This document shows positions 1 through 47,331 of a stretch of 47,331 nucleotides of DNA, one piece after another. The translations under genes were made by a program, and so were the position numbers. The DNA comes from a virus. Its lineage: Duplodnaviria > Heunggongvirae > Uroviricota > Caudoviricetes. The stretch lies in IMG/VR virus record IMGVR_UViG_2778261458_000002; one strand, given 5' to 3'. A model generated the notes under the pieces. That model was not told the origin of the DNA. It saw only the letters and a list, made by a program, of their open reading frames with translations, and made no database searches. Position 1 is the stretch's first letter, and the number at the start of each line of letters is the position of its first letter.

Positions 1-81
1 CCATTTGATCATATGACAAGATGTGTATCCACCTTAACTTAATGATTTTTACCAAAATCATTAGGGGATTCATCAGTACTG

Positions 82-106
82 AGCACCGCTTTACGGTGCT
101 TTTTTC
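82..106 (+). terminator. intrinsic terminator-like hairpin
   Basis: Inverted repeat AGCACCG/CGGTGCT with 5-nt loop followed by TTTTT, just upstream of the first tail gene. Confidence 0.45.
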
Positions 107-186
107 TGCGGGAATTATTCTTAAAGTTCCTGATGCTCCGGTTATGCCAATATCAGTAAACAATTTGCCTCCGTGGAGACGCAACA

Positions 187-1188
187 GTGTTACGTAAAAC
201 GCTTTTTGATGTTATATATCAGAATGTAAATATTACCGCTCATATGTCACCTGATGTTTTGTCAATGTCTTATACAGATAATGAAGATGGTCAGGTCGAT
301 GATATTTCTATTATATTAAAAAATGATGATGGGAAATGGTCTGGAGACTGGACACCTAAAAAGGGTGATTTTATTGATTTGAGCTTTAAGCCTATAAATC
401 AAATCGTCCTTGAGTGCGGGAAATTCCAGGTAGATGGCATAACTTGCTCTGGACCACCTTCTGTTGTTGAGGTAACTGCTGTTTCTGTTCCTGTTTCATC
501 AGGCATTAGACGTGATTTAAAAAGTAATGCATGGGAAAAAACAACTCTTAAAGATATAGCAACTTCTATAGCTAAATTAGCTAACCTTGAACTGTTGTTT
601 CTTATTGATGGTGATAGTAATCCATATTATGCGCGTGAAGATCAAATGGAGGAAAGCGATTTAAAATTTCTCCATCGACTTTGCCAGGATGAAGGGTTGT
701 CGTTAAAGGTCACTGATAGCCAATTAATAATATTTGCTCAAGAGATGTTTGAGCAAAAAGATCCTATCGCTACGCTTACGTTAGGTATTGATGAGATAAT
801 CAGATATAGCTTTAGCACACAATCTACAGATTTGTATAAAAGTTGCACGTGCAAATATCGCGTACCTAAAAAAAGAAAGTCGCTTTCGTATACTTGGGTA
901 GATCCATCCGTAGAAGAAGGGTCGAATCTTAAGATAAGAAAACTGGTAGCTAATTTAGATGAAGCAAAACGTAAGGCAAAGGCTGCTTTGCGGCTTAAAA
1001 ATAGATATCAAAATACAGGGGCTTTAGTATTGGTTGGAGACACCAGATTGGTAGCTGGTGTAACTATAAATCTGGACGGATTCGGTTCATTTTCTGGAAA
1101 ATATCTTATATCGAAAGCTGTGCATTCAATTGGGGCTAGTGGTTATACCACCTCGATTGATGTCCGAAGAGTAATTAATGGGTATTAA
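187..1188 (+). CDS. tail/baseplate hub protein, late control gene D family (P2 gpD / Mu gp44-like)
   Basis: 333-aa ORF, GTG start 8 nt after GGAG; first gene of a D-V-W-J-I-fibre cluster; family assigned from recalled sequence character and gene order. Confidence 0.65.
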   Translation: MLRKTLFDVIYQNVNITAHMSPDVLSMSYTDNEDGQVDDISIILKNDDGKWSGDWTPKKGDFIDLSFKPINQIVLECGKFQVDGITCSGPPSVVEVTAVSVPVSSGIRRDLKSNAWEKTTLKDIATSIAKLANLELLFLIDGDSNPYYAREDQMEESDLKFLHRLCQDEGLSLKVTDSQLIIFAQEMFEQKDPIATLTLGIDEIIRYSFSTQSTDLYKSCTCKYRVPKKRKSLSYTWVDPSVEEGSNLKIRKLVANLDEAKRKAKAALRLKNRYQNTGALVLVGDTRLVAGVTINLDGFGSFSGKYLISKAVHSIGASGYTTSIDVRRVINGY

Positions 1189-1190
1189 TT

Positions 1191-1811
1191 ATGAATGATT
1201 TAGAAACATTATTACGTCAGACTATAAGAGTTGGCGTTGTTTCTGATATTGATGATGGTGATGTTACAGCAAGAGTTACTTTCGATGATCAGGATAACGT
1301 CACTTCGGCAAAGTTATCAGTTATTGTGAAAAATACGGATAAGAATGCTGATTACTGGATGCCAGATATTGGTGAGCAAGTTTTGTGTATCTTTCATCCC
1401 GCAGGGCCGCAACAAGGTTTTATTCTTGGTAGTTTTTATGATGAAACACAGAAGCCGCCATCTAATACGGTTAATAAACGCGTCATTAGATTTAATAACG
1501 GAACTCGTATTGAGGTAGACAGAGAATCTAATTTACTCCTTGTTGATGCTGTCGGAGATGTAACCGTTAAGGCTACAGGAACCGTAACTATTGATGCTCC
1601 AGAAACCATCATTACCGGAAATGCTACAGTTGAAGGATTACTAACCTTCAAAGGTGGAATGAAAGGATCTTCTGCTGGAGGTGTTGCAGCTACAATTTCT
1701 GGGGATGTTAAGGTTGTTGGTGGTGATATAGATGTTGATGGGATTAAATCTAAAGGCCACCATCACACAGCTCAGGGGGAATACGCTCCGACAACGGAGG
1801 CTCAGGCATGA
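1191..1811 (+). CDS. baseplate assembly protein V-like (central spike)
   Basis: 206-aa ORF starting 2 nt after the gpD-like stop; Gly/Val-rich C-terminal half typical of gpV spikes; position between D-like and W-like genes. Confidence 0.65.
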   Translation: MNDLETLLRQTIRVGVVSDIDDGDVTARVTFDDQDNVTSAKLSVIVKNTDKNADYWMPDIGEQVLCIFHPAGPQQGFILGSFYDETQKPPSNTVNKRVIRFNNGTRIEVDRESNLLLVDAVGDVTVKATGTVTIDAPETIITGNATVEGLLTFKGGMKGSSAGGVAATISGDVKVVGGDIDVDGIKSKGHHHTAQGEYAPTTEAQA

Positions 1812-2275
1812 TTGTGGGTATGCTTGGTACAATGCCTTTTGTTGCCTCATCAATAGTGGTGAATACGTTCAACAATTTTAAAAGGACGTCAAAGCGTCGT
1901 GTAGCGCGCCATGATGTTATTGGGCTTAAACCTGTTCTGGAGGATATAGGTCCAGATCTGGATGAAGTTAGTTTTAATATGCGGTTGGATACAACACTTG
2001 GCATTGTTCCATTGGCTGCGCTTTCATTACTTAGGACAATGCAATCAATTCAGGAAGTAAATCCTGTTGTAATTGGTATTCAGTATTTTGGTAATTTTAT
2101 AATTACAGATATAGAGGAGTCATGGACTTATTTCGGTCCAACTGGAAATCCACGAGTGATTATCGTCGGCATTAAATTACAGGAAGTCGGACAGACCTCT
2201 CTGAAAGAAGCATTAGTTGATATTGCTGGCAATATAGAGTCAAAAACTAGAAGTGCGTTAGGTAAATTATTATGA
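1808..2275 (+). CDS. phage tail protein of uncertain family (possibly P2 gpU-like)
   Basis: 155-aa ORF overlapping neighbours by 4 nt (translational coupling); N-terminal M-x-x-G-M-L-G and RVxRHDVIGxKP resemble gpU-type tail proteins as I recall them; extra gene relative to the V-W-J-I order. Confidence 0.35.
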   Translation: MIVGMLGTMPFVASSIVVNTFNNFKRTSKRRVARHDVIGLKPVLEDIGPDLDEVSFNMRLDTTLGIVPLAALSLLRTMQSIQEVNPVVIGIQYFGNFIITDIEESWTYFGPTGNPRVIIVGIKLQEVGQTSLKEALVDIAGNIESKTRSALGKLL

Positions 2276-2592
2276 ATAATACGTTTACCATATCATCACC
2301 TTCTTACTCGATTGATTGGTCGCCCAAAACAGTTGTAGAAGAAGTTTTGCAAAATGTCTCTACTATTATTAATACTCAGATTGGCACTGTACCATATGCC
2401 AGAAAATTAGGAGTTAATTCAAGTCTTGTTGATAGCCCCAGCCCAATTTTTATTGCTACAGCAACACGAGAAATAATTCAAAAAATTAGTGAGTTTGAGC
2501 CTAGAGCGATTATCCATTCTGTTACTTTTGAAAGAACGGACGTTTCTGATGGTTTTATTAGGCCAAAACTTGTGATAGGAGTTAGAGAATGA
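2272..2592 (+). CDS. baseplate wedge protein gpW / gp25-like
   Basis: 106-aa ORF, size and pattern (conserved EPR, small lysozyme-like fold protein) match gpW/gp25 family; sits directly before J-like gene. Confidence 0.6.
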   Translation: MNNTFTISSPSYSIDWSPKTVVEEVLQNVSTIINTQIGTVPYARKLGVNSSLVDSPSPIFIATATREIIQKISEFEPRAIIHSVTFERTDVSDGFIRPKLVIGVRE

Positions 2593-3713
2593 CGTTGCCG
2601 CGCGGTGGTTTGCCAGATATTACTTTCGCAGATTCTAACCCGACTGATATAACAACTCGTTCAATCAGGGCTTTTGAGAGTATAACAGGTGAAACATTAG
2701 CACCTGCTGATCCACGTAGATTATTCATCTTGTCATTGTGTGAGATTATTATACAGCAAAGAAAAGCTATCGATTTTTCTGCAAAACAAAACCTTCTTAC
2801 ATATGGTGGGGGTGAATATCTCGACCATATAGGCTATCTGACGGATACGCCTAGGCTGGAAGCTCAATCTGCCTTGACTACATTTGAGTTTAAGCTGTCA
2901 ACAAAATTATCGGGGATATATACAATACCTGCTGGCACTCAAATTTCAACTGGAAATAGTGTTATTTTCCAAACAGATGTTTTGTTGGAAATACCAGCTG
3001 GGAAAACAGTTGGTACAGTCTCAGGATATGCTGTTATACCTGGCTTATCGGGGAATGGCTTTTTACCTGGGCAAATAAACGAGTTGGTGACTCCGTTGCC
3101 GTATGTTTCCAGCGTAAGGAATCTAACAACATCTAATTCTGGTGCTGATACAGAGTCAGATGATAATTATGCTGAAAGAATAAAACTGTCGCCGGAAAAA
3201 CTGTCTACAGCAGGGCCGGAGGATTCTTATAAATATTGGACAAGAACAGCCAATCAGAATATAAAAGATGTGAATGTATATACACCATCGCCCGGAACTG
3301 TAGAAATCCGTTCTTTGTTAGAGAACGGAGATATACCTTCTGATGAACTATTAGAGCAGATAAATAGCGTTCTCTCTGCAACTAATATTCGACCATTCAC
3401 AGATAAAGTTCTTGTTAAGAAACCAGAGAGCATTGAATACGATATAATAATTAAATACTGGATTAACTCATCGGACAAAAACAGAACAACTTTAATTCAA
3501 AGTGAGGTTGAGAAAGCTATTGATGAGTATAAACAATGGCAACGTTCGGTTATGGGAAGAGATATAAATCCAGATGAAATTATTCAACGTTTAAAAAATG
3601 CTGGGGCTAAAAGATTAGAAATATCAAGTCCTGTATTTACTGTGGTTGGAGAGACGCAGGTCGCCAGAGAGAGAAATATAAATTGCCAGTATGCGGGGTT
3701 AGAGGATGGCTGA
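2589..3713 (+). CDS. baseplate protein J-like
   Basis: 374-aa ORF coupled (ATGA overlap) to W-like gene and followed by I-like gene; size and position of baseplate J. Confidence 0.65.
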   Translation: MTLPRGGLPDITFADSNPTDITTRSIRAFESITGETLAPADPRRLFILSLCEIIIQQRKAIDFSAKQNLLTYGGGEYLDHIGYLTDTPRLEAQSALTTFEFKLSTKLSGIYTIPAGTQISTGNSVIFQTDVLLEIPAGKTVGTVSGYAVIPGLSGNGFLPGQINELVTPLPYVSSVRNLTTSNSGADTESDDNYAERIKLSPEKLSTAGPEDSYKYWTRTANQNIKDVNVYTPSPGTVEIRSLLENGDIPSDELLEQINSVLSATNIRPFTDKVLVKKPESIEYDIIIKYWINSSDKNRTTLIQSEVEKAIDEYKQWQRSVMGRDINPDEIIQRLKNAGAKRLEISSPVFTVVGETQVARERNINCQYAGLEDG

Positions 3714-4287
3714 TATCTTTAATGTTAGCTTGTTGGATGTTTTACCTCCTAACTTAGCTAGAGATCCCAACGTGATAGCTATGTCGAAAGCTATCGATGA
3801 TGAACTACAAGCAATTAACAATTTAATATATAAGACAGAAATATATAGTGTTGTTGATAACCTGGACTCAGTTGTTCTCGATCATTTAGCTTGGCAATGG
3901 AATGCTGATACATGGAGGGATAGTTGGCCTGTATCGTTAAAGCGTTCTGTTTTTAAATCAATAATACGAACAAAGCGAATAAAGGGTACAAGGGCAGCGG
4001 TTGAAGATGTAGTAAATAGCTTGGGTGGAGAGGTAAATATAACAGAATGGTTTGAAACATCACCACCTGGCGAACCATATACAGCCTCAATTGTTGCTTC
4101 GATTAACTCTTTTGATGGTGGCGTTCCTTCGAAAGAGATGTTGGAAGATACGTTAAGAAGTATCAAGAGCGCAAAGTCGGCAAGAACATTATTTACATTT
4201 TCGCAAGCTGCCAATGTTTCTGGTGGTGTTGGTATTGTTGGTGCTTGTCAGCCTGTGTCCTATGTACGATTAATTGGCGAGTGCTAA
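3706..4287 (+). CDS. tail protein I-like (P2 gpI / Mu gp48 family)
   Basis: 193-aa ORF containing KRIKGTRAAVE and EWFETSPPGEPYT, motifs I recall from gpI-family proteins; immediately upstream of tail fibre. Confidence 0.65.
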   Translation: MADIFNVSLLDVLPPNLARDPNVIAMSKAIDDELQAINNLIYKTEIYSVVDNLDSVVLDHLAWQWNADTWRDSWPVSLKRSVFKSIIRTKRIKGTRAAVEDVVNSLGGEVNITEWFETSPPGEPYTASIVASINSFDGGVPSKEMLEDTLRSIKSAKSARTLFTFSQAANVSGGVGIVGACQPVSYVRLIGEC

Positions 4288-4317
4288 TTCGCAATTTGTT
4301 AATTCAAGGAATTAAGC

Positions 4318-6339
4318 GTGAGTAAATTATTATTTACGATGACTGACGCCGGGCGTCAGGAGTTGGTTAATGCCAACAAAACAGGAACAAATAAAGTTGA
4401 GATTGTTTCTGTTGGTTTAGGTAGTAGATATTATGTCACGTCAACCTCACAAACAAATATAACAGACGAAATAAAACGACTTACCACAATAGGTGGCAAA
4501 GTTGTTTCCCCTGATACAATTCATGTAACGGCGAAGGATGATAGTAAAGATGAGTATGTTGTCCATACAATAGGATTGTATACAAATAAGGGAACGTTGT
4601 TTGCTGTATACTCGCAAGAACAAGCAATAATAAATAAAGCATCATCTACTATTGCTTTAATATCAAGTGACATAGCAATCAAGACTCTTGATACTAAAAA
4701 TATTACATTTGGTGATATTGAGTTTATTAATCCTCCCGCAACCGAAACTGTTGTTGGGGTAGCAAGATTTGCCAATGAACAAGAAATTGATGCAGGTACA
4801 GATGATTCCCTTGCTGTTTCAGCAAAGCGGCTTAAGCAAGCCATTGTGAAACATGAGCAATCACGTAATCATCCCGATGCAACTTTAACCTCAAAAGGCT
4901 TTGTTCAACTTAGCAGCGCCACCAATAGAACGTCTGAAACGCTTGCTGCGACGCCTAAGGCTGTTAAGGCAGCATATGACCTGGCTAATGGCAAATACAC
5001 CGCACAGGACGCTACTACAGCGCGAAAAGGGATTGTTCAGCTCAGTAGTGCCACTAACAGCACGTCTGAAGTGCTGGCCGCCACACCGAAAGCTGTCAAG
5101 GCTGCATATGACCTGGCTAACGGGAAGTATACAGCCCAGGATGCAACCACGGCTCAAAAAGGGATAGTTCAGCTCAGTAGCGACACCAACAGCACTTCTG
5201 AAACATTAGCTGCAACACCAAAAGCGGTTAAAGCTGCATACGATCTAGCAGCCGGAAAGGCACCATCCAGTCATACACATCCCTGGAATCAGATCACTGG
5301 TGTACCAACAGCTTCATTGACAGCGAAAGGCATCACTCAGCTCAGTAGTGCCACTAACAGCACGTCTGAAGTGCTGGCCGCCACACCGAAAGCTGTCAAG
5401 GCTGCATATGACCTGGCTAACGGGAAGTATACAGCCCAGGATGCAACCACGGCTCAAAAAGGGATAGTTCAGCTCAGTAGCGACACCAACAGCACTTCTG
5501 AAACATTAGCTGCAACACCAAAAGCGGTTAAAGCTGCATACGATCTAGCAGCCGGAAAGGCACCATCCAGTCATACACATCCCTGGAATCAGATCACTGG
5601 TGTACCAACAGCTTCATTGACAGCGAAAGGCATCACTCAGCTCAGTAGTGCCACTAACAGCACGTCTGAAGTGCTGGCCGCCACACCGAAAGCTGTCAAG
5701 GCTGCATATGATTTGGCTAATGGAAAGCAAGCGGCAGACGCTACGCTCACTGCTCTAGCGGCACTAGCTACAGCAGCAGATAAACTCCCTTATTTCACAG
5801 GTGTTGATCGTGCCGCGTTAACTGCATTGACAAGTGTTGGACGCGCCATTCTTGGTAAGACCAGTATTCAGAGCGTTCTTGATTACCTTGGTTTGGGAGA
5901 AGGCTCTGCATTACCTGTTGGTGTCCCTGTTCCGTGGCCTTCAGCTACGCCGCCAACAGGCTGGCTGAAATGCAATGGCGCTGCCTTTGATAAGGTTAAA
6001 TATCCCCGTCTTGCTACAGCATATCCATCAGGGAAACTACCTGATCTCCGCGGTGAGTTTATTCGTGGCTGGGATGATGGGCGCGGCATTGATACAGGGC
6101 GTGCTTTATTGAGTATTCAGAGTGATGAAGTCAGAAAGCTCGCATTAAAATACTGGGGGCCAGCTTCAAACAGTTCACCATCAAAAACATTTGCACTCAG
6201 CGACAGTGCCGGTGGCGGGTTGTACACGGATGGAATAAGTCAGGCAAGCGGTGGGATTATCAACGCTTTTCAGCTCCCTGGCGGTAACGAAACCCGCCCA
6301 CGAAATGTTGCATTTAACTATATCGTGAGGGCTGCATAA
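4318..6339 (+). CDS. tail fibre protein with tandem fibre repeats; constant part plus currently expressed variable C-terminal segment (Sv)
   Basis: 673-aa ORF; repeated 40-aa units (GIVQLSSATNSTSEVLAATPKAVKAAYDLA...); C-terminal collar-like receptor-binding domain; the inversion crossover site lies inside the gene at about 5877-5902. Confidence 0.85.
   Translation: MSKLLFTMTDAGRQELVNANKTGTNKVEIVSVGLGSRYYVTSTSQTNITDEIKRLTTIGGKVVSPDTIHVTAKDDSKDEYVVHTIGLYTNKGTLFAVYSQEQAIINKASSTIALISSDIAIKTLDTKNITFGDIEFINPPATETVVGVARFANEQEIDAGTDDSLAVSAKRLKQAIVKHEQSRNHPDATLTSKGFVQLSSATNRTSETLAATPKAVKAAYDLANGKYTAQDATTARKGIVQLSSATNSTSEVLAATPKAVKAAYDLANGKYTAQDATTAQKGIVQLSSDTNSTSETLAATPKAVKAAYDLAAGKAPSSHTHPWNQITGVPTASLTAKGITQLSSATNSTSEVLAATPKAVKAAYDLANGKYTAQDATTAQKGIVQLSSDTNSTSETLAATPKAVKAAYDLAAGKAPSSHTHPWNQITGVPTASLTAKGITQLSSATNSTSEVLAATPKAVKAAYDLANGKQAADATLTALAALATAADKLPYFTGVDRAALTALTSVGRAILGKTSIQSVLDYLGLGEGSALPVGVPVPWPSATPPTGWLKCNGAAFDKVKYPRLATAYPSGKLPDLRGEFIRGWDDGRGIDTGRALLSIQSDEVRKLALKYWGPASNSSPSKTFALSDSAGGGLYTDGISQASGGIINAFQLPGGNETRPRNVAFNYIVRAA
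5041..5711 (+). repeat. perfect 300-bp tandem duplication (2 full copies 5041-5340 and 5341-5640 plus 71-bp third partial copy) inside tail-fibre gene
   Basis: Lines 5041-5340 and 5341-5640 are base-for-base identical; 5641-5711 repeats the first 71 bp; in-frame (100 codons per unit). Confidence 0.9.
5877..5902 (-). other. inversion crossover site (left), Gin/Hin/Cin-type 26-bp site
   Basis: Reverse complement reads TTCTCCCAAACC-AA-GGTAATCAAGAA, resembling hix/gix-type sites; 15-nt core TTGGTTTGGGAGAAG is inverted-repeated at 7736-7750. Confidence 0.55.
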
Positions 6340-6941
6340 TGGATAATGCTGTATTAAATAGCGAGTTTATTGCCACGAAGGCGGGGAATATTACCGTCTA
6401 TAACTATGATAGTGAAACACGGGAATATATTTCCACATCAACTGAATATCTTGCTGTGGGGGTCGGTATTCCAGCATGTTCCTGTCTTGATGCACCTGGC
6501 ATACATAAGGTTGGTTATGCAATCTGTCGTTCTGTGAATTTAAATTCATGGAAATATGTGCCAGACCATCGCGGTGAAATCGTCTATAGCACAGAAACAG
6601 GAGAATCAAAAGAAATCACAGCTCCGGGTGATTACCCTGAAAATACAACCACTATCGCCCCTTTATCTCCATACGATAAATGGGATGGTGAGAAATGGGT
6701 GACCGATACTGAGGCACAGCATAGCGCCGCAGTCGAAGCGGCAGAAGCACAGCGCCAGTCACTGATTGATGCTGCTATGGCTTCCATCAGTCTGATTCAG
6801 CTGAAATTGCAGGCCGGACGTAAACTGACGCAGGCAGAAACAACCCGCCTTAACGCTGTGCTGGATTACATTGACGCGGTGACGGCAACAGATACCAGCA
6901 CCGCGCCGGATGTCATCTGGCCTGAACTGCCGGAGGCGTAG
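6339..6941 (+). CDS. tail fibre assembly protein (Tfa)
   Basis: 200-aa ORF with C-terminal LDYIDAVTATDTSTAPDVIWPELP motif characteristic of Tfa chaperones; start overlaps fibre stop. Confidence 0.75.
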   Translation: MDNAVLNSEFIATKAGNITVYNYDSETREYISTSTEYLAVGVGIPACSCLDAPGIHKVGYAICRSVNLNSWKYVPDHRGEIVYSTETGESKEITAPGDYPENTTTIAPLSPYDKWDGEKWVTDTEAQHSAAVEAAEAQRQSLIDAAMASISLIQLKLQAGRKLTQAETTRLNAVLDYIDAVTATDTSTAPDVIWPELPEA

Positions 6942-7365
6942 GCCATTCAATATCTGGCGCACCGGAAGTATCGACCAGTTCCAGTGCGTCCAGATAATCC
7001 AGCCACAGATTATATTGCGCCAGTTCCTCGCCTTTCAGACGACCAATAGCCGCTTTACCAGGCCATTGTTTACTGTTCATATAATCGTTGGCCTGATTAA
7101 TTAGTAGCTGTCTTTCTGATTCAGTAATTTCAATAAGTTCTTCATGCGTGGGTGGAGGAATATCTGCCCACGCAGGCAGCCCATCACCTCCGGCAATACG
7201 GATTTTTCCTTGTGGCGGTTCAGCCATAAATTCACTGATAATATTTTGATTCACCTCTTTAGCATCTGATAAATCCCATCCCTCTGATTTATATTTATCA
7301 ATCATATCCACAGGGAAAAAAGCATTATGCCTTGCGCTATAAACATATTCGTTCATATAAATCAC
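6913..7365 (-). CDS. alternative tail fibre assembly protein (Tfa')
   Basis: 150-aa minus-strand ORF with the same C-terminal Tfa motif (WLDYLDALELVDTSGAPDIEWPTPP); convergent and 3'-overlapping with tfa. Confidence 0.7.
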   Translation of the reverse strand: MIYMNEYVYSARHNAFFPVDMIDKYKSEGWDLSDAKEVNQNIISEFMAEPPQGKIRIAGGDGLPAWADIPPPTHEELIEITESERQLLINQANDYMNSKQWPGKAAIGRLKGEELAQYNLWLDYLDALELVDTSGAPDIEWPTPPAVQAR

Positions 7366-7376
7366 CCTTAATAAAA

Positions 7377-7745
7377 TTACTCACCAACAGCCCACCAACT
7401 GTAATTCATCGATACTGTGGAACTGGTTGATGCAGTTCTGTAAGCGGAATTAAAACCGGTTAATGTTGGACCTTCTGCGGACATAACGAATCCACGCCCT
7501 GCACCAAAAGGCGCACCGCCATCGCCAGAATGGGTAAGAATGGCGATATCCGCTTTTTTAGGGAAAGGGATAGGAAATGTAATCCTCATTGTTTGCGTCG
7601 ATAATTTCGGCATAGCCTCACCTCGACCATATTGCAGGATTTTCCCGTTGGGTAATTTCATCCATCCATCACCACTGGCAAAAGAGGCCATGTCCGGTAT
7701 CTGATTTTCCCCTGTCCCCACATTCCGTTTTGCCGCTTCTCCCAA
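7377..7745 (-). CDS. alternative tail-fibre C-terminal segment (Sv'), promoterless and start-less in this orientation
   Basis: Minus-strand reading frame runs from the right crossover site to a stop just before tfa'; after inversion it would fuse in frame to the fibre constant part (…DYLGLGE | AAKRNVGTG…). Confidence 0.55.
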
Positions 7746-7762
7746 ACCAACGTTTTAGTCTT
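7737..7762 (+). other. inversion crossover site (right)
   Basis: TTCTCCCAAACC-AA-CGTTTTAGTCTT, inverted copy of the site at 5877-5902, 55 bp upstream of the invertase start. Confidence 0.55.
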
Positions 7763-7816
7763 AATCCCTACCTATACCAACGATGTATTTTTAACTAAAC
7801 AAAGAGGTTGTTTTTC

Positions 7817-8371
7817 ATGCAAATTGGCTACATTCGTGTGTCAACAAATGACCAAAACACAGATTTACAAAGAAATGCACTGAACTGCGCAGGATGTGAA
7901 CTGATTTTTGAAGATAAAATATCCGGTGCTAAATCAAAACGACCAGGACTTGATAAGCTACTGAAGGTGTTACGACCGGGCGATACGGTTATTGTCTGGA
8001 AGCTGGACCGAATGGGGCGTTCTCTGATTCATCTTGTTGATTTACTTAACCATTTTTTATCAAACGACATTGAGTTTATTTCAATTACGGAAGGGATAAA
8101 AATCAGCACTTCAATTGGCCGCTTTGCCTACACGATGCTGAGTGCAGTCGCAGAGATGGAGCGGGAAAATATGATTGAAAGAACGCGTGCAGGATTGGCG
8201 GTGGCAAGGGCTAACGGCAGGATAGGAGGACGTCGCTCAAAACTGGCACCAGAGCAATGGGAACAGATCGGAAGGCTTATTGCGAATGGTGTTTCACGTA
8301 AGCGGATAGCGATTATCTTCGATGTTACCTTATCCACGCTTTACCGCAGGTTTCCGGCTGGGAATCATTGA
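7817..8371 (+). CDS. DNA invertase, small serine recombinase (Gin/Cin/Pin/Hin family)
   Basis: 184 aa from ATG 7817 (AAAGAGG RBS 9 nt upstream); MQIGYIRVSTNDQNTDLQRNAL with catalytic-Ser motif and C-terminal HTH (GVSRKRIAIIFDVTLSTLYRRF). Confidence 0.9.
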   Translation: MQIGYIRVSTNDQNTDLQRNALNCAGCELIFEDKISGAKSKRPGLDKLLKVLRPGDTVIVWKLDRMGRSLIHLVDLLNHFLSNDIEFISITEGIKISTSIGRFAYTMLSAVAEMERENMIERTRAGLAVARANGRIGGRRSKLAPEQWEQIGRLIANGVSRKRIAIIFDVTLSTLYRRFPAGNH

Positions 8372-8502
8372 CTGGAGTTAGGCCAGTAGTATGATGCTCG
8401 CAAAACGAGATCCAATTTAGATCCTTTTACTGGTGGATTATCGTTCGATCAGTGAGAGACTTCGTGCATGACCGAAAGTGTTGTGGTAGAGTTCTCTTAA
8501 AA

Positions 8503-8515
8503 CCACGTAACGTGG
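8503..8515. promoter_or_regulatory. operator-like palindrome CCACGTAACGTGG upstream of repA leader
   Basis: 11/13 match to the CCACATATCGTGG boxes found three times between the CI-like repressor gene and its divergent neighbour. Confidence 0.35.
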
Positions 8516-8559
8516 TTATGATTGTGGGTGTCTGGTTGGAAAGTGACCAGATATGGAAA

Positions 8560-8670
8560 CAAAAAGCCCGCAGATAAATCTGCGGGCTTCTTGCGACATC
8601 CACGGAAAACCAACAACTAACCATGGGCGCCTCGACAACTCCCATTATACGTTGGTTTTCCGTGGACGCA
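8560..8670 (-). ncRNA. candidate countertranscript (CopA/Inc-RNA-like) of the repA leader
   Basis: Minus-strand intrinsic terminator (AGCCCGCAGA-loop-TCTGCGGGCT then TTTTTGTTT, at 8561-8588) and a 16-bp stem (8599-8614 / 8651-8666) just upstream of the repA start; promoter not identified. Confidence 0.3.
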
Positions 8671-8681
8671 AGAGCGAACAT

Positions 8682-9530
8682 ATGGATAGACCAATGCCGT
8701 CTCTACGTTCAGCTTACGTTTGTAATTTGTCGCCGGAGTTCCAGCCTCCAAAGCACCATACGCACAAGCTGCCGCTGGTGTTATCTGATGCTTTACAGCG
8801 CATTAATGGGCGTGATCTTACGTGTGAGGTTGCGTTCTACGTTAATCAACCGTCAGAGCGGAAGCGCCGGATAAACGAGCATCGTCGTCGGGCGATTAAT
8901 GCTGTGATCGCTGCGATTTTGCACCATGTAAACATCATTTCTAAGCGGGTTCTGGCTAGTGCTGAGGCGTTGGCTGATTTTTGCGGCCTGTCTACCGTAT
9001 CCGAAGCTGGGAACAAGTCTATAACGCGCTGTACAAGGGCGTTGTCGCAACTGAAAGCGTTAGGTTTTATTGATTATGAACGTCGCTGGGATCGGGTGAA
9101 TAAACAGTATTGGCCAGCGAAAATAGAGATTCGTGATCAACTGCTGGAAACCGTTGGTATTACTGAACAAGCATGGAGACGTGCGGTTAGCCAGAAACTT
9201 AATTACTTCAATGCGAAGAATAGCGAACGGCTTAAAAAAGCGATAACGGAGGCTGATTATAAGCGTATTGTTATTCAGGAGCAGATGGAGAATGTATGGC
9301 GTCAGAGGAAGACGGCCAGAGAGATAAAGGCAAAACAGAAAGCAGCGGAGAGAGCTGCGCGTCTTGTTCAGGAAAAGGGAGAGGCCGAACTTCGTCATCA
9401 AATCACTAGAGAGGTTAGCCAGGAATTTGCTGATGGCATGTATCCTGGTGCTGACCTTGCATATTTACGATCCCTCGTTGAGCAGCGTTATAACAGGCTA
9501 AGAAAGACCTGGAAATCACTCCAACATTAA
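8682..9530 (+). CDS. repA: plasmid replication initiator RepA (IncFII RepA1-like family)
   Basis: 282 aa from ATG 8682; AGNKSITRCTRALSQLKALGFIDYERRWD and RRRAINAVIAAILHH align with my recollection of R100/R1 RepA1; upstream in-frame extension to 8553 crosses the structured leader and is rejected. Confidence 0.75.
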   Translation: MDRPMPSLRSAYVCNLSPEFQPPKHHTHKLPLVLSDALQRINGRDLTCEVAFYVNQPSERKRRINEHRRRAINAVIAAILHHVNIISKRVLASAEALADFCGLSTVSEAGNKSITRCTRALSQLKALGFIDYERRWDRVNKQYWPAKIEIRDQLLETVGITEQAWRRAVSQKLNYFNAKNSERLKKAITEADYKRIVIQEQMENVWRQRKTAREIKAKQKAAERAARLVQEKGEAELRHQITREVSQEFADGMYPGADLAYLRSLVEQRYNRLRKTWKSLQH

Positions 9531-9599
9531 CTCACCTGAATGATGAATCCGGTTTTACCGGAGGATTATCTACGTCGCAAAAAAATAGCTGTTCAAAAA

Positions 9600-9780
9600 A
9601 CAAGCTAAATTAATTTTCTCTAAACCTGAACTCAGCAAAAATATCGCCTTTACAGGTATCAACTAATCAAGTTATCCACAGTTTTGATATGTATATGCAA
9701 ATGGTTTTTTATAATAGATGCACTAAACAAATAAATGCAAAATCACTTTCTTTTATTAAAACTTTCTTTATTTAACTTAC
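9600..9780. other. probable replication origin: AT-rich region with DnaA box
   Basis: Perfect DnaA box TTATCCACA at 9672-9680 inside an AT-rich stretch directly downstream of repA; followed by three GC-rich hairpins at 9826-9926. Confidence 0.5.
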
Positions 9781-10160
9781 GCAGGCTTTGCCTGTGAATA
9801 TGTTCGCCCTTGCAGCGAGCTAAAGCTCGCGCCGGTTCGAGTCGCTACGCTCAAATATACCTCCTCCGGCACTTGCCGGAGGCATGGAGTAGCCTGATCA
9901 TCCTTTTCGAAACGGCGCGTTTCGAACTATACAAAATCAATTTATATAAGGACGAAATAAGGCCTACGGCCGGGCTTTGCAGGAGGAAGGGGGAGCCTTA
10001 TCAATAAACGTCGATAAATACGCACACAGTAGCCATCAGAACGCGATAAAACGTAAGAAACATCATTTCCTATTAGACATAGAAAAGTTGTCTTATACGC
10101 AATGTAGTAAATTTCTATTGCCACATAGGAAAAGATTTCCTACCATCGTAGATATAATAA

Positions 10161-10460
10161 ATGGAGATGGTTATGGATAAAGATACTGTTTTAAAAATGT
10201 TGAATCCGGCTTGTTTAAAAAAAGCGGATGAATGGGAGTCTCCTACATGTGGAGAAGTTCGGGCAGTCATTGGCCTGACCGGAATGAGCGGCTCGCAGTT
10301 GGCCAAAAAACTTGGCTTAAAAGATAGTCGCAATGTTCGCAATTGGCAGATGTTAAAGGAGTCCACATCCAGATCCAGCATTCCGTATGCAGCCTGGGCG
10401 CTGCTGTGTTACTTCGCTGGGTTAGGGTTAATCTTCATTGATAACAAAACAGATGTTTGA
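10161..10460 (+). CDS. hypothetical protein with possible HTH
   Basis: 99-aa ORF; GLTGMSGSQLAKKLGL helix-turn-helix-like segment; palindromic TTTCCTAT/ATAGGAAA boxes upstream. Confidence 0.4.
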   Translation: MEMVMDKDTVLKMLNPACLKKADEWESPTCGEVRAVIGLTGMSGSQLAKKLGLKDSRNVRNWQMLKESTSRSSIPYAAWALLCYFAGLGLIFIDNKTDV

Positions 10461-10747
10461 AACATGCAAATATGAGGTTTGTTATGGAACTTGTACGCAA
10501 AACACGCAAAGAGTTCTTGGACCTGTATCGCATGGGAGCTTTCACTTGTGTTGTGGCTACCCAGGACGAAGTGACAAAAAGCTGGCGGCTTTTTGCTCTC
10601 AATAAAAAAGGGATTGCCGTTTTCATTGAAAAAGCCCGTGGTGGTATCCGCGAATGGGCGGGATTGAATTATGTGGCTGATTTTTGCGCAGCTATGGGGA
10701 TTCGTCGCTGGGAAGTCCATATGCCAGGAGTAAAGTCACAAAAATAG
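10457..10747 (+). CDS. hypothetical protein
   Basis: 96-aa ORF overlapping the upstream gene by 4 nt; no family recognised. Confidence 0.35.
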   Translation: MKHANMRFVMELVRKTRKEFLDLYRMGAFTCVVATQDEVTKSWRLFALNKKGIAVFIEKARGGIREWAGLNYVADFCAAMGIRRWEVHMPGVKSQK

Positions 10748-10936
10748 GGCTTTCGCGTCGAAAATGAGGCGAAACTGAAAACGAGATTTCATTAACAAAT
10801 AAGCAACATAAAAAACGGTGGAAAACGCCCAGGAAAACATGATCTTTTGAGCGGATTTTTTAGATCCGACAATGAACGGTGATCCGGTGGTGCCGATAAC
10901 GTCCATTATGTTAAATAGCCCCGTTTTTCTTGAAAT

Positions 10937-10985
10937 TATAACCTACGGGTTATATAGTTAGCGATATAAACTACAGGTTATAGGA
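10937..10985. promoter_or_regulatory. operator-like inverted repeats upstream of toxin-antitoxin operon
   Basis: TATAACC-TACG-GGTTATA palindrome and a partial second copy (ACAGGTTATA) within 50 bp of the toxin start. Confidence 0.3.
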
Positions 10986-10991
10986 TCGATC

Positions 10992-11339
10992 ATGTGGACG
11001 GTACTTTTTAGCCAGCGATTTGACGACTGGCTAAATGAGCAAGAAGACGCTCTTCAGGAAAAGGTTTTGGCTGATTTGAAAAATCTACAGGTTTACGGAC
11101 CTGAGTTACCCAGGCCATATGCCGATACCGTAAAAGGTTCTCGGTACAAAAATATGAAAGAGCTTCGCGTTCAGTTTTCTGGCCGTCCGATAAGAGCCTT
11201 TTATGCGTTCGATCCGATTCGCCGGGCTATCGTTCTTTGTGCAGGAGACAAAAGTAACGATAAGCGGTTTTATAAAAAACTGGTGCGTATAGCTGAGGAT
11301 GAGTTTGCAGCACATCTGAACACACTGGAGAGTAAGTAA
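10992..11339 (+). CDS. type II toxin, RelE/ParE superfamily (HigB / Gp49-like)
   Basis: 115-aa ORF, toxin-first order, start-stop overlap with an HTH antitoxin gene; pattern typical of Gp49-like killer proteins. Confidence 0.65.
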   Translation: MWTVLFSQRFDDWLNEQEDALQEKVLADLKNLQVYGPELPRPYADTVKGSRYKNMKELRVQFSGRPIRAFYAFDPIRRAIVLCAGDKSNDKRFYKKLVRIAEDEFAAHLNTLESK

Positions 11340-11638
11340 TGAGAACATTAGATGAGGTGATTGCCAGCCGTTCACCTGAAAGCCAGGCGCGAATTAAAGA
11401 AATGGCAGATGAGATGATTCTTGAGGTCGGCTTGCAGATGATGCGTGAAGAACTCCAGTTATCACAAAAACAGGTTGCTGAGGCGATGGGTATAAGCCAG
11501 CCAGCAGTAACAAAGCTGGAGCAGCGCGGAAATGATTTAAAGCTGGCGACATTAAAGCGTTACGTTGAAGCTATGGGAGGCAAATTAAGCCTGGATGTTG
11601 AGCTTCCCACAGGAAAACGAATAGCGTTTAACATCTGA
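11339..11638 (+). CDS. type II antitoxin, XRE-family HTH (HigA-like)
   Basis: 99-aa ORF with LSQKQVAEAMGISQPAVTKLE helix-turn-helix; ATG overlaps toxin stop. Confidence 0.65.
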   Translation: MRTLDEVIASRSPESQARIKEMADEMILEVGLQMMREELQLSQKQVAEAMGISQPAVTKLEQRGNDLKLATLKRYVEAMGGKLSLDVELPTGKRIAFNI

Positions 11639-11653
11639 CCAGAACGAATGATA

Positions 11654-11680
11654 AGCCCCTGTTGCAAAGGGGCTTTTTTG
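11654..11680 (+). terminator. intrinsic terminator
   Basis: AGCCCCT-GTTGCAA-AGGGGCT hairpin followed by TTTTTT, directly after the antitoxin gene. Confidence 0.65.
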
Positions 11681-11682
11681 TG

Positions 11683-11801
11683 CTCATAGAATTATATAAT
11701 TATAGATTTATATAAAAAGTGCTTTACAGGTGGGAAAAAATTTCCTAAGGTTATGCCCGAAACCGAGCGATACCCGCCCTGGTTAAACCGGAGATAACCC
11801 G
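11683..11801 (+). promoter_or_regulatory. conserved promoter + 5' leader module, copy A
   Basis: AT-rich palindromic box, TTTACA-N16-TAAGGT, then conserved leader CCCGAAACCGAGCGATACCCGCCCTGGTTAAACCGGAGA ending at ATG 11802; near-identical copies at 21925 and 27617. Confidence 0.5.
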
Positions 11802-12182
11802 ATGAGCATGATTAAAATCCGTAAAAACGCTTTCCTTAAAATTCAAACTATCCTGGCTGGTTCTGTTGGCGTGATTTGCCGTTCTTCTTCAAGCCGCATT
11901 GATGACGGCTACGATGATGAGTATCGTGTGTCCTCGTGCGATGAGGCTTTAACCTGGCTGAAGGAGAATCAGGAACGTGCCCAGGTATATCTGGAAACAG
12001 AGAACGGCAACCAGATGCTGCGTATTAGCGGTCGTTATGGATTTGAAACTACATTCATTGCCTATTTTAATCAGGCTTACTTTGACAAGGAGCTGGCCTG
12101 GTACACTGATCGCATGAGCAAAAGCGAGCCAGCCCCGATTACACCGCCGAACAATAAACCATTTTTATTCCTCGTTAAGTAA
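11802..12182 (+). CDS. hypothetical protein
   Basis: 126-aa ORF beginning exactly at the end of conserved module A. Confidence 0.5.
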   Translation: MSMIKIRKNAFLKIQTILAGSVGVICRSSSSRIDDGYDDEYRVSSCDEALTWLKENQERAQVYLETENGNQMLRISGRYGFETTFIAYFNQAYFDKELAWYTDRMSKSEPAPITPPNNKPFLFLVK

Positions 12183-12192
12183 ACACGATGTG

Positions 12193-12219
12193 CGCAAAGT
12201 GTCATTTTGACACTTTGCG
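12193..12219. promoter_or_regulatory. operator palindrome
   Basis: Perfect 12-bp arms CGCAAAGTGTCA-TTT-TGACACTTTGCG immediately upstream of the HTH gene. Confidence 0.45.
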
Positions 12220-12247
12220 AGTGTTAATATTGTGCGCGGAGGATGCT

Positions 12248-12499
12248 ATGACTGGTTATGAATTGAAATTATGGCGTCGAGGGATGAACTGGACGCAGGA
12301 GCGAGCCGCCGAAGAATTTGGGATATCGTTGGCTACATATAAGCGATATGAGAAGGGGGAGCCGCCGAGGGTCATGGAGATGGCCATTCGCGTTCTGTCG
12401 TTTGACGATATGGTTAAAGATCTTTCACACCTTGATAAAGATGCGATTCTGTTAAGGCTGCAAACCCTTGTATGGGAAAAGGTTAAAGTGTCGTCATAA
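12248..12499 (+). CDS. XRE-family HTH transcriptional regulator
   Basis: 84 aa from ATG 12248 (GGAGG 6 nt upstream); WTQERAAEEFGISLATYKRYE helix-turn-helix; the longer ORF from 12188 would read through its own operator. Confidence 0.55.
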   Translation: MTGYELKLWRRGMNWTQERAAEEFGISLATYKRYEKGEPPRVMEMAIRVLSFDDMVKDLSHLDKDAILLRLQTLVWEKVKVSS

Positions 12500-12571
12500 T
12501 TGGAACAAGGGATCAAATGATCCTTTACGGATCGTTTTATGGTGGTGTAATGTAAGCGCCAGAAAGACAAA

Positions 12572-12594
12572 AACCGCCTTGCCGGGCGGTTTTC
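12572..12594. terminator. bidirectional terminator-like hairpin
   Basis: AACCGCC / GGCGGTT stem flanked by A-run upstream and T-run downstream. Confidence 0.45.
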
Positions 12595-13155
12595 AGTCTG
12601 AAATTTAAATCTTGCTTGGTAGGCTGGATTTAAAAAGACACCTCTTGATTGGGGCGGCTTTCTTGCGTCTAAAGATAATCAAATCTTTTTGCGCCTGCAA
12701 CCCCTTTTTTACTGGTGCCCATTTCAGACTCACGCTCGCGTCGTTGTCTTTGCCACTTCGTTGGGTTCGGTGTTTTTGGGCGAAGTGGCGCGCGGGTATG
12801 CGTACAAGGGGAAAGTGTGCTGACGCAAGCCAGGAACAGCGATCTAAACTAAGTCGAGTCTGAGAAAGGCAGGAGTGCGACAACTCGCCTGTGCTCTATG
12901 AGCAGAAGAAGGTATATCAGACGACCAATGGCATGATTGTGGGCCACAGGGCGCACACGGCGGCGAAGCATTGGAAACGATGTGGAGCTATCTGGTGGCA
13001 TGAGTTCCGGTACTCGATCTCGAGCTTTTTTTGATGCTTTTGAGAAGGGGCCGGAACTCCGGTAAAGGGCACCCTGTATGGGGGGAGGGGGGGTTGTGTC
13101 TAAAGGAAGATCTAATACGATATTGCTTTACCCTTATATCTAAAAGGAGATTTCT

Positions 13156-13791
13156 ATGGGGATGCTGGTGGCGTTTATTATTAGCCTGATTTTGTGTTTC
13201 TTCGTAGTTCGTGGCGCATATCGGAAACAATGTGCCTCGTCTTCTGGTAGTAGGTTCAAAGCTGTTTTAGTGAGTGGCTTTCTCGGGATTGCTACTTTTG
13301 TAGTTGTTAATACTCTTGCGGCTGTGACCTTGATCCCAGAAGACTCCAGCACTACGGCTACCACCGGAGCTGCTTTTGATGGTGTGACCGTAGATAAGTT
13401 TAAGCAGTTATATAATGATGACCTTGAAGGCATCGCTACATCAGGAAAAGCCACCTCCACTATAAGAATTAAGTCTGTTAAACAAGGTAACAACACCGTT
13501 GAATTTGCCATCAACTCATCTGTTAACGGTCGGGCTAGAGTTGATAAGGATGGAAAGATTTCTGAGTTATTATGGCGAGTATCCAAGCCTAACTCTGATT
13601 CCTTGCTTTCTATGGCCGTAGCAGTTGAAGTCTTGGATGCGTCAAGTGAAAGAGACACCGTGATTGCGCAGTTAGAGCAGATTGTTAAATCTGATATGCA
13701 GAAAGCTGAGTTCAAGACTAAGAGAGGCGAGTATTACGTTTCTCGTGACAAATCAGGGCATGTATCGCTACTGATTACACCGAAATATTAA
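13156..13791 (+). CDS. membrane-anchored or secreted protein, unknown function
   Basis: 211-aa ORF with N-terminal hydrophobic helix (LVAFIISLILCFFVV), AAGGAG RBS, own terminator; isolated between non-coding stretches. Confidence 0.5.
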   Translation: MGMLVAFIISLILCFFVVRGAYRKQCASSSGSRFKAVLVSGFLGIATFVVVNTLAAVTLIPEDSSTTATTGAAFDGVTVDKFKQLYNDDLEGIATSGKATSTIRIKSVKQGNNTVEFAINSSVNGRARVDKDGKISELLWRVSKPNSDSLLSMAVAVEVLDASSERDTVIAQLEQIVKSDMQKAEFKTKRGEYYVSRDKSGHVSLLITPKY

Positions 13792-13802
13792 GAATTGAAG
13801 AA

Positions 13803-13826
13803 GCGCCCAAATCGGGCGCTTTGTTT
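13803..13826. terminator. intrinsic terminator shared by convergent genes
   Basis: GCGCCC-AAATC-GGGCGC hairpin followed by TTTGTTTT. Confidence 0.6.
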
Positions 13827-14995
13827 TATGGTTTTGCACCTGCGGCCAGTTTATCCGCAGATATTTTTATCAGTTCCTGTAGTGTCCTGGCTGGCAGGTT
13901 TGCATCCAGTACGCTGAGTATGCTGTTGTGATCAGCTTGGTCGACTACTTTGCCTGTCGGTGGTAGTAGTTTGAGCTGAGGGTTCAGATTTTCGTCAAAG
14001 CTGATAAGTGCTCTGGCGTTTCTGAGCAGATCAAGAAGTAAGGCTGATATCACATTTTCCTGAGTCATTGCTGGCAGATTTAGCGCCGCTTTGGTTTTCC
14101 CTGTTGCCTTGTCAAACTCCTTTATTAGTTCCTTCCTGTAGTTCGGTTCCGTTAATAGCCGATTATGCTCTGTTGCCGCGCGGATAATCGTTTTTTCCTG
14201 GTACAGTCGTTTAGCCAGATCACGCTCGTACTGTGTTTTTAACACGCTGCTGATAGCGTTAAAGGCTTCAATGTAGGCCAGCTTGATATCTTTCACGCCT
14301 GGACCGTCGATACTCTCCATGAGCAAGGTAAATCCGTCTTTTGTCATGCGATAGATTGTTATTTCGCGGTCGCTTCCTTCCAGCGGTCGTTGTTCTTTAA
14401 AGAAGTGACGCGCCGCAGCCGTGCGAGGAATGCGTAACGCATCGATGGCCATAACGATGGAATTGTTTGTGGTGCTGAATGCCTGAGCAACATCGGCTGA
14501 GGTTGTGAGTGGCTCGTTGTTGCACACCTTAATGTAAAATATCGGTTTGGCGTTGAGCGTATCGACAACCTCACGAGCATTGCTTGGCGAGACGGTAACG
14601 GTCGCGGCCGTTTGTGCGTTCTGGTTGAAATAGCAGTCTTCCAGCCGTTCGAACACATCCCACGCTTGGTTAGTTTCAAGCATTTTGGCGTGACGTGCAG
14701 CCCCGCGTTCTGTCCAGAGGATGAGGGAGCGAACTTTCGGGGGAATTTGTAACCCTCTTAAAGATGGTTCGTTAACTACTCTCACAGGAACTCTTAAAGA
14801 GTTTTTGTTCTTCAACTCTCGTAACTCTTTACCTTCTATCCTAAAAAAGTGTTTACCTTCTATAAAACGTTCCTTGTTTCTATTGAAATTGTTTGTCAGA
14901 CGTTGGCGCTCGGTTCCATACAATTGCGCCAGTAGTTCAGTAGTGATAACGGGGATCTGGTTATGCAGGATAGGCTGTAGGGTGTTAACGGTCAT
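13826..14995 (-). CDS. phage antirepressor-like protein (ORF6N/KilAC-type domains)
   Basis: 389-aa ORF; N-terminal ITTELLAQLYGTERQRLTNNFNRNKERF resembles antirepressor N-domains; translationally coupled to a small upstream ORF. Confidence 0.55.
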   Translation of the reverse strand: MTVNTLQPILHNQIPVITTELLAQLYGTERQRLTNNFNRNKERFIEGKHFFRIEGKELRELKNKNSLRVPVRVVNEPSLRGLQIPPKVRSLILWTERGAARHAKMLETNQAWDVFERLEDCYFNQNAQTAATVTVSPSNAREVVDTLNAKPIFYIKVCNNEPLTTSADVAQAFSTTNNSIVMAIDALRIPRTAAARHFFKEQRPLEGSDREITIYRMTKDGFTLLMESIDGPGVKDIKLAYIEAFNAISSVLKTQYERDLAKRLYQEKTIIRAATEHNRLLTEPNYRKELIKEFDKATGKTKAALNLPAMTQENVISALLLDLLRNARALISFDENLNPQLKLLPPTGKVVDQADHNSILSVLDANLPARTLQELIKISADKLAAGAKP

Positions 14996-15183
14996 TTTGC
15001 ACCTCCCATCACTACTTTGGTTACGAGGGAGATTTTTGCGTCAGAAACAGTGTTATCGTTGCTGGCGATGCGCATAGCTTCGCGCTCGATGATTTCAGCC
15101 AGGCGGAATTTATCGGCGTATGAGGCTTTCTTGAGAAGGATCTTTACGAGGTTGACGTAATAGTCATGGGGTAAGTTTGTCAT
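14992..15183 (-). CDS. small protein in the position of P1 icd, upstream of ant
   Basis: 63-aa ORF whose stop overlaps the ant start (ATGA); assignment by position only. Confidence 0.35.
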   Translation of the reverse strand: MTNLPHDYYVNLVKILLKKASYADKFRLAEIIEREAMRIASNDNTVSDAKISLVTKVVMGGAK

Positions 15184-15189
15184 GGTGAT

Positions 15190-15540
15190 AGTTCCCTTAA
15201 AGGTTAAGGATACTCACCACCGTCTGGTTCCAATCATTGGGTGGTGAGACGTACAGGGTTGGAACTACCGGTCACCATGGAATCCGGCGAGTCTTACGAC
15301 TCCCCCGCACGCCCCACCATAATTTGGGTGTAGCAGTGCTTTACGCATAAAAAACCGCTAACGCGGTATGCGCCATGATGATTATCGGGGTTCCAATCCC
15401 GACCGTAGATTTTGCTACGGCTCGGAAAGTGTCCACCAATGGCGCATTCATGTCAATACGGCGAGATTTTAACAGAGACAACCACATAGCGTGGGTTTGA
15501 AAAACGGAATTTTCTGTTCATTAAGCGCATGATTTGACCA
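15190..15540 (-). ncRNA. structured leader / candidate c4-like antisense RNA of the ant operon
   Basis: 350-nt untranslated region with repeated GGTTCCAAYC segments (15227, 15386) and a complementary TTGGAAC segment (15259), plus a CTCACCACC...GGTGGTGAG stem; boundaries unknown. Confidence 0.3.
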
Positions 15541-15576
15541 ATCAAATTTGTTTGATACTGGATTGTTGAGAACATT

Positions 15577-15687
15577 GTGTGAATGTAGGGAACTTATATG
15601 TGAGTATAAGGAACTTTGTGTGATTTATTTGCGAAAAAGTTTGCTTCATATCCAGTTTTTTGGGTATGCTGTGAATGTAGGGAACTA
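15577..15687. promoter_or_regulatory. three 17-bp direct repeats (operator candidates) in divergent intergenic region
   Basis: GTGAATGTAGGGAACT at 15581-15596 and 15671-15686, variant GTGAGTATAAGGAACT at 15600-15615. Confidence 0.4.
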
Positions 15688-15756
15688 GATGGTATTGATT
15701 GTGGTTTCTTTTGAGATTGGAAATTGGTAGTGAATTTAATGCAGAGGAGGTAAAAA

Positions 15757-16296
15757 ATGACTGAAACATCAAAAAATTCATGTTTTTCAACAATTCACCT
15801 AATGATCATAAAAGAACTTAGGCTGGAAAGAGGTGTGCATCAAGGAGTACTGGCTCAAGCTGCCGGAAAAACACCAAACGCATGGACAAAGATAGAGAAC
15901 GGGCAGTCTGTATTAACAGTTGATGCCCTTTTTGGTGCTTGCACAGCCCTTAATATTAGCCCAATGAATTTCATGTTGTTGGTAGAAAAACTGATTCCCG
16001 AATTTAATCGCCATGGTTACTACTTTTTCCCTGGAACAATCAGTCAGGACGAGGATAACCTTTTACCTCTGATGCTGCGTTACTTTAATAGCAAGGGGTT
16101 TGAAGCATTGAGAAATAGGCCATTCGAAAGAATTAGCATAAGCTCAATGGGATTTTCATTTGGGGGCGGCATCCCTGTTACTCCAACTGCTGTAATGTAT
16201 TGTTGCGATGAAGCATACAGAGATTGGGTCGATAACGGTGCTGATACGGATAATCGAGATTATCAGAAGCCATTAACAGGTCTTGGACTGTTTTAA
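15757..16296 (+). CDS. HTH (XRE-like) regulator, candidate repressor of the ant region
   Basis: 179-aa ORF, GAGGAGG RBS; N-terminal LAQAAGKTPNAWTKIENGQSVLTVDALF helix-turn-helix; divergent from ant operon. Confidence 0.5.
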   Translation: MTETSKNSCFSTIHLMIIKELRLERGVHQGVLAQAAGKTPNAWTKIENGQSVLTVDALFGACTALNISPMNFMLLVEKLIPEFNRHGYYFFPGTISQDEDNLLPLMLRYFNSKGFEALRNRPFERISISSMGFSFGGGIPVTPTAVMYCCDEAYRDWVDNGADTDNRDYQKPLTGLGLF

Positions 16297-16733
16297 TGAG
16301 TGAAGAAACAAAAAAACCGCCCTATTGAGGACGGTTCTTTCGTGCTGATCGGATTCGCGGTCCTTTCAGCATTACGTTGTTGTATAAACAACCACGCAAG
16401 CACAAGCAGCAAGTTGATTTTACCCAAAAGGTAATAATAGTCCACTATTATGCTTCAAAAAATTGTGGTTCTTGTTGTGTCTGCAAACTCACAGATTGTG
16501 GGTAGGTTACTGATTTTGTGAAAATAAACTGGTTTTTTCGTTTAATTTATTTCCTATTACTAATCTTAAAATAATCGTAAAATACCTGTGGACCTTCCCG
16601 CCGATTCGCACCCGGGCACCGACTTTAGGGGAGGATTCTCCGTTGCCGTACATGCAAGCACAAGCAGCCGTGCTTGCTCTCGCGTTGTTTTCGTCGGTGG
16701 GGATGCCGTGAAACGGCCTGTAAGGGCCATACA

Positions 16734-16856
16734 ATGAAAAAATACTGTATGTGTATTTTTATCGTTGTTACTGGGGCTTTGTTTACGCCACATGGGGAGG
16801 GTTGGAAGATTACTGATAACGCTCTGAATGTGACGATAAACATTAGCAGCAAGTAG
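16734..16856 (+). CDS. small hydrophobic peptide (40 aa), speculative
   Basis: MKKYCMCIFIVVTGALFTPHG... preceded by a long hairpin-rich leader and followed by a strong terminator; no Hok signature. Confidence 0.25.
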   Translation: MKKYCMCIFIVVTGALFTPHGEGWKITDNALNVTINISSK

Positions 16857-16862
16857 CGATTA

Positions 16863-16884
16863 GGCCCCTTCGGGGGCCTTTTTT
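16863..16884 (+). terminator. intrinsic terminator
   Basis: GGCCCC-TTCG-GGGGCC hairpin followed by TTTTTT. Confidence 0.7.
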
Positions 16885-16894
16885 ATGGTTGAAT

Positions 16895-17077
16895 TTAAAC
16901 GCTGGAGCGCATTAAGCCTTTCAGAACTGCTTCACGTACCCATTCTGGCTTGGTGGATAGCAGGGCAAATAAGCGACCAGCTTGCAGCCGTTTGAGGTCG
17001 GTTAGACGAGTTTTCAGTAACCGTGTATATTGTTGCTCGGACATAACAAATTCCCCTTGTTGTGTCGCGACGGCCAA
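16895..17077 (-). CDS. small hypothetical protein downstream of par genes
   Basis: 60-aa ORF co-oriented with parA/parG; weak support. Confidence 0.25.
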   Translation of the reverse strand: MAVATQQGEFVMSEQQYTRLLKTRLTDLKRLQAGRLFALLSTKPEWVREAVLKGLMRSSV

Positions 17078-17106
17078 CAGTTGGCGCTGGAGGCCGTCAC
17101 CTTCTC

Positions 17107-17355
17107 TTACTTCTGGTTGTATTGAGCCTTGAGTAACTCAAAAGATTTTGTCAGCACTTCTTTCAATGACATATCCATTGAGCTGGCGAACGTTTTGTAC
17201 TCGCGTTTAAATTCAGGGTCGACGTTAAACGCCATTTGTGCCCCACCTGATTTGGTTCTGGTTGGCGTTTCAGTCGGGTCGAAAACCTGCGGTTGTTCGA
17301 TCGATGGCGGTACGCCTTTGCTGTTCTTCTTTGGTGGTTTTGATGGTCCGGCCAT
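17107..17355 (-). CDS. ParG-like ribbon-helix-helix partition/centromere-binding protein
   Basis: 82-aa ORF directly downstream of ParA gene; basic Pro-rich N-tail and C-terminal RHH-like segment (MAFNVDPEFKREYKTFA). Confidence 0.55.
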   Translation of the reverse strand: MAGPSKPPKKNSKGVPPSIEQPQVFDPTETPTRTKSGGAQMAFNVDPEFKREYKTFASSMDMSLKEVLTKSFELLKAQYNQK

Positions 17356-17398
17356 GTGTATCCCCTCTTATATAAATCTATAAAACTATAATTATATA

Positions 17399-18067
17399 TT
17401 ACGCGGCAGTAGTCAGAGCCTCAAGCTGGTTGATAATCCCCTGAATAACGTCGTCTGCCTTTTTGCGTGGCGCAACGTATGAGCACTCAATGAGGCTTAA
17501 GCCCTTATCCTGAGCTTTGCTCAGAGCTGGCTTGTGGGGAATGTACTTATCGACAACAAAGTATGGCGTATTAGCCAGGTACTCTTGGGCTTCGATGTAG
17601 TCAGCTTCGTTTTCAGCCGCGCCGGAAAACACCATGCAAATTTTCTTGATTGGTACACCCTTTTTAACGATGCCGTGAGCCGTGTTAACGGTGGTTTCCA
17701 GGTCATCGGTAGAGAATCTGGTTGGCAAAATAACCATATCCAGAAATTCAGAGAGCTTCGGTACTGATTCAGATGCGTAGGCACCGCCATCGACGATAAC
17801 CAGGTCGTATACTTCTGATTCGATGATTTTCTGGACTTGTGATGGTGTGCCGCACGGCTGCGCCGCGATTGCTGGTTCGATATTGTTGGCCATTCTGCGT
17901 TGTACCCAACGCGTTACCGTTCCGTTAAGCACATCCATATCGATCAGGCATACATTCCAGCCAGCCTTTGCATAAGCAACTGCTAAAGCACGGGCAATTG
18001 TTGATTTGGTTACGCCGCCTTTTCCGTTGAAAATACCTACAGAGATAGTCATTTGTCGAGACTCCAT
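17399..18067 (-). CDS. parA: ParA-family partition ATPase (small type Ib, ParF-like)
   Basis: 222-aa ORF with deviant Walker A GKGGVTKST near N-terminus and Walker B-like LVIVDGG. Confidence 0.8.
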   Translation of the reverse strand: MESRQMTISVGIFNGKGGVTKSTIARALAVAYAKAGWNVCLIDMDVLNGTVTRWVQRRMANNIEPAIAAQPCGTPSQVQKIIESEVYDLVIVDGGAYASESVPKLSEFLDMVILPTRFSTDDLETTVNTAHGIVKKGVPIKKICMVFSGAAENEADYIEAQEYLANTPYFVVDKYIPHKPALSKAQDKGLSLIECSYVAPRKKADDVIQGIINQLEALTTAA

Positions 18068-18075
18068 GTGTTTGG

Positions 18076-18170
18076 TTATATAATTCTATAAATCTATATT
18101 TATAGAACGAGGTAAGCATAACCAACTTTTTGGCGGATGAAAAGCGTTTTATATAATTATATAAATCTAT
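18076..18170. repeat. two 23-bp direct repeats upstream of parA (centromere/operator candidate)
   Basis: TTATATAATTCTATAAATCTATA (18076-18098) and TTATATAATTATATAAATCTATA (18148-18170); a related box lies between parA and parG (17368-17400). Confidence 0.45.
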
Positions 18171-18202
18171 AATCATATAAGCGGGCGTTAGCCCGCTTGC
18201 AG

Positions 18203-18577
18203 TCAGAGGTCAGCTATCGTTGATATCAGTTGATTTGCTAGCTGTCGCTGTTTACGTGAGAGGGTTAGAGCAGCTTCTGAGCGGTCGCTAAGAGGGGTGT
18301 TTTCATCAAGAATCATGAGGCATACAGAAATAATAGCCCTGTTATATGCCATCAATGGCTGGCACAGCTTCGATACCGCTGGCACATCGTATTGTAAGGC
18401 CGTTTTGAGGCAGACTTTTTGTTCTGATGCCAGATGAAGGATAGATTCTATCCAGTCGATATCTTTCTCATTATCAATGATTTGGCATAACATACACTCA
18501 ATCGCTATGTTCAACGCTTGGATTTCGATTCCAGCAGTGATCAGAGTTTCGTTTTTATTGGCTGTATGTAATTCCAT
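18203..18577 (-). CDS. hypothetical protein
   Basis: 124-aa ORF downstream of repressor gene; operator-like CCACAAAGTGTGG 37 bp upstream of its start. Confidence 0.4.
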   Translation of the reverse strand: MELHTANKNETLITAGIEIQALNIAIECMLCQIIDNEKDIDWIESILHLASEQKVCLKTALQYDVPAVSKLCQPLMAYNRAIISVCLMILDENTPLSDRSEAALTLSRKQRQLANQLISTIADL

Positions 18578-18613
18578 GCGTAGCCTCTTTTATACTTTCA
18601 CATGTTGTCAAAA

Positions 18614-18626
18614 CCACAAAGTGTGG
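18614..18626. promoter_or_regulatory. operator-like palindrome CCACAAAGTGTGG
   Basis: Same CCAC-N5-GTGG architecture as the boxes at 19447-19501. Confidence 0.35.
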
Positions 18627-18669
18627 TTTTTTTGAGCGTAGAAATGCACGGCTTTCGCCGTGCTGTGTA

Positions 18670-19326
18670 TCATAACCAGTTGACAACACTAACTACGCGG
18701 CCAAGAACTTTATAACGCTTAAATTCCTCGTTATTCAGATGCTTAGTGTTCATTTCAGCATCCCTTTCGGTTGACAGCATAACAGCATTGTCACCCGGTA
18801 TGACTCTACAGTGCCTCAAAACAACCAGGCCATTTCTGTCTTCAAGGGCATAGATCCCCTCATGAATCTCTGTATCGTCTGTATCAATCAGGACTTGGGA
18901 GCCTGGGGATATTGTTGGTGACATTAACTCATCGTTGCTCTGGAGAACTGACAGAGACGATGGGTTGATGTTCTTGCTTCGTAGAATCTCCTGTTCTATC
19001 GCCAGCACTGGCTTTTCTCCGGCGTGCGATGCTATGTCATTTTTTATGGCTACAAGCCCAGGAATAACAGGAGCGTTAGTATTCTGGGGTGGGAACGGGT
19101 TATCTGTTAAGCACGCGATATAAGGCGCTGATGCTTTCAGGGCGTGCGCAATTTTCTTGATGGCAGGTATAGATGGTTGTCTTAATCCGGCCTCATAGTT
19201 CTGCAAGGTGCTTAAGCCTATTCCAGTGACTTGCTGGAGATCTCCGGCAGTCATGCCGGATTGTTTCCGTAGAGTCTGAATGCGCAGACCTATTTCTTTC
19301 TTGATGTTCTCGTCGTTGCTTTTCAT
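18670..19326 (-). CDS. CI/LexA-like repressor (N-terminal HTH, C-terminal S24 peptidase-like domain)
   Basis: 218-aa ORF; HTH IGLRIQTLRKQSGMTAGDLQQVTGIGLSTLQNYEAG; C-terminal domain with Ser (ELMSP) and Lys (KVLGRVV) as in autocleaving repressors. Confidence 0.75.
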   Translation of the reverse strand: MKSNDENIKKEIGLRIQTLRKQSGMTAGDLQQVTGIGLSTLQNYEAGLRQPSIPAIKKIAHALKASAPYIACLTDNPFPPQNTNAPVIPGLVAIKNDIASHAGEKPVLAIEQEILRSKNINPSSLSVLQSNDELMSPTISPGSQVLIDTDDTEIHEGIYALEDRNGLVVLRHCRVIPGDNAVMLSTERDAEMNTKHLNNEEFKRYKVLGRVVSVVNWL

Positions 19327-19364
19327 GTCTCATCAATCGTGAATGGTGGGTTATTTATACATTA

Positions 19365-19501
19365 CCACATTTAGTGGTTTTCACATGGTAAGACGAGAGG
19401 TGGACCACAAATAGAAGGTTATTTTTTGTTTCGCCCATTGAAAAGCTCACGATATGTGGTTTTAATACCACATATCGTGGTTTTAATACCACATATCGTG
19501 G
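19365..19501. promoter_or_regulatory. operator array between divergent repressor and early genes
   Basis: CCACATATCGTGG at 19468-19480 and 19489-19501, inverted variant at 19447-19459 (21-bp spacing), variant CCACATTTAGTGG at 19365-19377. Confidence 0.55.
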
Positions 19502-19521
19502 TTTTAATTGGAGTTCGTTAA

Positions 19522-20016
19522 ATGACCTTTCAGGAGTGGGTTGACGAAAATGGAGGCCAAATTGGTGTTGCCAGAAAGTTTGGCTTTACGTCATCACTGA
19601 TTGGTGCCTGGTATCGCTTCGAGAGATTCCCTCGTGCGGATAACCTGACGCTGCTGGTGGCGTATTCGGAAGGCCGGATTAACGTCCAGCAATGGGCGGC
19701 AGATTTTGCCGAACGTCAGCGCCAGCGTAGCGATGGCACATCGGTTCGGCAGAACAAGATCAAAGGGAATCTCCCTGTTAACTGCTTATCAAGGTTGAAA
19801 GCGGTTTTCTCTGAGCTGGGGATGCCTGCGGAGCGTTGCAATCTACGCGGTCCGCGATTCATTGCTCGCTGGAAACACTCACACGTAACCGTTTCAGAGG
19901 TTCGTGATGCGATTACCGTGCTGGAGCTTAAGAATAAAGATTCCAGCGATATCGAGCTGATTCATAAGGAGATTAGCAACGCCCGGCGTTCAGCACTTGG
20001 GAGGCTTGAGGAATGA
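19522..20016 (+). CDS. early regulatory protein, possibly Cro-like
   Basis: 164-aa ORF divergent from repressor, GGAG RBS; N-terminal GQIGVARKFGFTSSLIGAW HTH-like segment. Confidence 0.35.
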   Translation: MTFQEWVDENGGQIGVARKFGFTSSLIGAWYRFERFPRADNLTLLVAYSEGRINVQQWAADFAERQRQRSDGTSVRQNKIKGNLPVNCLSRLKAVFSELGMPAERCNLRGPRFIARWKHSHVTVSEVRDAITVLELKNKDSSDIELIHKEISNARRSALGRLEE

Positions 20017-20528
20017 TGATTCTGGCCTTCTTTGGTGATAATCACCAGATTCAATCGCAGGTGGTGCACTACCTTGATCAAACGATTAAAGGATTTGTTA
20101 TCGATCATATTGATAACGATAGTAAACGTCTATCTGTAGAGCAGAAAATTGGACGTGTGCAGCGACTGGTTGCCAGCCGTAACAGACGTGACACCGTAAC
20201 AGTCGTCACGGGGATAACGGAGGTCATGGAGTACCAGATGTTGCTGCATCGCGGAGCTGTTTTCTGCGTTCTTCCTGGCATTCTGCCAGCAATTCTTGCT
20301 CGTGGTTTTGTCCCTATTGATGAGTCGTTCTTATATGTAACCCCAAGCCGTTCCCTTCTGGATACGGAGGCGAAGCGTCGCATTTATATGATGCCGGACG
20401 AGGCATTTTCTGAATGTTACCGCCGTGAAATGAGGTTGGGTAAACGAGAAGTGTCTGTTGTTCGTGATGGCAGGTTTTTAAGAAGCCGCACGGTGAAAAG
20501 CACCAGAAATGACGGGGGGCATCAATGA
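20013..20528 (+). CDS. hypothetical protein
   Basis: 171-aa ORF, ATGA overlap with upstream gene. Confidence 0.4.
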   Translation: MMILAFFGDNHQIQSQVVHYLDQTIKGFVIDHIDNDSKRLSVEQKIGRVQRLVASRNRRDTVTVVTGITEVMEYQMLLHRGAVFCVLPGILPAILARGFVPIDESFLYVTPSRSLLDTEAKRRIYMMPDEAFSECYRREMRLGKREVSVVRDGRFLRSRTVKSTRNDGGHQ

Positions 20529-20758
20529 GTAGTTATGTTCGCGGTGCTGCGATGCATTGCCAGAATCCCCAATTCTGGCGCTTTCTGACCAGTAAAACAG
20601 GGAAGAACGTTTCAAACAGTTCTGAGGCCTCTGTGATTCTGCGTGAGTTTTGCGGGATCTCATCCCGTAAAGAGCTGGCAAAGAACTACGCGGCCAGAAG
20701 CATGTATGTCCAGTTAATCAACGAGTTCAACCTCTTTATCAATGGTAAGGGGCGCTGA
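20525..20758 (+). CDS. hypothetical protein
   Basis: 77-aa ORF, coupled to neighbours. Confidence 0.3.
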   Translation: MSSYVRGAAMHCQNPQFWRFLTSKTGKNVSNSSEASVILREFCGISSRKELAKNYAARSMYVQLINEFNLFINGKGR

Positions 20759-21162
20759 TGAACGGACGTACACCAACGAAGAAAGAGAAACTTTATATAC
20801 AAGCGGTGCTCACTCATGTGGGTTGCATAGCTTGCATTATTGATGGCCGTGAAATTGAGAATCCAGAGCTGTGGACGGAGCTACATCACGATCCTGATTA
20901 CGGCAGCGTTGATGAGAATTGCCACTTCCATAGCTTTGGGTTGTGCGCACCACATCATCGCGGTGTTGTGCCTGGTGGTGGGCGCGTGCCTCCGCATATT
21001 GCCGTTCGTCACCCTCCCCTGAGTAATTGTGCTCGCTTTGTTGAGCGTTATGGCACCGATGAATTTTTGTGTGCGCAGACGTGGGAGCTGTTGCCGCAGT
21101 CAGTTAAAGACGAAATTGGGTTTGATCTTAGTCTTGGTGAAGTACCAGGGGATACCAAATGA
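20758..21162 (+). CDS. Cys/His-rich protein, possibly HNH/Ref-like nuclease
   Basis: 134-aa ORF with GCIACIIDGR ... ELHHDPDYG ... CHFHSFGLCAPHH metal-binding pattern. Confidence 0.3.
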   Translation: MNGRTPTKKEKLYIQAVLTHVGCIACIIDGREIENPELWTELHHDPDYGSVDENCHFHSFGLCAPHHRGVVPGGGRVPPHIAVRHPPLSNCARFVERYGTDEFLCAQTWELLPQSVKDEIGFDLSLGEVPGDTK

Positions 21163-21491
21163 GATATACCGGCTTTCGCAAACCAGCGACAAGGAAAAGC
21201 AAATACGGCAATAAAAAAACGGTTGTCGATGATATCGCTTTTGATAGCAAAAAAGAGGCTGATTACTACTGCGAACTGAAGCTACTGAGAAAAGCTGGCC
21301 GCGTTGTGACGTTTCTTATGCAGGTGCCTTTTCATCTGCCTGGTGGTGTCGTTTATAAACTTGATTTCATGGTGTTTTATGACGATGGGACGATTGATTG
21401 TGTCGACACTAAAGGTGTGCGAACAGACGTCTACATCATGAAGAAAAAGCAGGTAGAGGCACTTTATCCCGTCACGATACGGGAGATCTGA
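21159..21491 (+). CDS. phage protein, DUF1064-like
   Basis: 110-aa ORF with SKYGNKKTVVDDIAFDSKKEADYYCELKLLRKAG, a pattern I associate with DUF1064 phage proteins. Confidence 0.45.
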   Translation: MRYTGFRKPATRKSKYGNKKTVVDDIAFDSKKEADYYCELKLLRKAGRVVTFLMQVPFHLPGGVVYKLDFMVFYDDGTIDCVDTKGVRTDVYIMKKKQVEALYPVTIREI

Positions 21492-21494
21492 ACA

Positions 21495-21872
21495 GTGAGA
21501 CGCGATCTGGATAGCTTGTTTGAGCTATGGGCGCTGTGGGTGCGCAATGGCTGCAACGCCCGTAGCGGTTTCGCGTCGATGTTAGAAATGATGATGGTTA
21601 CGCGCTGCCAGTTTACCGGAGGGGGCGGCGCACCAAATGACTCACTGGAAACCAGTATAGAGGGAGCGGTGACGGCCCTCACGGTAGTTGATGAGACTGC
21701 GGCGCTGGTTATCCGAATTGAATACGGGGCGTGGGAGATTCGGGGCCTCGACATAAATGCACCGCATATTGATAAAGCCCACGCCCTTTCTCTTAGTCTC
21801 AGACAGTATCGCCGGAAGCTGGCAAAAGCCAGGGCGTATGTTGTCGACTATTTGAAAAAGCGAAGAGAGTAA
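21495..21872 (+). CDS. candidate late-gene antiterminator (Q-like)
   Basis: 125-aa ORF (GTG start) ending ~50 bp before conserved promoter module B and upstream of the lysis cassette; weak resemblance to small Q proteins. Confidence 0.3.
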   Translation: MRRDLDSLFELWALWVRNGCNARSGFASMLEMMMVTRCQFTGGGGAPNDSLETSIEGAVTALTVVDETAALVIRIEYGAWEIRGLDINAPHIDKAHALSLSLRQYRRKLAKARAYVVDYLKKRRE

Positions 21873-21924
21873 AAGTGTCATTTTGAGCTGTTTTGATGGT
21901 GTGTAGACATCGGGAATATCGAAA

Positions 21925-22041
21925 ATCTATAAATATATAATTATAGATTTATATAAAAAGTGCTTTACAGGTGGGAAAAAATTTCCTAAGGTTATACCCG
22001 AAACCGAGCGATACCCGCCCTGGTTAAACCGGAGAAATCTG
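21925..22041 (+). promoter_or_regulatory. conserved promoter + 5' leader module, copy B
   Basis: Near-identical to 11683-11801 and 27617-27730; ends at ATG 22042. Confidence 0.5.
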
Positions 22042-23109
22042 ATGAATAAACAAGTAATTATTTCTGACTGGATCAACAACCCTAACAGCCTGTTAAGCAC
22101 TGATACTGGCTACCTATTACGCCATGTTAATGGTCGTATGGTCAAAAGCGATGAGCACGAAACCTTTTTCTTTGTTGAAGACGATGGGCGCATCTATGAG
22201 GATGGTTACTCTTATGAAGCCCAAACTGGTTGTATCCCTGCGGAGCTGGTGGACGTAACAGAAGATCTGCGCAAAGCATGGCTTGAACAGCAGCAGCGCG
22301 GAGATGATTACGTAAACACCTATCAGGAACGCCAGAACGCGCGTCTTGCCCGATATATTGCTCGTGCAGAAAAAGCCAGAAAAGAAGGTGCGGTAGCGCA
22401 TAAGCGAGCGCATGACCTGTTGGATGTGATCCCGTTAGGCCAGCCGATTTTAGTTGACCATTATAGCGCGAAAGGCCATCGCCGCCGTTTGTCTAAAGCT
22501 GATGCGTTATTCAGAAAAGCGTTTGTTGAATGCGAAAGTAAAGCATCACACTACGAGAGCAAAGCCGCAGGTGTTGGTCGTAATGGAATTTCGTCTGATG
22601 ATCCTGATGCGCTATTTAAGTTGCTTCGTAAGCTGCAAGGCTGCATGAAGTCACACGTCAAAATGAAGGCCGCAAATAAGGCCATTCGCAAATACAAAAA
22701 AGACCAATTACAGCAGCTTTCTGCATTAATCGATCTCAGGTTTACAGAAAGCGAAGCCAAAGAGTTACTGGCCGGAGATTTTTGTGGGCGCATCGGATTC
22801 CCTTCATACGCACTGAGCAACAATAACGCCGAGATCAAACGACTACAGAGCCGTATTAAGGAGCTTGAATCGGTCAAGTCTGTAACAGGAGCACAGCGCG
22901 AAGAATACGACGACTTTTCTATGGAGATAGATCCAGAGGATAACCGCATCCTGTTTTATTTCCCTGGCAAACCAGAGGCAAACATTCGTTCGCTGCTTAA
23001 ATCACGCGCCTTTAAGTGGAGTCCAACCCGTAATGCATGGGTTCGCAAGATTACTCCAAACGCCCTGGCTGATGCCCGATATCTAAAAGAATCGCTATTG
23101 AAAGCCTGA
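22042..23109 (+). CDS. hypothetical protein (DUF3560-like)
   Basis: 355-aa ORF starting at end of module B; HYSAKGHRRRLSKADALF and FKWSPTRNAWVRK segments. Confidence 0.45.
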   Translation: MNKQVIISDWINNPNSLLSTDTGYLLRHVNGRMVKSDEHETFFFVEDDGRIYEDGYSYEAQTGCIPAELVDVTEDLRKAWLEQQQRGDDYVNTYQERQNARLARYIARAEKARKEGAVAHKRAHDLLDVIPLGQPILVDHYSAKGHRRRLSKADALFRKAFVECESKASHYESKAAGVGRNGISSDDPDALFKLLRKLQGCMKSHVKMKAANKAIRKYKKDQLQQLSALIDLRFTESEAKELLAGDFCGRIGFPSYALSNNNAEIKRLQSRIKELESVKSVTGAQREEYDDFSMEIDPEDNRILFYFPGKPEANIRSLLKSRAFKWSPTRNAWVRKITPNALADARYLKESLLKA

Positions 23110-23120
23110 CAGTAAGCCTA

Positions 23121-23140
23121 CGGCGGGACGTCTCCCGCCG
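23121..23140 (+). terminator. terminator-like hairpin
   Basis: CGGCGGGA-CGTC-TCCCGCCG hairpin after the 355-aa gene; followed by AT-rich box rather than a clean T-run. Confidence 0.35.
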
Positions 23141-23186
23141 TATATAGAATTATATATTTATATAAATGTATAAGGACGCCTCGACA

Positions 23187-23468
23187 ATGAAACGCAAAAT
23201 TATTAACCCCCAAGATGTGATTAATTTCCTGACCGATCACCCATGTTCAAAAGTGGACGTAATCGCGGAGCACATTGGTGTGTCGCAGAACTCTATGCGT
23301 TGCAGACTGAGAAGCATGGTTGCCGAAGGACAGATAACAACCAGGAAAATAAATGGTTGCCTGTACTACTCCGCTAAACCGGAATTGCCATTTGGCATGA
23401 ATCCTAACTCCATGTTGTTTAACACCTTATTAGCCAAAGTTAAGCCGTTGAGAGAGGCTGTGGCATGA
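23187..23468 (+). CDS. winged-helix DNA-binding protein (FaeA-like)
   Basis: 93 aa from ATG 23187 (AAGGA RBS); VDVIAEHIGVSQNSMRCRLRSMVAEGQI helix-turn-helix. Confidence 0.45.
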   Translation: MKRKIINPQDVINFLTDHPCSKVDVIAEHIGVSQNSMRCRLRSMVAEGQITTRKINGCLYYSAKPELPFGMNPNSMLFNTLLAKVKPLREAVA

Positions 23469-23830
23469 GCATCAAAACACATACCGGAATAATCATTACC
23501 AATGATGGTGAGAAAAAAGTGAAGTTGCGCGAGACGCCGACAACCTGGTGTGTTGGTCCGAAAGAAACATATCGCAAGGAAGATGGCCGTCGTTGTGGGG
23601 CACCACTTTCCCGCCGTCGCCTCCTTTTGAGCACGATAAAACCTATCGGGCAGGTTGAGCAACCAACGACTCCGGTAACGAAGATTTCAGACAAGAGTCT
23701 GGCAAACCTGATCGCCGATGCGGACAAGGTGCTGGAGCGGAACACCCCAGTAGCCGATGAGGAATGGTGGCAGGATTTCCGAGCCGCAATGCTAGAGCTT
23801 CAGGAACGTCGTCGGGAGGAGTTGAAGTGA
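23465..23830 (+). CDS. hypothetical protein
   Basis: 121-aa ORF, ATGA-coupled. Confidence 0.4.
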   Translation: MSIKTHTGIIITNDGEKKVKLRETPTTWCVGPKETYRKEDGRRCGAPLSRRRLLLSTIKPIGQVEQPTTPVTKISDKSLANLIADADKVLERNTPVADEEWWQDFRAAMLELQERRREELK

Positions 23831-24018
23831 GCAAGAAAAATGCCGGATGGGTCAGGCCAATGAAGGCGAATAAACATCATTATTTTAATGAAGGTGAAGT
23901 AACCAGCATTTGCGGCCGTTGGATGTATTTTGGTGATTACCGTGAGCCAGACACTTTTGAGAGTCCTGATGATTGCGTGTCTTGTCGCCGGAAATTGAAC
24001 AAGGTGGCTTCTAAATGA
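23827..24018 (+). CDS. small Cys-rich protein (zinc-ribbon-like)
   Basis: ICGRW...DDCVSCRR pattern; start uncertain (GTG 23827 or ATG 23860). Confidence 0.3.
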   Translation: MSKKNAGWVRPMKANKHHYFNEGEVTSICGRWMYFGDYREPDTFESPDDCVSCRRKLNKVASK

Positions 24019-24404
24019 AAGAACGTGGTGTTGTTTTTAATGACGATATGGTTAGGTCCATCCTCGAAGGAAGGAAGACGCAGACTCGCCGACCTGTAAA
24101 AAATGTCAGGGCCGATAACTGCCTGGTTATCCGTAAACCGACAAAGAAACGCAATGGTGTCTATACCCACGTTATGGATGCACCTGAACATGGTTTATGC
24201 CCGTTCGGTAACGTTGGTGATCGCATATGGGTCCGTGAGGCGTGGGCGATATTAGGCAATGAGGATGGTTGCAGTGTGGACTGGAACGACAACCTTTGTC
24301 GTGGCGATGAGAAGAACGCAGCAAGGATTTATCGGGCCAGTTGTGAGCAAAAGCCTGGTGATTACGGTTTGTGGTCGATATCCCAGCCAGTGGTTGAGAG
24401 TTAG
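24015..24404 (+). CDS. ASCH-like domain protein
   Basis: 129-aa ORF; N-terminal FNDDMVRSILEGRKTQTRRP resembles ASCH/PUA-like proteins. Confidence 0.4.
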   Translation: MKERGVVFNDDMVRSILEGRKTQTRRPVKNVRADNCLVIRKPTKKRNGVYTHVMDAPEHGLCPFGNVGDRIWVREAWAILGNEDGCSVDWNDNLCRGDEKNAARIYRASCEQKPGDYGLWSISQPVVES

Positions 24405-24848
24405 CAATCGCCGTGTGGTGTTGTTCTCATTTTCTGGAATTGCCAGAGAGGGAGTAAAAGAGAAGCGCAGCGCGGCGCAAAACCGCTGGAAAAACCACTT
24501 ATATAAGCTGTAGTGAGAAACCATGCGCTTACGAGCAGTATTCAGATATTCAGAGCGGGTAATGAAGCACATACAACCGAAAACATGGCAGAAACTGGAC
24601 TCTATGGGAGTTAAGTTGGAGAAGATTACTCAACTTAAGCAGTGGCATATCGGCGAATATTATGGAAGTCCTGGTCGGGATGTTCGGTTGGTAAAAAGTT
24701 GAATATTGCTTTTTTATTGATCGATTAACCACAATATGAAGTTTTTTTTATGGGAAAACCTTGTTTTAGGTGGTAACTGGGTGTAGTGTTTCATTTAACG
24801 TAGTAAAACTGCGTTAAGCGATTACCGCGTAATTTGTTGCTTTATGAA

Positions 24849-24879
24849 GCCCTGCCTTTTTCGGCGGGGCTTTTTTTTT
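24849..24879 (+). terminator. intrinsic terminator upstream of lysis cassette
   Basis: GCCCTGCC / GGCGGGGC stem (one G-U pair) followed by nine T. Confidence 0.65.
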
Positions 24880-24892
24880 AACGAGGATTTCA

Positions 24893-25288
24893 ATGTCAGC
24901 AGAACCAATTTCCGGTACGGCCGTTGCTGCTGGTGGCCTGATGGGTGCCAGCGTTTTTGGTATTGCAACTGGTATTGATTACGGCGTTGTATTCGGGGCA
25001 TTTGCTGGCGCTGTTTTCTATGTTGCTACAGCGGTGAATATTAGCCGTCTCAAGCTGATTGGCTATTTCTTTACATCGTTCATTGTTGGAGTGATTGGAG
25101 CGCCGTTAGTTGGCTCATTTCTTGCCAAATGGACCAGCTACAACGATCGTCCTCTTGATGCACTTGGTGCGGTTATTGTGGCTGCATTGACAATTAAAAT
25201 CCTCACGTTCGTAAACAGCCAGGATCTCGGTAGCATCTTTGGAATGCTTTCCCGCTTACGTGGAGGGGGGGCAAATGGTAAGCAGTGA
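24893..25288 (+). CDS. membrane protein, putative holin
   Basis: 131-aa ORF with several hydrophobic helices, first gene of lysis cluster. Confidence 0.45.
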   Translation: MSAEPISGTAVAAGGLMGASVFGIATGIDYGVVFGAFAGAVFYVATAVNISRLKLIGYFFTSFIVGVIGAPLVGSFLAKWTSYNDRPLDALGAVIVAALTIKILTFVNSQDLGSIFGMLSRLRGGGANGKQ

Positions 25289-25571
25289 CCCGTCAGCACT
25301 GATTAATGCGGTGCTTTGCACAGTAATAGTAATGGCGCTGATGCTTTATCGACGGAAAGACTCCAGGCATCGTCCATTTGTTTCCTTTCTGGCTTATATC
25401 TACGTCATTGTATACGCCAATGTTCCCTTCCGTTATGTGTTCGGTCTTTATCAAGAATCCCACTGGTTGGTGGTTATTGGAAATCTGATTATCTGCATCG
25501 TTGTTCTGTATTTCAGGGGCAATCTGGCGAGGATAGTTGACTCATTAGGGTTTAATCATGACCAAAGATGA
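25275..25571 (+). CDS. small membrane protein (holin/antiholin candidate)
   Basis: 98 aa from ATG 25275 (G-rich RBS); three predicted TM helices. Confidence 0.4.
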   Translation: MVSSDPSALINAVLCTVIVMALMLYRRKDSRHRPFVSFLAYIYVIVYANVPFRYVFGLYQESHWLVVIGNLIICIVVLYFRGNLARIVDSLGFNHDQR

Positions 25572-26100
25572 GATTTTTAACAGCGTTCTTGGAAAAGAGG
25601 GTGGCTATGTGGAGCACCCTGACGACAAGGGAGGCCCAACAAAGTGGGGCATTACTCAGAACACTGCCCGTGCTCATGGATACCGTGGCGATATGCGCGA
25701 TTTAACCCGCGAACAGGCACTGGAAATCCTTGAGGCTGATTACTGGTACGGACCACGCTTTGATCAGGTGGCCGCATTATCCTCTGATATTGCCGCAGAG
25801 CTGTGTGACACGGGGGTGAACATGGGGCCAACAGTGGCGTCAAAAATGCTTCAACGCTGGCTGAATGTGTTCAACCTGCGCGGGAAGCTGTATCCCGATT
25901 TGGATGCAGACGGACGAATCGGTCCACGTACCATTAATGCGCTACGTGCTTATCTTGGGAATCGGGGAAAAGATGGCGAACGGGTGATGCTGACGTCGCT
26001 GAACTGTACGCAGGGCGAACGCTATCTGGAGCTGGCGGAGAAGCGCGAGGCTAATGAGTCGTTTGTCTACGGCTGGATGAAAGAGCGAGTGGTGGTATGA
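25558..26100 (+). CDS. endolysin, GH108-like lysozyme with peptidoglycan-binding domain
   Basis: 180-aa ORF; N-terminal VLGKEGGYVEHPDDKGGPTKWGIT (EGGY motif) and C-terminal PG-binding-like region. Confidence 0.7.
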   Translation: MTKDEIFNSVLGKEGGYVEHPDDKGGPTKWGITQNTARAHGYRGDMRDLTREQALEILEADYWYGPRFDQVAALSSDIAAELCDTGVNMGPTVASKMLQRWLNVFNLRGKLYPDLDADGRIGPRTINALRAYLGNRGKDGERVMLTSLNCTQGERYLELAEKREANESFVYGWMKERVVV

Positions 26101-26375
26101 CTGGTTTGAAAGCCGTTTTGTCATTTATCGGCACCGTTATATTGGTTGCATTCGGTGCGTTTGGTTTTGGTCGAATGAAGGGGCGAGAAAAGGCCGAAGA
26201 TGAAGCTGAAAAGCAGCGCATTAATGAGAATGCAGCCGCCGTAAAAGCCACTGCGGAGCGGCGTATAGAAGTGACAAAAGAGGTGGGGAATGTACAGCAG
26301 AGTGTTAACCATATGGCTGATGACGATGTTGATCGCGAGCTGCGGGAGTCGTGGAAGCGTCCCGGTGGTGGTTGA
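26097..26375 (+). CDS. i-spanin (Rz-like)
   Basis: 92-aa ORF, N-terminal TM helix then charged coiled-coil; overlaps endolysin stop. Confidence 0.55.
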   Translation: MTGLKAVLSFIGTVILVAFGAFGFGRMKGREKAEDEAEKQRINENAAAVKATAERRIEVTKEVGNVQQSVNHMADDDVDRELRESWKRPGGG

Positions 26376-26499
26376 TACCGCCTGTGATTGGGTAAAGCCC
26401 ATCTACCTGACTGATCACGATATCGATGTTATGGACCGCCAGACAAAGAAAGATATTCTGGCTCATAACAGGGCATGGGAAATCAACTGCCCAAAGTAA
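26290..26499 (+). CDS. o-spanin (Rz1-like lipoprotein) overlapping Rz in another frame
   Basis: 69-aa ORF with lipobox-like LIASC starting inside the Rz gene. Confidence 0.45.
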   Translation: MYSRVLTIWLMTMLIASCGSRGSVPVVVDTACDWVKPIYLTDHDIDVMDRQTKKDILAHNRAWEINCPK

Positions 26500-26668
26500 T
26501 ATATATTTCTATAATTATATAAATATATAGTTACAACATTCTATGCGCTTTTCTCATGAGCGCACGCATCAACCATGTTTGTCTGATATGCCGCCGCGCC
26601 CAAAAATCCTGAATTTATTGGCTGGGATTTTCGTGCGCGGCGCCACACCAGACAAACAAATCAAATAT

Positions 26669-26744
26669 GGCCCCTTAGCTCAGTGGTTAGAGCAGGCGAC
26701 TCATAATCGCACGGTCATCGGTTCAAATCCGGTAGGGGCCACCA
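26669..26744 (+). tRNA. tRNA with CAU anticodon, ileX-like (tRNA-Ile2 lysidine type) or tRNA-Met
   Basis: 76 nt, GGCCCCTTAGCTCAGTGGTTAGAGCAGGCGACTCATAATCGC... with acceptor stem GGCCCCT/AGGGGCC and 3' CCA; 5' half matches my recollection of E. coli ileX. Confidence 0.85.
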
Positions 26745-27030
26745 ATTCACTCTCACACATAAAGATAAGCGCGGTGGAGTTACTTCTTCGTGCTCATCTT
26801 TATGCGTGCCTGGTGCGCATTTCGGAGGCAGGGCCTGTTATCCGCAAAGGGGTAAAAGCTGGAGCGGCACGGAACTGTAGCCGTGTGACCAAAACAGCGT
26901 TGTCGGGCGATATCCGGCACACAACAGGCAAGGGCATTAATCAGTCTGGTTAGTGCCCTTTTCGTTGTGTTTGCTGTAGAGCTGGCCAGCGTTATGACTG
27001 CCGGAGATAAGCGCCGGAGGCACAACTAAC

Positions 27031-27618
27031 ATGGAGGCAATTGCATTGTTTAATCTGATTTATGCAGATCCCCCCTGGGAATACAAAGACAAGTGTAAGG
27101 ATGGGAATCGTGGCGCTGGTTTTAAGTATCCAACGATGAAAGCTGAGGAGATTGCTCGTATTCCTGTCTGGCAGCTTGCTAATCCTGAATCGTGTTTGTT
27201 GGCCATGTGGTGGGTTCCGACTCAGCCAGAAGAAGCGTTGCTGGTGGTGAAAGCATGGGGATTCAGGCTTATGACCATGAAGGGCTTCACATGGAACAAA
27301 TGTGGTAGCCGACAGCCAGATAAGCTGGTGATGGGGATGGGGCATATGACTCGTGCGAACAGTGAAGATTGCTTGTTTGCGGTAAAAGGCAAACTGCCGA
27401 CCCGCCTTGATGCGGGAATCATTCAGTCGTTTACATCGCCTCGTCTGGAACATTCACGGAAGCCTGATGTGGTTCGTGACAAGCTGGTAAGACTGTTAGG
27501 TGATGTTCCTCGTATTGAGCTGTTTGCTCGCGGTGATTTACCTGATGGCTGGCATGGCTGGGGCAACCAGTGCAATGGAGGTATCCAATTGCATGATGCT
27601 CTCTGGCAAGTGGTATAG
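27031..27618 (+). CDS. DNA N6-adenine methyltransferase, MT-A70 family (orphan)
   Basis: 195-aa ORF with IYADPPWEY catalytic motif; no restriction endonuclease gene adjacent. Confidence 0.75.
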   Translation: MEAIALFNLIYADPPWEYKDKCKDGNRGAGFKYPTMKAEEIARIPVWQLANPESCLLAMWWVPTQPEEALLVVKAWGFRLMTMKGFTWNKCGSRQPDKLVMGMGHMTRANSEDCLFAVKGKLPTRLDAGIIQSFTSPRLEHSRKPDVVRDKLVRLLGDVPRIELFARGDLPDGWHGWGNQCNGGIQLHDALWQVV

Positions 27619-27730
27619 AATTATATAATTATAGATTTATATAAAAAGTACTTTACAGGTGAGAAAAAATTTCCTAAGGTTGTACCCGAAACCGAGCGAT
27701 ACCCGCCCTGGTTAAACCGGAGATAACCCG
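27617..27730 (+). promoter_or_regulatory. conserved promoter + 5' leader module, copy C
   Basis: Near-identical to copies A and B; ends at ATG 27731. Confidence 0.5.
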
Positions 27731-28000
27731 ATGAAAGTACAAGACCGTGAAGTAGTAAAAAACCTCCTGCAATACCTGACCTCAAAAAATCTGACGGGCA
27801 GCGTTGAGTTCCGTGAAGCGTTAAAACATTTCAACGTCACTACGGTTTATCGTTGGGAAAACCAACATTCTGAAAGACCGTATGTGGTGGATGTTTTTGC
27901 GCCTGATATTGAGTGCGGTTTTGAGCGCCATTCATTCAAAAAGAAACATTCCGCTGATGTTTTTTGTGAGGTTGTATGTGCGGCAGGAGATGATGAGTGA
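27731..28000 (+). CDS. hypothetical protein
   Basis: 89-aa ORF starting at end of module C. Confidence 0.45.
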   Translation: MKVQDREVVKNLLQYLTSKNLTGSVEFREALKHFNVTTVYRWENQHSERPYVVDVFAPDIECGFERHSFKKKHSADVFCEVVCAAGDDE

Positions 28001-28197
28001 TGCGTATTTCCTTCAAACGTGCGACTGAGCAGCAACGCAAAGAGTTCCTGGCTGATGATGTTGCGGCCGTTTATGACCTCATGAAAGAGGTTGTGGAATC
28101 AGGAAACTACACGGCGGCAAAGATGCTTAAACTGCAATTCTTGCTGGGCGACCTGAAATACAAATCCGAAGTTGTCGCCGGACGACGCGAGCATTAA
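27997..28197 (+). CDS. hypothetical protein
   Basis: 66-aa ORF, ATGA-coupled to upstream gene; terminator-like hairpin follows at ~28219-28245. Confidence 0.35.
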   Translation: MMRISFKRATEQQRKEFLADDVAAVYDLMKEVVESGNYTAAKMLKLQFLLGDLKYKSEVVAGRREH

Positions 28198-28271
28198 ACC
28201 GTAACGATAACGAACAACGAGCCTCGGCAATTGCCGGGGCTTTTTTACATCCAGACAAAGGAGAACATGGG

Positions 28272-28571
28272 ATGCCTTCGACAAGCACCAAAAAAGAAAT
28301 GGCGGTTAGTGATGTGCTTTACGCGCTTTCGACTATATGTGACGGAGCAATGATGAGGATGAAAGTCCTCCATGAAGCATACGGAAAAAGTCACGATGAG
28401 GCAGCTAAAGAATGCCTGAATGAGATTGTGGACTTCATTGATAGCCATCGTTCAGTTATATCGCGTCAACCGACAGCGTCGTCCATCACGATTAGCGCAC
28501 CGGTTATCAATATATCAGTAACTGCGGCATGTAAATCAGCAGCGGAAGATGATCGTGCTTATGCCGAGTGA
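28272..28571 (+). CDS. hypothetical protein
   Basis: 99-aa ORF with upstream AAGGAGAA. Confidence 0.4.
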   Translation: MPSTSTKKEMAVSDVLYALSTICDGAMMRMKVLHEAYGKSHDEAAKECLNEIVDFIDSHRSVISRQPTASSITISAPVINISVTAACKSAAEDDRAYAE

Positions 28572-28761
28572 TTTGTTCTGGTTTCCGCTTCCAATAAGAG
28601 ATTTGTTGGTATTTCTGGCTGGCGCTTACGTCTGGAGAAAAGCGAAAGATACCTCGTTATCTTTGAGGTTTGTCTTAGCTATATCGGTAGGAACCGCGCT
28701 GGGTACGGCGTATCTCTTGATATTACTGGAGGTATTCATTGAAAAATGGATAGTTTCATGA
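28549..28761 (+). CDS. small membrane protein
   Basis: 70-aa ORF with two hydrophobic helices. Confidence 0.3.
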   Translation: MIVLMPSDLFWFPLPIRDLLVFLAGAYVWRKAKDTSLSLRFVLAISVGTALGTAYLLILLEVFIEKWIVS

Positions 28762-28910
28762 ATGGTCTTGGCATTTTTCTGATGGTTGTGGCCGTGTGTT
28801 TTTGTATCTCGCTGGTGGTTATTGCTGGTGTCCTGTGGCGCATCTTAGTGGCGCAGAGAGCTTTTCGGCGTAAGCGGGAGCAATTATTGATTGATAAATT
28901 TAGGCAGTAA
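28758..28910 (+). CDS. small membrane peptide (50 aa)
   Basis: Own translation of 28758-28910: MNGLGIFLMVVAVCFCISLVVIAGVLWRIL...; below ORF-track cutoff. Confidence 0.25.
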   Translation: MNGLGIFLMVVAVCFCISLVVIAGVLWRILVAQRAFRRKREQLLIDKFRQ

Positions 28911-28996
28911 TTGGTCGATTAAAATGAGGCATAAATAAAACAATGTGTCTTTTTTAAAGGTTGTGTAACATTTGCGTTCCATTTAAGGAGGGTAAA

Positions 28997-29404
28997 ATGC
29001 GCACCGATCTAGATTATCTAAAAAAGATGCTGACTGTGTTTTTGGATTCAGAAAGCACGTTCATAACAGTAAATCAACTAAGAGATGCGGGGTTTGATAT
29101 AGCCTCAGAAAAGGGCATGTTTCATTATATGCAATTGATTGAGCAAGGTTTTATCAGCAATATGAAGATGGAAACGCGTGATCCTCTGCGTCTTGGCTAT
29201 GTTAATTCCTTTGCAGGAATGAGGACTGTTGATGTAGATATTAGATTGACTACAGAGGGACAGGATTTTGCCTGTGCACTAGAGAGCAAAGATGTTTTCG
29301 CTAGACTAAAAGAAATTAGCAATGAGCCATTGGCTGTTATGAAGGATGTTGGTGTAGAACTTCTCAAGTCATTGGCAAAGAAGAAGTTTGGTTTATCTGA
29401 TTAG
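28997..29404 (+). CDS. hypothetical protein
   Basis: 135 aa from ATG 28997 (AAGGAGG RBS 6 nt upstream); followed by strong terminator. Confidence 0.45.
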   Translation: MRTDLDYLKKMLTVFLDSESTFITVNQLRDAGFDIASEKGMFHYMQLIEQGFISNMKMETRDPLRLGYVNSFAGMRTVDVDIRLTTEGQDFACALESKDVFARLKEISNEPLAVMKDVGVELLKSLAKKKFGLSD

Positions 29405-29434
29405 TGCAGATACCTGTTTGCTATTTATTTATAA

Positions 29435-29462
29435 AACCACCTGCGGGTGGTTTTGTTTTTTT
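29435..29462 (+). terminator. intrinsic terminator
   Basis: AACCACC-TGCG-GGTGGTT hairpin followed by TTTTGTTTTTTT. Confidence 0.7.
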
Positions 29463-29696
29463 AGCATTACAGCAGCTCTTGTGCTTACCAGGGGCTGCGA
29501 TAATGCGCAAACCAAAGCTGCCTCATTAACTCCAGCTCGCTGTAGAGTTAATGCTGGTTGCTTTTTTATTACTGGAAGGTGGGCGACCGCCGTCAGTTGC
29601 GACCTGACGACAGTCATTCATACCCACAGGGTGCCGTGGATACAAACCGAGGCCCACTTGCTTGCACAAGCGAGGGGATTTTAGCGGATAAACGGC

Positions 29697-30320
29697 ATGA
29701 CAAAACATCTTAATGTGGTTTCTTTACCACTTTCTGTGTTGATTGGTTATGAAAAGAACGCTCGCACACACTCCGTGGAGCAGGTAGATCAGATTGTTGC
29801 CAGCATACAGGAGTACGGATGGACTAATCCGATCCTGATAGACGAGAACAACGTTGTAATTGCTGGTCATGGTCGAATTGCTGCGGCCACTCAGTTGGGG
29901 ATGGATGATGTTCCCTGCATTGTTCTGGAAGGGCTAACGGAGAATCAGAAGAAGGCATATCGTCTGGCCGACAACCGTATTCCGCTGAATGCTGGTTGGG
30001 ATGAAGAGCTGTTAAGCGCGGAGCTTGCAGATCTTGCGGCCGATGATTTTGCTCTGGACTCAATTGGTTTTACTCAGCGCGAACTGGATAACTTATTGAG
30101 TGCGGCAGTCTACGATGACACAGAGGGTATGGATATCCCATTTGAGAAGGATGAGGCCAAATCAGGCGTAAAAGTTCAGTACCTGTCATTTGGAGGTCAT
30201 AAAATCCCGGCAACGGATGAGGAAGCGGATCGTTTTGACTGCGCGGTGTCTCGTTATGTTGATGATAATGGCAGCTATATCGGATTTGTATCCGCATTGC
30301 TGGCTGGGGAGGTGTGCTGA
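29697..30320 (+). CDS. ParB-like nuclease domain protein (paralog 1)
   Basis: 207-aa ORF; KNARTHSVEQVDQIVASIQEYGWTNPILID...AGHGR ParB/Srx-type N-domain; homologous over its length to ORF 32986-33576. Confidence 0.65.
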   Translation: MTKHLNVVSLPLSVLIGYEKNARTHSVEQVDQIVASIQEYGWTNPILIDENNVVIAGHGRIAAATQLGMDDVPCIVLEGLTENQKKAYRLADNRIPLNAGWDEELLSAELADLAADDFALDSIGFTQRELDNLLSAAVYDDTEGMDIPFEKDEAKSGVKVQYLSFGGHKIPATDEEADRFDCAVSRYVDDNGSYIGFVSALLAGEVC

Positions 30321-31693
30321 TGCTTCACCTCAATTACGACATAACGCACCTACGCGGCGCGGAATATAACCCGCGTTTTATCGGTGAGGATGATCTTGCG
30401 AGGCTGGCAGAAAGCGTCAGGGAGCTGGGGCTTGTGAAGCCATTGATAGTGCGCGGCGATTTGCTGGTGGCGGGACACCAAAGGACGAAGGCGCTACGTA
30501 AGTTGGGAATAACGCGTGCTGCGGTGTATGTGTTGCCCTGTGAAACGACGGTATACGACGAAGTACGGTTTAACCAACTGCATAACGGAACGGATTTTGA
30601 TAGCGGAGATGAGCGTTGCAGGGTGTCCGGTCTGGAAGATAAGCATGGTTTTGTTCAGGTATCGGCAAGCCAGATCTCAGGCAATATGCGCGCGAAAATG
30701 GCATATGTTCGAAAGAACATAGCGGAACTGGTTATCAAGTATGGTCCGTGGGGGGGTTGTGTTGCGACTCAGTCTGGCGAGGTTATTCACTGTGCTCAGT
30801 ATGCATTAGCAGCGAAGATGACGCGCACACCGCTAACGGTGTTTGTGATCCCTGATGTTGAGAAGGAAAAATACCAAAGTTATCTGAATAAAACTTATGG
30901 TGTATTTGAGTATTCTCATCTGGAGAAAACAACATACATCCAGACGTATGCGCAGCTTATGCGGTTGCGTAATGGTGGCAGCCTGAAATCAAACCTGTAT
31001 GAGTCGTTGATCCTCCCGATCATTGCCAAGACGCCAAGAGGAATTGATTTTGGTTCGGGGCAGGGAGACTACGCGCGAATGCTCAGGGCAAAGGGGTATA
31101 ACCTGCATGATCTCGAGCTTTTCCGCCGTAAGGGCGCAGGAAACACTCTGGATAGGGCTGCAACAAACCGAATGATTGATACGCTGGTGGACGACTTAAA
31201 AACGCGAGGGCGTTACGACTACGTGATTTGCGATAGCGTTTTGAACTCGGTCGATAGTGTCGAGGCTGAATGGTCCGTTCTGACGGTTCTGAAAGGCCTG
31301 TGTAAAGCTGGTGGGTCAATATTCTTTTCTGGTCGTAGCCGTGGAGAGCTGGAAACAGTCCTGAAGCAAACACAAGCGGCGAGTTCCAAAAGCCGGCTTT
31401 ATTTTATTGATCATAACGGTTTTACCGCGTTGTACCGGAAGGGGCACTGGTTTTACCAGAAGTTTCACTCTGATGATGAAGTGAAGCAGTTGTGTCGTGT
31501 ACATGGTTTCAGGATTAAGCGGTCAATATTCAACTGTAAGAGCTGGTATTTGCACGTCATTAACGATGATTCCCTTAGTTGGGCGAGTCTGGAGAAAGCT
31601 GTTCGTTTTGAGTTTGAGTTGCCGTTGCCTGGTGGTTCAACAATCGGACGATCTGATGATGTGCTGGCGGCTTTCCGGCCGTTGATTAAGTAG
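30314..31693 (+). CDS. fusion protein: ParB-like N-terminal domain + class I SAM-dependent methyltransferase-like domain
   Basis: 459-aa ORF; N-terminal NPR...VAGHQR ParB-like segment; C-terminal DFGSGQGDYARML (GxGxG) and DYVICDSVL; no DPPY/DPPW motif. Confidence 0.55.
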   Translation: MLMLHLNYDITHLRGAEYNPRFIGEDDLARLAESVRELGLVKPLIVRGDLLVAGHQRTKALRKLGITRAAVYVLPCETTVYDEVRFNQLHNGTDFDSGDERCRVSGLEDKHGFVQVSASQISGNMRAKMAYVRKNIAELVIKYGPWGGCVATQSGEVIHCAQYALAAKMTRTPLTVFVIPDVEKEKYQSYLNKTYGVFEYSHLEKTTYIQTYAQLMRLRNGGSLKSNLYESLILPIIAKTPRGIDFGSGQGDYARMLRAKGYNLHDLELFRRKGAGNTLDRAATNRMIDTLVDDLKTRGRYDYVICDSVLNSVDSVEAEWSVLTVLKGLCKAGGSIFFSGRSRGELETVLKQTQAASSKSRLYFIDHNGFTALYRKGHWFYQKFHSDDEVKQLCRVHGFRIKRSIFNCKSWYLHVINDDSLSWASLEKAVRFEFELPLPGGSTIGRSDDVLAAFRPLIK

Positions 31694-31709
31694 TGTGTAG
31701 GAGGCGCTG

Positions 31710-32429
31710 GTGGCTGACAGAATTGAGATAAAGATGGATTTTTCTTCTCAGGATATTCAACGACAACTCCAGCGCCTTGAAGAACGCGAATTGCCGTTCG
31801 CAATGGCGCTTGCGGCAACCAGAACGGCAAAGGCTTCTCAGGCTGCGATTAAGAATGAAATTAATCGGGTATTTGACAGGCCCACGCCGTGGATTCAGAA
31901 CTCTACTTACGTTTTGGCCGCAAAGAAGAGTGATCCTACAGCCATTGTGTATGCTCGTGAATGGGGAGGAACGCCAGCCCCTGTAACGTTGACTCCGCAA
32001 ATCGAAGGTGGCCAACGACAGTACAAACGCTCAGAAGGGGCGCTAAGGGCTGGTGGATATTTGCCTAACGGCTGGCAGCTTGCTCCTGGTCCCGGCGCAA
32101 AGCTGGACAAATACGGGAATATTTCGCGGGGGCAATTACAGCAGGTCTTATCTGGCCTAAGAGTTCAGCGAGATGCGCATCAAAATCGCCGTCAGGGCAA
32201 GCCTACGGAGTTTTTTGTTGTTCGACCTGGTACAAGTAACCCGCTTCAACCAGGCGTCTGGCAGCGCGTTGGGCGGCGTCCTACGTTGATCCTTACGTTT
32301 ATCCAGCAACCTAACTATTCGCAGCGTCTTGATTGGCATGGCGTGGCGCTGCGTGCTGGTGAGGATGCGTTTGCTGATGAAGTCACAAAGGCTATTGATG
32401 ACATTCTTTCTAAGACCTTCTCTCGTTAA
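31710..32429 (+). CDS. hypothetical protein
   Basis: 239-aa ORF directly downstream of ParB-MTase gene; no family recognised. Confidence 0.4.
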   Translation: MADRIEIKMDFSSQDIQRQLQRLEERELPFAMALAATRTAKASQAAIKNEINRVFDRPTPWIQNSTYVLAAKKSDPTAIVYAREWGGTPAPVTLTPQIEGGQRQYKRSEGALRAGGYLPNGWQLAPGPGAKLDKYGNISRGQLQQVLSGLRVQRDAHQNRRQGKPTEFFVVRPGTSNPLQPGVWQRVGRRPTLILTFIQQPNYSQRLDWHGVALRAGEDAFADEVTKAIDDILSKTFSR

Positions 32430-32985
32430 TCATCGTGTGGTTGATGGTGTTGTTATGCAGAGTGTATTCACTGTGTTCTGTAGTGTCGCTCGCTGGCTGT
32501 CTGTGGGGGAGCACGAGCATCGTTTCATCGTCCGGCAGAATTGGGTCCTTCTGGCCAAAAGCGTTGGATGCGGGTCATTCGAACCCCGATGTTCGGCTAG
32601 CTAAACGTGAAAAAAGTTAGGTTAAAAGTTGCGGTAAAAGAAATTTACTCATCTCATTGAAAAATATCGGGAAAACGTGATTTTTTGCTGTATTTGTGCT
32701 GGTAAAAAGAAAGTAGAAAATTTTCTTTTAGATCATCAAGATACGCGCAGATCTTTAACCAATGTGATGTTGTTCTGATAAAAATCGTTATAAATCATGC
32801 AAATACATCCAATCTTTTAACCAAAACACCATCTCAAGATCCTTTTTACTTATAAAAACTTAATAAAATCAGATATTATGCTGGTTTGTGTGATTTTTTA
32901 TGAGTAAAAAGATCGTCATTTTTCTCTTTTAGTATCAATAAGTTAAACAGTTTTCTTTAACCTGTTGTGTTATGGCGGTTAAAAA

Positions 32986-33576
32986 ATGGCTCTAAAAATC
33001 GAATATTTACCAGTCGGTAAGCTGCTCAGATATGCCAAAAATTCACGGACTCATTCAGATGAGCAAGTTGAACAGTTGGTGAACAGTATCCGTGAGTTCG
33101 GTTTCACTAATCCTGTGCTGATCGATGAAAAGAATGAACTGATTGCGGGGCATGGGCGGCTTGCAGCAGCCGAAATTCTGGAAATGGATAAAGTTCCGGC
33201 GATTCGGTTGAGTAACCTTTCTGAAAAACAGAAGAAGGCGTACAGGATTGCAGATAACAAGCTGGCCTTAAATGCTGGCTGGGATATGCAGCTTCTGGCC
33301 GAAGAAGTCAAAGAGTTAATGGATGATGATTTTGATATTGATCTGCTTGGGTTTAATGATGCAGAGCTTGACGAAATGTTAAGCGATGAACAGCCGCAGG
33401 AAGAAGACGATAATTCTTCCCCTGTTGTTCAAATTAAGTACCTGGCTATTGATAAAGAACGTATTCCCGCGACGGATATGGAAATTGCATTGTTGCTGGA
33501 TGTTTATCGTCAGTACCACGACGCGCATGAAACGCATGAGGGATTTGTTCAGTATCTTGCTAATGGTTGCAAGTAA
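32986..33576 (+). CDS. ParB-like nuclease domain protein (paralog 2), first gene of packaging operon
   Basis: 196-aa ORF sharing KNSRTHSDEQVEQLVNSIREFGFTNPVLIDE...AGHGR and C-terminal IPATD segments with paralog 1; stop overlaps terminase small subunit start. Confidence 0.65.
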   Translation: MALKIEYLPVGKLLRYAKNSRTHSDEQVEQLVNSIREFGFTNPVLIDEKNELIAGHGRLAAAEILEMDKVPAIRLSNLSEKQKKAYRIADNKLALNAGWDMQLLAEEVKELMDDDFDIDLLGFNDAELDEMLSDEQPQEEDDNSSPVVQIKYLAIDKERIPATDMEIALLLDVYRQYHDAHETHEGFVQYLANGCK

Positions 33577-34127
33577 TGGTCATCGTCAGTAAGTCAGAGT
33601 TTGCCCGCCGGAAAGGTATTTCTCCGGCAATGGTTACGAAGCTCTGTCGTTCCGGTCGCATTCCAGTGCTGAAAAGCGGCAAGCTGGATTTTGATAAAGC
33701 CAGTGCGGCTTATGAAGCGAGCCGACAGGTTGGCCGTGAGGTATCTGCTGAAAATGGAAAAAGAGGGCATGGGATATCTTCGGAACAACCAGAGTTACCC
33801 GCTGATGATGCCGGATTAGCTGGTGGTACTTCCGGTGTTGCGGTGCAATTCAACAAGGCTAAGACCGCAGAAAAAATTTATCAGGCAAAGCTGAAACGCC
33901 TTGAATTTGAAGAAAAGGAAGGCTCTCTCATCGCTAAAGATGCGGTCAGGGATGATGCATTTCTGGCAGCTAATGAATTGCGTAGCCGCTTATTTAGTAT
34001 TGCTCCAAGAGCAGCTCCCCGTTGTGAAGGCAAAACAGCCAGGGAGATCGAACGCATTATTGAAGACGAGATTAATTTTGCGCTTCAGGCGCTCCAGGAA
34101 TCCCGATTTATTAAGCAGGAAGAATAA
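33576..34127 (+). CDS. terminase small subunit (Nu1-like N-terminal HTH)
   Basis: ATG 33576 overlaps upstream TAA; SKSEFARRKGISPAMVTKLCRSGRIPV winged-HTH like lambda Nu1; directly upstream of large terminase. Confidence 0.5.
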   Translation: MVIVSKSEFARRKGISPAMVTKLCRSGRIPVLKSGKLDFDKASAAYEASRQVGREVSAENGKRGHGISSEQPELPADDAGLAGGTSGVAVQFNKAKTAEKIYQAKLKRLEFEEKEGSLIAKDAVRDDAFLAANELRSRLFSIAPRAAPRCEGKTAREIERIIEDEINFALQALQESRFIKQEE

Positions 34128-34132
34128 ACCTC

Positions 34133-35989
34133 ATGGGCGAAACAGTATGGAGCACCGCTTTTTTCCGTGCGCTTCGCCCTAAATCACGGCTAACTGTTTC
34201 CGAATGGGCTGATAAGTATCGTCATGTAGCGCCGGGAACGTCTCCAGAGCCAGGGCCGTGGCGTACAAGCCGAGTGCCATATTTGCGTGAACCAATGGAT
34301 GTTATTGGTGACGCTGATACAGAAACAGTAGTGATGCAATGTAGCTCGCAAATTGGTAAATCCGAATTACAGCTAAATGTTATGGGTTACTTTGCAGATC
34401 AGGAGCCATCTCCTCAGTTGATGATTTATCCAACGGTAGAGGCGGCTGAGGCTTTTTCAAAAGAGCGTATTGATCCGACGTTCAAATATTCCCCTGGTTT
34501 GAAACACAAGCTGCATGAAGGGAAAGAGGGGCGCGGTGCAGCCAAAAAGTCCAGCACGACTATACGTATGAAGCATTACGCTGGTGGATATATAGCACTT
34601 GTTGGTGCTAATTCCCCAGCAGGTCTTGCATCCAGGCCAATTCGAATACTGTTAGCTGATGAGATTGATCGTTACGGTGTGACGCAGGAGGGCGACCCAC
34701 TAAAACTAGGTATTCAGCGTACTACCAACTTTCATAATCGTAAGAAAGTTTTTGTTTCTACTCCTGTTTTGGAGGAAACGAGCAAAATCCACAAGTGGTT
34801 TAAGCTCTCCGATCAGCGTTACTACCATGTTCCTTGCCCATGTTGTGGCACCATGCAGGTGATGAAATGGTCGCAAGTCAGATGGGATAAGAGCGATTCA
34901 GGTGAGGCGTTACCGGAAACGGCCAGATATGAGTGCTGTGAGTGCGGCGGGATTATGCGCGGATCTGGTAAACCAGACGTTGATTGGTTGGCGAAGGGGG
35001 TATGGATAGCTGAACATACTGGAGTTAAAGGTATTGTTGGTTTTCATATTAACAGTCTTTACTCCCCGTGGGTTGCATTGTCAGAGCTGGTTGAAGAATT
35101 TACGGAAGCAACCAGAAACCGCGATAAAAATGGATTAATGGAGTTTATTAACCTTAAGCTGGGTGAGCCATGGAAAGAGGATGCTAAAGACGATATAGAT
35201 CCTGAATACTTGTTGCAACGCAGAATAAGGTTTGAAGAGTTTTTACCAGATGATGTTTTATTGTTAAGTGCTGGTGTTGACGTACAGGACACGTATTTAG
35301 TTTGTGAATTGGTCGGTTGGGGAAAAGGTAAGGAGTCATGGGGGATAGAATATAAAATATTCCCAGGTGATCCCGCACAAGATGTTGTCTGGAAACAACT
35401 TGATGAATACTTACTCCGTAGCTGGTCATTCCGTGACGGTCGAAAATTACAGATTTCTTCTGTTTGTATTGACTCTGGTGGGCATTTTACGACAGAGGTA
35501 TATCGCTTTACTAAGCCGAGAGAATCAAGGCGAATATACTCTATCAGGGGGCGTGGTGGGGTAGGTTTACCATTTATAGGAAAGCCAAGTAATAATAACC
35601 GTGTGGGTGCTATGTTGTTTAATTTAGGGGTTGATGATGGTAAAGGGACCATCATGGCAAGAATTAAACTACATGATCCTGGTCCTGGTTATATGCATTT
35701 CCCATTAGATTCTGACAGAGGATATGATACCGAATACTTTAAAGGATTATTATCAGAGAAAAAAATATTTGAATATAAAAATGGGCAGACAAAAGAAAAG
35801 TGGGTGAAAGTCTACGAGCGTAACGAGCCTCTTGATTGCCGTAACTATGCAACTGCCGCGATGGAAATTCTGAACCCTAATTTTAACTGGCTTGCCGAAC
35901 AGGAAATGCGAGGTAATGTGTATGTGCAGAACTCGTCAGGTATACGTAGAAGACGCCGTAGAGTTATAAGTAAAGGCGTAACCATATAG
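34133..35989 (+). CDS. terminase large subunit (lambda gpA family)
   Basis: 618-aa ORF; N-terminal TVSEWADKYRHVAPGTSPEPGPWRTSRVPY resembles gpA; Walker-A-like SSQIGKS; size and position. Confidence 0.8.
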   Translation: MGETVWSTAFFRALRPKSRLTVSEWADKYRHVAPGTSPEPGPWRTSRVPYLREPMDVIGDADTETVVMQCSSQIGKSELQLNVMGYFADQEPSPQLMIYPTVEAAEAFSKERIDPTFKYSPGLKHKLHEGKEGRGAAKKSSTTIRMKHYAGGYIALVGANSPAGLASRPIRILLADEIDRYGVTQEGDPLKLGIQRTTNFHNRKKVFVSTPVLEETSKIHKWFKLSDQRYYHVPCPCCGTMQVMKWSQVRWDKSDSGEALPETARYECCECGGIMRGSGKPDVDWLAKGVWIAEHTGVKGIVGFHINSLYSPWVALSELVEEFTEATRNRDKNGLMEFINLKLGEPWKEDAKDDIDPEYLLQRRIRFEEFLPDDVLLLSAGVDVQDTYLVCELVGWGKGKESWGIEYKIFPGDPAQDVVWKQLDEYLLRSWSFRDGRKLQISSVCIDSGGHFTTEVYRFTKPRESRRIYSIRGRGGVGLPFIGKPSNNNRVGAMLFNLGVDDGKGTIMARIKLHDPGPGYMHFPLDSDRGYDTEYFKGLLSEKKIFEYKNGQTKEKWVKVYERNEPLDCRNYATAAMEILNPNFNWLAEQEMRGNVYVQNSSGIRRRRRRVISKGVTI

Positions 35990-36000
35990 AGGAAATATAA

Positions 36001-36240
36001 ATGAACAATGAAGCATTTTCTCTGACTGAAGCCAGAGAGATGTTATCTGTCTGGCGGGAAGCATATCGCGCTATTGCTATTGGCGGTCAGTCATATAAAT
36101 TTGGTACGCGGCAGTTAACTCGTGCGGATTTATCAGAAGTCAGAAAAGAGATGGATTACTGGCGTAATGAAGTAGAAAGATTATCAGCAGGTATACGCCG
36201 AGGCCCACGAATTAAACGAGTGGTGATAAGAGATTTATGA
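36001..36240 (+). CDS. head-tail joining protein (gpW-like)
   Basis: 79-aa ORF between terminase and portal, as in lambda. Confidence 0.45.
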   Translation: MNNEAFSLTEAREMLSVWREAYRAIAIGGQSYKFGTRQLTRADLSEVRKEMDYWRNEVERLSAGIRRGPRIKRVVIRDL

Positions 36241-37811
36241 ATATTCTTGATCGAGTTATTGCGCCGTTTTCACCTCAGAGGGCATTAAATCGAGCTTTGG
36301 CAAGAAAACGGTTAGAAGCACTTGAAGGTATTAATAACCTTGGATATTCACGTCATGGTGCAAGCACTCATAAAAAATCATTAAGGGGTTGGTTTAGTAA
36401 AGCTGGTTCTCCTGATGATGATATTGTTAAAAATATAGATAAATTGCGTGAGCGTTCTCGTGATCTCTTCATGGGAAACCCGCTATCGGTTGGCGCAATA
36501 AAAACTATCAGGACAAACGTTGTTGGTTCCGGTTTAAAACTAAATGCGAACATTGATGCCGATTTCTTGGGGATGACGCAGGAAGAAGCGCGAGCATGGG
36601 AAAAGCATGTTGAGCGTGAGTTTAGATTATGGGCTGATTCTCCAAATTGTGATGCATCAAGAATGTGTACTTTTGGACAATTGCAATCATTGGTTCAAAT
36701 ATCTGCTTTAACATCTGGCGATATATTTGCTGCGCTACCAGTTATTAAGCGTAAGGGTGTTATATATGATTTGTGCGTCTATTTAATTGAAGGTGATCGT
36801 GTTTGCAATCCAGAGGATCGTTTTATACCAAATCTTTACGGTGGCGTAGAGGTTGGTGAATTTAGCGAGCCTGTGGCGTACTGGGTTGCAAAACATCACC
36901 CAGCCGGGACTTCTGGTTTTGTAACCCGCAAGTGGGAACGTATTCCCGCATATGGGAGTAAAACAGGAAGAAGAAATATTCTGCATGTCATGCAGGATTT
37001 TGAAAGGCCTGGGCAACGCCGTGGCGTTCCTGTCCTTGCTCCTGTAATTGAAGCATTGAAGCAGTTAGGACGATACACCGATGCTGAATTGGTTGCTGCG
37101 GTTGTGTCAGGGATGTTTACTGTCTTTATTAAAACAGACGCTCCTGATGGACCAGTCGGTGAATCGGGTATCCCTCAGTACGAGCAGATCGATAACCATG
37201 ATGATAACACCCAAGAAATGGGGAATGGCTCCATAGTAAGTTTGGGTGAAGGTGAGTCGATAGATACAGCAAATCCCGGGCGACCAAATACGGCATTTGA
37301 TGGTTTTGTTGTCGCCATATGCCGTCAAATTGGGGCTGCTTTAGAACTCCCTTACGAACTCTTGGTAAAGCATTTTACAGCAAGTTATAGCGCAAGCAGG
37401 GCCGCATTACTTGAAGCCTGGAAAATGTTCCGTATGCGACGTGACTGGATGGTTCAGTCATTTTGCCAACCGATCTATGAGGAATGGTTGGCCGAAGCCG
37501 TTGCTAAAGGTCGTGTTATTGCCCCTGGTTTTTTTTATGGGCCTGAATATCGCGCTGCATGGAGTGGCGCTCAATGGTATGGCCCATCACAAGGCCAATT
37601 AGATCCCCTTAAAGAAGTCAAAGCTGCAAAACTGCGTGTTGAGGAAACATTCTCTACCCGTGAAAAGGAAGCGGCTGAAATGTCAGGTCTTAACTGGGAA
37701 GAAACCGCACAAATTTGTGGCAGAGAAGAGAATGCTCGCCGTGAGTTGGGGCTGATTACGCCTCCTGTTTCTGAGGTAAATGAACAAAATATGGAGACAG
37801 ATGATGCCTAA
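36237..37811 (+). CDS. portal protein (lambda gpB family)
   Basis: 524-aa ORF, ATGA-coupled; position after gpW-like gene and before protease. Confidence 0.75.
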   Translation: MNILDRVIAPFSPQRALNRALARKRLEALEGINNLGYSRHGASTHKKSLRGWFSKAGSPDDDIVKNIDKLRERSRDLFMGNPLSVGAIKTIRTNVVGSGLKLNANIDADFLGMTQEEARAWEKHVEREFRLWADSPNCDASRMCTFGQLQSLVQISALTSGDIFAALPVIKRKGVIYDLCVYLIEGDRVCNPEDRFIPNLYGGVEVGEFSEPVAYWVAKHHPAGTSGFVTRKWERIPAYGSKTGRRNILHVMQDFERPGQRRGVPVLAPVIEALKQLGRYTDAELVAAVVSGMFTVFIKTDAPDGPVGESGIPQYEQIDNHDDNTQEMGNGSIVSLGEGESIDTANPGRPNTAFDGFVVAICRQIGAALELPYELLVKHFTASYSASRAALLEAWKMFRMRRDWMVQSFCQPIYEEWLAEAVAKGRVIAPGFFYGPEYRAAWSGAQWYGPSQGQLDPLKEVKAAKLRVEETFSTREKEAAEMSGLNWEETAQICGREENARRELGLITPPVSEVNEQNMETDDA

Positions 37812-38868
37812 TTGGTGGGAAATAAAAAATAGCACGGGTGAAGATGACTCTCCGGCTGAACTTTTAATCTACGGATATATTGGCGAATTTGATGAGGTTT
37901 CTTCTTCTGACATAGTTAATAAATTAAAGGATATATCATCAAATGCTATCAACGTAAAAATTAATAGTTATGGTGGTTCTGTTTTTACTGCTCAAGCTAT
38001 TCTTTCTTCATTAAAACGTCATAAGGCTAATATTACTGTTTATATTGATGGTATTGCTGCATCGGCTGCAACCATTATTGCAATGGCAGGTGATAAAGTT
38101 GTTATCCCATCTAATGCTATGATGATGATCCATAATCCGTGGACATTTGCTGCTGGTGATGCGGATGAACTACGTGATATTGCTGAGATGATGGATAAGA
38201 TACGAGATAGTATTTTATCTGCATATAAGGAGAAAACAGGGCTTTCTGAGGATAAATTAATTGAACTAATGGATCAGGAAACATGGCTAAATGCAGAAGA
38301 GGCTGTAGAGCTTGGATTTGCTGACGAAGTTGAAAAACCAATGCGCTTATCCGCTTCTATAAATGAAGGGATGCTTTCGCTCAATGGAATAACTTTTGAA
38401 GCATCAAGGTTTTCAAAATTACCTGATTCGCTCGCAAAGTTGCCACAAAATAAAAATGAATTATCTACTGAATTAAATGAACAAAATGAGGACGATGTTG
38501 TGACTCTTGATGAATTAAAAAATAAACATCCAGAATTATACAATCAGGTTTTTAATGCTGGTAAAGACGAGGGCGTTAAATCAGAACGCGAGCGCATTGA
38601 AACAATCGAGAATAGCGTAATTCCAGGTCATGACGACCTGGTTAAGAATGCAAAGTTCAAAACGGGAATTTCTGCGGCTGAACTTGCTTTAGAAATTATG
38701 AATGCAGAGCGAGCGCGTAACAAAAACTTTCTTAATCAACGGCAAGAAGACGCAAATGAGGTGAATGATTCAGTTGATGTTAATCAACCAGAAAACAACG
38801 GCGATAAACAAGCTGAAGTAGTAAAAAATGTTATTGGGTCAGTATTTAAAAACCGCGATAAAAATTAA
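37780..38868 (+). CDS. prohead protease, ClpP-like (S14), with C-terminal scaffold-like region
   Basis: 362-aa ORF; KINSYGGSVFTAQAI ... GIAASAATIIAMAGD ... MMMIHNPW matches ClpP-type Ser/His arrangement; start could be ATG 37801/37804. Confidence 0.7.
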   Translation: MNKIWRQMMPNWWEIKNSTGEDDSPAELLIYGYIGEFDEVSSSDIVNKLKDISSNAINVKINSYGGSVFTAQAILSSLKRHKANITVYIDGIAASAATIIAMAGDKVVIPSNAMMMIHNPWTFAAGDADELRDIAEMMDKIRDSILSAYKEKTGLSEDKLIELMDQETWLNAEEAVELGFADEVEKPMRLSASINEGMLSLNGITFEASRFSKLPDSLAKLPQNKNELSTELNEQNEDDVVTLDELKNKHPELYNQVFNAGKDEGVKSERERIETIENSVIPGHDDLVKNAKFKTGISAAELALEIMNAERARNKNFLNQRQEDANEVNDSVDVNQPENNGDKQAEVVKNVIGSVFKNRDKN

Positions 38869-38877
38869 GGTGAGTTT

Positions 38878-39261
38878 ATGCGAGAGTCTTTTTCATTTGA
38901 ACCAGATAATCTGATTATTTCTGGTGGTATGCCAGCAATTACAACAAGTATTAAACTTGCCAGCGGTAAAGTAAATCGAGGTGAGTTGCTTGCTTTTGTC
39001 AGTATTGATCAGACAACAAATGTTGTCACTGTGGCACCAATAAATCTCTCTGGTGAGGGGGTGGCAAAAGAACCGTATTGTATCGCTCAACATAGTATTG
39101 ATGCGACTGATTCAGCGCAAGTTGGAACAGCATGGCTGACCGGAATGTTCAATGCACATGCGGTTATCCTTCCTGAATCAGCAAAGATTGCCGATGTATA
39201 TCTGGCTTGCCGGAAGGTTGGGATATTCCTTAATACCGCACAACAAAATCCATCTGCATAA
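38878..39261 (+). CDS. head decoration protein-like
   Basis: 127-aa ORF between protease and major capsid gene (lambda D position). Confidence 0.45.
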   Translation: MRESFSFEPDNLIISGGMPAITTSIKLASGKVNRGELLAFVSIDQTTNVVTVAPINLSGEGVAKEPYCIAQHSIDATDSAQVGTAWLTGMFNAHAVILPESAKIADVYLACRKVGIFLNTAQQNPSA

Positions 39262-39281
39262 TATAAAGAGGTCGTATTTTT

Positions 39282-40325
39282 ATGCCGAATATTGATATTT
39301 TTGAACGACGTACAATGCTTGAGCCTGTTATTCAGAATTTCAAGGCTCGTCGTTTTCTTCTTCGTACCTTTTTTCCTGGTGTTCAGACCTTTAATACAAA
39401 GAAAGTTGATCTGGATTTTGTTCGCGGTGGCCGTACTATGGCTCCGTTTGTTGGTAAAGGTTTTGGCTCAAAAACCGTTGAGCGACGCGGCTTTGTAACG
39501 AGAACTCTGGAGCCACCACTTGTTGCACCTGATTTGGTAACAACAGCCGAGCTGCTTTTAAACAGGCTTCCGGGTGAGAATATTTACAACGCAAAATCGC
39601 CAGCAGAACGAGCCGCCGAGCAATTAGGTAAAGATTTGCTTGAGCTTGATGAAATGGTTAACCGCCGTGAAGAATGGATGTGTGCACAAGTCTTGTTTAC
39701 GGGGCAGGTTGATATTGTTGGTGAAGGAGTGGATGACACAGTTTATTTTTGGCCTGAAGAGGAAGGAGATAAACCATATCTTGAACTGACAGGTGATGAT
39801 TTATGGAGTGCAGCAAAATCAGATCCGTTGGTTAATGTTCGCAACTGGAGACGTCGGGTATCACTAACTTCAGGTTTTACACCTCGTGTTGCCGTAATGG
39901 GCGCAAAAGTTGTTGATGCCTTCGTTAAAAATGAAGCAGTAACTAAATATCTTGAGAATCGCCGAAAAGAGCTTGGGTATATTGAGCCTAAGGAGTTAGA
40001 AGAAGGCGTAACTCATTATGGCAATCTTGAAGGTGTCGATTTTTATGGTTACGACGAACTTATTCGCAATGATAAAACAGGAAAACCAGAACCATTAGTA
40101 CCGGAAGATAAGATCCTCTTTGGCTCTCCTGGTCGAGGAACGATGCTGTATGGTGCTGTAGAGCTTGTAGATGACGCCGAAAAGACTCTAACGATTGTTG
40201 AGTCACCGCGAGTTCCAGACACCTGGGTAACTCGTAAGCCGGCTGGCCGTTATGTTGCCATGAAGTCATCTCCACTGCCTAATCCAGGTGTGGCTGATGC
40301 CTATCTGGTGGCTAAGGTGGTTTAA
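39282..40325 (+). CDS. major capsid protein (lambda gpE-like family)
   Basis: 347-aa ORF, size and position of gpE; FLLRTFFPGVQTF near N-terminus parallels gpE FLRLFFRESYPF. Confidence 0.7.
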   Translation: MPNIDIFERRTMLEPVIQNFKARRFLLRTFFPGVQTFNTKKVDLDFVRGGRTMAPFVGKGFGSKTVERRGFVTRTLEPPLVAPDLVTTAELLLNRLPGENIYNAKSPAERAAEQLGKDLLELDEMVNRREEWMCAQVLFTGQVDIVGEGVDDTVYFWPEEEGDKPYLELTGDDLWSAAKSDPLVNVRNWRRRVSLTSGFTPRVAVMGAKVVDAFVKNEAVTKYLENRRKELGYIEPKELEEGVTHYGNLEGVDFYGYDELIRNDKTGKPEPLVPEDKILFGSPGRGTMLYGAVELVDDAEKTLTIVESPRVPDTWVTRKPAGRYVAMKSSPLPNPGVADAYLVAKVV

Positions 40326-40718
40326 ATGGCCAGACTGATTAAAAATATTGATACGATAAGCCACGGCTCGCTAAAAGCGGGCCGTTTGCTTAATGGGCTA
40401 ATGGATAACTCCAGAATTGCTGAACTGATTGCGTCAGGACATGCTATTGCCACCGAAGAGGATGGGGATTTGGCATCGGCCGGGGGCTATGATGCTGCTA
40501 AGTTAGCTTTTGAGCATGGATACGCATCTGCTGTTAATGATGCTGTGGACGCGGGGTTGATTACGCGAACGGAGGCGGGTAGCTGTGTATTCGAGGTTGA
40601 GTTTGAGGATGATGGCGGCAATGAGGAAACGGTTGCTGATGATTCATCTGAATCTGTAGCTACTTCTGATACCAGTAATGCGAAAAAATCAACGCAAAAA
40701 AAAGGTAATAAGAAGTAA
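40326..40718 (+). CDS. head-associated protein (FI-like position), acidic C-terminus
   Basis: 130-aa ORF immediately after capsid gene. Confidence 0.3.
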   Translation: MARLIKNIDTISHGSLKAGRLLNGLMDNSRIAELIASGHAIATEEDGDLASAGGYDAAKLAFEHGYASAVNDAVDAGLITRTEAGSCVFEVEFEDDGGNEETVADDSSESVATSDTSNAKKSTQKKGNKK

Positions 40719-41062
40719 TGAACTCCTTCAAAGAGGTTATAGCGCAAGATATTTCTGCAATATTCCTCAATGAAAAAGAGTTTGCCGATACATATAACAT
40801 AGACGGCAAGGATATCCTTGCCGTTATTGATACAGACCTTATTCATGAGCGGAATAAACGCTCATATGCTGAGTTTGCAGAGGGAATAAATCAGGGGCAA
40901 ATAATATTATTTGTTTCAAGAAAAGATTTTCCTGTTCTCCCAGTCAAAGACCAGTCAATGAAAATCAACGGTAAAAATTATATTGTTGATGAAGTATCAG
41001 ATAATGTTGGTGTATTGGAAATAACTCTCACTGTTAATACTAACAGAGGAATGCCGATTTGA
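40718..41062 (+). CDS. head completion / head-tail connector protein (FII-like position)
   Basis: 114-aa ORF, coupled to neighbours. Confidence 0.3.
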   Translation: MNSFKEVIAQDISAIFLNEKEFADTYNIDGKDILAVIDTDLIHERNKRSYAEFAEGINQGQIILFVSRKDFPVLPVKDQSMKINGKNYIVDEVSDNVGVLEITLTVNTNRGMPI

Positions 41063-41544
41063 TTAATCTTTTGATAGATGCAATAAAAAATCGGTTGGAA
41101 CATGAGGTTTTCCATGATTTATTAGTGCAGGGACCTCCTTATGATGAAACAGACAGCGATATTAAATTGTTTGTTCCAACAATATTTAAAGGGTACTTGC
41201 CTCCTAAATCACAACCATCTCCAGATAAACCGCCAGAATTTCCTCATGTGATTATCAGGCCCACGGAAGGAGGAATGCAGCCTGAAACGGATGAAGTTAA
41301 GGTTAAGTTTCTTCTAGGTGGTTTTTGTGAGGACCATACTGGATATGAATGGGTAATGGCTCTTCTTGAAAGGATGATGTTTCATTTTCAGGAGAAGCCT
41401 TTACTTGAAGAGAAATTTCTTTTTCAGGGCGATATCAGATGGCGAATGTTTGATGATCAACCGTATCCATATTGGATAACGGAGGCAACTGGAACGTGGC
41501 TAGTATTAAAACCTCAGAATATTCAGTCTCAGGAGTTTATCTAA
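41059..41544 (+). CDS. neck / tail completion protein candidate
   Basis: 161-aa ORF between head and sheath genes. Confidence 0.3.
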   Translation: MINLLIDAIKNRLEHEVFHDLLVQGPPYDETDSDIKLFVPTIFKGYLPPKSQPSPDKPPEFPHVIIRPTEGGMQPETDEVKVKFLLGGFCEDHTGYEWVMALLERMMFHFQEKPLLEEKFLFQGDIRWRMFDDQPYPYWITEATGTWLVLKPQNIQSQEFI

Positions 41545-41835
41545 ATGGCTAATAAGAAAAGTAGTAAAGAAAATATAGATAAGAAGGAAGATGTTGATCA
41601 AACATTTGTGTATATAGGTCCAACAATCCCTCAAATCTCACTTTTGAAGCATAAACTATTCAAGAATGGTTTATCTCCAGAGTGTGAAAAATTAATTTCA
41701 TATATTCCTGGTGCAAAGTGTTTGTTTGTGGCAACCAGTGACTTTGCAGATGCAGAAAAAAGACTTTCTGATAAAACCAGCGTTGAGTATGTAATGTACT
41801 CTCGTGTTTCTTCTTCTATCATGGAGATTAAATAA
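41545..41835 (+). CDS. hypothetical structural protein
   Basis: 96-aa ORF immediately upstream of sheath gene. Confidence 0.3.
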   Translation: MANKKSSKENIDKKEDVDQTFVYIGPTIPQISLLKHKLFKNGLSPECEKLISYIPGAKCLFVATSDFADAEKRLSDKTSVEYVMYSRVSSSIMEIK

Positions 41836-43298
41836 TGGGATATCGCCACGGTATTTATATATCTGAGCTGGCTACATCTATAACTCCTCCAGTGCAAGTT
41901 AGTGCTGGGTTGATTGTCGCATTTGGTACGGCTCCTGTTAATCAGTTAGAAGATCCAGCCTCAGCGGTAAATAAACCTATCATTGCTTATACATACGCAG
42001 AGGCCGTATCTAAAATAGGATATAGCACAAACTTCGAGAAATATACTTTAAGCGAAGTAATTAAAGTCGCATTTGGAATATATGGTGTTGCGCCAGTTGT
42101 ATTTATCAATGTGCTTGATCCAGCAAAGCATAAGAAAGACGTTACTGATGAGTTAGTAAAACTTTCTGGCGGGAAAGGTACGCTCTCTAACGATGGTGTC
42201 TTATATAAATCTGTTGTTGTGAAAAAAGCAGATGGTGATTCGCCTGGGTTAACGGTTGATACCGATTATGTGCTGGCGCTGGATGATAATGGCTATACGG
42301 TCATTACAGCTATTAGCGGAGGAAAAATTACCGAAAAAGACGCTACTCTTAAGGTTAGTTATACGCATCTTGATCCCGGTGCCGTAACTAAAAATGACAT
42401 TATCGGTGGTGTGGATTCCAACACTAAAGCCAATACAGGGCTTGAGTTACTGTCAGATGTGTATCCCCGCTTCAAGTTAGTTCCTGGACAAGTGATTGCA
42501 CCTGGATTTAGTTCTGATAGTGAAGTTGGTCAGCTAATGGCGGCTAAAGCCGCGCTGATTAGTGAATTGTTCAAAGCAGAAGCTATAACGGATGCGCCGA
42601 CCGATAAATCTACTATCAGTGATTACTCGGCTGTTCCTGAATGGAAACAGAACAATAATCACATGGCCGCTAACCAGACAGTGTGCTGGCCGATGGTGAA
42701 ACTTGGTGACAATATTTACCATCACTCAACCCATTTAGCGGCCGCAACATGCTTGCTGGATAGTCAGTATGGTGATATTCCATCACGTTCTCCGTCAAAT
42801 ATAAAACTACAGATGGACGGTGCTGTACGTAAAGATGGCAGTGAAGTATGGCTTAACATTAGCCAGGCAAACTACTTAAATGGACAGGGGATTGTAACAA
42901 GCCTTAATTTTGATGGTTGGAAATCATGGGGAAACCGTAATGCTATTTATCCAACATCTACAGACCCCAAAGACGCATTTCGTGTTTGCCGACGTATGTT
43001 TAACTGGGTGGGTAATACGTTAATTCTTTCGCATTGGTCAAAAATAGACAATCCTGCAAACCGTCGATTAATTGAATCGATTGTTACAAGTGCGAATATT
43101 TGGCTTAACGGCCTCACAGGTAATCAGGATATTGCAGGTGGTGTTGTTACCTTTGATCAGTCTGAAAACACGATTACGTCATTGATGGACGGGATTGTTA
43201 AATTCCATGTAAAAATGACACCATTCTCACCTGCCAGAGATATAGAGTTCGTCATGGAATATAATCCTGATTATCTGCTGAACTTGTTTTCTGAATAA
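41835..43298 (+). CDS. contractile tail sheath protein
   Basis: 487-aa ORF followed by tube, chaperone and tape measure genes; size typical of Mu L-type sheath. Confidence 0.75.
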   Translation: MGYRHGIYISELATSITPPVQVSAGLIVAFGTAPVNQLEDPASAVNKPIIAYTYAEAVSKIGYSTNFEKYTLSEVIKVAFGIYGVAPVVFINVLDPAKHKKDVTDELVKLSGGKGTLSNDGVLYKSVVVKKADGDSPGLTVDTDYVLALDDNGYTVITAISGGKITEKDATLKVSYTHLDPGAVTKNDIIGGVDSNTKANTGLELLSDVYPRFKLVPGQVIAPGFSSDSEVGQLMAAKAALISELFKAEAITDAPTDKSTISDYSAVPEWKQNNNHMAANQTVCWPMVKLGDNIYHHSTHLAAATCLLDSQYGDIPSRSPSNIKLQMDGAVRKDGSEVWLNISQANYLNGQGIVTSLNFDGWKSWGNRNAIYPTSTDPKDAFRVCRRMFNWVGNTLILSHWSKIDNPANRRLIESIVTSANIWLNGLTGNQDIAGGVVTFDQSENTITSLMDGIVKFHVKMTPFSPARDIEFVMEYNPDYLLNLFSE

Positions 43299-43314
43299 AT
43301 AATAGGAGGTTGCT

Positions 43315-43836
43315 TTGAGCAATCAAATTCCTGAGAGACTTATTAACTTTACAGTATACGGTGAGGGAAACCGTATTATCGGTGTTGCTGACGCAAAGCT
43401 GCCATCAATCGAGATGATGACAGAGACAGTTAGTGGTGCAGGTATTGCTGGAGAGCTTGAGAGCGGAACGCTGGGGCATTTCAAACCAATGACCGTCTCT
43501 CTTAAATGGCGAACCCTAACCTCTGCTGGTACAAAATTATTTCTATCCTCATCGCATCAGGTAGATTTTCGTGGTAGCCAGCAGGTTTATGATGCCGGAA
43601 CAGGAAAATATAAAACGGTTCCCATTCGGGCTTCAATGAAGCTAAACCCTAAAAAACTGGATTTAGGTTCGCTACAGGTGGCAAAGGCTACTGATTCAGA
43701 GAATGAATTTGAAGTTCTCTATATCAAATTATTTATTGATGGAAAAGAAGTCCTGGAAATTGATAAATTGAACTTTATTTGTATCTTCGATGGTGAAGAT
43801 ATATTAAAAAGCGTTCGTGATGATTTAGGTTTATAA
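43315..43836 (+). CDS. tail tube protein
   Basis: 173-aa ORF directly after sheath gene. Confidence 0.65.
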   Translation: MSNQIPERLINFTVYGEGNRIIGVADAKLPSIEMMTETVSGAGIAGELESGTLGHFKPMTVSLKWRTLTSAGTKLFLSSSHQVDFRGSQQVYDAGTGKYKTVPIRASMKLNPKKLDLGSLQVAKATDSENEFEVLYIKLFIDGKEVLEIDKLNFICIFDGEDILKSVRDDLGL

Positions 43837-43845
43837 GGTGACAAA

Positions 43846-44127
43846 ATGGAAACCGTTAAATTAAGTAAAGAGTATCGTTTTGAAGACTTCGAGCCGGTGA
43901 CTGAACTCAACCTTGATTTAGACAACCTAAAAGGCAGCGATATTTTAGAAGTATCGGACTTACTGCAATCTCAAGGGCATGTTACAGTTCAAACATCACT
44001 TGATCATAAAGTCCACGTTGCTCTGGCTGCTCGCTGTATTGGCCGTCCGATAGAGTATCTGAATGGATTGCCAGCGAAAGACTTTGTTAAAGTTTGCCAA
44101 AAGGTACAGAATTTTTTGCTCTCGTAG
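43846..44127 (+). CDS. tail assembly chaperone (short form, P2 gpE-like)
   Basis: 93-aa ORF upstream of tape measure; contains T_TTT_TTG slippery heptamer near its 3' end. Confidence 0.6.
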   Translation: METVKLSKEYRFEDFEPVTELNLDLDNLKGSDILEVSDLLQSQGHVTVQTSLDHKVHVALAARCIGRPIEYLNGLPAKDFVKVCQKVQNFLLS

Positions 44128-44276
44128 GTTTTGATGAGCAAAAACCTATTGATAAGCAAATAATGAGGGCCGCGAGTTCTCTATCTCAATCATCTCAATC
44201 AACACCTATATCCTACTGGCTTTCGCTTCGGTTGAGGCGAATTGTCGCATGGATTGATGTGTTTAATGAGGATTAA
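44112..44276 (+). other. programmed -1 frameshift site and extension ORF (E+E'-like long chaperone form)
   Basis: Heptamer TTTTTTG at 44112-44118 in X_XXY_YYZ register of the chaperone frame; -1 frame stays open to 44276, ending just before the tape measure start. Confidence 0.55.
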
Positions 44277-44281
44277 TACTA

Positions 44282-47074
44282 ATGGCCAGCAATAAGAACT
44301 TTAAGCTGGCTTTTGAAATTGGCGGCAAAGTTGCCGCCTCTCTCCCCAAAAGTTTTACTACAGCTAATCAGGCTGTTGCTAAATTAAATGCCGAGCTTGC
44401 TGGATTAACGAAAGAACATGGGGAAATTCAAAAGCTACAATCTGTAAAAGTAAAGGTTGGACAGACTGCCCTCGAATATCATAAAGCTGCCGCTCGCGTT
44501 GAAGAGTTACAGAAGCAAATAAAAAACACGGCCAATCCAACCAGAGCGATGCTTCGTGACTTTGAGAAGGCAAAAACACATTCATCGAATTTACGAGCAT
44601 CACTACGTTCTCAGCGTGAAGAACTGGCCGCTTTAAAGTCTGCCTATCAGGGAGCTGATACATCTGCCAGAGCTTTGGCCTCAAGAGAGAAAGAACTTAA
44701 AGCCAGCATTGATCGTAATCGTGAGGCTCAGGCCCGTAGCGTTGAGCAGGTTAACCGCTACAGAACGGCTTTGGCTTTAGCCAGAGCAAATGTTCAGCAA
44801 GTGAAAAAACAGCAGGAGGAACTTAACCGGGCATTAGAAAAACAACGTATTGATAAAATTAACAGCTATAAAAATGCGTTGGCTGAAGCACGGAAAAATG
44901 TTCTTGCAGTAAAACGTGCTCAGGAGGAGTTAAACCGCGCGTTGGAAAGGCAGCGTGAATTGAAGCGAGAGCATCTTGGTGAGGCAAAGAGTCAACTTGT
45001 AAGGTCAGGATTACAAACTGGTGCTGTAGCGGCTGGTGCATTTGCTGCTGCTAACAATGCAGCAAATTTCAATCGTGAAAACAAAATGATTGGTCTTACG
45101 GCAGATATGAAGCCGGAAGAAGTTCAGGCGATGGGGCAGGCGATGCTTGTTACCGGAACGGCTACCAACCAGTTTGCATCTGATATTCAGGCCGCTCAGG
45201 GTTTTCTCGTCGCTGCTGGGCAGGATTATAAAGAGGCTCAGGCGAATCTACTAACTATTGGGCGAACAGCTACAGCTACTGGCTCTGATATCCTCGATGT
45301 CTCGAAAGCATCATTTACATTAAGTGACTCATTGAAGATTGATCCATCTCAAATGAAGTCTGCAATGGGGATTCTGGTTCAGGCAGGGAAAGAGGGAAAC
45401 TTTGAATTTAAAGATATGGCCAAAAATCTTCCTGTGCTTGGTGCCCAGTTCCAGGCATTAAAAATGGGAGGTAAAGAAGCCGCCGCGACGATGGGGGCAG
45501 CTTTGCAGATAGCTCGCAAAGGTGCTGCAACTTCGGATGAGGCTGCTAATAATATGAACAACTTTTTGGCGAAAATACTTTCCCCTGAAACGCTAAAAAA
45601 AGCAAAGAAAAATTTCGGTGTAGATTTATATAAAATTGTCACAACAGCGCAGAAAAAAGGGAAGAATCCATTCGAAGCTGCAATGCATTCTGTCATGAAA
45701 ATGACTAAGAACGGAGATCAGAAGTTACTTGGTGAGCTATTTGGCGATATGCAGGTTCAGAACTTTGTTCGTCCGATGATTCAAAACTGGAAGGAATACC
45801 AGAGAATCAAAGCAACATCTCTTGGTGCTGGAAGTGCTGTTATTGACCGCGATTTTGCCAACATAACGAAAGACAATGCGGAGCGATTGAAACAATTACG
45901 TATTCAGGCTAGCAATGCATCATTAAGTTTTGGTCAGGCCTTGCAACCTGCTTTGAATGCCGCGCTTAGTGTTTTGGTTCCGCTGATTACAAAAATTAGT
46001 GAATTTGTAGCTAACAACCCCAATTTTGTGTCTCAGATTGTGATGGCGGCAGGTGCGTTTCTAACCATGAAAAGTGTGGTTATAGCGTGTAGGGTAGCTA
46101 TGCTGGCTTTATCTGTAGCGACAAAGCTAACACCCTTCGGGTGGATTCAGATGGCTATATCTGCGCTGGTTGCCGCAGGAATATTGCTCTATCAGAACTG
46201 GGATAAGATCAGAGATTATGCTGTCAGAGTTTGGCCTTCTGTTAAGGAATATACAGTTAAATCGTTTGAAGCTATAAAAAACTTTATCTTAAACTTTGAT
46301 CTCAATGGATGGATTATATCTATGTTTGGTAAAGCATGGGATTATCTTTCCAACATAAACTGGAGTTCGGCAGGAGTAAGAATTTACAGTACATTAATTA
46401 GTGCTTTTAAATGGATGTCTCCGCTTCCGTTCTTAATTAAAGCATTTAAACTTACAACAAATTACCTTTCTGGCATTAACTGGAGCGAAACAGGAAAGAA
46501 AATCATAGATACACTGGTGTCTGTTTTTATGCGTTTTTCACCAGTTGGACTCTTTATAAGAGCATTCCAATCTGTAACGGCTTATTTATCTGGAATAAAC
46601 TGGAGTGAGTCAGGTGCAAAAATAATTGAGACGTTAATCACTGGGATAAAATCAAAAGCAAATGCTTTAATTAATGAAGTGAAAGGCGTTTTTTCTTCTG
46701 TACGTGAGTATTTACCGTTCTCTGACGCGAAAAAAGGTCCATTCACACAGCTAACAAAGTCAGGGGGGGCAATAATGACTACTCTGGCATCAGGTGTTAG
46801 CAGGAATAACAGCTTACAGAATGCAATAGCAACCAAGTTCGGGCAATCAAATTTATCACCTCACGGGATATCTGCCGCCGGGACTTCTGGAACTCGCCAG
46901 AACGTTAACGCTGTGACTGGTGGAATAACCTATTCACCTGTAATCAATCTTCCGACTGGTTCACCAAAGGAAACTGAGGCGGCAGCTAAAAGAGCATTAG
47001 ATGCGGGATATTCTGATTTTGAGAAGAAATTGAGTGCTCATATGTTCCAACAACGGAGATTAAGTTTTGGATGA
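44282..47074 (+). CDS. tail tape measure protein
   Basis: 930-aa ORF; coiled-coil-rich N-terminal third, hydrophobic central helices, repeated W-containing motifs (INWSSAG, INWSETG, INWSESG). Confidence 0.85.
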   Translation: MASNKNFKLAFEIGGKVAASLPKSFTTANQAVAKLNAELAGLTKEHGEIQKLQSVKVKVGQTALEYHKAAARVEELQKQIKNTANPTRAMLRDFEKAKTHSSNLRASLRSQREELAALKSAYQGADTSARALASREKELKASIDRNREAQARSVEQVNRYRTALALARANVQQVKKQQEELNRALEKQRIDKINSYKNALAEARKNVLAVKRAQEELNRALERQRELKREHLGEAKSQLVRSGLQTGAVAAGAFAAANNAANFNRENKMIGLTADMKPEEVQAMGQAMLVTGTATNQFASDIQAAQGFLVAAGQDYKEAQANLLTIGRTATATGSDILDVSKASFTLSDSLKIDPSQMKSAMGILVQAGKEGNFEFKDMAKNLPVLGAQFQALKMGGKEAAATMGAALQIARKGAATSDEAANNMNNFLAKILSPETLKKAKKNFGVDLYKIVTTAQKKGKNPFEAAMHSVMKMTKNGDQKLLGELFGDMQVQNFVRPMIQNWKEYQRIKATSLGAGSAVIDRDFANITKDNAERLKQLRIQASNASLSFGQALQPALNAALSVLVPLITKISEFVANNPNFVSQIVMAAGAFLTMKSVVIACRVAMLALSVATKLTPFGWIQMAISALVAAGILLYQNWDKIRDYAVRVWPSVKEYTVKSFEAIKNFILNFDLNGWIISMFGKAWDYLSNINWSSAGVRIYSTLISAFKWMSPLPFLIKAFKLTTNYLSGINWSETGKKIIDTLVSVFMRFSPVGLFIRAFQSVTAYLSGINWSESGAKIIETLITGIKSKANALINEVKGVFSSVREYLPFSDAKKGPFTQLTKSGGAIMTTLASGVSRNNSLQNAIATKFGQSNLSPHGISAAGTSGTRQNVNAVTGGITYSPVINLPTGSPKETEAAAKRALDAGYSDFEKKLSAHMFQQRRLSFG

Positions 47075-47077
47075 TTA

Positions 47078-47179
47078 TAGAACGGTTCAAGGGGACTCAT
47101 GGGATAGTATCGCGTTAAAGTTGTATGGTAATGAGTACCTGTCTTATCTTCTTATTGATGCTAATACTGAGCACTGAGA
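47078..47179 (+). pseudogene. truncated LysM-like tail protein X fragment
   Basis: Frame without start codon encodes RTVQGDSWDSIALKLYGNEYLSYLLIDAN then stop, resembling the N-terminal half of P2 gpX; an ATG at 47071 is in a different frame. Confidence 0.25.
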
Positions 47180-47331
47180 GATCCCCTCATAATTTCCCCA
47201 AAGCGTAACCATGTGTGAATAAATTTTGAGCTAGTAGGGTTGCAGCCACGAGTAAGTCTTCCCTTGTTATTGTGTAGCCAGAATGCCGCAAAACTTCCAT
47301 GCCTAAGCGAACTGTTGAGAGTACGTTTCGA

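Follow-up and report, generated by a model that had tools for sequence, protein, structure and literature searches.

Two questions are raised by a stretch of 47,331 nt (the window) in which virion genes stand beside plasmid genes: whether it is a virus that lives as a plasmid, and whether the copy at hand could still leave its host as a particle. A preliminary description had proposed a phage-plasmid with complete virion, lysis and immunity modules, RepA, ParA/ParG and toxin-antitoxin genes, a Q-like gene and no integrase. All of the named modules were found, with four reservations: the virion set is broken by IS10, the Q-like gene was not recovered, the IncFII-type replicon holds only to superfamily level and ParG fits by architecture only. 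The window is essentially the whole of draft contig NTNJ01000033.1 (47,332 bp). The element is a common, already sequenced ~48 kb virus of E. coli, carried as a plasmid in the cell without integration.

Relatives and genome form

Dozens of circular plasmids (46-52 kb) from E. coli, E. fergusonii, E. albertii and K. aerogenes match the window over most of its length with 97-99% identity. Yersinia phages vB_YpM_39/41/44 (OR545053-55), which entered the databases as phage genomes with the host given as Y. pestis EV76, are equally close; no published account of how they were isolated was found. For these phages and the ~48 kb E. coli plasmids (such as ATCC 25922 plasmid NZ_CP009073.1, p48 NZ_CP023368.1 and pDETEC34 CP116126), this nucleotide identity covers about 80-99% of the window, gene order is the same throughout, the genes of head, tail and lysis are shared along with par and the repressor, and RepA is identical (100% to the Yersinia phage proteins). 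One of these relatives, pDETEC34, is listed as a phage-plasmid in Table S10 of PMC10100714. The modules found and the circular relatives bear out a phage-plasmid without integrase; the implied novelty does not stand, as public databases already contain many members of the family.

The present copy differs from the family in its fibre tips, antirepressor and HTH allele, and in accessory small genes (variable regions 12.2-16.3 kb and 28.4-29.5 kb). Of 5426 complete E. coli genomes, 72 carry the head module, whose 85 places fall on plasmid records in 84 cases, and 71 carry the repA-ori segment, with 82 of 82 places on plasmid records and never on a chromosome. No tyrosine or large serine recombinase was found in any gene-sized ORF scanned (two ORFs of 150-200 aa antisense to annotated genes were left out), and the small serine invertase is, as had been described, the only recombinase recognised. 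Likewise, no integrase is listed in the PGAP annotation of close relatives.

Table 1. Features of the window, in order of position
Feature	Position	Strand	Basis or remark
IS10, last 76 nt	1-76	+	100% identical to end of IS10 copy in EF120459.1
9-bp target-site duplication TACTGAGCA	77-85 and 47165-47173		identical 9-mers
gpX-like tail gene, C-terminal half	86-197	+	split by IS10
gpD-like hub	187-1188	+	Pfam Phage_GPD
gpV spike	1191-1811	+	Pfam Phage_base_V
gpU-like	1808-2275	+	Pfam Phage_P2_GpU
gpW/gp25-like	2272-2592	+	Pfam GPW_gp25, weak, below cut-off
gpJ	2589-3713	+	Pfam Baseplate_J
gpI	3706-4287	+	Pfam Tail_P2_I
Tail fibre, 673 aa in present orientation	4318-6339	+	Pfam Phage_fiber_2 repeats, Collar domain
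Invertible segment	5885-7753		18-nt inverted repeats 5885-5902 and 7736-7753
Tfa (fibre assembly protein)	6339-6941	+	inside invertible segment
Alternative Tfa	6913-7365	-	inside invertible segment
Alternative fibre C-terminus	7377-7745	-	inside invertible segment
Hin/Gin-type small serine DNA invertase	7817-8371	+	Pfam Resolvase E=4e-44, HTH_7
Candidate antisense (CopA/Inc-RNA-like) countertranscript	8557-8670	-	repA leader; putative function
repA replication initiator, 282 aa	8682-9530	+	Pfam IncFII_repA E=1e-43
Probable origin	9660-9790		read from sequence: DnaA box TTATCCACA at 9672-9680, then AT-rich stretch
HigB/Gp49-like toxin	10992-11339	+	Pfam Gp49 E=7e-23
HTH antitoxin	11339-11638	+	Pfam HTH_3
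P1 immI-like module	13826-15421	-
Antirepressor	13826-14995	-	Pfam ORF6N, Phage_pRha
63-aa ORF	14992-15183	-	immI-like module
C4 antisense RNA	15237-15324	-	Rfam 84 bits, above gathering score
isrK RNA	15348-15421	-	Rfam 65 bits, above gathering score
ryfA-family RNA with 40-aa hydrophobic ORF	16588-16884	+	Rfam ryfA 141.8 bits (gathering score 80)
Partition locus	17107-18180	-
Ribbon-helix-helix-like ParA partner, 82 aa	17107-17355	-
AT-rich par repeats	17368-17399, 18076-18107, 18149-18180
ParA	17399-18052	-	Pfam CbiA/ParA/MipZ; weak match to ParF structure 4dzz, E=3e-4
CI-like repressor	18670-19326	-	Pfam HTH_3 E=5e-11; Peptidase_S24 sub-threshold
Operator repeats	19363-19381 and 19448-19505		21-bp, 2.8 copies, 97% matching
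Early operon	19522-24404	+	Pfam, PHROGs; includes unknown proteins and DUF1064
Ref-like RecA-dependent nuclease	20758-21162	+	early operon
DUF3560 protein	22042-23109	+	early operon
MarR-like protein	23166-23468	+	early operon
Lysis cassette	24893-26375	+	holin, second holin, GH108 endolysin, Rz-like spanin
tRNA, CAT anticodon	26669-26744	+	ARAGORN, Rfam tRNA
Gene stretch with small unknown genes	27031-32429	+	Pfam, PHROGs
MT-A70 methyltransferase	27031-27618	+
ParB/Srx-like protein	29697-30320	+
ParB_N-like and methyltransferase	30320-31693	+	ParB_N below Pfam cut-off
PHROG 'minor tail protein'	31710-32429	+
Packaging and head block	32986-41835	+	Pfam, PHROGs; from ParB_N protein to head-tail joining genes
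TerS	33576-34127	+
TerL gpA	34133-35989	+	Pfam GpA_ATPase/GpA_nuclease
DUF6148 small protein	36001-36240	+	position of lambda gpW
Lambda-family portal	36237-37811	+	Pfam Phage_portal_2
ClpP-type protease	between portal and capsid	+	Pfam CLP_protease
Decoration-like protein (lambda gpD)	head block	+	Pfam HDPD E=0.002, weak, below cut-off
gpE-family major capsid	39282-40325	+	Pfam Phage_cap_E
Tail block	41835-47074	+	PHROG, Pfam
Tail sheath	41835-43298	+	PHROG tail sheath E=8e-96
Tail tube	after sheath	+	Pfam Phage_tube
E-type chaperone	43846-44127	+	Pfam Phage_TAC_7
Tape measure	44282-47074	+	Pfam PhageMin_Tail
gpX-like tail gene, N-terminal 36 codons	47067-47173	+	ends in right duplication copy; stop at IS10 boundary
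IS10, first 158 nt; contig break	47174-47331	+	99.3% identical to IS10 of EF120459.1

Virion genes and the IS10 insertion

The lambda-like head and Mu/P2-like contractile tail of the preliminary description are confirmed by Pfam and PHROG matches, and at the level of families the mosaic stands, with a lambda-type head, a Mu/P2-type tail and a RepA of the IncFII superfamily. With lambda the head shares a gpA terminase, portal family, ClpP-type protease and gpE capsid, besides a small DUF6148 protein at the gpW place and a weak match to gpD, a likeness of family and not of sequence; the nearest capsid outside the present family in the phage collection searched, that of Vibrio phage Rostov 7, is ~46% identical. 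The tail shares with P2 the gene families FII, E/E', D, V, U, W, J, I, H and G, including a TTTTTTG frameshift in E/E' (slippery site at 44111-44117, extension frame to 44276), and like that of Mu it forms a single run closing with an invertible segment and an invertase. In a lytic cycle, the lambda-type terminase would package DNA into the gpE-type head, which would then join the Mu-ordered, P2-type contractile tail.

The fibre gene contains a 300-bp tandem repeat (5037-5727), and Caudo_TAP and Gp53-like_C domains were found by Pfam in the invertible segment. In-silico inversion gives an intact fibre of 647 aa that has 523 N-terminal residues in common with the present one; the Hin-type invertase may switch the fibre between two tips, each paired with a chaperone of its own.

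IS10 sits behind codon 36 of the gpX-like (Phage_tail_X) gene, which would otherwise encode 72 aa. The IS10 pieces are flanked by the 9-bp duplication and agree in strand and order. In the collections searched, the junction formed by this insertion occurs in no other copy. Once repaired, the ORF encodes 72 aa, and its Pfam Phage_tail_X match (E=2e-4) falls short of the cut-off by about 1 bit; the repaired junction matches plasmid NZ_CP023368.1 at 388 of 389 positions. The gene is unbroken in phage OR545054 (14496-14714), whose other structural and lysis ORFs all have the same lengths as here. The IS10 piece at the left contig end measures 77 nt in the contig, which fits an assembly k-mer.

The present copy is probably unable to build infectious particles. 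This defect is extrapolated from P2 gene X, on the assumption that tail assembly in the present family needs the protein. Because the draft contig ends inside IS10 on both sides, we can only infer circular closure, reading the ends as assembly breaks; with the missing middle of IS10 added, the full copy would be ~48.4 kb.

Replication, maintenance and control

By sequence, RepA is a member of the broad IncFII/IncL-M family, scoring 232 bits against NCBIfam RepA_IncFII_LM (cut-off 70). It shares PF02387 and RepA_IncFII_LM with the IncFII initiators of R1/R100, together with an antisense-RNA-like leader element and a downstream DnaA box/AT-rich region. However, identity to true IncFII RepA is only 31-40%, over 29-45% of RepA, and TIGR03474 is failed (79 bits vs 447). 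Unlike IncFII, the element is without a CopB-like gene, the invertase gene lying directly upstream instead, and the antisense candidate has no match to Rfam CopA. The candidate folds into two hairpins, one of them with a 16-bp stem and a U-run after it (-69.5 kcal/mol, z=-9.3 vs shuffles), and may throttle RepA synthesis from the repA leader. RepA would start replication at the DnaA-box/AT-rich region just 3' of its gene, a placement that we take to fit R1 oriR.

Segregation of copies could be effected by the ParF-like ParA and its small ribbon-helix-helix partner through the AT-rich repeats around parA, the putative centromere. In Pfam, NCBIfam and PDB searches the partner did not match ParG by sequence, but its AF2 model (residues 1-40 disordered, then two helices) fits the ParG architecture. 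Cells losing the element may be killed by the HigB/HigA-like pair (Gp49, HTH_3), annotated RelE/ParE or HigB2 in relatives, and possibly also by the ryfA locus, a candidate type I toxin locus.

The immunity module described earlier was recovered as a CI-like repressor with repeated operators at 19363-19505, from which the rightward early operon would be silenced. The immI-like unit (isrK and C4 RNAs, small ORF, ORF6N/Rha antirepressor) may provide a route to derepression. The lysis module likewise stands (Pfam Phage_holin_8, Phage_holin_3_7, Glyco_hydro_108 with PG_binding_3; PHROG Rz-like spanin), but neither Pfam nor PHROGs revealed a Q-like antiterminator upstream of this module or a recognisable phage replication gene in the early operon. 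With no late-gene activator or dedicated lytic replication genes recognised, only part of the lytic programme is accounted for. A tRNA homologous to that of the window is annotated tRNA-Ile by PGAP in NZ_CP023368.1. Both ParB_N matches in the stretch at 27031-32429 fall ~2 bits under the Pfam cut-off.

P1 and P7 are likewise plasmid prophages with replication, partition and addiction functions. The order C4 antisense RNA, small ORF, antirepressor is also that of P1 immI; an invertible fibre segment with a Cin/Hin-type invertase and a Ref-like nuclease are shared, and a 186-nt stretch of P1 pmgT is 91% identical here. In contrast, the present element is about half the size of P1 and without a Cre/lox-type tyrosine recombinase. 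Its head is of the lambda gpA/gpE type, whereas P1 uses pac headful packaging, and the P1 replication initiator is of another family than the IncFII/L-M RepA. The element falls outside the P1_1 and P1_2 types.

Free plasmid, cointegrate or remnant

Recombination of its own IS10 with another copy could have inserted the element into a larger plasmid or the chromosome, with an IS10 copy on either side. Such a cointegrate would, we infer, give identical plasmid-side junctions and the same 9-bp repeat; moreover, both contig ends lie in IS10, where the assembler could not extend, which points to a multi-copy IS10 in the genome, and one of the 85 head-module places is on a chromosome record. However, the family's repA-ori and head-module places otherwise fall on plasmid records, the contig plus one IS10 comes to about 48.4 kb, within the family range, and the two IS10 fragments are ordered and oriented as one insertion would leave them. 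A cointegrate is thus considered unlikely.

Still less probable is that the family is a decaying phage remnant, now a purely cryptic plasmid whose phage genes would, in this and many other copies, be nonfunctional as a set. Besides IS10 in a conserved tail gene here, insertions occur in other members (IS1203 in the terminase gene of NZ_CP173475.1; IS3, IS21 and Tn5403 in others), and some records are shortened to 31-39 kb. Against decay, near-identical genomes were deposited as phages of Y. pestis EV76, every structural ORF but gpX is full length, and ~25 kb of virion genes are 97-99% conserved across hosts, which argues for ongoing selection.

The reading preferred here, to which we give a probability of nearly nine in ten, is that the window belongs, as one copy, to a conserved family of Enterobacteriaceae temperate myoviruses that lysogenise as circular plasmids. 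Sequence and comparison show directly which genes it has, how close it is to circular plasmids and deposited phage genomes, that an integrase is missing and that IS10 has inserted; the mechanisms described above are proposals built on these findings. As IS10 has cut its gpX-like tail protein to 36 residues, this copy is predicted to persist as a plasmid without infectious particles.

Contig ends, probable circular form and occurrence of the family

The window is draft contig NTNJ01000033.1 (47,332 bp, GCA_002463995.1) in its entirety but for one base, which leaves no flanks to examine. IS10 sequence is present at both ends in the same orientation, and a 9-mer, TACTGAGCA, lies directly inside each IS10 part. 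The target duplication of IS10 is nine base pairs. Once the IS10 parts and one of the two 9-mers are taken out, the joined ends differ at only 1 of 389 positions from the uninterrupted plasmid p48 (NZ_CP023368.1). Most simply, the element is read as a circular molecule of approximately 48.4 kb, in which some 1.1 kb of absent IS10 interior is added to the 47,331 bases, with circularity inferred from the two ends; repetition of IS10 in that genome would have caused the assembly to break at this point. At the left end of the contig, the 77 nt of IS10 resemble an assembly k-mer.

The window aligns with 97–99 % identity, over 60–99 % of each half, to dozens of circular plasmid records of 46–52 kb, all complete and coming from Escherichia coli, E. 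fergusonii, E. albertii and Klebsiella aerogenes; the 48,488 bp plasmid of E. coli ATCC 25922 is among the close relatives. Equally close are the Yersinia phages vB_YpM_39, 41 and 44 (OR545053–55), which were deposited as phages with Y. pestis EV76-CN as host, and for which no descriptive paper was found. Of 5426 complete E. coli genomes, 72 contain the packaging-to-sheath segment (84 of 85 places being plasmid records) and 71 the repA-ori segment (82 of 82 places on plasmids), a family frequency of about 1.3 %. Therefore, the replicon and the virion genes travel together, essentially always outside the chromosome. No paper characterizing the family was found; its sole literature trace is the label ‘phage-plasmid’ given to one member, pDETEC34 (CP116126), in Table S10 of PMC10100714.

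G+C content is approximately 38–44 % over the head, tail and baseplate genes (1–5000 and 35000–47000) and 45–50 % over the early, lysis and fibre-tip regions (compared stretch 19000–32000), which is consistent with a mosaic origin. A 186 nt stretch at 24198–24384 has 91–93 % identity to the pmgT region of P1, and there are short matches to Stx-converting and lambdoid phages close by; these similarities indicate exchange with other E. coli phages. Positions 28961–29684 were considered as a frameshifted Yersinia phage gene, which was rejected; the two sequences are unrelated and this is therefore a variable region.

Features located in the window (positions in nt)
Feature	Position	Strand	Remarks
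IS10, terminal part	1–76		100 % identity to the final 76 nt of IS10 as present in EF120459.1
9-mer	77–85 and 47165–47173		Directly inside each IS10 end
Inverted repeats, 18 nt	5885–5902 and 7736–7753		Bound a 1.87 kb segment
DnaA box, TTATCCACA	9672–9680		About 140 bp downstream of repA; AT-rich stretch next to it
Gp49/HigB-like toxin and HTH antitoxin	10992–11638
isrK, C4 RNA, 63-aa ORF, ORF6N/Rha antirepressor	13826–15421	−	Whole module
isrK and C4 antisense RNA genes	15237–15421	−	C4: Rfam 84.3 bits, gathering score 45; isrK just upstream
ryfA-family RNA	16588–16884	+	Rfam 141.8 bits, gathering score 80; ends in a terminator
CI-like repressor	18670–19326	−	HTH_3, E=5e-11
Lysis cassette	24893–26375		Two holins, GH108 endolysin, Rz-like spanin
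tRNA, CAT anticodon	26669–26744	+	After the lysis genes
MT-A70 methyltransferase	27031–27618	+
Three ParB N-terminal (Srx-like) domain-like proteins	29697–33576	+	Just upstream of the terminase genes
E-type chaperone gene	43846–44276 (gene plus overlapping −1 frame)	+
Slippery heptamer TTTTTTG	44111–44117	+	Near the end of the E-type chaperone gene
IS10, initial part	47174–47331	Same as left piece	99.3 % match to the same EF120459.1 element

Virion genes, fibre switch and state of this copy

Domain searches bore out the gene order given in the preliminary description. Packaging genes encode a ParB_N-domain protein, a small terminase and a lambda gpA-type large terminase. These are followed by a DUF6148 protein, a lambda-family portal, a ClpP-type protease, a candidate gpD-like decoration protein (the match to lambda gpD is weak and under the cut-off), a gpE-family capsid protein and four head–tail joining genes. 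The small DUF6148 protein occupies the position held by gpW in lambda. The tail genes, of the same families as in P2, run from sheath, FII-type tube, E-type chaperone and tape measure to the gpX-like gene, and then through homologues of D, V, U, W, J and I to the fibre and its assembly protein. As in Mu, they form one continuous run that closes with an invertible segment and the gene of an invertase. A −1 frame overlaps the E-type chaperone gene and is open to 44276; together with the slippery heptamer it matches the conserved programmed frameshift of tail chaperones, as in P2 E/E′.

In silico inversion of the segment between the 18 nt repeats gives the 673-aa fibre a different tip, of 124 residues in place of its C-terminal 150, yielding an intact 647-aa protein, and brings a second assembly-protein gene into line. 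The window has one complete recombinase gene, as had been described: the adjoining gene, which encodes a 184-aa serine invertase. The absence of an integrase was likewise upheld: scans of every gene-sized ORF, two antisense ORFs of 150–200 aa excluded, found no tyrosine or large serine recombinase, and the PGAP annotations of two relatives contain no integrase.

Some further observations concern the surroundings of the packaging and lysis genes. Of the three ParB_N-like proteins upstream of the terminase genes, the third alone passes the Pfam cut-off, and one is fused to a methyltransferase domain; a separate MT-A70 methyltransferase gene is also present. The OR545054 record begins at the base equal to window position 32574, within a 556 bp gap upstream of the packaging genes, and the two remaining Yersinia phage records apparently begin near there too; this position may be the cos site of the lambda-type terminase. 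The tRNA with a CAT anticodon is assigned as Met by ARAGORN, and its homologue in NZ_CP023368.1 is tRNA-Ile according to PGAP. A 136-aa ORF overlapping it is probably spurious.

Comparison with the Yersinia phages, by annotation coordinates and alignment, showed that all virion, packaging and lysis ORFs equal their OR545054 counterparts in length except one. The exception is the gpX-like gene (72 aa; Pfam Phage_tail_X at E=2e-4, short of the cut-off by about 1 bit), which IS10 cuts after codon 36, with a stop codon immediately after. Gene X of P2 is an essential tail gene; by analogy, no functional tail assembly is predicted and the window’s copy is probably defective at this step. Thus, the ‘complete virion module’ previously ascribed to this DNA holds for the family but not for this copy. 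The exact IS10/gpX junction is absent from the complete E. coli genomes, the PLSDB records and the genome-contig collection. Mobile elements are also found in family members NZ_CP173475.1, CP099184.1, NZ_CP032259.1 and NZ_CP098182.1; in relatives IS1203 interrupts the large terminase gene, and elements of the IS3 family, IS21 and Tn5403 are inserted at other places. Shortened records of 31–39 kb also occur in the family, and inactivation of individual copies seems to be frequent.

Such decay, in the window’s copy as in other members, is what would be expected if the family were purely a degenerate phage remnant. However, with near-identical genomes on deposit as phages and 97–99 % conservation of the virion genes, the family as a whole is unlikely to be a remnant, even though individual copies do decay. 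It is likewise unlikely that the contig derives from an IS10-mediated cointegrate instead of a free plasmid. A cointegrate would yield an identical contig, but the strict plasmid location of the family and the fitting size argue against it. The interpretation of the element as a phage-plasmid was right, and the observations on which it was based mostly so.

Replication, partition and addiction

RepA most likely starts at ATG 8682 (282 aa), in agreement with the PGAP model in NZ_CP023368.1 and with the start of the Pfam match. The protein is recognized by Pfam IncFII_repA (E=1e-43) and, with 232 bits against a cut-off of 70, by the NCBIfam model NF040977 RepA_IncFII_LM, yet fails the incFII equivalog TIGR03474 (78.8 bits versus a cut-off of 446.9). 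Identity to RepA of F-type plasmids is 31–40 % over 29–45 % of the length. Beyond the family, the closest RepA (37 % identity) is on an ordinary T4SS-bearing Klebsiella plasmid, and in the phage collection this RepA is carried by the three Yersinia phages only.

The antisense strand of the repA leader folds into a long hairpin and a 16 bp hairpin followed by a U-run (−69.5 kcal/mol, z=−9.3). This predicted two-hairpin RNA has the architecture of CopA/Inc antisense RNAs; the leader has no match to Rfam CopA at E<=5. In R1, oriR has a DnaA box and an AT-rich stretch placed downstream of repA as they are here. No CopB-like gene is present, the invertase gene ending at 8371 and leaving about 180 bp before the antisense element. 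Nor is there a tap leader peptide, as the small ORFs of the leader overrun the repA start or sit in the wrong frame. The previous designation ‘IncFII-type’ thus holds at the level of superfamily and design but not of incompatibility group, given the failure of the strict model, the low identity and the lack of CopB.

ParA (217 aa) resembles the ParF structure 4dzz weakly but specifically (E=3e-4) and matches NCBIfam ParA_partition at E=4e-22, below that model’s cut-off. A small Walker-type ParA of this kind is shared with the ParF/ParG system (TP228, type Ib). Searches of Pfam, NCBIfam and PDB matched the sequence of the 82-aa protein encoded downstream to neither ParG nor any other protein. 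In its structural model the first 40 residues are disordered and are followed by two helices, and its sequence shows a strand–helix–helix pattern; both are consistent with a predicted ribbon–helix–helix centromere-binding protein. Agreement with ParG is in architecture alone (flexible N-terminus, ribbon–helix–helix-like C-terminus), so that, of the ‘ParA/ParG’ pair named earlier, ParA stands and homology to ParG has no sequence support. An AT-rich repeat of 24–32 nt occurs in three copies, upstream of parA and between parA and the 82-aa gene, and these are candidate binding sites.

The toxin–antitoxin genes that had been reported are present as a Gp49/HigB-like toxin with an HTH antitoxin. A ryfA-family RNA locus, conserved in relatives, contains a 40-codon hydrophobic ORF (MKKYCMCIFIVVTGALF...). 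Homologues of ryfA encode the small toxin TimP, so by analogy this locus may provide the plasmid backbone with a second addiction system, of type I. Staggered ORFs of period 59 at 16.5–16.9 kb, suspected to be an iteron array, were rejected as such and are the ryfA-family RNA.

Immunity, classification and implications

The CI-like repressor faces the early operon across 21 bp repeats with the palindrome ACCACATATCGTGGT. Its match to peptidase S24 does not reach the Pfam cut-off, nor is the usual G-(D/N)-S-M motif apparent. Around the immunity region there is no LexA box; one chance-level match is inside a structural gene. Absent from the preliminary description was the module in which a 63-aa ORF and an ORF6N/Rha antirepressor gene lie downstream of C4 on the same strand. 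The immI region of P1 is laid out as C4 RNA, small ORF and antirepressor gene, all of which are present here. Because the CI-like protein is without a clear serine motif and there is no nearby LexA box, it is hypothesized that induction may depend on the C4-RNA-controlled antirepressor rather than on repressor self-cleavage. A Q-like gene upstream of the lysis genes had also been proposed; it found no support, no ORF of 19522–24404 or 26543–29684 having an antiterminator match in Pfam or PHROG, and no other late activator is recognizable. The early operon encodes a Ref-like nuclease, DUF1064 and DUF3560 proteins and proteins of unknown function, with no recognizable phage replication gene. The family may be without any phage replication module.

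Replication and partition, autonomous circular replication with no integrase, a virion, packaging and lysis set, and the formation of infectious virions were the criteria used for a phage-plasmid. RepA, and ParA with its small partner and repeats, provide the first; the relatives’ records show the second, circularity of the element in the source strain being deduced; the third consists of full-length ORFs apart from the split gpX-like gene; and on the fourth bear the near-identical genomes deposited as Yersinia phages. Ten well-defined phage-plasmid types are listed in Table 1 of PMC12977533 (e.g. P1_1, P1_2, N15, SSU5 supergroup, AB_1, cp32). Judged by size and tail, a 48 kb element with a myovirus tail fits none of them. 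Membership of the pSLy3 group was rejected, as pSLy3 belongs to the SSU5 supergroup of siphovirus-like elements, and it and other SSU5-related types are 85–125 kb (PMC12977533). Outside the family, phage records contain nothing close to its RepA or its capsid protein.

The element itself is already known at the sequence level and is ordinary for its kind. Its discovery value is small, as the contig is public, near-identical plasmids and phages are deposited and at least one phage-plasmid label is in print. Taken jointly, that the family is a distinct, uncharacterized type outside the ten, replicates by RepA only and is induced through its antirepressor is a tentative reading, with a probability of roughly 0.3. 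If there is indeed no phage replication module, a single antisense-RNA-controlled RepA of IncFII/L-M type would serve both plasmid maintenance and lytic amplification. The family is common in E. coli yet missing from the well-defined phage-plasmid types of current typing tools, and the window’s copy suggests that insertion sequences can, as predicted here, lock such an element in the plasmid state via one small tail gene.

Follow-up and report, generated by a model that had tools for sequence, protein, structure and literature searches.

The window, by which the whole stretch of 47,331 nucleotides analysed here is meant, is apparently a complete IncFII-RepA myovirus-like phage-plasmid of approximately 47 kb. 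With a probability of roughly 80% it carries an intact invertible host-range switch of the Din family (Gin/Cin/Pin/Hin type), of the subtype represented by the P segment of e14 with its pix sites. Swapping of the tail-fibre tip by a recombinase-flipped DNA segment, which alters attachment to the host, is a long-known phage device. New here is a transplanted switch in a family that otherwise has gix-type sites and other cassettes. A sequence-only reading had proposed an invertible tail-fibre segment with alternative receptor-binding modules, and this proposal is supported; all structural elements of such a segment are present and intact (Table 1).

Table 1. Features of the fibre-switch region, with positions in the window
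Feature	Position	Strand	Basis or detail
Tail-fibre gene S as assembled, 673 aa	4318-6339	+	Phage_fiber_2 x6 (Pfam, E 1e-114), Collar
Sc, fibre constant part of S, fused to Sv	4318-5889	+	Part of the S ORF
Block differing from the phage-plasmid family, 2.65 kb	5237-7889		Comparison with relatives
Left crossover site, pix-type	5876-5901	-	Reads TTCTCCCAAACC-AA-GGTAATCAAGAA; core dinucleotide 5888-5889
Invertible segment, ~1.86 kb between core dinucleotides	5888-7750		Homology ends and inversion in relatives
Sv, expressed receptor-binding module, tail-collar type	5890-6339	+	Pfam Collar
tfa, assembly chaperone for Sv, 200 aa, TfaE-like	6339-6941	+	Pfam Caudo_TAP, E 5e-33
tfa', chaperone for Sv', 147 aa, TfaP-like	6913-7356	-	ATG at 7356; Pfam Caudo_TAP, E 8e-31
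Sv', silent alternative receptor-binding module, gp53-like C-terminal domain	7377-7748	-	Pfam Gp53-like_C, E 8e-13
Right crossover site	7737-7762	+	Reads TTCTCCCAAACC-AA-CGTTTTAGTCTT; core 7749-7750
DNA invertase, 184 aa, hybrid	7817-8371	+	Resolvase (Pfam, E 4e-44), HTH_7 (E 3e-13)
Putative Fis-dependent recombinational enhancer, gene nt 19-90	7835-7906	+	Homology to the annotated P1 cin enhancer

Fibre modules and crossover sites

The arrangement proposed earlier, with Sv and tfa on the plus strand and tfa' and Sv' on the minus strand between the sites, agrees with the open reading frames and Pfam matches. Sv is related to the variable part of StfE (full-length identity of 55% to the product of the e14 stfE pseudogene), and the chaperone that follows it is 90.5% identical to TfaE of e14. 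The product of tfa', also called as 147 aa on the source contig, shows 54% identity to TfaP of e14, and the 3' end of its gene convergently overlaps tfa by 29 nt. Sv' lacks both its own constant region and, at the crossover, its own start codon; its frame runs open from the core to the stop codon. In-silico inversion at 5888-5889 / 7749-7750 confirmed that the Sv' frame fuses in phase to the constant region, as had been claimed, and yielded an open fibre frame of 647 aa in place of the 673-aa one. The two fibres have 528 N-terminal residues in common, ending ...DYLGLGE. The inversion exchanges two C-terminal fibre modules, both in phase and both paired with a Caudo_TAP chaperone of their own. 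Sv' and tfa' are intact in all 4 of the contigs that carry them.

Both 26-bp sites contain TTCTCCCAAACC-AA and are inverted relative to each other; the central AA is the same in both and is read in the same sense. The left site, in full TTCTCCCAAACCAAGGTAATCAAGAA on the minus strand, sits within the S reading frame and encodes ...LGLGE, and the right site is in full TTCTCCCAAACCAACGTTTTAGTCTT. The sequence-only reading had placed the right site exactly and the left one a single base off, at 5877-5902; it had called them hix/gix-like, of which the invertible-segment interpretation stands while the site type is e14 pix, not hix or gix. The 14-mer TTCTCCCAAACCAA, common to both sites, occurs twice in the window, once per strand, and a search allowing up to 2 mismatches returned again just these two matches (chance expectation 0.61 for the window). 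A repeat search of the window recovered the pair as an 18-nt inverted repeat, 94% complementary. Scored against a generic Din-site consensus, the two sites are the top two 26-mers in the 47,331 bases (15/18 and 14/18), and the next-best score, 13, is at chance level. A multi-site arrangement like that of Min or a shufflon was rejected for the window, since just two sites exceed chance.

Pix-type repeats (TTGGTTTGGGAGAAGG / CCTTCTCCCAAACCAA) are present at the ends of the segment. The left 16-mer TTGGTTTGGGAGAAGG (5888-5903) equals the e14 repeat at 16/16 positions, and the right repeat GCTTCTCCCAAACCAA (7735-7750) matches the e14 repeat CCTTCTCCCAAACCAA at 15/16. Sequencing and qPCR have established that the e14 segment inverts at these repeats (PMC12529663). 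The inner half-site and core of the right site are identical to those of e14 pixR; its outer half is poor, AAGACTAAAACG matching the consensus TTNTCNNAAACC at 5 of the 9 specified positions. The left junction reads ...TTGATTACCTTGGTTTGGGAGAAGGCTCTGCATTACC in the native and ...TTGATTACCTTGGTTTGGGAGAAGCGGCAAAACGGAATG in the inverted orientation, the latter obtained in silico, and the right junctions corresponding to both orientations end ...CCAACGTTTTAGTCTTAATCC.

Among known systems, the P segment of e14, a cryptic prophage of E. coli K-12 (pix sites, PinE, stfE/tfaE/tfaP/stfP), is like the window in the gene order Sv-tfa / tfa'-Sv', in the 29-nt chaperone overlap, in the GLGE encoded at the crossover and in both inner half-sites with the core TTCTCCCAAACC-AA. 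It is unlike the window in its outer half-sites and in its silent tip, Sv' being only 29% identical to the StfP tip. Moreover, e14 is a decayed prophage, whereas the switch of the window serves a full-length fibre of an apparently complete phage-plasmid. The Mu G segment (gix/Gin) and the P1 C segment (cix/Cin) likewise combine a constant part with two invertible tips and U/U'-type chaperones; in them, too, the invertase gene follows directly beyond the right site and contains the enhancer in its 5' end. However, Mu gix has the core GA and the inner half TTCCTGTAAACC, and the segments of Mu (3 kb) and P1 (4.2 kb) are longer than that of the window (1.86 kb).

The invertase and its putative enhancer

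The invertase ORF is intact and begins just outside the right site, as had been noted earlier, with its ATG 54 nt past the end of the site rather than the 55 bp then given. The product is a small serine recombinase with the catalytic Ser and both Resolvase and HTH_7 domains. Its alignment with Gin, Pin and Cin covers the full length and shows the catalytic and DNA-binding motifs to be conserved (Ser9 in YIRVSTNDQ, KLDRMGRS, AEMERE, GRIGGRR and STLYR). Its best solved relative is Gin (PDB 3uj3, E 5e-69). It is 59% identical to Gin and to Cin each, and its body is about 55-62% identical to Gin, Pin and Cin. The first 25 residues are 92% identical to PinE and 60% to the enzyme of pESBL3215, whereas the remainder is 62% identical to PinE and, over residues 30-184, 98.7% to pESBL3215. 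With 66% identity to PinE overall, the enzyme is not of the PinE type and its body is that of the backbone-family enzyme. On these identities the invertase is a hybrid, with residues 1-29 Pin-like and apparently contributed by a transplanted block, and residues 30-184 belonging to the phage-plasmid backbone.

The region homologous to the P1 enhancer is 81% identical to cin, 86% to pinE and 74% to gin. It contains two Fis-consensus 15-mers (7839-7853 and 7887-7901) that match KNNYRNNWNNYRNNM, with centres 48 bp apart; this consensus and a 48-bp spacing of the two Fis sites are typical of din enhancers. The centre of the proximal 15-mer lies 96.5 bp from the centre of the right site, the same distance as in Mu and e14. 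The sequence-only reading had suggested looking for an enhancer near the start of the invertase gene, in its first ~150 bp, and by homology one is there. Fis dependence of the switch is presumed. Enhancer-dependent invertases conserve the equivalents of Hin Q151, R154 and L155 and carry basic residues at Hin 47, 48 and 51 (PMC3798978). In the present enzyme the former three are kept as WEQIGRLI, and two of the three helix-B positions are basic (K47, K50), the equivalent of Hin K47 being D46; the Asp at this position is common to the invertase and the backbone family. In a simple promoter scan, with totals at the level of chance, the interval from the right site to the invertase ATG gave no sigma-70-like candidate.

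The switch is envisaged to operate as follows. The fibre gene would be transcribed from upstream as Sc-Sv-tfa. Invertase dimers would bind both 26-bp sites and, with host Fis on the enhancer in the 5' coding region of the invertase's own gene, would form an invertasome. The enzyme would then cut at the central AA/TT dinucleotide of each site, and a 180-degree rotation of the strands would flip the 1.86-kb segment, joining Sc in frame to Sv', followed by tfa'. Particles made in the two orientations would carry different tips, of the tail-collar and the gp53-like type, and are expected to differ in the receptors to which they adsorb. That the hybrid enzyme acts on these two sites, and that the two tips differ in receptor, is inferred from these features.

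Origin of the switch and its occurrence in other genomes

The phage-plasmid family to which the window belongs includes pESBL3215 (NZ_MW390530), pC161661-2 and Yersinia phage vB_YpM_44 (OR545055); in the window and the family alike, the invertible fibre region is placed between baseplate gene I and repA. Members of the family, ~47-49 kb in size, are widespread in Enterobacteriaceae. Phage vB_YpM_HQ103 was set aside as an unrelated 32-kb P2-like phage. The relatives L001-L003 and L012 match the window at 98-99% identity as far as 5101-5236 and from 7890 onwards, with no match between, and their sites are gix-type with the core GA. The three named members show the same backbone identity on both sides, but differ from the window in having gix-type sites (TTCCTGCAAACCGAGGTTTTTGCGAA), Mu/P1-like cassettes of ~2.95 kb, and another invertase N-terminus and enhancer region, in which the distance from the site to the proximal Fis-like 15-mer is 106.5 bp instead of 96.5 bp. 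The block that sets the window apart runs from the distal Sc through the two sites and the cassette they bracket to the invertase upstream region, the enhancer and the first ~29 invertase codons. From these comparisons, the whole switch appears to have been transplanted into the phage-plasmid from another phage lineage, an event that would have left the hybrid invertase gene. One end of the block may have recombined inside the fibre repeats, and the other in a conserved stretch of ~18 nt in the invertase gene right after the enhancer. The identical right-site 26-mer and its flank were found in a pattern scan of viral contigs in two IMG/VR contigs, L010 and L011, which are likely the donor lineage for the right flank; the two show no inversion difference between them.

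The cassette itself is present at ~98% identity in thousands of E. coli records, including those of O157:H7 and other prophages, and the limits of this homology (window 5884/5888 to 7750/7755) coincide exactly with the sites. Two otherwise collinear E. coli prophages, L008 and L009, which occupy the same chromosomal site and whose flanks are 99.97% and 98.9% identical, carry this cassette in opposite orientations, and it occurs next to pinE in either orientation (H1 versus H101). The backbone invertase, in turn, adjoins gix-type cassettes in both orientations among ~48-kb family members. The in-silico inverted junction was matched by CP057727 and NZ_CP141847 (98-99.9% over 100% of the query) and the native one by NZ_MW390530, NZ_CP139394, NZ_CP148365 and NZ_AP022818, these being comparisons with family members that carry gix-type cassettes, not with the exact element of the window. 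Constant region, cassette and invertase of the window together, in either orientation, were found in 0 records at ≥80% coverage in E. coli RefSeq, PLSDB and the phage collections. Exact-pattern scans of species-representative genomes gave no match to the left junction or to the right site with its flank, and a like scan of viral contigs gave none to the left junction. A preprint on an ST131 wound isolate was set aside, the fibre inversions there being in other prophages and not in this plasmid family.

Alternative explanations and significance

An unlikely alternative is a locked switch, complete but mismatched after the transplant, which inverts negligibly or never and leaves only the collar-type Sv fibre to be made. 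The hybrid invertase was found on 5 contigs, and in 4 of the 4 places shown Sv' adjoins it, a single orientation that would fit a locked switch, as would the unbroken assembly of the 47-kb source contig through both sites; four assemblies, with two or more of them practically identical, do not however suffice to show a bias. Strains carrying the plasmid are GCA_002463995.1, GCA_025337625.1, SRR6728001 and SRR21654206. The weak outer half-site on the right and the gix-type cognate sites of the backbone enzyme, with the core GA and not AA, also point to a mismatch, but the two sites have matching cores, as inversion requires. A locked switch would likewise fit the Asp at the Hin K47 equivalent; this residue is shared with backbone relatives whose cassettes occur in both orientations, and the silent Sv' and tfa' are wholly intact in all copies. 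Gin, Cin, Pin and Hin cross-complement on one another's sites. Tolerance of this kind extends to PinE, which inverts the Mu G segment and the Salmonella H segment, as cited in PMC12529663, and to PinQ, which is just 38% identical to PinE and inverts the e14 segment (PMC12529663).

Far less probable is inversion mainly in trans, by host-resident PinE, PinQ, PinR or P1/Mu-type enzymes and not by the hybrid of the plasmid. PinE, PinQ and PinR all invert the e14 segment, the dominant one being encoded elsewhere in the genome (PMC12529663), and the inner half-sites and core of the window are identical to those of e14; among 5,426 complete E. coli genomes, >3,200 contain a related cassette or invertase sequence. 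The invertase ORF next to the segment is nevertheless intact with all catalytic motifs, a putative cis enhancer lies at the canonical distance, and action in trans would add to the reading as a functional invertible switch rather than replace it. That the inverted repeat is a mere by-product of convergent fibre genes sharing the ...LGLGE motif, with no role in recombination, would fit its location in coding sequence and the same peptide from both genes, but is effectively refuted by Sv' without a start codon or constant region, the homology to thousands of cassettes that stops exactly at the repeat, the match to experimentally proven crossover sites (PMC12529663), the invertase gene with its putative enhancer 54 nt away, and relatives that differ by precise inversion at these points.

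Under the preferred reading of an intact, transplanted switch, the unit would have moved whole. The chances are about even that this holds together with its corollary: if the hybrid enzyme is active, the catalytic and DNA-binding body of divergent invertases would be freely interchangeable across site types, the system would be defined by its cis elements alone, and the conserved 5' end of din genes would be the joint at which host-range switches are swapped among P1-like, P2-like, e14-like and phage-plasmid lineages. The hybrid invertase is in this respect a natural experiment on the limits of mixing enzymes and sites in the Din family, and the understanding of the inversion mechanism is unchanged by the finding. 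For annotation, the silent Sv' should be called neither a separate gene nor a pseudogene, and both orientations have to be considered in predicting the host range of such plasmids. The switch would give a widespread phage-plasmid family two alternative adsorption specificities, and whole host-range switches, not just fibre tips, would be exchanged between unrelated temperate elements.

A probable invertible fibre segment and its crossover sites

Din-family invertases with invertible fibre segments have been known since the 1980s. The fibre region of the window is read as a switch of this type that is also currently active, with a probability of about 0.8; judged on architecture alone, a Din-type switch is more probable still. 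The silent variable part (Sv') can be read without interruption between the crossover and its stop codon, and inversion of 5888-7750 in silico yields a 647-aa fibre; this runs in frame into Sv', as the sequence-only reading had proposed. Native and inverted fibres have their first 528 residues in common, ending ...DYLGLGE. The sites, the gene content and the in-frame inverted fibre therefore confirm the invertible segment described in that reading. Its right site was placed exactly; its left site is present, although one base away from the 5877-5902 first assigned.

Genes, crossover sites and Fis-like sequences of the invertible region
Feature	Coordinates	Strand	Remarks
Fibre, 673 aa	4318-6339	+	Pfam Phage_fiber_2 repeats (six), Collar domain at C-terminus
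Chaperone tfa	6339-6941	+	Pfam Caudo_TAP
Chaperone tfa'	6913-7356	-	Pfam Caudo_TAP
Sv', without its own start codon	7377-7748	-	Pfam Gp53-like_C
Recombinase, 184 aa	7817-8371	+	Pfam Resolvase and HTH_7
Left site	5876-5901	-	TTCTCCCAAACCAAGGTAATCAAGAA on the minus strand
Right site	7737-7762	+	TTCTCCCAAACCAACGTTTTAGTCTT
Fis-consensus 15-mers (two)	7839-7853; 7887-7901		Match to the Fis consensus; centres 48 bp apart

The 14-mer shared by the two sites has one copy per strand in the 47,331 bases and no near-matches elsewhere in the window, and a repeat search of the window recovers the pair as an 18-nt inverted repeat (94% complementary). When scored against a generic Din-family consensus (TTNTCNNAAACCNNGGTTTNNGANAA), the sites are the top-scoring 26-mers of the window (15/18 and 14/18); other matches score 13/18, the level of shuffled sequence. 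In its outer half, the right site matches the consensus poorly (5/9 specified positions). A site identical to the right site is also present in two IMG/VR viral contigs, L010 and L011. The fibre constant region carries a 300-bp tandem duplication in perfect register (5026-5325 and 5326-5625, 99% identical), equal to 100 additional residues or ~2.3 Phage_fiber_2 repeat units (44/56 residues); the second copy is absent from family relatives.

Affinity to e14 and the hybrid invertase

Annotated or known sites of Mu, P1 and the E. coli K-12 prophage e14 were used for comparison. Both pix sites of e14 (pixL, read as TTCTCCCAAACCAAGGTTTTCGAGAG, and pixR, TTCTCCCAAACCAACGTTTATGAAAA) are identical to the inner half-sites and core of the window (TTCTCCCAAACC-AA), whereas gix of Mu (TTCCTGTAAACC-GA) and cix of P1 differ. 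The sites, called hix/gix-like in the sequence-only reading, are of the pix type. The e14 repeats TTGGTTTGGGAGAAGG and CCTTCTCCCAAACCAA were identified as inversion points by genome sequencing and qPCR in a 2025 study, in which PinE, PinQ and PinR alike inverted the segment (PMC12529663). The former is found in the window as an exact 16-mer at 5888-5903 and the latter is matched at 15/16. TfaE is 90.5% identical to tfa, TfaP 54% to tfa', the StfE tip 55% to the current variable part (Sv) and the StfP tip 29% to Sv'; the convergent 29-nt overlap of the chaperone genes is also the same. The window cassette is 98% identical to cassettes of many E. coli prophages. Its sites are of the proven e14 type.

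Identity between the window and its backbone relatives is 98-99% as far as ~5101-5236, is lost over the following stretch and resumes at 7890; these phage-plasmids have gix-type sites and longer, Mu/P1-like cassettes of their own. At the right-hand joint, identity to L010 extends from the right site to about nt 86 of the invertase gene, and identity to the backbone relative pESBL3215 from 7890 onward, the two tracts overlapping in GATTTTTGAAGATAAAAT. Because the joint falls inside the gene, the invertase is a hybrid, Pin-like over residues 1-29 (the first 25 are 92% identical to PinE versus 60% to the backbone) and of backbone origin over residues 30-184 (98.7%, versus 62% to PinE). The transplanted block comprises all cis-acting parts (both sites and the putative enhancer) and both fibre tips; the trans-acting invertase body was retained from the backbone. 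L010 (IMGVR_UViG_3300029461_000001, 72 kb), which matches the right flank most closely, carries pix-type sites at three positions instead of two, 3515(-), 5071(+) and 5510(+); this points to a Min/p15B-like multi-inversion region.

Putative enhancer and evidence for inversion of related segments

The invertase can be aligned over its full length with Gin, PinE and Cin, with catalytic and DNA-binding motifs kept, and its closest solved structure is Gin. In the P1 record the cin enhancer is annotated at gene nt 19-90; identities of the window gene over this stretch are 81% (cin), 86% (pinE) and 74% (gin). The Fis consensus is (G/T)NNYRNNWNNYRNN(C/A). The proximal Fis-like 15-mer lies 96.5 bp from the right-site centre, the same as in Mu and e14 and consistent with the ~100 bp given for Hin (PMC3798978). 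Equivalents of Hin Q151, R154 and L155, which are specific to enhancer-dependent invertases (PMC3798978), are all present; of the three basic helix-B positions also listed there, one is Asp in the window. Homology to the cin enhancer and the spaced 15-mers make the proposed search of the first ~150 bp of the gene positive at the sequence level, and a Fis-dependent enhancer is predicted in its 5' end. A simple scan from the right site to the ATG found no invertase promoter. In pESBL3215 (right site 8874-8899, gene start 8964) the distance from the right-site centre to the proximal Fis-like 15-mer is 106.5 bp, so that the backbone family differs from Mu, e14 and the window by about one helical turn.

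In two chicken E. coli isolates (L008 and L009) one prophage occupies one chromosomal site, its flanks being 99.97% and 98.9% identical between the isolates, and the two differ by a precise inversion of the cassette at the pix sites; this cassette is 98% identical to that of the window. The window's cassette also adjoins pinE in opposite orientations in the records H1 and H101. For the backbone, the pESBL3215 cassette was inverted in silico and both left junctions were searched for. The inverted junction is intact in CP057727 (99.9%) and NZ_CP141847 (98.3%), and the native one is present in NZ_MW390530, NZ_CP139394, NZ_CP148365 and NZ_AP022818, all six being family members of ~46-49 kb. The enzyme body used in the window therefore has a natural record of activity, but on gix-type sites. 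Five contigs on record carry the exact hybrid invertase, and in all four places listed Sv' adjoins it. This is also the arrangement in the window, whose source contig was assembled unbroken across both sites. These four places are the sole direct evidence on the exact element, and switching is not seen in them; this is weak evidence, because at least two are essentially one sequence. A switch complete in structure but no longer inverting is judged unlikely, and the active switch is preferred. PLSDB 'circular plasmids' of 1.8-1.9 kb (NZ_CP148551-NZ_CP148556, including L013, NZ_CP148552.1, and NZ_CP104636) consist only of the interior of such a segment, cut off precisely at the inverted repeats and lacking a crossover site; most likely they arose as assembly-graph artefacts from mixed-orientation cultures and are not true replicons.

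Phage-plasmid context and significance

The window sequence is the entire contig NTNJ01000033.1 (47,332 bp) of GCA_002463995.1, and 87% of it is collinear with the 49-kb pESBL3215. Virion and lysis genes (terminase, portal, capsid, contractile tail, P2-like baseplate V/W/J/I) occur together with plasmid-maintenance genes (ParA/ParB, IncFII-type RepA, a RelE/HigB-type toxin-antitoxin pair), and the element is therefore a phage-plasmid. Close relatives number hundreds in plasmid records of Escherichia, Klebsiella and Shigella, and include the Yersinia phages vB_YpM_41 and vB_YpM_44. Three copies of a 120-nt direct repeat (11686-11805, 21927-22046 and 27615-27734; 90-97% identical) are scattered across the plasmid-maintenance and early region. 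Rfam matches above the gathering score are a C4 antisense RNA (P1/P7-type immunity RNA), isrK, ryfA and a tRNA, at 15237-15324 (-), 15348-15421 (-), 16588-16884 (+) and 26669-26741 (+). About 233 bases across the window ends (47175-47331 plus 1-76) have no counterpart in pESBL3215, where the matches on either side meet at the tape-measure gene's end and overlap by 10 nt.

The combination of a phage-plasmid backbone, a transplanted pix-type switch and a hybrid invertase was absent from the collections searched (E. coli RefSeq, PLSDB and phage). The chances are about even that the hybrid works and that the conserved 5' end of din genes is a routine joint for such exchange; if so, entire host-range switches would be swapped between lineages through this short stretch.

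Follow-up and report, generated by a model that had tools for sequence, protein, structure and literature searches.

The window, a stretch of 47,331 nucleotides, is the entire contig NTNJ01000033.1 (47,332 bp) of the draft E. coli WGS assembly GCA_002463995.1, and the element that it represents is a phage-plasmid of roughly 47 kb whose contractile tail is of the P2/Mu type and whose RepA is of the IncFII type. Its tail module was delineated by the Pfam domains Baseplate_J (2589-3713), Tail_P2_I (3706-4287) and Caudo_TAP (6339-6941), and contains a tail-fibre gene whose exact 673-aa product is present in NCBI. The protein begins with an N-terminal part for baseplate attachment, continues with six Phage_fiber_2 repeats and a linker, and finishes in a collar/receptor-binding tip. 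The gene and the repeats relevant here are located as listed below.

4318..6339, plus strand: tail-fibre gene, an open reading frame of 673 aa (WP_096932419.1)
4897..5028, plus strand: R1, an older diverged 44-aa Phage_fiber_2 repeat belonging to the element's own backbone, inside the 318-5111 block
5037..5336, plus strand: unit copy 1, composed of a 75-nt core A and a 225-nt part B
5337..5636, plus strand: unit copy 2, identical to copy 1
5637..5711, plus strand: partial third copy, the 75-nt core A only, with the linker and then the inversion crossover site downstream

Phage_fiber_2 (PF03406) was detected in six stretches of the protein with 374.2 bits against a cut-off of 22, together with the Collar and Phage_tail_fib N-terminal domains; both the Pfam score and the location in the tail module identify the gene as a repeat fibre of this family, in agreement with an earlier note on this DNA that had placed the duplication in a tail-fibre repeat region. 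The fibre tip matches T4 gp37 (2xgf) and a short tail fibre (9cuy), and one of the repeats aligns with residues 107-152 of the Mu tail fibre S (5yvq).

The same note had reported that positions 5041-5340 and 5341-5640 agree at every base and that 5641-5711 repeats the first 71 nt. This proved correct, and extension of the period-300 identity in both directions set the true limits at 5037-5711, i.e. 675 nt or 2.25 copies with 0 mismatches. The array can equally be described as a 375-nt perfect self-match (5037-5411 and 5337-5711), and chance cannot account for such a match at one constant offset. Tandem Repeats Finder delimited it as 5037-5727 (period 300, 2.3 copies, 98% matches, zero indels), and reported a second array of period 132 at 4893-5240 with 78% matches. 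The array lies inside the open reading frame 4318-6339 and 300 nt correspond to 100 codons, as had been claimed; with its head-to-tail copies and a unit length divisible by three, it is a coding VNTR in its layout. Each 300-nt unit codes for two Phage_fiber_2 repeats of 44 aa and 56 aa, the latter containing the motif SSHTHPW. The adjoining older repeats are indeed diverged: R1 (4897-5028) and R2 (5029-5160) share 76.5% nucleotide and 90.9% amino acid identity, their codon differences being 26 synonymous and 4 non-synonymous.

Downstream of the array, the following features were identified.

5885..5902: left crossover site, cix/gix-like, an 18-nt inverted repeat 94% complementary with 7736-7753
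6339..6941, plus strand: tail-fibre assembly chaperone of the currently expressed tip (Pfam Caudo_TAP, 5e-33)
6913..7356, minus strand: alternative chaperone (Pfam Caudo_TAP; gene call)
7377..7745, minus strand: alternative fibre tip (Pfam Gp53-like_C; gene call)
7736..7753: right crossover site, the partner of 5885-5902
7817..8371 (alternative start 7808), plus strand: serine DNA invertase of the Cin/Gin/Hin type (Pfam Resolvase and HTH_7)

The neighbouring invertase and the pair of inverted sites, one of which lies inside the fibre gene, point to an invertible tip system of the Cin/Gin/Min type. The left crossover site is located 174 nt downstream of the array; since the array is upstream of this site, it belongs to the constant part of the fibre gene. 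Since the invertase gene and the crossover sites are 200 nt to 2 kb away from the array, copy number could conceivably be switched in a programmed manner, with the enzyme acting on cryptic crossover sites within the units, but we find such a scheme hardly credible. The best match of the array to the 18-nt crossover core is 10/18, which is below the 11-12/18 typical of random 675-nt windows of the same contig; the unit boundaries provide long homology that is sufficient for RecA-type recombination or slippage; and the array also varies in the context of a chromosomal lambdoid fibre gene (locus L009). In the absence of a crossover-like site from the array, the invertase-mediated mechanism was rejected.

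Comparison with related elements divided the fibre gene into three modules: the backbone to about 5049, the P1-like array and linker to about 5925, and then a P2-like invertible tip. The segment 318-5111 is 98.4-98.8% identical to the Yersinia phages vB_YpM_39/41 and pGF31-D, the segment 5037-5925 is 97.3% identical to locus L005, the segment 5337-5894 is 98.9% identical to locus L018, and the segment 5884-7750 is 97.6% identical to a P2 of O157:H43 T22. At base level, the backbone switches to P1-like sequence at about 5049, and the GC content at this junction rises from 39.8% to 51.4%. The expansion read by the earlier note need not have taken place in this element: the array starts, on its left, where the backbone and the P1-like module recombined (about 5037-5049), and a P1-like element (L020) has a near-identical unit that differs by 1 nt and carries the same G/T variants at unit positions 112 and 114. 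The use of these two variants as 'private' proof of an in-place duplication was rejected, because L020 has them too. At unit positions 21 and 27, copy 1 of the window has C and T, the 'internal copy' type, and the first copies of L002, L004 and L005 have T and C. The array was probably imported from elsewhere rather than necessarily duplicated in place, and a multi-copy array may have arrived ready-made.

The chimeric allele is represented by one version with one protein sequence (2 contigs, 3 samples), the copy-number variation described below being that of P1-like alleles. Exact-pattern scans for the chimeric backbone/P1-like junction gave zero matches in IMG/VR, the GTDB species-representative genomes and the JGI metagenomes, and no independently assembled version of this allele with a different copy number came to light. 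The chimeric gene was likewise absent from every record of the three collections used in the sequence comparisons, and the fibre protein was a singleton in a cluster look-up.

The unit itself is not confined to this element. Its full length is present, with 95-99% identity, in 184 of the 5426 complete E. coli genomes, and all unit matches were distributed between plasmids (890) and chromosomes (193). In P1-like E. coli phage-plasmids of about 95 kb, the unit is 97-99.7% identical and resides in the tail-fibre gene, where the arrays close with a matching partial copy of 75-81 nt; in the chromosomal locus L009, it resides in a lambdoid Stf-type fibre gene (97.3% identity). Only two records of the phage collection match the unit at megablast level, both of them P1-like isolates (Punavirus), one with 5.3 copies and the other with a longer irregular array. 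The record of the 'complete' plasmid pUSDA5905_1 terminates within the repeat.

Relatives were to be compared for copy-number variation according to the earlier note, and such variation was found: complete P1-like plasmids have 1, 2, 3 or 5 copies. Counted as full units in complete or near-complete records, one unit is present in L007, L008, L038 and the chromosomal L009; two units in L031, L036, L037 and L017; three units in L032 and L033; and five units in L002, L004, L005, L034 and L035. The upstream 1.5 kb is nevertheless 99.8-100% identical in 11 of the 13 loci compared, despite their 1, 2, 3 or 5 copies, the exceptions being L008 (about 99%) and L036 (without a gap-free alignment). Near-identical flanks combined with differing copy numbers imply that copy number changes faster than point mutations accumulate. 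In addition, one variant copy occupies position 3 in L004 and position 4 in L005. Copy number therefore differs among otherwise near-identical P1-like alleles, as expected of a VNTR.

The number of copies reported for the window has to be considered together with the nature of the assembly, for which the two contig ends are informative.

1..76, minus strand: end of an IS10 (ISVsa5) inside which the contig starts, an exact match to the IS10 end in Tn10 of R100
47174..47331, minus strand: the other end of the same IS10, inside which the contig stops, a 100% match to the annotated ISVsa5 transposase region of 1166 plasmids

Both IS10 parts have the same orientation, and the distance that they cover in R100 is 1328 nt. 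A target duplication of 9 bp, TACTGAGCA, is found at 47165-47173 and 77-85, and collinearity with pE1-5 extends across the ends of the contig. Judging from these ends, the source replicon is circular and the contig was broken within one 1.3-kb IS10. The location of both ends in one IS10, together with the draft status, suggests a short-read assembly. In a word-content test, arrays of 2.25, 3.25 and 5.25 copies were identical for k of 31-376, whereas 1.25 and 2.25 copies differed for k of 77 or more. Because words of 77-376 nt do not separate 2.25 copies from any higher number, the figure of 2.25 represents a minimum; two full units or more are real, and the exact number is not fixed by the contig.

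These data allow three readings of the reported copy number to be weighed. In the first, the assembly is collapsed: the real plasmid has at least 3 units, and the assembler went round the 300-nt loop no more often than it had to. Two marks of a collapsed repeat are seen here, in that repeats beyond read length were left unspanned and the reported copies are the minimum that accounts for all words. The break of the draft contig in the 1.3-kb IS10 shows that repeats exceeding the read length were unresolved, and 2.25 copies form the shortest sequence with all 77-376-nt words of longer perfect arrays. Other draft contigs break at the same repeat: 12 of the 18 IMG/VR contigs with a unit junction end 60-521 nt from that junction, and a protein search with the unit returned mostly 'partial' fibre proteins, many of them on contigs under 1 kb. 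Among complete records, 3 and 5 copies are found as often as 2. However, paired-end information is able to resolve a 675-nt array, and complete records with two-copy arrays exist (L031, L036, L017). Collapse is a serious possibility that falls short of an even chance.

In the second reading, which takes up the main view of the earlier note, the contig is exact, and its 2.25 copies result from one recent duplication after a 1.25-copy P1-like allele had entered the lineage. That the copies match perfectly across 675 nt agrees with this, as do the 1- and 2-unit arrays among the complete P1-like records and the fact that the assembler gave two passes of the loop in an unbroken contig. The identity of the copies is, however, uninformative if the array collapsed, and the donor lineage commonly has multi-copy arrays with identical internal copies; moreover, the 'internal copy' variants of copy 1 fit a crossover into the interior of a multi-copy donor array. 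We consider this sequence of events rather doubtful. For the same reasons, the 'very recent expansion' that the earlier note read from the identity of the copies is not sustained: perfect identity is a poor guide to age, a collapsed array gives identical copies at any age, and identical internal copies, 3-4 in number, are seen in complete P1-like records as well.

The third reading, an artefactual expansion in which the true number is 1.25 and the assembler created the second unit by mistake, is very improbable. Although single-unit alleles are frequent (L007, L008, L038, L009 and five IMG/VR contigs), unit-core-unit words of 77 nt or more require at least 2.25 copies, a de Bruijn assembler without such words has no path for a second pass, and the identical 673-aa protein was obtained on 2 contigs from 3 samples. 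The earlier caveat about an assembly artefact is consequently upheld and reinforced with regard to collapse, given the draft contig and the same word content for more copies, and not with regard to a spurious expansion, which is unlikely.

Taken together, we regard the array, with a probability of about 0.7, as a real recombination-driven coding VNTR of P1-like origin that lies in the constant, shaft-encoding part of a tail-fibre gene with an invertible tip, its 2.25 copies being a lower bound. Every unit opens with the 75-nt core, which is found once more past the last unit, and this anatomy suggests that out-of-register homologous recombination or replication slippage would add or remove whole 100-codon units with the frame kept; the likely cause is unequal homologous recombination from one unit to another. 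Both the unit and its tandem layout derive from the tail-fibre gene of P1-like phage-plasmids, and comparison shows that a crossover in the conserved core, at about 5037-5049, fused the P1-like array to the N-terminal part of the element; a second junction near 5885-5925 connects the array region to the P2-like invertible tip segment. The array is an ordinary fast-changing length polymorphism, and no evidence for a new mechanism was found in this analysis; a search for Chi sites as a local recombination hotspot found zero in or near the fibre gene. In the predicted trimeric shaft, each unit would account for about 100 more residues per chain, and it is plausible that extra units lengthen the fibre shaft. 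An AlphaFold2 monomer model of aa 186-480 was all-helix with a mean pLDDT of 37.9, a low-confidence output that was discarded.

Several known systems resemble the locus in part. In P1-like phage-plasmids (Punavirus; about 95-kb IncY-type elements such as pMTY1886, p1303_95 and pSBF22b), an S-type fibre gene is located downstream of R. The fibre gene of the window shares with it the 300-nt unit at 97-99.7% identity, the tandem layout, the terminal partial copy of 75-81 nt, the position of the array upstream of an invertase crossover site, and the type of linker and tip; the P1-like locus L002 aligns to 5037-7219 of the window at 89.6%. In contrast to the P1-like elements, the first 240 aa of the fibre and all of the virion module belong to a 47-kb phage-plasmid unrelated to them, whose baseplate is of the P2/Mu type. 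Mosaic fibre genes (lambda Stf, P2 H, Mu S and P1) with shared repeat motifs and horizontal exchange of segments were reportedly described by Haggard-Ljungquist 1992 and Sandmeier 1994. As in those mosaics, Phage_fiber_2 repeats form the module junctions, here between three modules of three phage types; the lambda/P2/Mu/P1 mosaics concern segment exchange, whereas the variation here is a population-level change in the copy number of a perfect 100-codon unit.

Pf2 was originally recognised in lambda Stf (PMC3368898). The side-tail-fibre-like proteins of EHEC prophages have collagen-like and coiled-coil domains that vary in length (PMC3368898), and they are similar to the present fibre in having Pf2 domains and rod-like parts that differ by whole repeat periods; however, these periods are of 3 and 7 residues, compared with 100 residues built of Pf2 repeats here. 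For the distal tail-fibre locus of T-even phages, recombination at conserved His boxes has been described (Tetart, Desplats and Krisch 1998, cited as ref 25 in PMC10879196). The likeness lies in short conserved fibre motifs serving as crossover points, here the H-x-H of SSHTHPW in the 56-aa repeat, and the difference in that the T-even system involves another protein family and phage group and swaps adhesin tips with the shaft length unchanged. No description of copy-number polymorphism in P1-like fibre repeats was found in the open-access papers searched.

For genome annotation, the length of this fibre gene as taken from short-read assemblies is untrustworthy, and the repeat often breaks draft contigs. 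The conserved cores of fibre repeats may have two roles, as crossover points for module swaps between unrelated phages and as substrates for changes in shaft length. We also put forward as speculation, and as unlikely on present evidence, that the 100-codon unit is a mobile 'length cassette' among unrelated temperate phages (P1-like, lambdoid and P2/Mu-type), whose rapid gain and loss would tune the reach of the fibre to the thickness of the O-antigen or capsule. If so, it would constitute a second, quantitative axis of host range beside the invertase tip switch in the same gene. Should the number of units influence adsorption, it would offer an easily engineered means of adjusting delivery vectors based on P1 and P2.

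The 300-nt repeat array of the tail-fibre gene is a genuine coding tandem repeat, ordinary and of a known kind, and lies in a mosaic fibre gene. Its ORF (4318-6339, + strand, 673 aa) is identified by its sequence matches as a tail-fibre gene: in Pfam the product matches Phage_fiber_2 in six stretches (374 bits), has a Collar domain towards its C-terminus and gives a weak tail-collar-fibre hit at its N-terminus; the C-terminal part aligns with the T4 gp37 tip (2xgf) and the short tail fibre (9cuy), and one repeat aligns with residues 107-152 of the Mu tail fibre S (5yvq). The gene and its neighbours are arranged as follows.

Fibre locus and adjoining genes
2589-3713, Baseplate_J, upstream of the fibre gene
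3706-4287, Tail_P2_I, upstream of the fibre gene
4897-5028, repeat R1 (44 aa)
5029-5160, repeat R2 (44 aa)
5161-5328, repeat R3 (56 aa, contains SSHTHPW)
5329-5460, repeat R4
5461-5628, repeat R5
5629-5727, repeat R6
5885-5902 and 7736-7753, cix/gix-like crossover sites of the tip segment, an 18-nt inverted repeat, 94% complementary
6339-6941, fibre chaperone, downstream of the fibre gene
6913-7356, second chaperone, opposite strand
7377-7745, alternative gp53-like fibre tip, opposite strand
7817-8371, serine invertase
8553-9530, RepA, IncFII-type

The invertible tip segment (5885-7753) carries the two chaperone genes and the alternative gp53-like tip, with the serine invertase at 7817-8371. 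The nearer crossover site is 174 nt downstream of the array, which therefore belongs to the constant part of the invertible fibre gene.

As the earlier note had described, 5041-5340 recurs unchanged at 5341-5640, whose first 71 nt come once more at 5641-5711; once the comparison is extended, perfect period-300 identity spans 5037-5711 (675 nt, 2.25 copies), and 5037-5411 matches 5337-5711 in a perfect 375-nt self-match that at a fixed offset far exceeds chance. Tandem Repeats Finder reports a main array at 5037-5727 (period 300, 2.3 copies, no indels) and an overlapping older one at 4893-5240 (period 132, 78% matches). Since 300 nt equals 100 codons, the reading frame is kept, and the array is, as proposed, an in-frame 100-codon tandem repeat of a tail-fibre gene. 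One unit corresponds to R2 plus R3; a common 75-nt core opens each perfect unit and recurs after the last, giving the form A-B-A-B-A, in which A is 75 nt and B 225 nt. The older repeats were rightly called diverged, being only 71-77% identical pairwise in DNA and 88-91% in protein, and R1 and R2 differ by 26 synonymous and 4 non-synonymous codons; on these substitutions they are read as ancient copies under purifying selection.

The contig derives from a circular phage-plasmid. Plasmid pE1-5 of E. coli, a circle of 47,289 bp, is collinear with the entire window and across the window's two ends at 96-99% identity; the genes of pE1-5 include those for terminase, portal, capsid, sheath-type tail, holin and lysis, alongside RepA and ParA. 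A single IS10 (ISVsa5) supplies both termini of the window, one of its ends forming the first 76 nt (1-76) and the other the last 157-158 nt (47174-47331); their orientations agree, and a 9-bp target duplication, TACTGAGCA, flanks them at 47165-47173 and 77-85. The matching ends span 1328 nt in Tn10 of R100, and the contig lacks the central part of the IS (about 1.1 kb). The insertion point falls between the tape-measure and gpD-like genes. Breakage of a circular replicon within a 1.3-kb insertion sequence present in several copies is the pattern expected of short-read assembly, which we infer as the source of the contig. The 673-aa fibre protein is identical to WP_096932419.1 (E. coli). The contig that encodes it, NTNJ01000033.1 (47,332 bp) of the draft assembly GCA_002463995.1, corresponds to the window read in reverse; this protein is a singleton at 90% clustering and is present on 2 contigs from 3 samples.

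The exact copy number in the contig is unreliable and should be read as 2.25 or more. Simulated loci carrying 1, 2, 3 or 5 full units were compared by word content at word lengths of 77-376 nt: the word sets of the 2.25-, 3.25- and 5.25-copy versions were exactly equal, and the 1.25-copy version lacked the words that bridge two successive units across the core. Barring chimeric reads, at least 2.25 copies are therefore real, and 2.25, the shortest sequence fitting any longer perfect array, is a lower bound. Of the assembly artefacts suggested earlier, collapse is a real concern, and spurious expansion from 1.25 copies is unlikely. A collapsed array of any age is the same graph path written twice, so the identity of the copies is no evidence of recency, and the recent expansion put forward earlier is not demonstrated. 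Assembly trouble at the repeat also fits the IMG/VR contigs with a unit junction, 12 of 18 of which end 60-521 nt from it, and a protein database rich in 'partial' fibre fragments from 0.5-1 kb contigs. Within a 'complete genome' assembly, the record of plasmid pUSDA5905_1 (NZ_CP039843.1) is linear, with one end inside the repeat array.

Of 5426 complete E. coli genomes, 184 contain the full unit (95-99% identity), and all unit matches together comprise 890 plasmid-borne and 193 chromosomal places. Most carriers are P1-like plasmids of about 95 kb, in which the fibre gene with the unit is preceded by the R-type gene and followed by a multi-tip invertible region.

Full units per locus, counted without gaps
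1 unit: p886Rt_IncY, pMB5646_3, pNORD58_2 and a chromosomal lambdoid Stf-type gene of strain MB98
2 units: p1303_95, p1_000533, pUSDA5905_1 and the IMG/VR locus L017
3 units: pSBF22b and pAVS0973-B
5 units: pMTY1886, AR_0372 unnamed4, SCAID unnamed2, 2020N21-110-24 unnamed3 and pSJ_98 (irregular 468-nt spacings)

The comparison with related elements that had been proposed thus gave copy numbers of 1, 2, 3 and 5 among P1-like loci with near-identical flanks: the 1.5-kb upstream flank is 99.8-100% identical in 11 of 13 compared loci with 1, 2, 3 or 5 copies, the exceptions being L008 (about 99%) and L036 (without a gapless alignment), and between p1303_95 (2 copies) and AR_0372 (5 copies) the 250 nt downstream are also 99.6% identical. 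The copy with three marker substitutions is the third in AR_0372 and the fourth in the SCAID plasmid. Judged from these alleles, copy number and order vary at the population level, and both change faster than point substitutions accumulate. Identical internal copies occur in complete records as well (four in pMTY1886, three in pAVS0973-B).

Of two Punavirus phage records, one has 5.3 copies and the other a longer irregular array mixing 132- and 168-nt sub-repeats. Irregular P1-like arrays lie at about 5000-7220 in the locus of Escherichia phage vB_EcoM-813R1 and at 3265-5100 in that of pSJ_98; their 168- and 132-nt units follow other orders, with periods of 168, 299/300 and 467/468, so recombination occurs between sub-repeats too, and not between whole 300-nt units alone. 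The period of 299 and the fragmented fibre genes in the two phage records suggest uncorrected long-read indels. The AR_0372 and SCAID plasmids have a second, frameshifted fibre gene copy a few kb downstream (9185-10300 of each locus), which inflates match counts per record. The MB98 chromosome (NZ_CP073926.1) holds one unit, 97.3% identical, at 5001-5300 of its locus, in a lambdoid prophage side-tail-fibre gene adjoined by Lom and TipJ genes; the unit thus circulates among at least three unrelated tail types.

The fibre locus is composed of three modules. Backbone homology to Yersinia phages vB_YpM_39 and vB_YpM_41 (49 kb), pGF31-D and pE1-5 runs from 77 or 318 to about 5049, window 318-5111 being common to the two phages and pGF31-D at 98.4-98.8%. 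At base level, vB_YpM_41 is tracked up to '...TCAGCTCAGTAG' and P1-like sequence thereafter, so the left edge of the perfect array coincides with the junction, exactly where GC content steps from 39.8% (4318-5036) to 51.4% (5037-5711). P1-like homology extends from 5037 to about 5925 (97.3% to SCAID unnamed2), and 5337-5894 is 98.9% identical to another P1-like locus (L018). Window 5884-7750 matches the invertible segment of a P2 prophage of E. coli O157:H43 T22 at 97.6% identity (99.8% over 5884-6339), which makes the invertible tip a third, P2-derived module. The chimeric gene was not found in phage, plasmid or complete E. coli collections (best coverage 68%), nor was the backbone/P1-like junction in IMG/VR, GTDB representative genomes or JGI metagenomes.

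At unit positions 21 and 27 the first copy in the window has the 'internal copy' variants. The unit's G/T bases at positions 112 and 114, initially taken as private to the window, also occur in the P1-like IMG/VR locus L020, whose unit is 1 nt different. From these sequence comparisons, the simplest history would be a crossover in the conserved core that joined the second repeat of the element itself to an internal unit of a P1-like array. Such a crossover would have imported however many units stood downstream in the donor array; in-place duplication afterwards is possible and not required. In the aligned loci, module junctions fall in the same 75-nt core, whose homology may let unrelated phages swap fibre parts. 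Whole units may be gained or lost when sister or co-resident copies undergo unequal homologous recombination, or by replication slippage. Invertase-driven copy change was considered and rejected, the best array match to the 18-nt crossover core being 10/18, under the usual best in random contig windows.

Exchange of fibre segments at conserved motifs is classic in lambda, P2, Mu, P1 and T-even phages, and was reportedly described by Haggard-Ljungquist in 1992 and Sandmeier in 1994. T-even fibre exchange is attributed to Tetart et al. 1998 in PMC10879196. Pf2 was first noted in lambda Stf, and the rod-like domains of prophage fibre-like proteins vary in length (PMC3368898); invertase tip-switching is textbook knowledge, also for P1-like plasmids (PMC6906374). 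Searches of an open-access library found no description of the 100-codon copy-number polymorphism, and such an absence is weak evidence.

Each unit is predicted to add 100 residues per chain to the length of the trimeric shaft. The dimensions of the T4 long fibre correspond to roughly 0.05-0.06 nm per residue, from which the gain per unit would be about 5-6 nm. An AlphaFold monomer model of the repeat region was unusable (pLDDT 37.9). The H-x-H motif of each 56-aa repeat presumably resembles the metal-binding His motifs of T4 gp37.

No Chi sites occur in or near the fibre gene. Thirteen (GCTGGTGG) lie within 13164-34587, 13 on the + strand and 0 on the - strand, against 1.13 (sd 1.08) expected from shuffles and with 13 reached in 0 of 100 shuffles; in the phage-plasmid's early/replication and lysis region Chi is thus strongly enriched, in one orientation. 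At 19452-19508, ahead of an ORF that begins near 19523, 2.8 intergenic tandem copies of a 21-nt unit with the palindrome GTGGTTTTAATACCAC are placed like the divergent repressor/early-operon region of pE1-5, and are probably operator sites.

Follow-up and report, generated by a model that had tools for sequence, protein, structure and literature searches.

How can one replicon serve a phage both as a low-copy plasmid and during lytic growth, and which signals tell it which of the two is required? Phage-plasmids are common gene carriers in Enterobacteria, and how they change over from plasmid-mode to phage-mode replication has been worked out in detail in just two cases, P1, which uses two replicons, and N15, in which a repressor acts at repA. 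The question is raised again by a repA locus in a stretch of 47,331 nucleotides (hereafter the window, i.e., the whole stretch of DNA analysed), in which a site resembling the operators of a CI-like repressor lies ahead of a structured repA leader. An initial annotation had suggested that repA is wired to the lysogeny repressor as well as to a countertranscript. Conserved operator half-sites, the replacement of the site by another type of box in a second group of elements (type B) and a covarying terminator support this at the sequence level, and the locus as a whole is probably best explained as a CI-gated, antisense-controlled repA module in a phage-plasmid.

The window is a Yersinia phage vB_YpM_39-type phage-plasmid, and the records closest to it are circular. 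Elements of this type, about 48 kb in size, are common in E. coli and Yersinia; the family encompasses approximately 60 complete plasmids of E. coli, Salmonella, and Klebsiella, and the E. coli reference strain ATCC 25922 has a member on board as its 48.5 kb plasmid CP009073. The type-B group shares about 60 % identity with the window in RepA and 27-30 % in CI. No description of replication control in this family was found in the literature. The "plasmid-like" Y. pestis phage HQ103 was considered as a relative and turned out to be unrelated (the HQ103 primer does not occur in the window), and a RepA scan of species-representative genomes gave a single, spurious match in Streptomyces.

The replicon itself comprises the following parts:

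8694-9530, plus strand: repA, 278 aa from the conserved start (Pfam IncFII_repA, 1e-43)
9672-9790, unstranded: probable oriR, with DnaA box TTATCCACA and an AT-rich stretch with repeats

RepA matches Pfam PF02387 (1e-43, 150 bits, cutoff 22.9) and NCBIfam NF040977 RepA_IncFII_LM (232 bits, cutoff 70), whereas the narrow equivalog TIGR03474 incFII_RepA gives 79 bits versus a cutoff of 447, so that RepA is a distant IncFII/IncL-M-type protein and a member of the broad superfamily only. Database annotations place its start at 8553, a long start that is not conserved; the annotated start in relative L002 aligns with 8694, and an in-frame ATG at 8682 would yield a RepA of 282 aa. Searches of the element revealed neither a further initiator nor a helicase or polymerase; as the DUF3560 protein encoded at 22042-23109 matches a PHROG that bears the label primase, replication may involve functions other than RepA. 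Upstream, the invertase gene stops at 8371, and no plus-strand open reading frame of more than 41 aa lies between this point and repA (8682), which leaves no copB-sized gene, as originally noted; an 84-aa minus-strand frame has no Pfam match. Neither a tap-like nor a conserved leader peptide was found, as leader frames differ in frame and length between relatives (in-frame in the window, 46 aa in L002, 13 aa in L006 and L015, 7 aa in type B), and ATG 8623, which lies inside the leader loop, was rejected as a leader-peptide start, being missing in type B. Downstream of repA, the perfect DnaA box (9672-9680) is followed by AT-rich DNA that includes two 15-nt direct repeats at 9745-9775. This probable origin lies about 140 bp downstream of repA, the position found in R1-type replicons; one DnaA box per 47 kb compares with 0.56 expected, which is within chance and not significant alone.

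The presumed link to lysogeny consists of these elements:

8499-8519, unstranded: predicted CI-type operator AAAACCAC-GTAAC-GTGGTTAT (from motif enrichment, conserved half-sites and type-B replacement)
18614-18626, unstranded: predicted CI-type operator upstream of the partition operon (124-aa gene, ParA-like ATPase)
18670-19326, minus strand: cI-like repressor gene, HTH_3 and weak Peptidase_S24
19365-19377, 19447-19459, 19468-19480, and 19489-19501, unstranded: immunity-region operators, the last three 21 bp apart
TTGACTACAAAACGTAGCAA, in the type-B group: predicted site for the type-B CI

At repA, the operator core CCACGTAACGTGG (8503-8515) lies within a perfect 17-bp palindrome, AACCACGTAACGTGGTT (8501-8517), and deviates from CCACATATCGTGG in two of its 13 letters, in agreement with the 11 of 13 matches to the CI boxes reported before; its distance to repA, given earlier as about 170 bp, is 179 bp to ATG 8682 and 191 bp to the conserved start at 8694. 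Exact copies of CCACATATCGTGG occupy 19468-19480 and 19489-19501, and 19447-19459 deviates from it by one mismatch. Taken by itself, the 13-mer resemblance is not significant (with up to three mismatches, 17 matches versus 9.6 expected); the dyad CCAC-N5-GTGG occurs seven times in the window versus 0.41 expected, a 17-fold enrichment that none of 100 shuffles reached, and the extended motif ACCAC-N5-GTGGTT gives 13 strand-hits with at most one mismatch versus 0.46 expected. One immunity-region box is next to the cI start and the other three fill the divergent promoter at 21-bp spacing, and the motif flanks both here and at the par operon include AAAACCAC/GTGGTTTT. As the same motif fills the cI divergent promoter, the dyad at repA is assigned to CI. 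The repressor combines an HTH_3 match (4.5e-11) with a Peptidase_S24 match of 20 bits, below the Pfam threshold of 23.3, and together with phased dyads in a divergent promoter this is the layout of a lambda-type CI repressor and its operators, the S24 match being weak. Because there is only a single dyad at repA versus tandem cooperative sites at O_R, repression by CI at repA may be weak.

Relatives with a RepA 80-86 % identical to that of the window keep the half-sites AAAACCAC/GTGGTTA around the spacers GTTGT, GATGC, or GATGT, and the dyad is conserved in L006 even though this element has no invertase. In the type-B group the CCAC dyad is missing at repA, and TTGACTAC-AAAAC-GTAGCAA is present instead at the homologous position; the type-B CI and its boxes, which are mostly half-site repeats with few full dyads in the immunity region, likewise differ from those of the window. 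For example, the repA site of the type-B element L005 shares an exact 12-mer with a box of its own cI-cro region and accounts for one of the two 11-mer matches that exist elsewhere in the element (1.3 expected). L017 shows the same pattern, with a type-B box at repA, and the equivalent par-operon site of type-B elements also carries a type-B box. The non-phage relative L007, which is conjugative, is missing the operator segment and encodes its own HTH proteins upstream of repA. The presence of a type-B box at the homologous position together with a different CI supports the view that operator and immunity type vary together. A change in operator type is in every case accompanied by a change in both CI type and RepA group; PLSDB yielded neither type-B elements nor mosaics of replicon and immunity (0 mosaics), so that this linkage could not be broken and the swap alone does not tell a CI site from the site of another replicon-linked factor.

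Transcription of repA appears to involve two promoters, accompanied by a GATC cluster:

8368-8395, plus strand: P1, sigma-70-type promoter TTGACT-16-TATGAT (10/12 in the promoter scan)
8409, 8420, and 8447 (8409-8450), unstranded: GATC cluster just downstream of P1, read from the sequence
8484-8492, plus strand: P2, predicted extended -10 TGgTAGAGT, an invariant motif before the operator

P1 is a putative constitutive repA promoter and the possible counterpart of PcopB in R1; in the alignment, its hexamers are conserved in L002 and L006, and the type-B group has TTGACG-17-TAGAAT. The GATC sites downstream of it are conserved in both groups, and control by Dam/SeqA through this cluster is a guess. 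P2 would be the repressor-controlled counterpart of PrepA in R1. Its -35 is weak and it was missed by a simple promoter scan; TGnTA(G/A)AGTT is present in all of the approximately 50 related loci, directly before an operator of either type that starts 6-7 nt after the hexamer, and the operator of the window would thus cover about +1 to +21 relative to P2. Another candidate for its -10, TATGAT at 8517-8522, was discarded in favour of TGnTAGAGT because it is variable (TATGAA, TAAGAA, TAAGTA, TACGAT) and has no type-B counterpart.

On the opposite strand, the leader appears to encode a short RNA:

8557-8588, minus strand: antisense intrinsic terminator, stem 8566-8574/8579-8587 and U-run (fold)
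8557-8640, minus strand: predicted ~80-nt antisense RNA, made up of a 5' tail and two stem-loops, I and II, of which II is the terminator
8644-8671, minus strand: predicted antisense promoter, -35 TTGCGT (8671-8666), 16-nt spacer, -10 TATAAT (8649-8644)
8629-8649, unstranded: invariant 21-nt core GCCTCGACAACTCC(C/G)ATTATA, near-invariant in about 50 loci of both groups
8609-8620, unstranded: hypervariable segment (AAC-type indels), loop of antisense stem-loop I and its target

The minus-strand terminator noted in the initial annotation is real: its stem is followed by UUUUUGUUU (plus strand 8565-8557) on the minus strand and by UUCUUGCG, which is not a T-run, on the plus strand. In an RNAalifold analysis of eight sequences it comprises 13 pairs, of which four in the stem and one flanking are changed on both sides and none is broken, and the plus-strand A-run at this position is conserved in all groups. 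A fold with two stem-loops is predicted for the antisense RNA in all relatives. The antisense -35 matches only 3/6, which explains why the simple promoter scan did not list this promoter, and the perfect TATAAT is invariant in all loci, 55-60 nt upstream of the covarying terminator in every relative. At the -35, TTGC(G/A)T is conserved (type B: TTGCAT-18-TATAAT), and L007 has TTGAAA-16-TATAAT, a strong promoter at the same place, before a single-hairpin antisense RNA. Read on the minus strand, the invariant core encompasses the -10, the predicted transcription start, and the initial ~10 nt of the antisense RNA, and it differs only at the C/G position and by one substitution each in L003 and L006; the predicted 5' end is at about 8636-8640. 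The promoter spacer (8665-8650) coincides with the 3' arm of the long leader stem described below. With the promoter thus placed between the stem arms, the antisense RNA would be about 80 nt long and lack the 16-bp stem: countertranscript control as first proposed is supported by the terminator, but the stem counted among its hallmarks would fall outside the RNA. The antisense gene is hence a prediction from promoter, terminator, and covariation. Among 12 distinct leaders from 27 loci, 13 of 19 variable columns fall within 8609-8620, with operator, arms, core, and RBS invariant, which makes this segment a candidate determinant of specificity and incompatibility. An Rfam cmscan (E<=10) over 7500-10500 found neither CopA (RF00042) nor another plasmid ctRNA family, the sole matches being sub-threshold terminator look-alikes (Thr_leader, CsrC). 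The label "IncFII/IncI-type" used initially hence suits the mode of working and the broad RepA family, but does not extend to membership in the CopA family.

The sense leader is predicted to fold as follows:

8530-8552, plus strand: first leader hairpin, sense RNA only (fold)
8588-8674, plus strand: long sense-leader hairpin and proposed switch, closing in every relative
8650-8696, plus strand: predicted alternative anti-RBS hairpin, in which the freed 3' arm 8650-8664 pairs with 8681-8696 (constrained folds)

Near-identical elements vary at two spots, one of which is the loop of the first hairpin (columns 8539-8544). The long hairpin consists of an outer helix (8588-8595/8667-8674) and the 16-bp stem reported before (8599-8614/8651-8666), whose arms are indeed perfectly complementary, around the core. 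It closes in every relative through unrelated arm sequences, which MAFFT and RNAalifold could not align across groups, and the leaders were therefore folded one by one. The leader of the window folds far better than shuffles on either strand (z = -10.2 on the minus and -8.4 on the plus strand). Mismatches in the long stem are C.A on the plus strand (G.U on the minus strand) in L006 and L028, and U.G on the plus strand in L002, an asymmetry that does not assign the stem to one strand. As the antisense promoter is situated inside the stem loop, the long stem would form only in the sense leader, where it appears to act as a switch. The anti-RBS hairpin covers both ATG 8682 and ATG 8694. The mean pairing probability around the start codon was uninformative and was replaced by the opening energy with a shuffle control: upon occupation of the antisense target, the predicted energy required to open the RepA RBS rises by 5.2 to 8.7 kcal/mol in all nine sequences, from both groups, a difference reached by only zero or one of 60 shuffles. 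Since the outer helix of the free mRNA sequesters the SD-like AAGAG before ATG 8682, the ON state is not simply "open". Inspection for a pseudoknot partner of the invariant core gave no convincing candidate.

Combined, these features suggest that 8368-8700 controls a theta replicon of the IncFII/IncL-M type, which would serve plasmid maintenance as well as lytic amplification. Transcription of repA would start at P1 and, further downstream, at P2, and CI would bind AAAACCAC-N5-GTGGTTAT at +1 to +21 of P2, shutting this promoter in the lysogen and possibly impeding read-through from P1, and would in this way do in this element what CopB does in R1. The minus-strand RNA, some 80 nt long and made constitutively from TTGCGT-16-TATAAT, would start near 8636-8640, end at the terminator (8557-8588), and pair with the 5' half of the long leader hairpin. 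In free mRNA the 5' arm would hold the 3' arm; once both the loop and the 5' arm are taken up by the antisense RNA, the released 3' arm (8650-8664) would pair with 8681-8696 instead, bury the RepA start codons, and block translation. Inactivation of CI, either through its S24-type domain or by an Ant/Rha-type anti-repressor, would let P2 fire, whereupon repA mRNA would presumably outrun the antisense RNA and lead to copy-number run-away for lytic growth.

Several other readings have to be weighed against this CI-gated, antisense-controlled module. It is rather unlikely that the dyad is a CI operator without any P2, with CI at about +100 of P1 serving only as a roadblock or insulator that trims read-through into repA, be it from the late tail-fibre/invertase operon or from P1: the consensus scan found no promoter other than P1, the genes upstream run in the same direction as repA, and the -35 of P2 is poor, but TGnTA(G/A)AGTT stays invariant while its flanks and even the operator type change, and an operator 6-7 nt after the hexamer sits in the classical position for promoter occlusion. 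Binding of the dyad by a replicon-encoded or host factor (e.g., RepA autoregulation), with the likeness to CI boxes due to ancestry or chance, is very improbable. Although operator type tracks RepA group too and replicon and cI are always co-inherited, the same motif with its flanks recurs at 21-bp phasing in the cI divergent promoter and again before the par operon, no copy is present in the probable origin (9530-10100), where RepA would be expected to bind, L007 lacks the segment and has its own HTH proteins, and L005 shares the 12-mer between its repA site and cI-cro box. Least probable of all, to the point of being negligible, is a chance match or a degenerate cix-like invertase site. The true crossover sites are at 5885-5902 and 7736-7753, and the left flank of the palindrome, TTCTCTTAAAACC, resembles the half-site CTTCTCCCAAACC of the latter; the palindrome lies 130 bp from the invertase gene. 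Its half-site spacing of approximately 9 bp is however wrong for a Hin/Gin/Cin-type site, in which it is 2 bp, and the cix/hix reading is effectively refuted by this spacing in conjunction with the 17-fold enrichment of the motif, its retention in the invertase-less L006, and its replacement by the type-B CI box.

As for the antisense RNA, it might start beyond 8674 and contain the whole long hairpin, with CopA-like loop-loop kissing of two full hairpins, which is the picture that the initial annotation had drawn. This is unlikely, for no conserved minus-strand promoter was found upstream of 8674 (the weak TAGAGA-17-TATGTT of the window is missing in L002) and the perfect TATAAT in the loop is invariant in all loci and coincides in place with the strong antisense promoter of L007; what speaks for the longer RNA is that the minus strand from 8680 to 8555 folds at -69.5 kcal/mol (z = -10), that it is at least as stable as the plus strand in most relatives, and that some stem mismatches are G.U on the minus strand only. 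Improbable, too, is the absence of any regulatory antisense RNA, such that the GC hairpin (8561-8588) merely stops sporadic transcription of the minus strand and the long hairpin affects translation only in cis. This would fit with the lack of an Rfam family at threshold, but would leave the invariant TATAAT 55-60 nt from a covarying terminator in every relative, the hypervariable loop between invariant stems, and the specific RBS response to target occupation to be accounted for, and antisense control is the rule in the RepA superfamily (PMC5717011).

If the CI-gated module works as proposed, the locus suggests a third, compact solution to the replication switch, namely an R1-like, antisense-controlled two-promoter replicon whose auxiliary repressor is the lysogeny repressor, and would provide a direct link between induction and run-away replication. 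Its parts are small and defined (an operator of 21 bp, the ~80-nt RNA, and the switch in the leader), and it might thus be usable as an inducible copy-number device. More tentatively, and as an idea that we regard as plausible, if somewhat short of probable, a portable module may have swapped CopB for the prophage CI, such that one IncFII-like replicon covers both low-copy and lytic replication, the CI-gated P2 setting the mode and the antisense leader switch the copy number. The operator would then co-evolve with the immunity repressor across at least three virion types, and the hypervariable antisense loop would diversify incompatibility among co-circulating elements. In any case, this loop offers a natural data set on the evolution of incompatibility.

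The proposed design resembles those of R1 (CopB/CopA), with CI in the role of CopB, and of N15/phiKO2 (CB-repA). R1 combines a constitutive PcopB with a CopB-repressed PrepA, CopA, and tap (PMC5717011). The window shares with R1/R100 a RepA of the same Pfam family, a DnaA box and probable origin on the downstream side of repA, two predicted promoters with the repressor site at the downstream one, a predicted constitutive countertranscript from the leader, and a predicted indirect inhibition through an antisense target upstream of the RBS. Unlike R1/R100, it has no copB, the proposed repressor being the prophage CI, which is encoded 10 kb away and common to the immunity switch; its RNA is not detectable as Rfam CopA, its RepA stays far below the TIGR03474 cutoff (79 versus 447 bits), and the predicted inhibition involves no conserved tap-like peptide but a refolding of the leader onto the start codon.

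In N15/phiKO2, CB binds two OL operators (OL1/OL2) that overlap the repA promoter, lowers copy number, and is missing the conserved self-cleavage residues (PMC4997575), in contrast to the weak S24 match of the window CI. Common to both would be that one protein couples immunity to copy number and that a single rep gene serves both life styles, and O_R-type dyads are found in the window both in the repA promoter region (8503) and at 19365-19501. N15 differs in having two operators versus one in the window, and the cited paper contains no IncFII-type countertranscript or leader switch (PMC4997575). Its genome is linear with telomeres, whereas the closest records of the window are circular, and the window RepA belongs to PF02387 and is not a homologue of N15 RepA. 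The latter is an unrelated multidomain initiator of the primase/helicase type.

With the I-complex and IncL/M replicons (ColIb-P9, pMU720, pMU604/pOXA-48), which rely on Inc RNA/RNAI, a repY/repB-type leader peptide, and a pseudoknot, the window shares the RepA superfamily and a short predicted antisense RNA with a terminator hairpin at its end. In the relative L007, the antisense RNA forms a single hairpin, and its UUGGCG target loop is of the kind typical of this group. The window differs in that neither TTGGCG nor CGCCAA occurs in its leader (8553-8700), in that no conserved leader peptide or pseudoknot partner was found, and in that its antisense RNA is predicted to form two stem-loops. 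P1, finally, is likewise a plasmid prophage in which operators of the immunity repressor are dispersed over the genome and include a replication function. Maintenance of P1 as a plasmid is the task of one replicon, the iteron-controlled repA/oriR, and lytic growth that of another, the C1-controlled repL, whereas a single replicon apparently does both jobs in the window, where a dispersed operator is also predicted at the partition operon.

The DNA analyzed here is a plasmid prophage (phage-plasmid), since it unites virion genes with a RepA, a partition operon and a cI-like repressor. Its segment 8372-9900 is 99.9% identical to Yersinia phage vB_YpM_39 (49 kb, circular) and 96-100% identical to ~60 plasmids, non-mobilizable and 47-49 kb in size, whose hosts are E. 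coli, E. albertii, E. fergusonii and Klebsiella, including the plasmid of E. coli ATCC 25922. The gene content encompasses contractile-tail virion genes, toxin-antitoxin genes, an Ant/Rha anti-repressor, a ParA-type partition operon and the cI-like repressor, whose product shows an HTH and a weak S24 match, while RepA is a member of the IncFII Pfam family. No second initiator, helicase or polymerase was recognisable in the element, the sole further replication-like match being a DUF3560 protein to a PHROG labelled primase; lytic amplification is presumably also driven by RepA and oriR. Databases place the RepA start at ATG 8553 (325-326 aa), from where coding would cross the terminator and the long hairpin of the leader; as the start kept among relatives is 8694 (278 aa), the longer form is probably an annotation artefact.

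All sequence features listed in the initial annotation were found where it had placed them. Its proposed likeness between CCACGTAACGTGG upstream of repA and the CCACATATCGTGG boxes of the cI promoter is not significant for the 13-mer itself (17 matches with up to three mismatches versus 9.6 expected), whereas the underlying dyad CCAC-N5-GTGG is significant (7 copies versus 0.41 expected), and its extended form ACCAC-N5-GTGGTT, with at most one mismatch, gives 13 strand-hits versus 0.46 expected. The dyads and neighbouring features are located as follows:

5885-5902 and 7736-7753: crossover sites ACCTTGGTTTGGGAGAAG / CTTCTCCCAAACCAACGT, 18 nt, inverted, 94% complementary
7808-8371: Hin/Cin-type invertase, beside the invertible tail-fibre segment
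8368-8395: predicted upstream repA promoter P1, TTGACT-16-TATGAT, the single promoter found by scan, kept in both replicon groups
8501-8517: CCAC-N5-GTGG near repA, a perfect 17-bp palindrome
8694-9530, plus strand: repA
15482-15494: CCAC-N5-GTGG in the region that separates the Ant/Rha anti-repressor gene from an HTH gene (15757-16296)
18614-18626: CCAC-N5-GTGG upstream of the partition operon (124-aa gene and ParA-like ATPase)
18670-19326, minus strand: cI-like repressor gene
19365, 19447, 19468 and 19489: four CCAC-N5-GTGG copies in the cI divergent promoter, with 21-bp phasing of the last three

The analysis is computational throughout, with relatives drawn from PLSDB, IMG/VR, metagenomes and assemblies. 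In relatives with RepA 80-86% and leader DNA ~76% identical, the site at repA reads AAAACCAC-GTTGT-GTGGTTAT in a Salmonella relative, AAAACCAC-GATGC-GTGGTTAA in a K. aerogenes relative and AAAACCAC-GATGT-GTGGTTAA in L015, a window-like (type A) locus; such kept half-sites and flanks around a free spacer are the pattern that would be expected of a repressor site. In the second RepA/CI group (type B: L004, L005, L017, L018, L020-L024 and others), RepA is ~60% and CI merely 27-30% identical. The CCAC dyad is absent from the type-B cI-cro region, which carries another repeated box, (A/T)TTGTAGTCA, likewise with 21-bp phasing. In an alignment spanning both groups' leaders, the window dyad comes straight after a conserved TGnTAGAGTT, and type-B elements have at the same position TTGACTAC-AAAAC-GTAGCAA, of the dyad form CTAC-N5-GTAG. 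An unbiased k-mer comparison in L005 yielded only two 11-mers outside the cI-cro region that match it (versus 1.3 expected), one at the repA site (an exact 12-mer) and one at the edge of cI; in L017, 10-mers of its own cI-cro region match the repA site and a site upstream of the partition operon. The latter site switches type with the immunity region (window 18614-18626, L005 18827-18836, L017 13190-13200). Thus at least two loci, repA and par, change operator type along with the immunity region, and it would seem that the lysogeny repressor governs partition in addition to replication. Across ~50 loci, only two operator types occur, at constant position. The swap alone is nevertheless no proof of CI as the binder, since CI type and operator type are without exception inherited together with the replicon group; CI is the candidate on the grounds that the motif fills the cI divergent promoter and has no copies in 9530-10100, the stretch with the probable origin (9672-9790).

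In every locus, the operator is immediately preceded by an unvarying TGnTA(G/A)AGTT, which looks like an extended -10 promoter and is the predicted downstream repA promoter P2. With a start 7 nt downstream of it, a type-A operator would span ~+1 to +21 and its type-B counterpart +6 to +25. In plasmid R1, PcopB is constitutive and PrepA is ~90% repressed by CopB (PMC5717011). The layout predicted for the window, two promoters of which the downstream one has a repressor-type site, mirrors that of R1; however, the auxiliary repressor of R1 is CopB, whereas the window operator is of the prophage repressor's type, and a copB-sized ORF was not found at the locus, as the initial annotation had stated. 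A conjugative-plasmid relative (L007, RepA 63% identical) is devoid of the operator segment; immediately before its repA stand two small HTH genes, an arrangement that fits a replaceable "auxiliary repressor" slot. In N15 and phiKO2, two OL operators overlap the repA promoter, and CB, which binds both, reduces the copy number of the prophage (PMC4997575); this offers, by analogy, an experimental precedent for an immunity repressor acting at repA. Upon induction, loss of CI would open P2, and repA mRNA would then exceed the antisense RNA. Three GATC sites lie within 42 bp (8409-8450) just downstream of P1, and both replicon groups keep a GATC cluster there, of 3-4 sites in type B; that this reflects Dam/SeqA-dependent control of repA transcription after replication is pure speculation.

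On either strand, the leader is far more stably folded than its shuffles (z = -10.2 on the minus and -8.4 on the plus strand). The minus-strand terminator proposed earlier is borne out by hairpin 8566-8587, which is followed by a U-run on that strand only and in which, over 13 pairs in 8 sequences, two-sided changes occur in four stem pairs and one flanking pair, with no pair broken. A 21-nt core, GCCTCGACAACTCC(C/G)ATTATA (8629-8649), shows essentially no variation across the loci of the two groups amid diverged surroundings; its minus strand contains a perfect TATAAT (8649-8644) with TTGCGT or TTGCAT 16-18 nt before. At the equivalent position, L007 has TTGAAA-16-TATAAT before a single-hairpin, Inc-RNA-like antisense, with a target loop containing UUGGCG. 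Core, equivalent promoter and terminator together predict an antisense RNA of ~80 nt, starting near 8636-8640 and ending near 8557, which in every relative is predicted to fold into a 5' tail, stem-loop I and a terminator stem-loop. No Rfam family matched the antisense or the leader. In a comparison of 27 near-identical type-A loci, whose leaders fall into 12 distinct sequences, 19 columns vary, 13 of them in 8609-8620, the loop of stem-loop I, while operator, stems, core and RBS are invariant. Hypervariable loops are the pattern where antisense loops determine incompatibility. This hot spot is the AAC-repeat segment of the antisense/target loop, and a second one occupies 8539-8544, the loop of the first leader hairpin. 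Between groups with RepA 60% identical, the core is conserved well past the needs of a -10 hexamer, and the identical stretch includes the first ~14 nt of the predicted antisense RNA and hence the centre of the target loop.

The 16-bp stem (8599-8614/8651-8666), initially taken as a hallmark of countertranscript control, is present but no part of the predicted antisense RNA: it can form in the sense leader only, because the spacer of the predicted antisense promoter coincides with its 3' arm (8651-8666). A long helix around the core is closed in every relative, with 16 bp plus an outer helix UUCUUGCG/CGCAAGAG in type A and 9+7 bp plus an outer helix of wholly different sequence in type B; judged by these comparisons, the stem is under selection. 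When the antisense-complementary part of the leader is masked, the 3' arm, now released, is predicted to pair with 8681-8696 and so to cover both candidate starts. In 9 sequences from both groups, opening the RBS at the homologous RepA start is then predicted to cost 5.2-8.7 kcal/mol more; for each of 5 sequences, 60 shuffles of the RBS window, matched in composition, included 0-1 that reached the observed value. This modelling supports indirect inhibition of translation by leader refolding rather than R1 tap-coupling or an I-complex pseudoknot; neither a conserved leader peptide in the repA leaders nor a pseudoknot partner in the leader was found. In the Salmonella salamae plasmid CP053324 (L003, 21079-21904), repA is split between two frames (tblastn) and the long leader stem is reduced to ~10 bp; the replicon is either in decay or affected by a sequencing error. 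Type-B loci (L005, 9516-10004; also L004, L017, L018 and L021) contain between leader and repA an ORF of 158-162 aa that is ~30% identical to the N-terminal half of RepA. As it overlaps the repA start by ATGA, the type-B leader looks to control a truncated RepA paralogue to which repA would be translationally coupled.

With its predicted two promoters, auxiliary repressor and countertranscript, the locus would work in the manner of R1, and with its predicted immunity repressor at repA in that of N15. The locus is, however, a member of neither system, because its RepA passes the broad IncFII/IncL-M model only, CopA, copB and tap are missing, and RepA and genome form differ from those of N15; the "IncFII/IncI-type" label describes a mode of action, not membership. 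For this phage-plasmid family, the searchable literature, whose coverage is incomplete, contained no description of replication control, which leaves absence unproven. The locus represents a tidy, widespread and easily testable design and no new principle. One replication-control module is joined to at least three virion modules, including a Mu-type baseplate (L004, L005, L020, L021, L024) and a lambda-type tail (L022/L023), and L007 carries a related RepA alongside type IV secretion. As at least three virion types carry it, the module is, on sequence grounds, mobile among phage-plasmids.

Beyond the dyad at 15482-15494, a 17-nt direct repeat, TGTGAATGTAGGGAACT, occurs three times in 15578-15686 (spacing 21 and 71 nt), and dyad and repeats may mark a second regulatory (anti-immunity) locus. 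In the cI region (window 19483-19530), most E. coli relatives give BLAST alignments that end at 19483-19486, suggesting that elements differ in how many 21-bp operator repeats their rightward promoter carries. The crossover sites bracket alternative tail-fibre C-termini and assembly genes (6339-6941, plus strand; 6913-7365 and 7377-7745, minus strand). Downstream of the probable origin, 9800-9990 contains a series of short inverted repeats rich in GC, such as gcgagctaaagctcgc, ccggcacttgccgg, cgaaacggcgcgtttcg and ggcctacggcc.

Follow-up and report, generated by a model that had tools for sequence, protein, structure and literature searches.

A promoter–leader module, probably repressible, repeated before three operons of an Escherichia coli phage-plasmid

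Architecture and distribution of the module

The window analysed here, a stretch of 47,331 nucleotides taken whole, comes from a 48-kb virus that is maintained as a plasmid in E. coli. Three places on its + strand carry a promoter-plus-leader unit of ~115 bases (copies A, B and C; Table 1). The initial annotation had described them as near-identical and as each ending at the ATG of a different, unrelated gene, and this is borne out: their identity is 93–96%, and they run up to the starts of the 126-aa, 355-aa and 89-aa ORFs. Measured against copy A, B is 90% and C 97% identical in the alignment of the repeat family (D4, 120 nt), and BLAST gives 96.6% over 116 nt for A and C and 99.0% over 102 nt for A and B. 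The leader of 39 nt, CCCGAAACCGAGCGATACCCGCCCTGGTTAAACCGGAGA, shows no differences between the copies and has no other occurrence in the window with up to 8 mismatches tolerated. Within a genome the copies are 93–100% identical, against 85–88% at matching positions between E. coli and Salmonella. This indicates concerted evolution, so the likeness of the three copies alone is no proof of constraint.

Comparison of relatives resolves four parts: iterons, a sigma-70 promoter, a palindrome in its spacer, and a bulged hairpin followed by the Shine-Dalgarno sequence. The arrangement of −35, 17 bp and −10 (TAnnnT) is preserved in every lineage, the hexamers of relatives being TATTAT, TAATAT or TATAAT at −10 and of the TTGCAT type at −35. 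The window's own spacer, previously given as 16 nt, measures 17 (TTTACA-GGTGGGAAAAAATTTCC-TAAGGT). What had been called an AT-rich palindromic box is really a run of four tandem 8-bp units, and the true palindrome, GGGAAAAAATTTCCTA, lies in the spacer. The ribosome-binding site is a strong one, and the Shine-Dalgarno block, AAACCGGAGATAACCCGATG, is the same in E. coli, Serratia and IMG/VR 640753048.

The cargo genes differ between the copies. The 355-aa ORF matches Pfam DUF3560 (E 3.7e-31), homologues of the 126-aa protein sit behind the module in Salmonella and in lineages L043, L044, L046 and L047, and none of the cargo proteins matches a known anti-CRISPR or defence-related family. The hairpin after the copy B cargo is without a clean T-run and was not called in the terminator scan. 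The best reading of the module, judged from sequence, is that of a common repressible head of three short cargo operons, which would form one regulon.

Table 1. Coordinates of the module copies, cargo operons, iteron arrays and neighbouring genes in the window
Feature	Position	Strand	Remarks
Fourth promoter, of like design, without iterons or hairpin	10118–10146	+	TTGCCA, 17 bp, TACCAT; drives HTH gene
Its spacer palindrome	10127–10142	+	AGGAAAAGATTTCCTA; from sequence
HTH protein, 99 aa	10161–10460	+	candidate palindrome-binding regulator
Operon partner of HTH gene, 96 aa	10457–10747	+	
Copy A	11686–11801	+	
Copy A, four 8-bp AT-rich iterons	11686–11717	+	ATAGAATT ATATAATT ATAGATTT ATATAAAA; end 5 bp before −35
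Copy A, sigma-70-type promoter	11723–11751	+	TTTACA 11723–11728, 17-bp spacer, TAAGGT 11746–11751
Copy A, palindrome, 16 bp	11732–11747	+	GGGAAAAAATTTCCTA; fills spacer, overlaps −10
Copy A, bulged RNA hairpin	11761–11784	+	folding and leader alignment
Copy A, Shine-Dalgarno and start	11790–11804	+	GGAG 11790–11793, ATG 11802; from sequence
Copy A cargo	11802–12499	+	126-aa ORF 11802–12182, 103-aa HTH ORF 12188–12499
Hairpin after copy A cargo	12568–12595	− only	terminator scan call on minus strand only
ParG-like gene, 82 aa	17107–17355	−	candidate iteron-binding protein
Stand-alone iteron array	17368–17399	−	between parA stop and ParG-like start
parA-like ATPase	17399–18067	−	probable start 18052
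Stand-alone iteron arrays 18076–18107, 18149–18180	18076–18180	−	bracket putative par promoter TTTTCA-17-TATGCT
Q21-like protein gene, 125 aa	21495–21872	+	immediately upstream of copy B; context only
Copy B	21927–22041	+	iterons 21927–21958 (extra units from 21922), −35 21964–21969, palindrome 21973–21988, −10 21987–21992, hairpin 22002–22025, Shine-Dalgarno 22031–22034, ATG 22042
Copy B cargo	22042–23141	+	DUF3560 protein 22042–23109, then GC-rich hairpin 23120–23141
Stand-alone iteron array	23142–23173	+	before MarR-like gene; leader AAGGACGCCTCGACAATG next
Separate PR'-terminator unit	24761–24873		promoter, short leader / conserved initial transcribed block, strong terminator; directly before holin
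Stand-alone iteron array	26499–26538	+	past lysis genes; tRNA-Met 130 nt downstream
Copy C	27615–27730	+	iterons 27615–27646, −35 27652–27657, palindrome 27661–27676, −10 27675–27680, hairpin 27690–27713, Shine-Dalgarno 27719–27722, ATG 27731
Copy C cargo	27731–28242	+	89-aa and 66-aa ORFs 27731–28197
Strong terminator ending copy C operon	28219–28242	+	terminator scan

Among 5426 complete E. coli genomes the module occurs in 72, at a median of 3 places in each; of the 215 places, 212 are on plasmids. The Yersinia phages vB_YpM_39/41/44 have 3 module places each, and diverged relatives with the same architecture occur in Salmonella, Serratia and six IMG/VR lineages (55–88% identity, 2–4 copies each). 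A scan of one genome per species found matches only outside Enterobacterales, in a number close to our own chance estimate. These sequence searches place the module solely in a family of ~48-kb myovirus phage-plasmids; it is not a common host intergenic repeat, the case that the initial annotation had set against its own reading.

Candidate ligands of the palindrome and the iterons

The palindrome is 16–17 bp long across lineages and reads AGGAAA..TTTCCT in E. coli and Salmonella, AGGAC..GTCCT in Serratia and L043–L047, and AGGTC..GACCT in L048. In every lineage whose HTH-gene promoter was captured, namely the window, L001, L002, L048 and L045, the lineage's own palindrome recurs at the equivalent spacer position of that promoter. 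In L043–L047 a module copy stands on either side of the HTH gene, which is so positioned that the upstream copy would drive it. The more distant contig L064 has no AT box at its HTH gene but does have the palindrome and a 5' hairpin there. AcrIF24 (E 1.5e-5) and Aca3 (E 0.017) both align with the product of the HTH gene across the complete HTH domain. AcrIF24 represses the promoter TTGCAT-N17-TATAGT via a 17-bp inverted repeat in its spacer (PMC9638941), and this is the closest characterised case, with an inverted repeat placed like the palindrome of the module.

Iteron arrays occupy eight sites, namely the three modules and five stand-alone positions. The 8-bp-phased pattern has 29 overlapping matches, all of them inside these sites, and none in 100 shuffles; in the modules of all relatives an array of this kind stands in an unchanged register. 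Three of the eight arrays surround parA and the ParG-like gene, and the type of iteron unit groups exactly with the predicted beta-strand of the ParG-like protein (MAFNV, MNFNV or LLLRL). The conjugative plasmid NZ_CP037908, which encodes a ParA (45% identical) and a ParG-like protein and no homologue of the HTH or Q-like proteins, bears like arrays at its par genes and at two other operons. Since iterons are found at the par operon and at two further sites as well, a partition protein suggests itself as a second input. Of the regulators named at the outset, the ParG-like candidate proves relevant by way of the AT box, and the CI-like repressor does not, its operators (ACCACA..GTGGT repeats, 19340–19505) being unlike the module. 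The structure model of the ParG-like protein shows two helices and an extended segment besides a disordered N-terminal tail, and points weakly to the ribbon-helix-helix class; the protein has no Pfam match and no PDB sequence match, and its hhalign alignment to a ParG sequence had an E-value of 0.0013 and a probability of 18%. The candidate regulators all diverge along with their lineages, so that co-variation alone cannot pair sites with proteins, and the proposed site-to-protein assignments lean on L054 and L064.

The leader hairpin

In copy A the hairpin consists of an outer stem AACC(G)/(U)GGUU, an inner stem GCG/CGC and the loop AUACC. It begins 9–10 nt past the −10, at +2 to +4 of the predicted transcript, for which we infer a start near 11758 from the −10 position. 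The minimum-free-energy fold is this bulged hairpin in 30 of 30 distinct leaders. In an alignment of 23 leaders 90% of cells pair, against 14–40% with the partner columns slid, and not one cell is broken in six core pairs; GC and AU alternate at pairs 17-40, 18-39 and 23-33, with G-U on this strand only. The bulged G and the CC/GG pairs are invariant and the loop is variable. The hairpin appears to be preserved through compensatory changes, with few independent lineages behind the covariation, and its stability is ordinary (z −1.0 to −2.4). The RNA-level element that had been proposed for the leader is supported by the cross-lineage fold and covariation. The sequence of the hairpin is unlike that of the DNA palindrome, and the leader of the HTH gene in E. 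coli is without it. Aca1 and Aca2 bind 5'-UTR RNA motifs, which the module hairpin matches in position and shape, and multi-operon Aca regulons exist (bioRxiv 10.64898/2026.07.27.740549).

Alternative explanations and proposed regulation

The initial annotation took the poor −10 as a sign of activator dependence. A phage protein on the AT box or the palindrome would then recruit RNA polymerase to the weak −10; TAAGGT has 3 of 6 consensus matches, the AT box, at a constant distance from the −35, is where a class-I activator would bind, and the par promoter has equal box-to-(−35) geometry. We regard this as improbable and the deduction from the −10 as unsupported, since relatives pair their near-consensus −10 hexamers with unchanged architecture, a palindrome over the −10 is at a repressor position, and the homologous AcrIF24 HTH represses a promoter of like layout. 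Ribbon-helix-helix partition proteins of this type are moreover known repressors, as are omega of pSM19035 and ParG of TP228. It is also rather unlikely that we are dealing with plain constitutive 'moron' promoters that recombination has copied along with their leaders. The AT box would then be just an UP element and the palindrome a matter of chance, and the hairpin would do no more than shield the 5' end from RNase E-dependent decay. Concerted evolution would account for the within-genome identity, the cassettes are short and followed by terminator-like hairpins, UP elements occupy AT-rich DNA upstream of −35, folding z-scores are modest, and a stem-loop no further than 2–4 nt from the 5' end is a known mRNA-stabiliser design, as in the ompA type. 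Such promoters would not, however, explain why the AT box has a lineage-specific unit that no shuffle reproduced and that recurs at the par genes and on another par-carrying plasmid, nor why the palindrome varies by lineage, remains palindromic and recurs in the promoter of the HTH gene; the invariant bulged G and CC/GG pairs likewise exceed the needs of stability.

The Q-like gene does adjoin copy B upstream, and in fold its product resembles Q21, but a functional link to the module is unsupported. Were the modules Q-utilisation promoters like lambda PR', RNA polymerase would take up the Q21-like protein at each of them, with the 8-bp repeats or the palindrome as binding element, and the cassette terminators would be read through into late genes. 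We see little chance of this. Q21 accounts for 8 of the 10 top PDB fold matches (complexes and crystal forms; probability up to 0.98, TM 0.43–0.54), yet the Foldseek E-values are only 0.07–0.6, and the 125-aa protein matches the PA0613 family weakly over its full length but has no Pfam or PDB sequence match. Q21 binds two direct 8-bp subsites within −40 to −1, and its nozzle extrudes single-stranded RNA (10.1101/651190); the AT box likewise consists of 8-bp direct repeats but lies ~40–70 bp upstream of the start, outside that range, the palindrome is an inverted, not a direct, repeat that is present too in the promoter of the HTH gene, and the module RNA has a hairpin at its 5' end. Over the first 25 transcribed nt, the cross-lineage alignment shows no −10-like pause element that is conserved. 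In E. coli, Salmonella, Serratia and L048 a module stands downstream of the Q-like gene, whereas L044 and L047 have a bare AT box after that gene and no module, and the plasmid without a Q-like gene still carries AT arrays. The terminators after the cassettes do stand ahead of lysis and packaging genes, but the PR'-terminator unit before the holin is a better candidate target. A nut- or put-like RNA signal for processive antitermination is barely credible: a small conserved hairpin close behind several temperate-phage promoters, with terminators further on, would suit it, but the leaders are without a boxA-like CGCTCTT(T)A, the loop sequence is variable, there is one hairpin where the put fold has two stems, no N-like arginine-rich protein was identified, and Rfam gave no match.

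What, then, could the module do? The explanation that we favour as a whole, with somewhat better than even confidence, is a doubly repressible promoter–leader cassette in which an Aca-type operator is combined with an input from a partition protein. The palindrome would be the operator of the element's Aca-type HTH protein, which would also repress its own promoter via the like palindrome there. The iterons would be bound by the ParG-like protein, as the ribbon-helix-helix partner of ParA, which would give a second, probably negative, input; their location in the modules at about −41 to −72, the territory of activators and UP elements, would also allow a positive effect. The hairpin may be a translation-level second target of the HTH protein, a mode shown for Aca2 and Aca1 and proposed here for this protein, or else an mRNA-stabilising 5' stem-loop. 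The three copies would stay near-identical through concerted evolution and because they have to fit common trans-acting factors.

In its pairing of a putative DNA operator with a conserved RNA hairpin, the module resembles the switches that govern phage anti-defence genes. In the established plasmid-prophage, where both proteins would be present, the module promoters would be throttled, and upon entry into a naive cell they would fire until the repressors build up.

Module copies and the element that carries them

The promoter-leader module, a unit of about 115 bases, occurs at the three positions proposed in the initial annotation, and alignment confirms that its copies are nearly identical from the AT-rich box through the start codon, each abutting the ATG of a different open reading frame (126 aa at 11802, 355 aa with a DUF3560 domain at 22042, 89 aa at 27731). 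As members of repeat family D4, copies B and C are 90% and 97% identical to copy A over 120 nt; in BLAST, A matches C at 96.6% over 116 nt and B at 99.0% over 102 nt. A 39-nt stretch of leader is the same in all three copies and is found nowhere else in the window with eight mismatches permitted. Two details of the earlier description had to be amended: TTTACA and TAAGGT are separated by 17 nt rather than 16, and what had been read as a palindromic AT-rich box turned out to consist of four 8-bp units in tandem.

Copies residing in the same genome are 93-96% identical in E. coli and 100% identical in Salmonella, whereas matching positions compared between the two are only 85-88% identical. Judged from these comparisons, the likeness within a genome is that of concerted evolution, and because of this the near-identity of the three copies says little about constraint. 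The general lesson is that repeat near-identity inside one genome is a poor guide to constraint; here it was the diverged relatives that held the signal. These comprise a Salmonella plasmid (NZ_LN890526, L001), a Serratia plasmid (CP083756, L002) and IMG/VR contigs L043-L048, with ParA proteins only 52-56% identical to that of the window. Every diverged lineage has 2-4 module copies of the same architecture at 55-88% nucleotide identity, and four parts outlast the divergence: the iterons, the promoter, the palindrome in its spacer and an RNA hairpin.

What kind of element carries the module? The window is an almost complete myovirus phage-plasmid of about 48 kb, which encodes an IncFII-type RepA, a Walker-type ParA with a small downstream partner, and a CI-like HTH/S24 repressor; no integrase is recognisable in it. 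The Yersinia phages vB_YpM_39/41/44 are almost identical to it, as are some 60 E. coli plasmids 46-52 kb in size; further relatives come from Salmonella, Klebsiella and Serratia. The initial annotation had raised the alternative of a common host intergenic repeat. The element is a common one: its module is present in 72 of 5426 complete E. coli genomes (about 1.3%), the reference strain ATCC 25922 among them, with a median of three per genome, and 212 of its 215 places there are on plasmids. A pattern scan of one genome per bacterial species gave matches only outside Enterobacterales, about as many as our own estimate for chance. The near-confinement to plasmids, the limited share of genomes that carry it and the lack of an Enterobacterales match in the species scan rule out a repeat of REP/ERIC type, and the module therefore belongs to the phage-plasmid element.

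Several other features of the window deserve mention. A P1 immI-like antirepressor control set occupies 13826-15421 on the minus strand, and between this region and the par genes a match to the ryfA RNA family ends at a terminator (16862-16879). Tandem repeats lie within structural genes at 4894-5755 and 46339-46623: repeat units of 132 and 300 nt in a 673-aa ORF (4318-6339, presumed tail-fibre gene), and 45-nt blocks with 120-nt spacing in a 930-aa ORF (44282-47074, presumed tape-measure gene; repeat family D5).

Coordinates of features in the window, and in related elements where these are named
Feature	Position	Strand	Remarks
HTH gene promoter	10118-10146		TTGCCA-17-TACCAT; palindrome 10127-10142; without iterons or hairpin
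Hairpin 3' of copy A operon	12568-12595		scored as terminator on the minus strand only
ORF6N/Rha antirepressor-like gene	13826-14995	-	downstream of C4/isrK RNAs
63-aa ORF	14992-15183	-	downstream of C4/isrK RNAs
C4 antisense RNA	15237-15324	-	84 bits
isrK	15348-15421	-	65 bits
ryfA RNA family match	16588-16884	+	full-length, 142 bits
Stand-alone AT box	17368-17399		between parA stop and ParG-like start
Second leader type	18052-18067	-	
Stand-alone AT boxes (two)	18076-18107, 18149-18180		upstream of parA, either side of putative promoter TTTTCA-17-TATGCT
Hairpin 3' of DUF3560 gene (copy B)	23120-23141		GC-rich; uncalled by terminator scan
Stand-alone AT box	23142-23173		before MarR-like gene
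Second leader type	23172-23189	+	
PR'/tR'-like unit	24761-24893		promoter TTGTTT-17-TAGTGT 24761-24789; strong terminator 24846-24873; holin ATG 24893
Stand-alone AT box	26499-26538		3' of lysis genes, upstream of tRNA-Met
Terminator at copy C operon end	28219-28242		strong
Second leader type, Serratia plasmid L002	33005-33030, 38090-38108		
Second leader type, contig L044	about 6600-6625		
Par pair, AT arrays and module A remnant of plasmid L054	1440-1500, 2941-3665, 11983-12017, 13750-13795		

Promoter palindrome and leader hairpin

The -35 hexamer, the 17-bp spacer and the -10 hexamer (TAnnnT) are kept across all lineages. The initial annotation took TAAGGT for a poor -10 that might depend on an activator; in relatives the -10 reads TATTAT, TAATAT or TATAAT and the -35 is TTGCAT-like, and the weak hexamer of the window is therefore a local variant and no sign of activator dependence. 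The spacer is occupied by an inverted repeat of 16-17 bp that covers the first two bases of the -10. Its sequence varies by lineage (AGGAAA-N4-TTTCCT, AGGAC-N6-GTCCT, AGGTC-N6-GACCT) and is always palindromic.

Modules A, B and C all have this palindrome inside their 17-bp spacer, and so does the promoter in front of a conserved gene for a 99-aa HTH protein (10161-10460). In the lineages with a captured HTH-gene promoter, the lineage-specific form recurs at the same spacer position (the window, L001, L002, L048 and L045). The HTH gene of L043-47 stands between two module copies, the upstream one positioned to drive it, while the more distant contig L064 has the palindrome in the HTH gene's own promoter and, directly 3' of that gene, a second promoter with palindrome and 5' hairpin and no AT box. 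The 99-aa protein aligns across its entire HTH domain with residues 154-220 of AcrIF24, the DNA-binding body domain (E 1.5e-5), and likewise across the entire domain with Aca3 (E 0.017). AcrIF24 represses its own operon through a 17-bp inverted repeat (TAG...CTA), which it binds between -35 and -10 in TTGCAT-N17-TATAGT (PMC9638941); its promoter has the layout of the module, with an inverted repeat inside a 17-bp spacer. Searches of Pfam, NCBIfam and PDB sequences with the 96-aa partner encoded in the HTH gene's operon gave nothing useful.

The CI-like repressor, which had also been suggested as a regulator, was ruled out: its operators at 19340-19505 are ACCACA..GTGGT repeats that differ from, and are unrelated to, the module sequences. 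These operators, of ACCACA-N-GTGGT type, are repeated in the CI/early-operon intergenic region, where tandem copies of CACGATATGTGGTTTTAATACCACATATCGTGG adjoin the start of the early operon.

The suggestion of an element acting at the RNA level was borne out by a hairpin common to 30 distinct leaders, all of which fold alike as ((((.(((.....)))..)))), with compensatory changes. Its first base lies 9-10 nt 3' of the -10, which places it within 2-4 nt of the predicted 5' end, and 17-22 nt separate its last base from the ATG. In an alignment of 23 leaders, 90% of cells are paired versus 14-40% when partner columns are slid by 1-3, and in six core pairs not a single cell is broken. G-C and A-U replace one another at three pairs, G-U pairs occur that are workable on this strand only, and a bulged G and two C-G pairs are invariant. 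The stability of the hairpin is ordinary (z -1.0 to -2.4), and its case rests on covariation because the thermodynamic significance is only modest. No leader family was found in Rfam, with the whole window at gathering score or with the module at E up to 10. The evidence for the hairpin, drawn from aligned leaders, is good and falls short of overwhelming on account of the ordinary stability and the few independent lineages. Within the Shine-Dalgarno region a weak occluding mini-hairpin is possible in two alternative forms (11790-11801; 22031-22041): copies A and C can form CGG-AGAUAAC-CCG, copy B and the Salmonella modules can form CGGA-GAAA-UCUG, and L043-47 have neither.

Iterons and the ParG-like protein

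Upstream of the promoter, the 8-bp units of the iteron array keep a fixed register, the last unit lying 5-7 bp from the -35. Arrays of this kind also stand alone at five further sites in the window, three of them around parA and the ParG-like gene; an 8-bp-phased pattern has 29 overlapping matches in the window, all inside the eight sites, and none in 100 shuffles. The unit differs by lineage: E. coli and Salmonella have TATAkAwT, Serratia and L048 have TTAAAkAw, and L043-47 have (G/T)ATATAww. These groups coincide with the groups of the small protein encoded beside parA, including its predicted DNA-reading strand (MAFNV, MNFNV, LLLRL).

A further comparison is offered by NZ_CP037908 (L054), an unrelated conjugative plasmid with a ParA 45% identical to that of the window, a 77-aa ParG-like partner and no homologue of the HTH or the Q-like protein. 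It has arrays of the same kind upstream of parA, between parA and its partner, and before two type IV secretion genes, and it helps to assign the boxes to the par proteins since the arrays are kept there without the HTH or Q-like homologue. This 28.5-kb cfr plasmid, with its related ParA/ParG-like pair and AT arrays at five places, also bears what is left of module A after truncation by IS26, namely the iterons, the -35 and some of the spacer; this remnant adjoins the same Gp49/HTH toxin-antitoxin pair as is found at 10992-11638 of the window.

The 222-aa ParA matches CbiA, ParA and MipZ (E 1.7e-12 to 5e-9) and is of the small Walker type, without an N-terminal DNA-binding domain, as in type Ib partition systems. 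Its partner is modelled with a disordered basic tail (residues 1-40), an extended segment (41-46) and two helices (47-59 and 62-79) at a mean pLDDT of 65.5, a layout that is that of ribbon-helix-helix proteins and does no more than suggest the fold. With hhalign it aligns in register, and weakly, to a ParG sequence (E 0.0013, 18% probability). Pfam, NCBIfam, a PDB sequence search and Foldseek returned nothing confirming a ribbon-helix-helix fold, Foldseek being uninformative because of the low-confidence model; matches of the alignment profile to designer PPR proteins were dismissed as spurious, arising through the low-complexity tail.

Omega of pSM19035, ParG of TP228 and ParB of pB171 par2 are ribbon-helix-helix centromere-binding proteins that double as global repressors; both omega and ParG recognise arrays of 7-8-bp repeats, in other promoters as well as their own. 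The system described here resembles theirs in the small protein encoded 3' of a Walker-type ParA, in the short (6-8 bp) contiguous repeats lying in either orientation upstream of, inside and beyond the par operon, and in the same arrays before other promoters of the replicon. It differs in that the module arrays leave the -35 uncovered, stopping 5-7 bp short of it, that the element is a phage-plasmid, and that the co-regulated promoters bear a second, putative operator. We infer that the iterons are a binding array of the ParG-like protein.

A second conserved type of leader, GGAG/GGAC-N-CTCGACAA(A)TG, is found 3' of stand-alone AT boxes, before parA and a MarR-like gene, and persists between lineages whose proteins share about 50% identity. 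The stand-alone box behind the lysis genes is followed after 130 nt by a tRNA-Met gene (26669-26744) and then by a terminator (26930-26960); the 136-aa ORF drawn over the tRNA (26543-26953) is probably no gene.

Proposed control of the cargo operons

What could the modules be regulating? Among the five cargo proteins Pfam recognises only DUF3560 in the 355-aa protein and an HTH domain in the 103-aa protein, and PHROGs gives families of unknown function together with regulator and primase matches. PADLOC has no match to the cargo or regulator proteins, and no known anti-CRISPR or anti-defence gene was found among the five with these three resources, which is a weak negative. Homologues of the 126-aa and Q-like proteins are all named 'hypothetical' in the source databases, and the databases searched assign no function to any protein examined. 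DUF3560 is a widespread plasmid gene (PMC6965323); literature on vB_YpM_39, PA0613 and DUF3560 yielded nothing mechanistic. A terminator or hairpin lies 3' of each operon, and the units therefore look like promoter-gene-terminator cassettes, as far as can be read from their sequence.

The closest known design is that of Aca-controlled regions. Aca2 and Aca1 bind a promoter inverted repeat and a hairpin that begins immediately downstream of the transcription start and stops some 20 nt short of the start codon; the lower stem of this hairpin is conserved, its upper stem covaries, and 1-2 bases are left unpaired; one Aca protein often controls several operons, and Aca14, a ribbon-helix-helix protein, can act as an Aca (bioRxiv 10.64898/2026.07.27.740549). 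The module appears to fit this design point by point, with an HTH protein of Aca3/AcrIF24 type. It has a strong sigma-70 promoter with an inverted repeat in or over the -35/-10 region, an RNA hairpin at the predicted 5' end of the transcript, and a small candidate HTH regulator of the same sequence family as AcrIF24 and Aca3, for which we propose autorepression. The inverted repeat is in the promoters of the regulated operons and of the regulator itself, and, as in multi-operon Aca regulons, the same DNA and RNA motifs precede several operons with the regulator in only one. The upstream iteron array, tied to a partition protein, goes beyond what Aca regions have. Unlike in those regions, the operons are spread across 16 kb of a phage-plasmid rather than adjacent, the regulator's own leader in E. 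coli is without the hairpin, and none of the cargo is recognised as an anti-CRISPR or anti-defence gene. In Aca2 regulons an RNA hairpin resembling the DNA repeat has been reported; such mimicry of the palindrome was looked for by eye, E. coli showing none and L048 and L043-47 a partial likeness, and the module hairpin, unlike that of Aca2, is not taken to be a mimic.

The sequence comparisons establish the anatomy of the module, its conservation, the covariation in the leader, the palindrome common to the HTH gene's promoter, the similarities between proteins and the occurrence of boxes beside par genes. With somewhat better than even confidence we favour a repressible promoter-leader head under the control of the HTH and ParG-like proteins, with a hairpin acting on the mRNA. 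The Aca-like HTH protein would repress the module through the palindrome, the ParG-like protein would add a second input through the iterons, and the 5' hairpin would be either a second target of the HTH protein or a stabiliser. All binding events, the sign of regulation, the start sites and a burst of expression at entry are predicted in this scheme.

That the module is no more than a constitutive moron promoter, equipped with an UP element and a stabilising hairpin, seems rather unlikely. The onset of the hairpin within 2-4 nt of the predicted 5' end is like that of ompA-type stabilising stem-loops; the invariant bulged G, the invariant CC/GG pairs and the association with a specific operator are unlike them, and these three traits suggest recognition rather than mere end protection, as far as the aligned leaders tell. 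Dependence of the promoter on an activator is still less probable in view of the near-consensus -10 hexamers of the relatives. We give least credence, and very little, to an RNA antitermination signal of nut/put type: a boxA-like sequence is lacking from the leaders, the loop is variable, the single hairpin is not the two-stem put fold, and no Rfam match was obtained.

A role for the Q-like gene had been implied by its position just upstream of copy B. The 125-aa product has no Pfam match, and NCBIfam and PDB sequence searches gave nothing useful; with its predicted structure (mean pLDDT 77), Q21 complexes and crystal forms make up eight of the best ten PDB fold matches (probability up to 0.98, TM 0.43-0.54, E-values 0.07-0.6), from which the label 'Q-like' seems reasonable for the model. 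That the modules are Q-loading sites of PR'/qut type is nonetheless quite doubtful, about as improbable as an activator. A protein of probable Q21-like fold encoded just upstream of copy B, a short unit between promoter and terminator, and 8-bp direct repeats, which Q21 recognises and which recall the AT box, do resemble a lambdoid Q21-type switch. Against this, the first 25 nt of 23 aligned leaders contain no conserved TAnnnT, the -10-like element of a sigma-dependent pause; the direct repeats lie at about -41 to -72, too far upstream when the Q21 site is within -40 to -1; the element in the promoter is an inverted repeat common to the HTH gene's promoter; the Q-like gene, which adjoins a module in four lineages, is followed by a bare AT box in L044 and L047; and AT arrays are present in L054, where the gene is absent. 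A Q-like role at the modules is unsupported because of these five points, and three copies before protein-coding cassettes are likewise unlike a Q switch. A better and more canonical candidate target of the Q21-like protein is the putative PR'/tR'-like unit directly before the holin gene, whose conserved initial transcribed block, TTCATTTAACGTAGTAAAACTGCGTT, is 85% identical in the Salmonella plasmid (42290-42399).

Control by the HTH and ParG-like proteins can be extended to a broader reading, which we offer as a speculative possibility and consider on the unlikely side. The ParG-like protein would be a global co-regulator of Aca-type operons, and the cargo would fire only at entry, while both proteins are still absent; the modules would serve as extra centromere-like sites spread around the genome; binding of the leader hairpin by the HTH protein would add one more Aca family to those with control at both DNA and RNA; and the 126-aa, DUF3560 and 89/66-aa genes would be new anti-defence or establishment factors.

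The module is a variation on control regions of a known type; its tie to plasmid partition was unexpected. If the proposed scheme is true, whatever sits behind a module may be sought among the establishment and anti-defence genes of the element, for which the module would provide a handle. A regulator of Aca3/AcrIF24 type with a covarying 5'-UTR hairpin would join the few HTH proteins for which action on DNA as well as RNA is suspected, and the same promoters would answer to a partition protein, so that maintenance of the plasmid and expression at entry would be linked.
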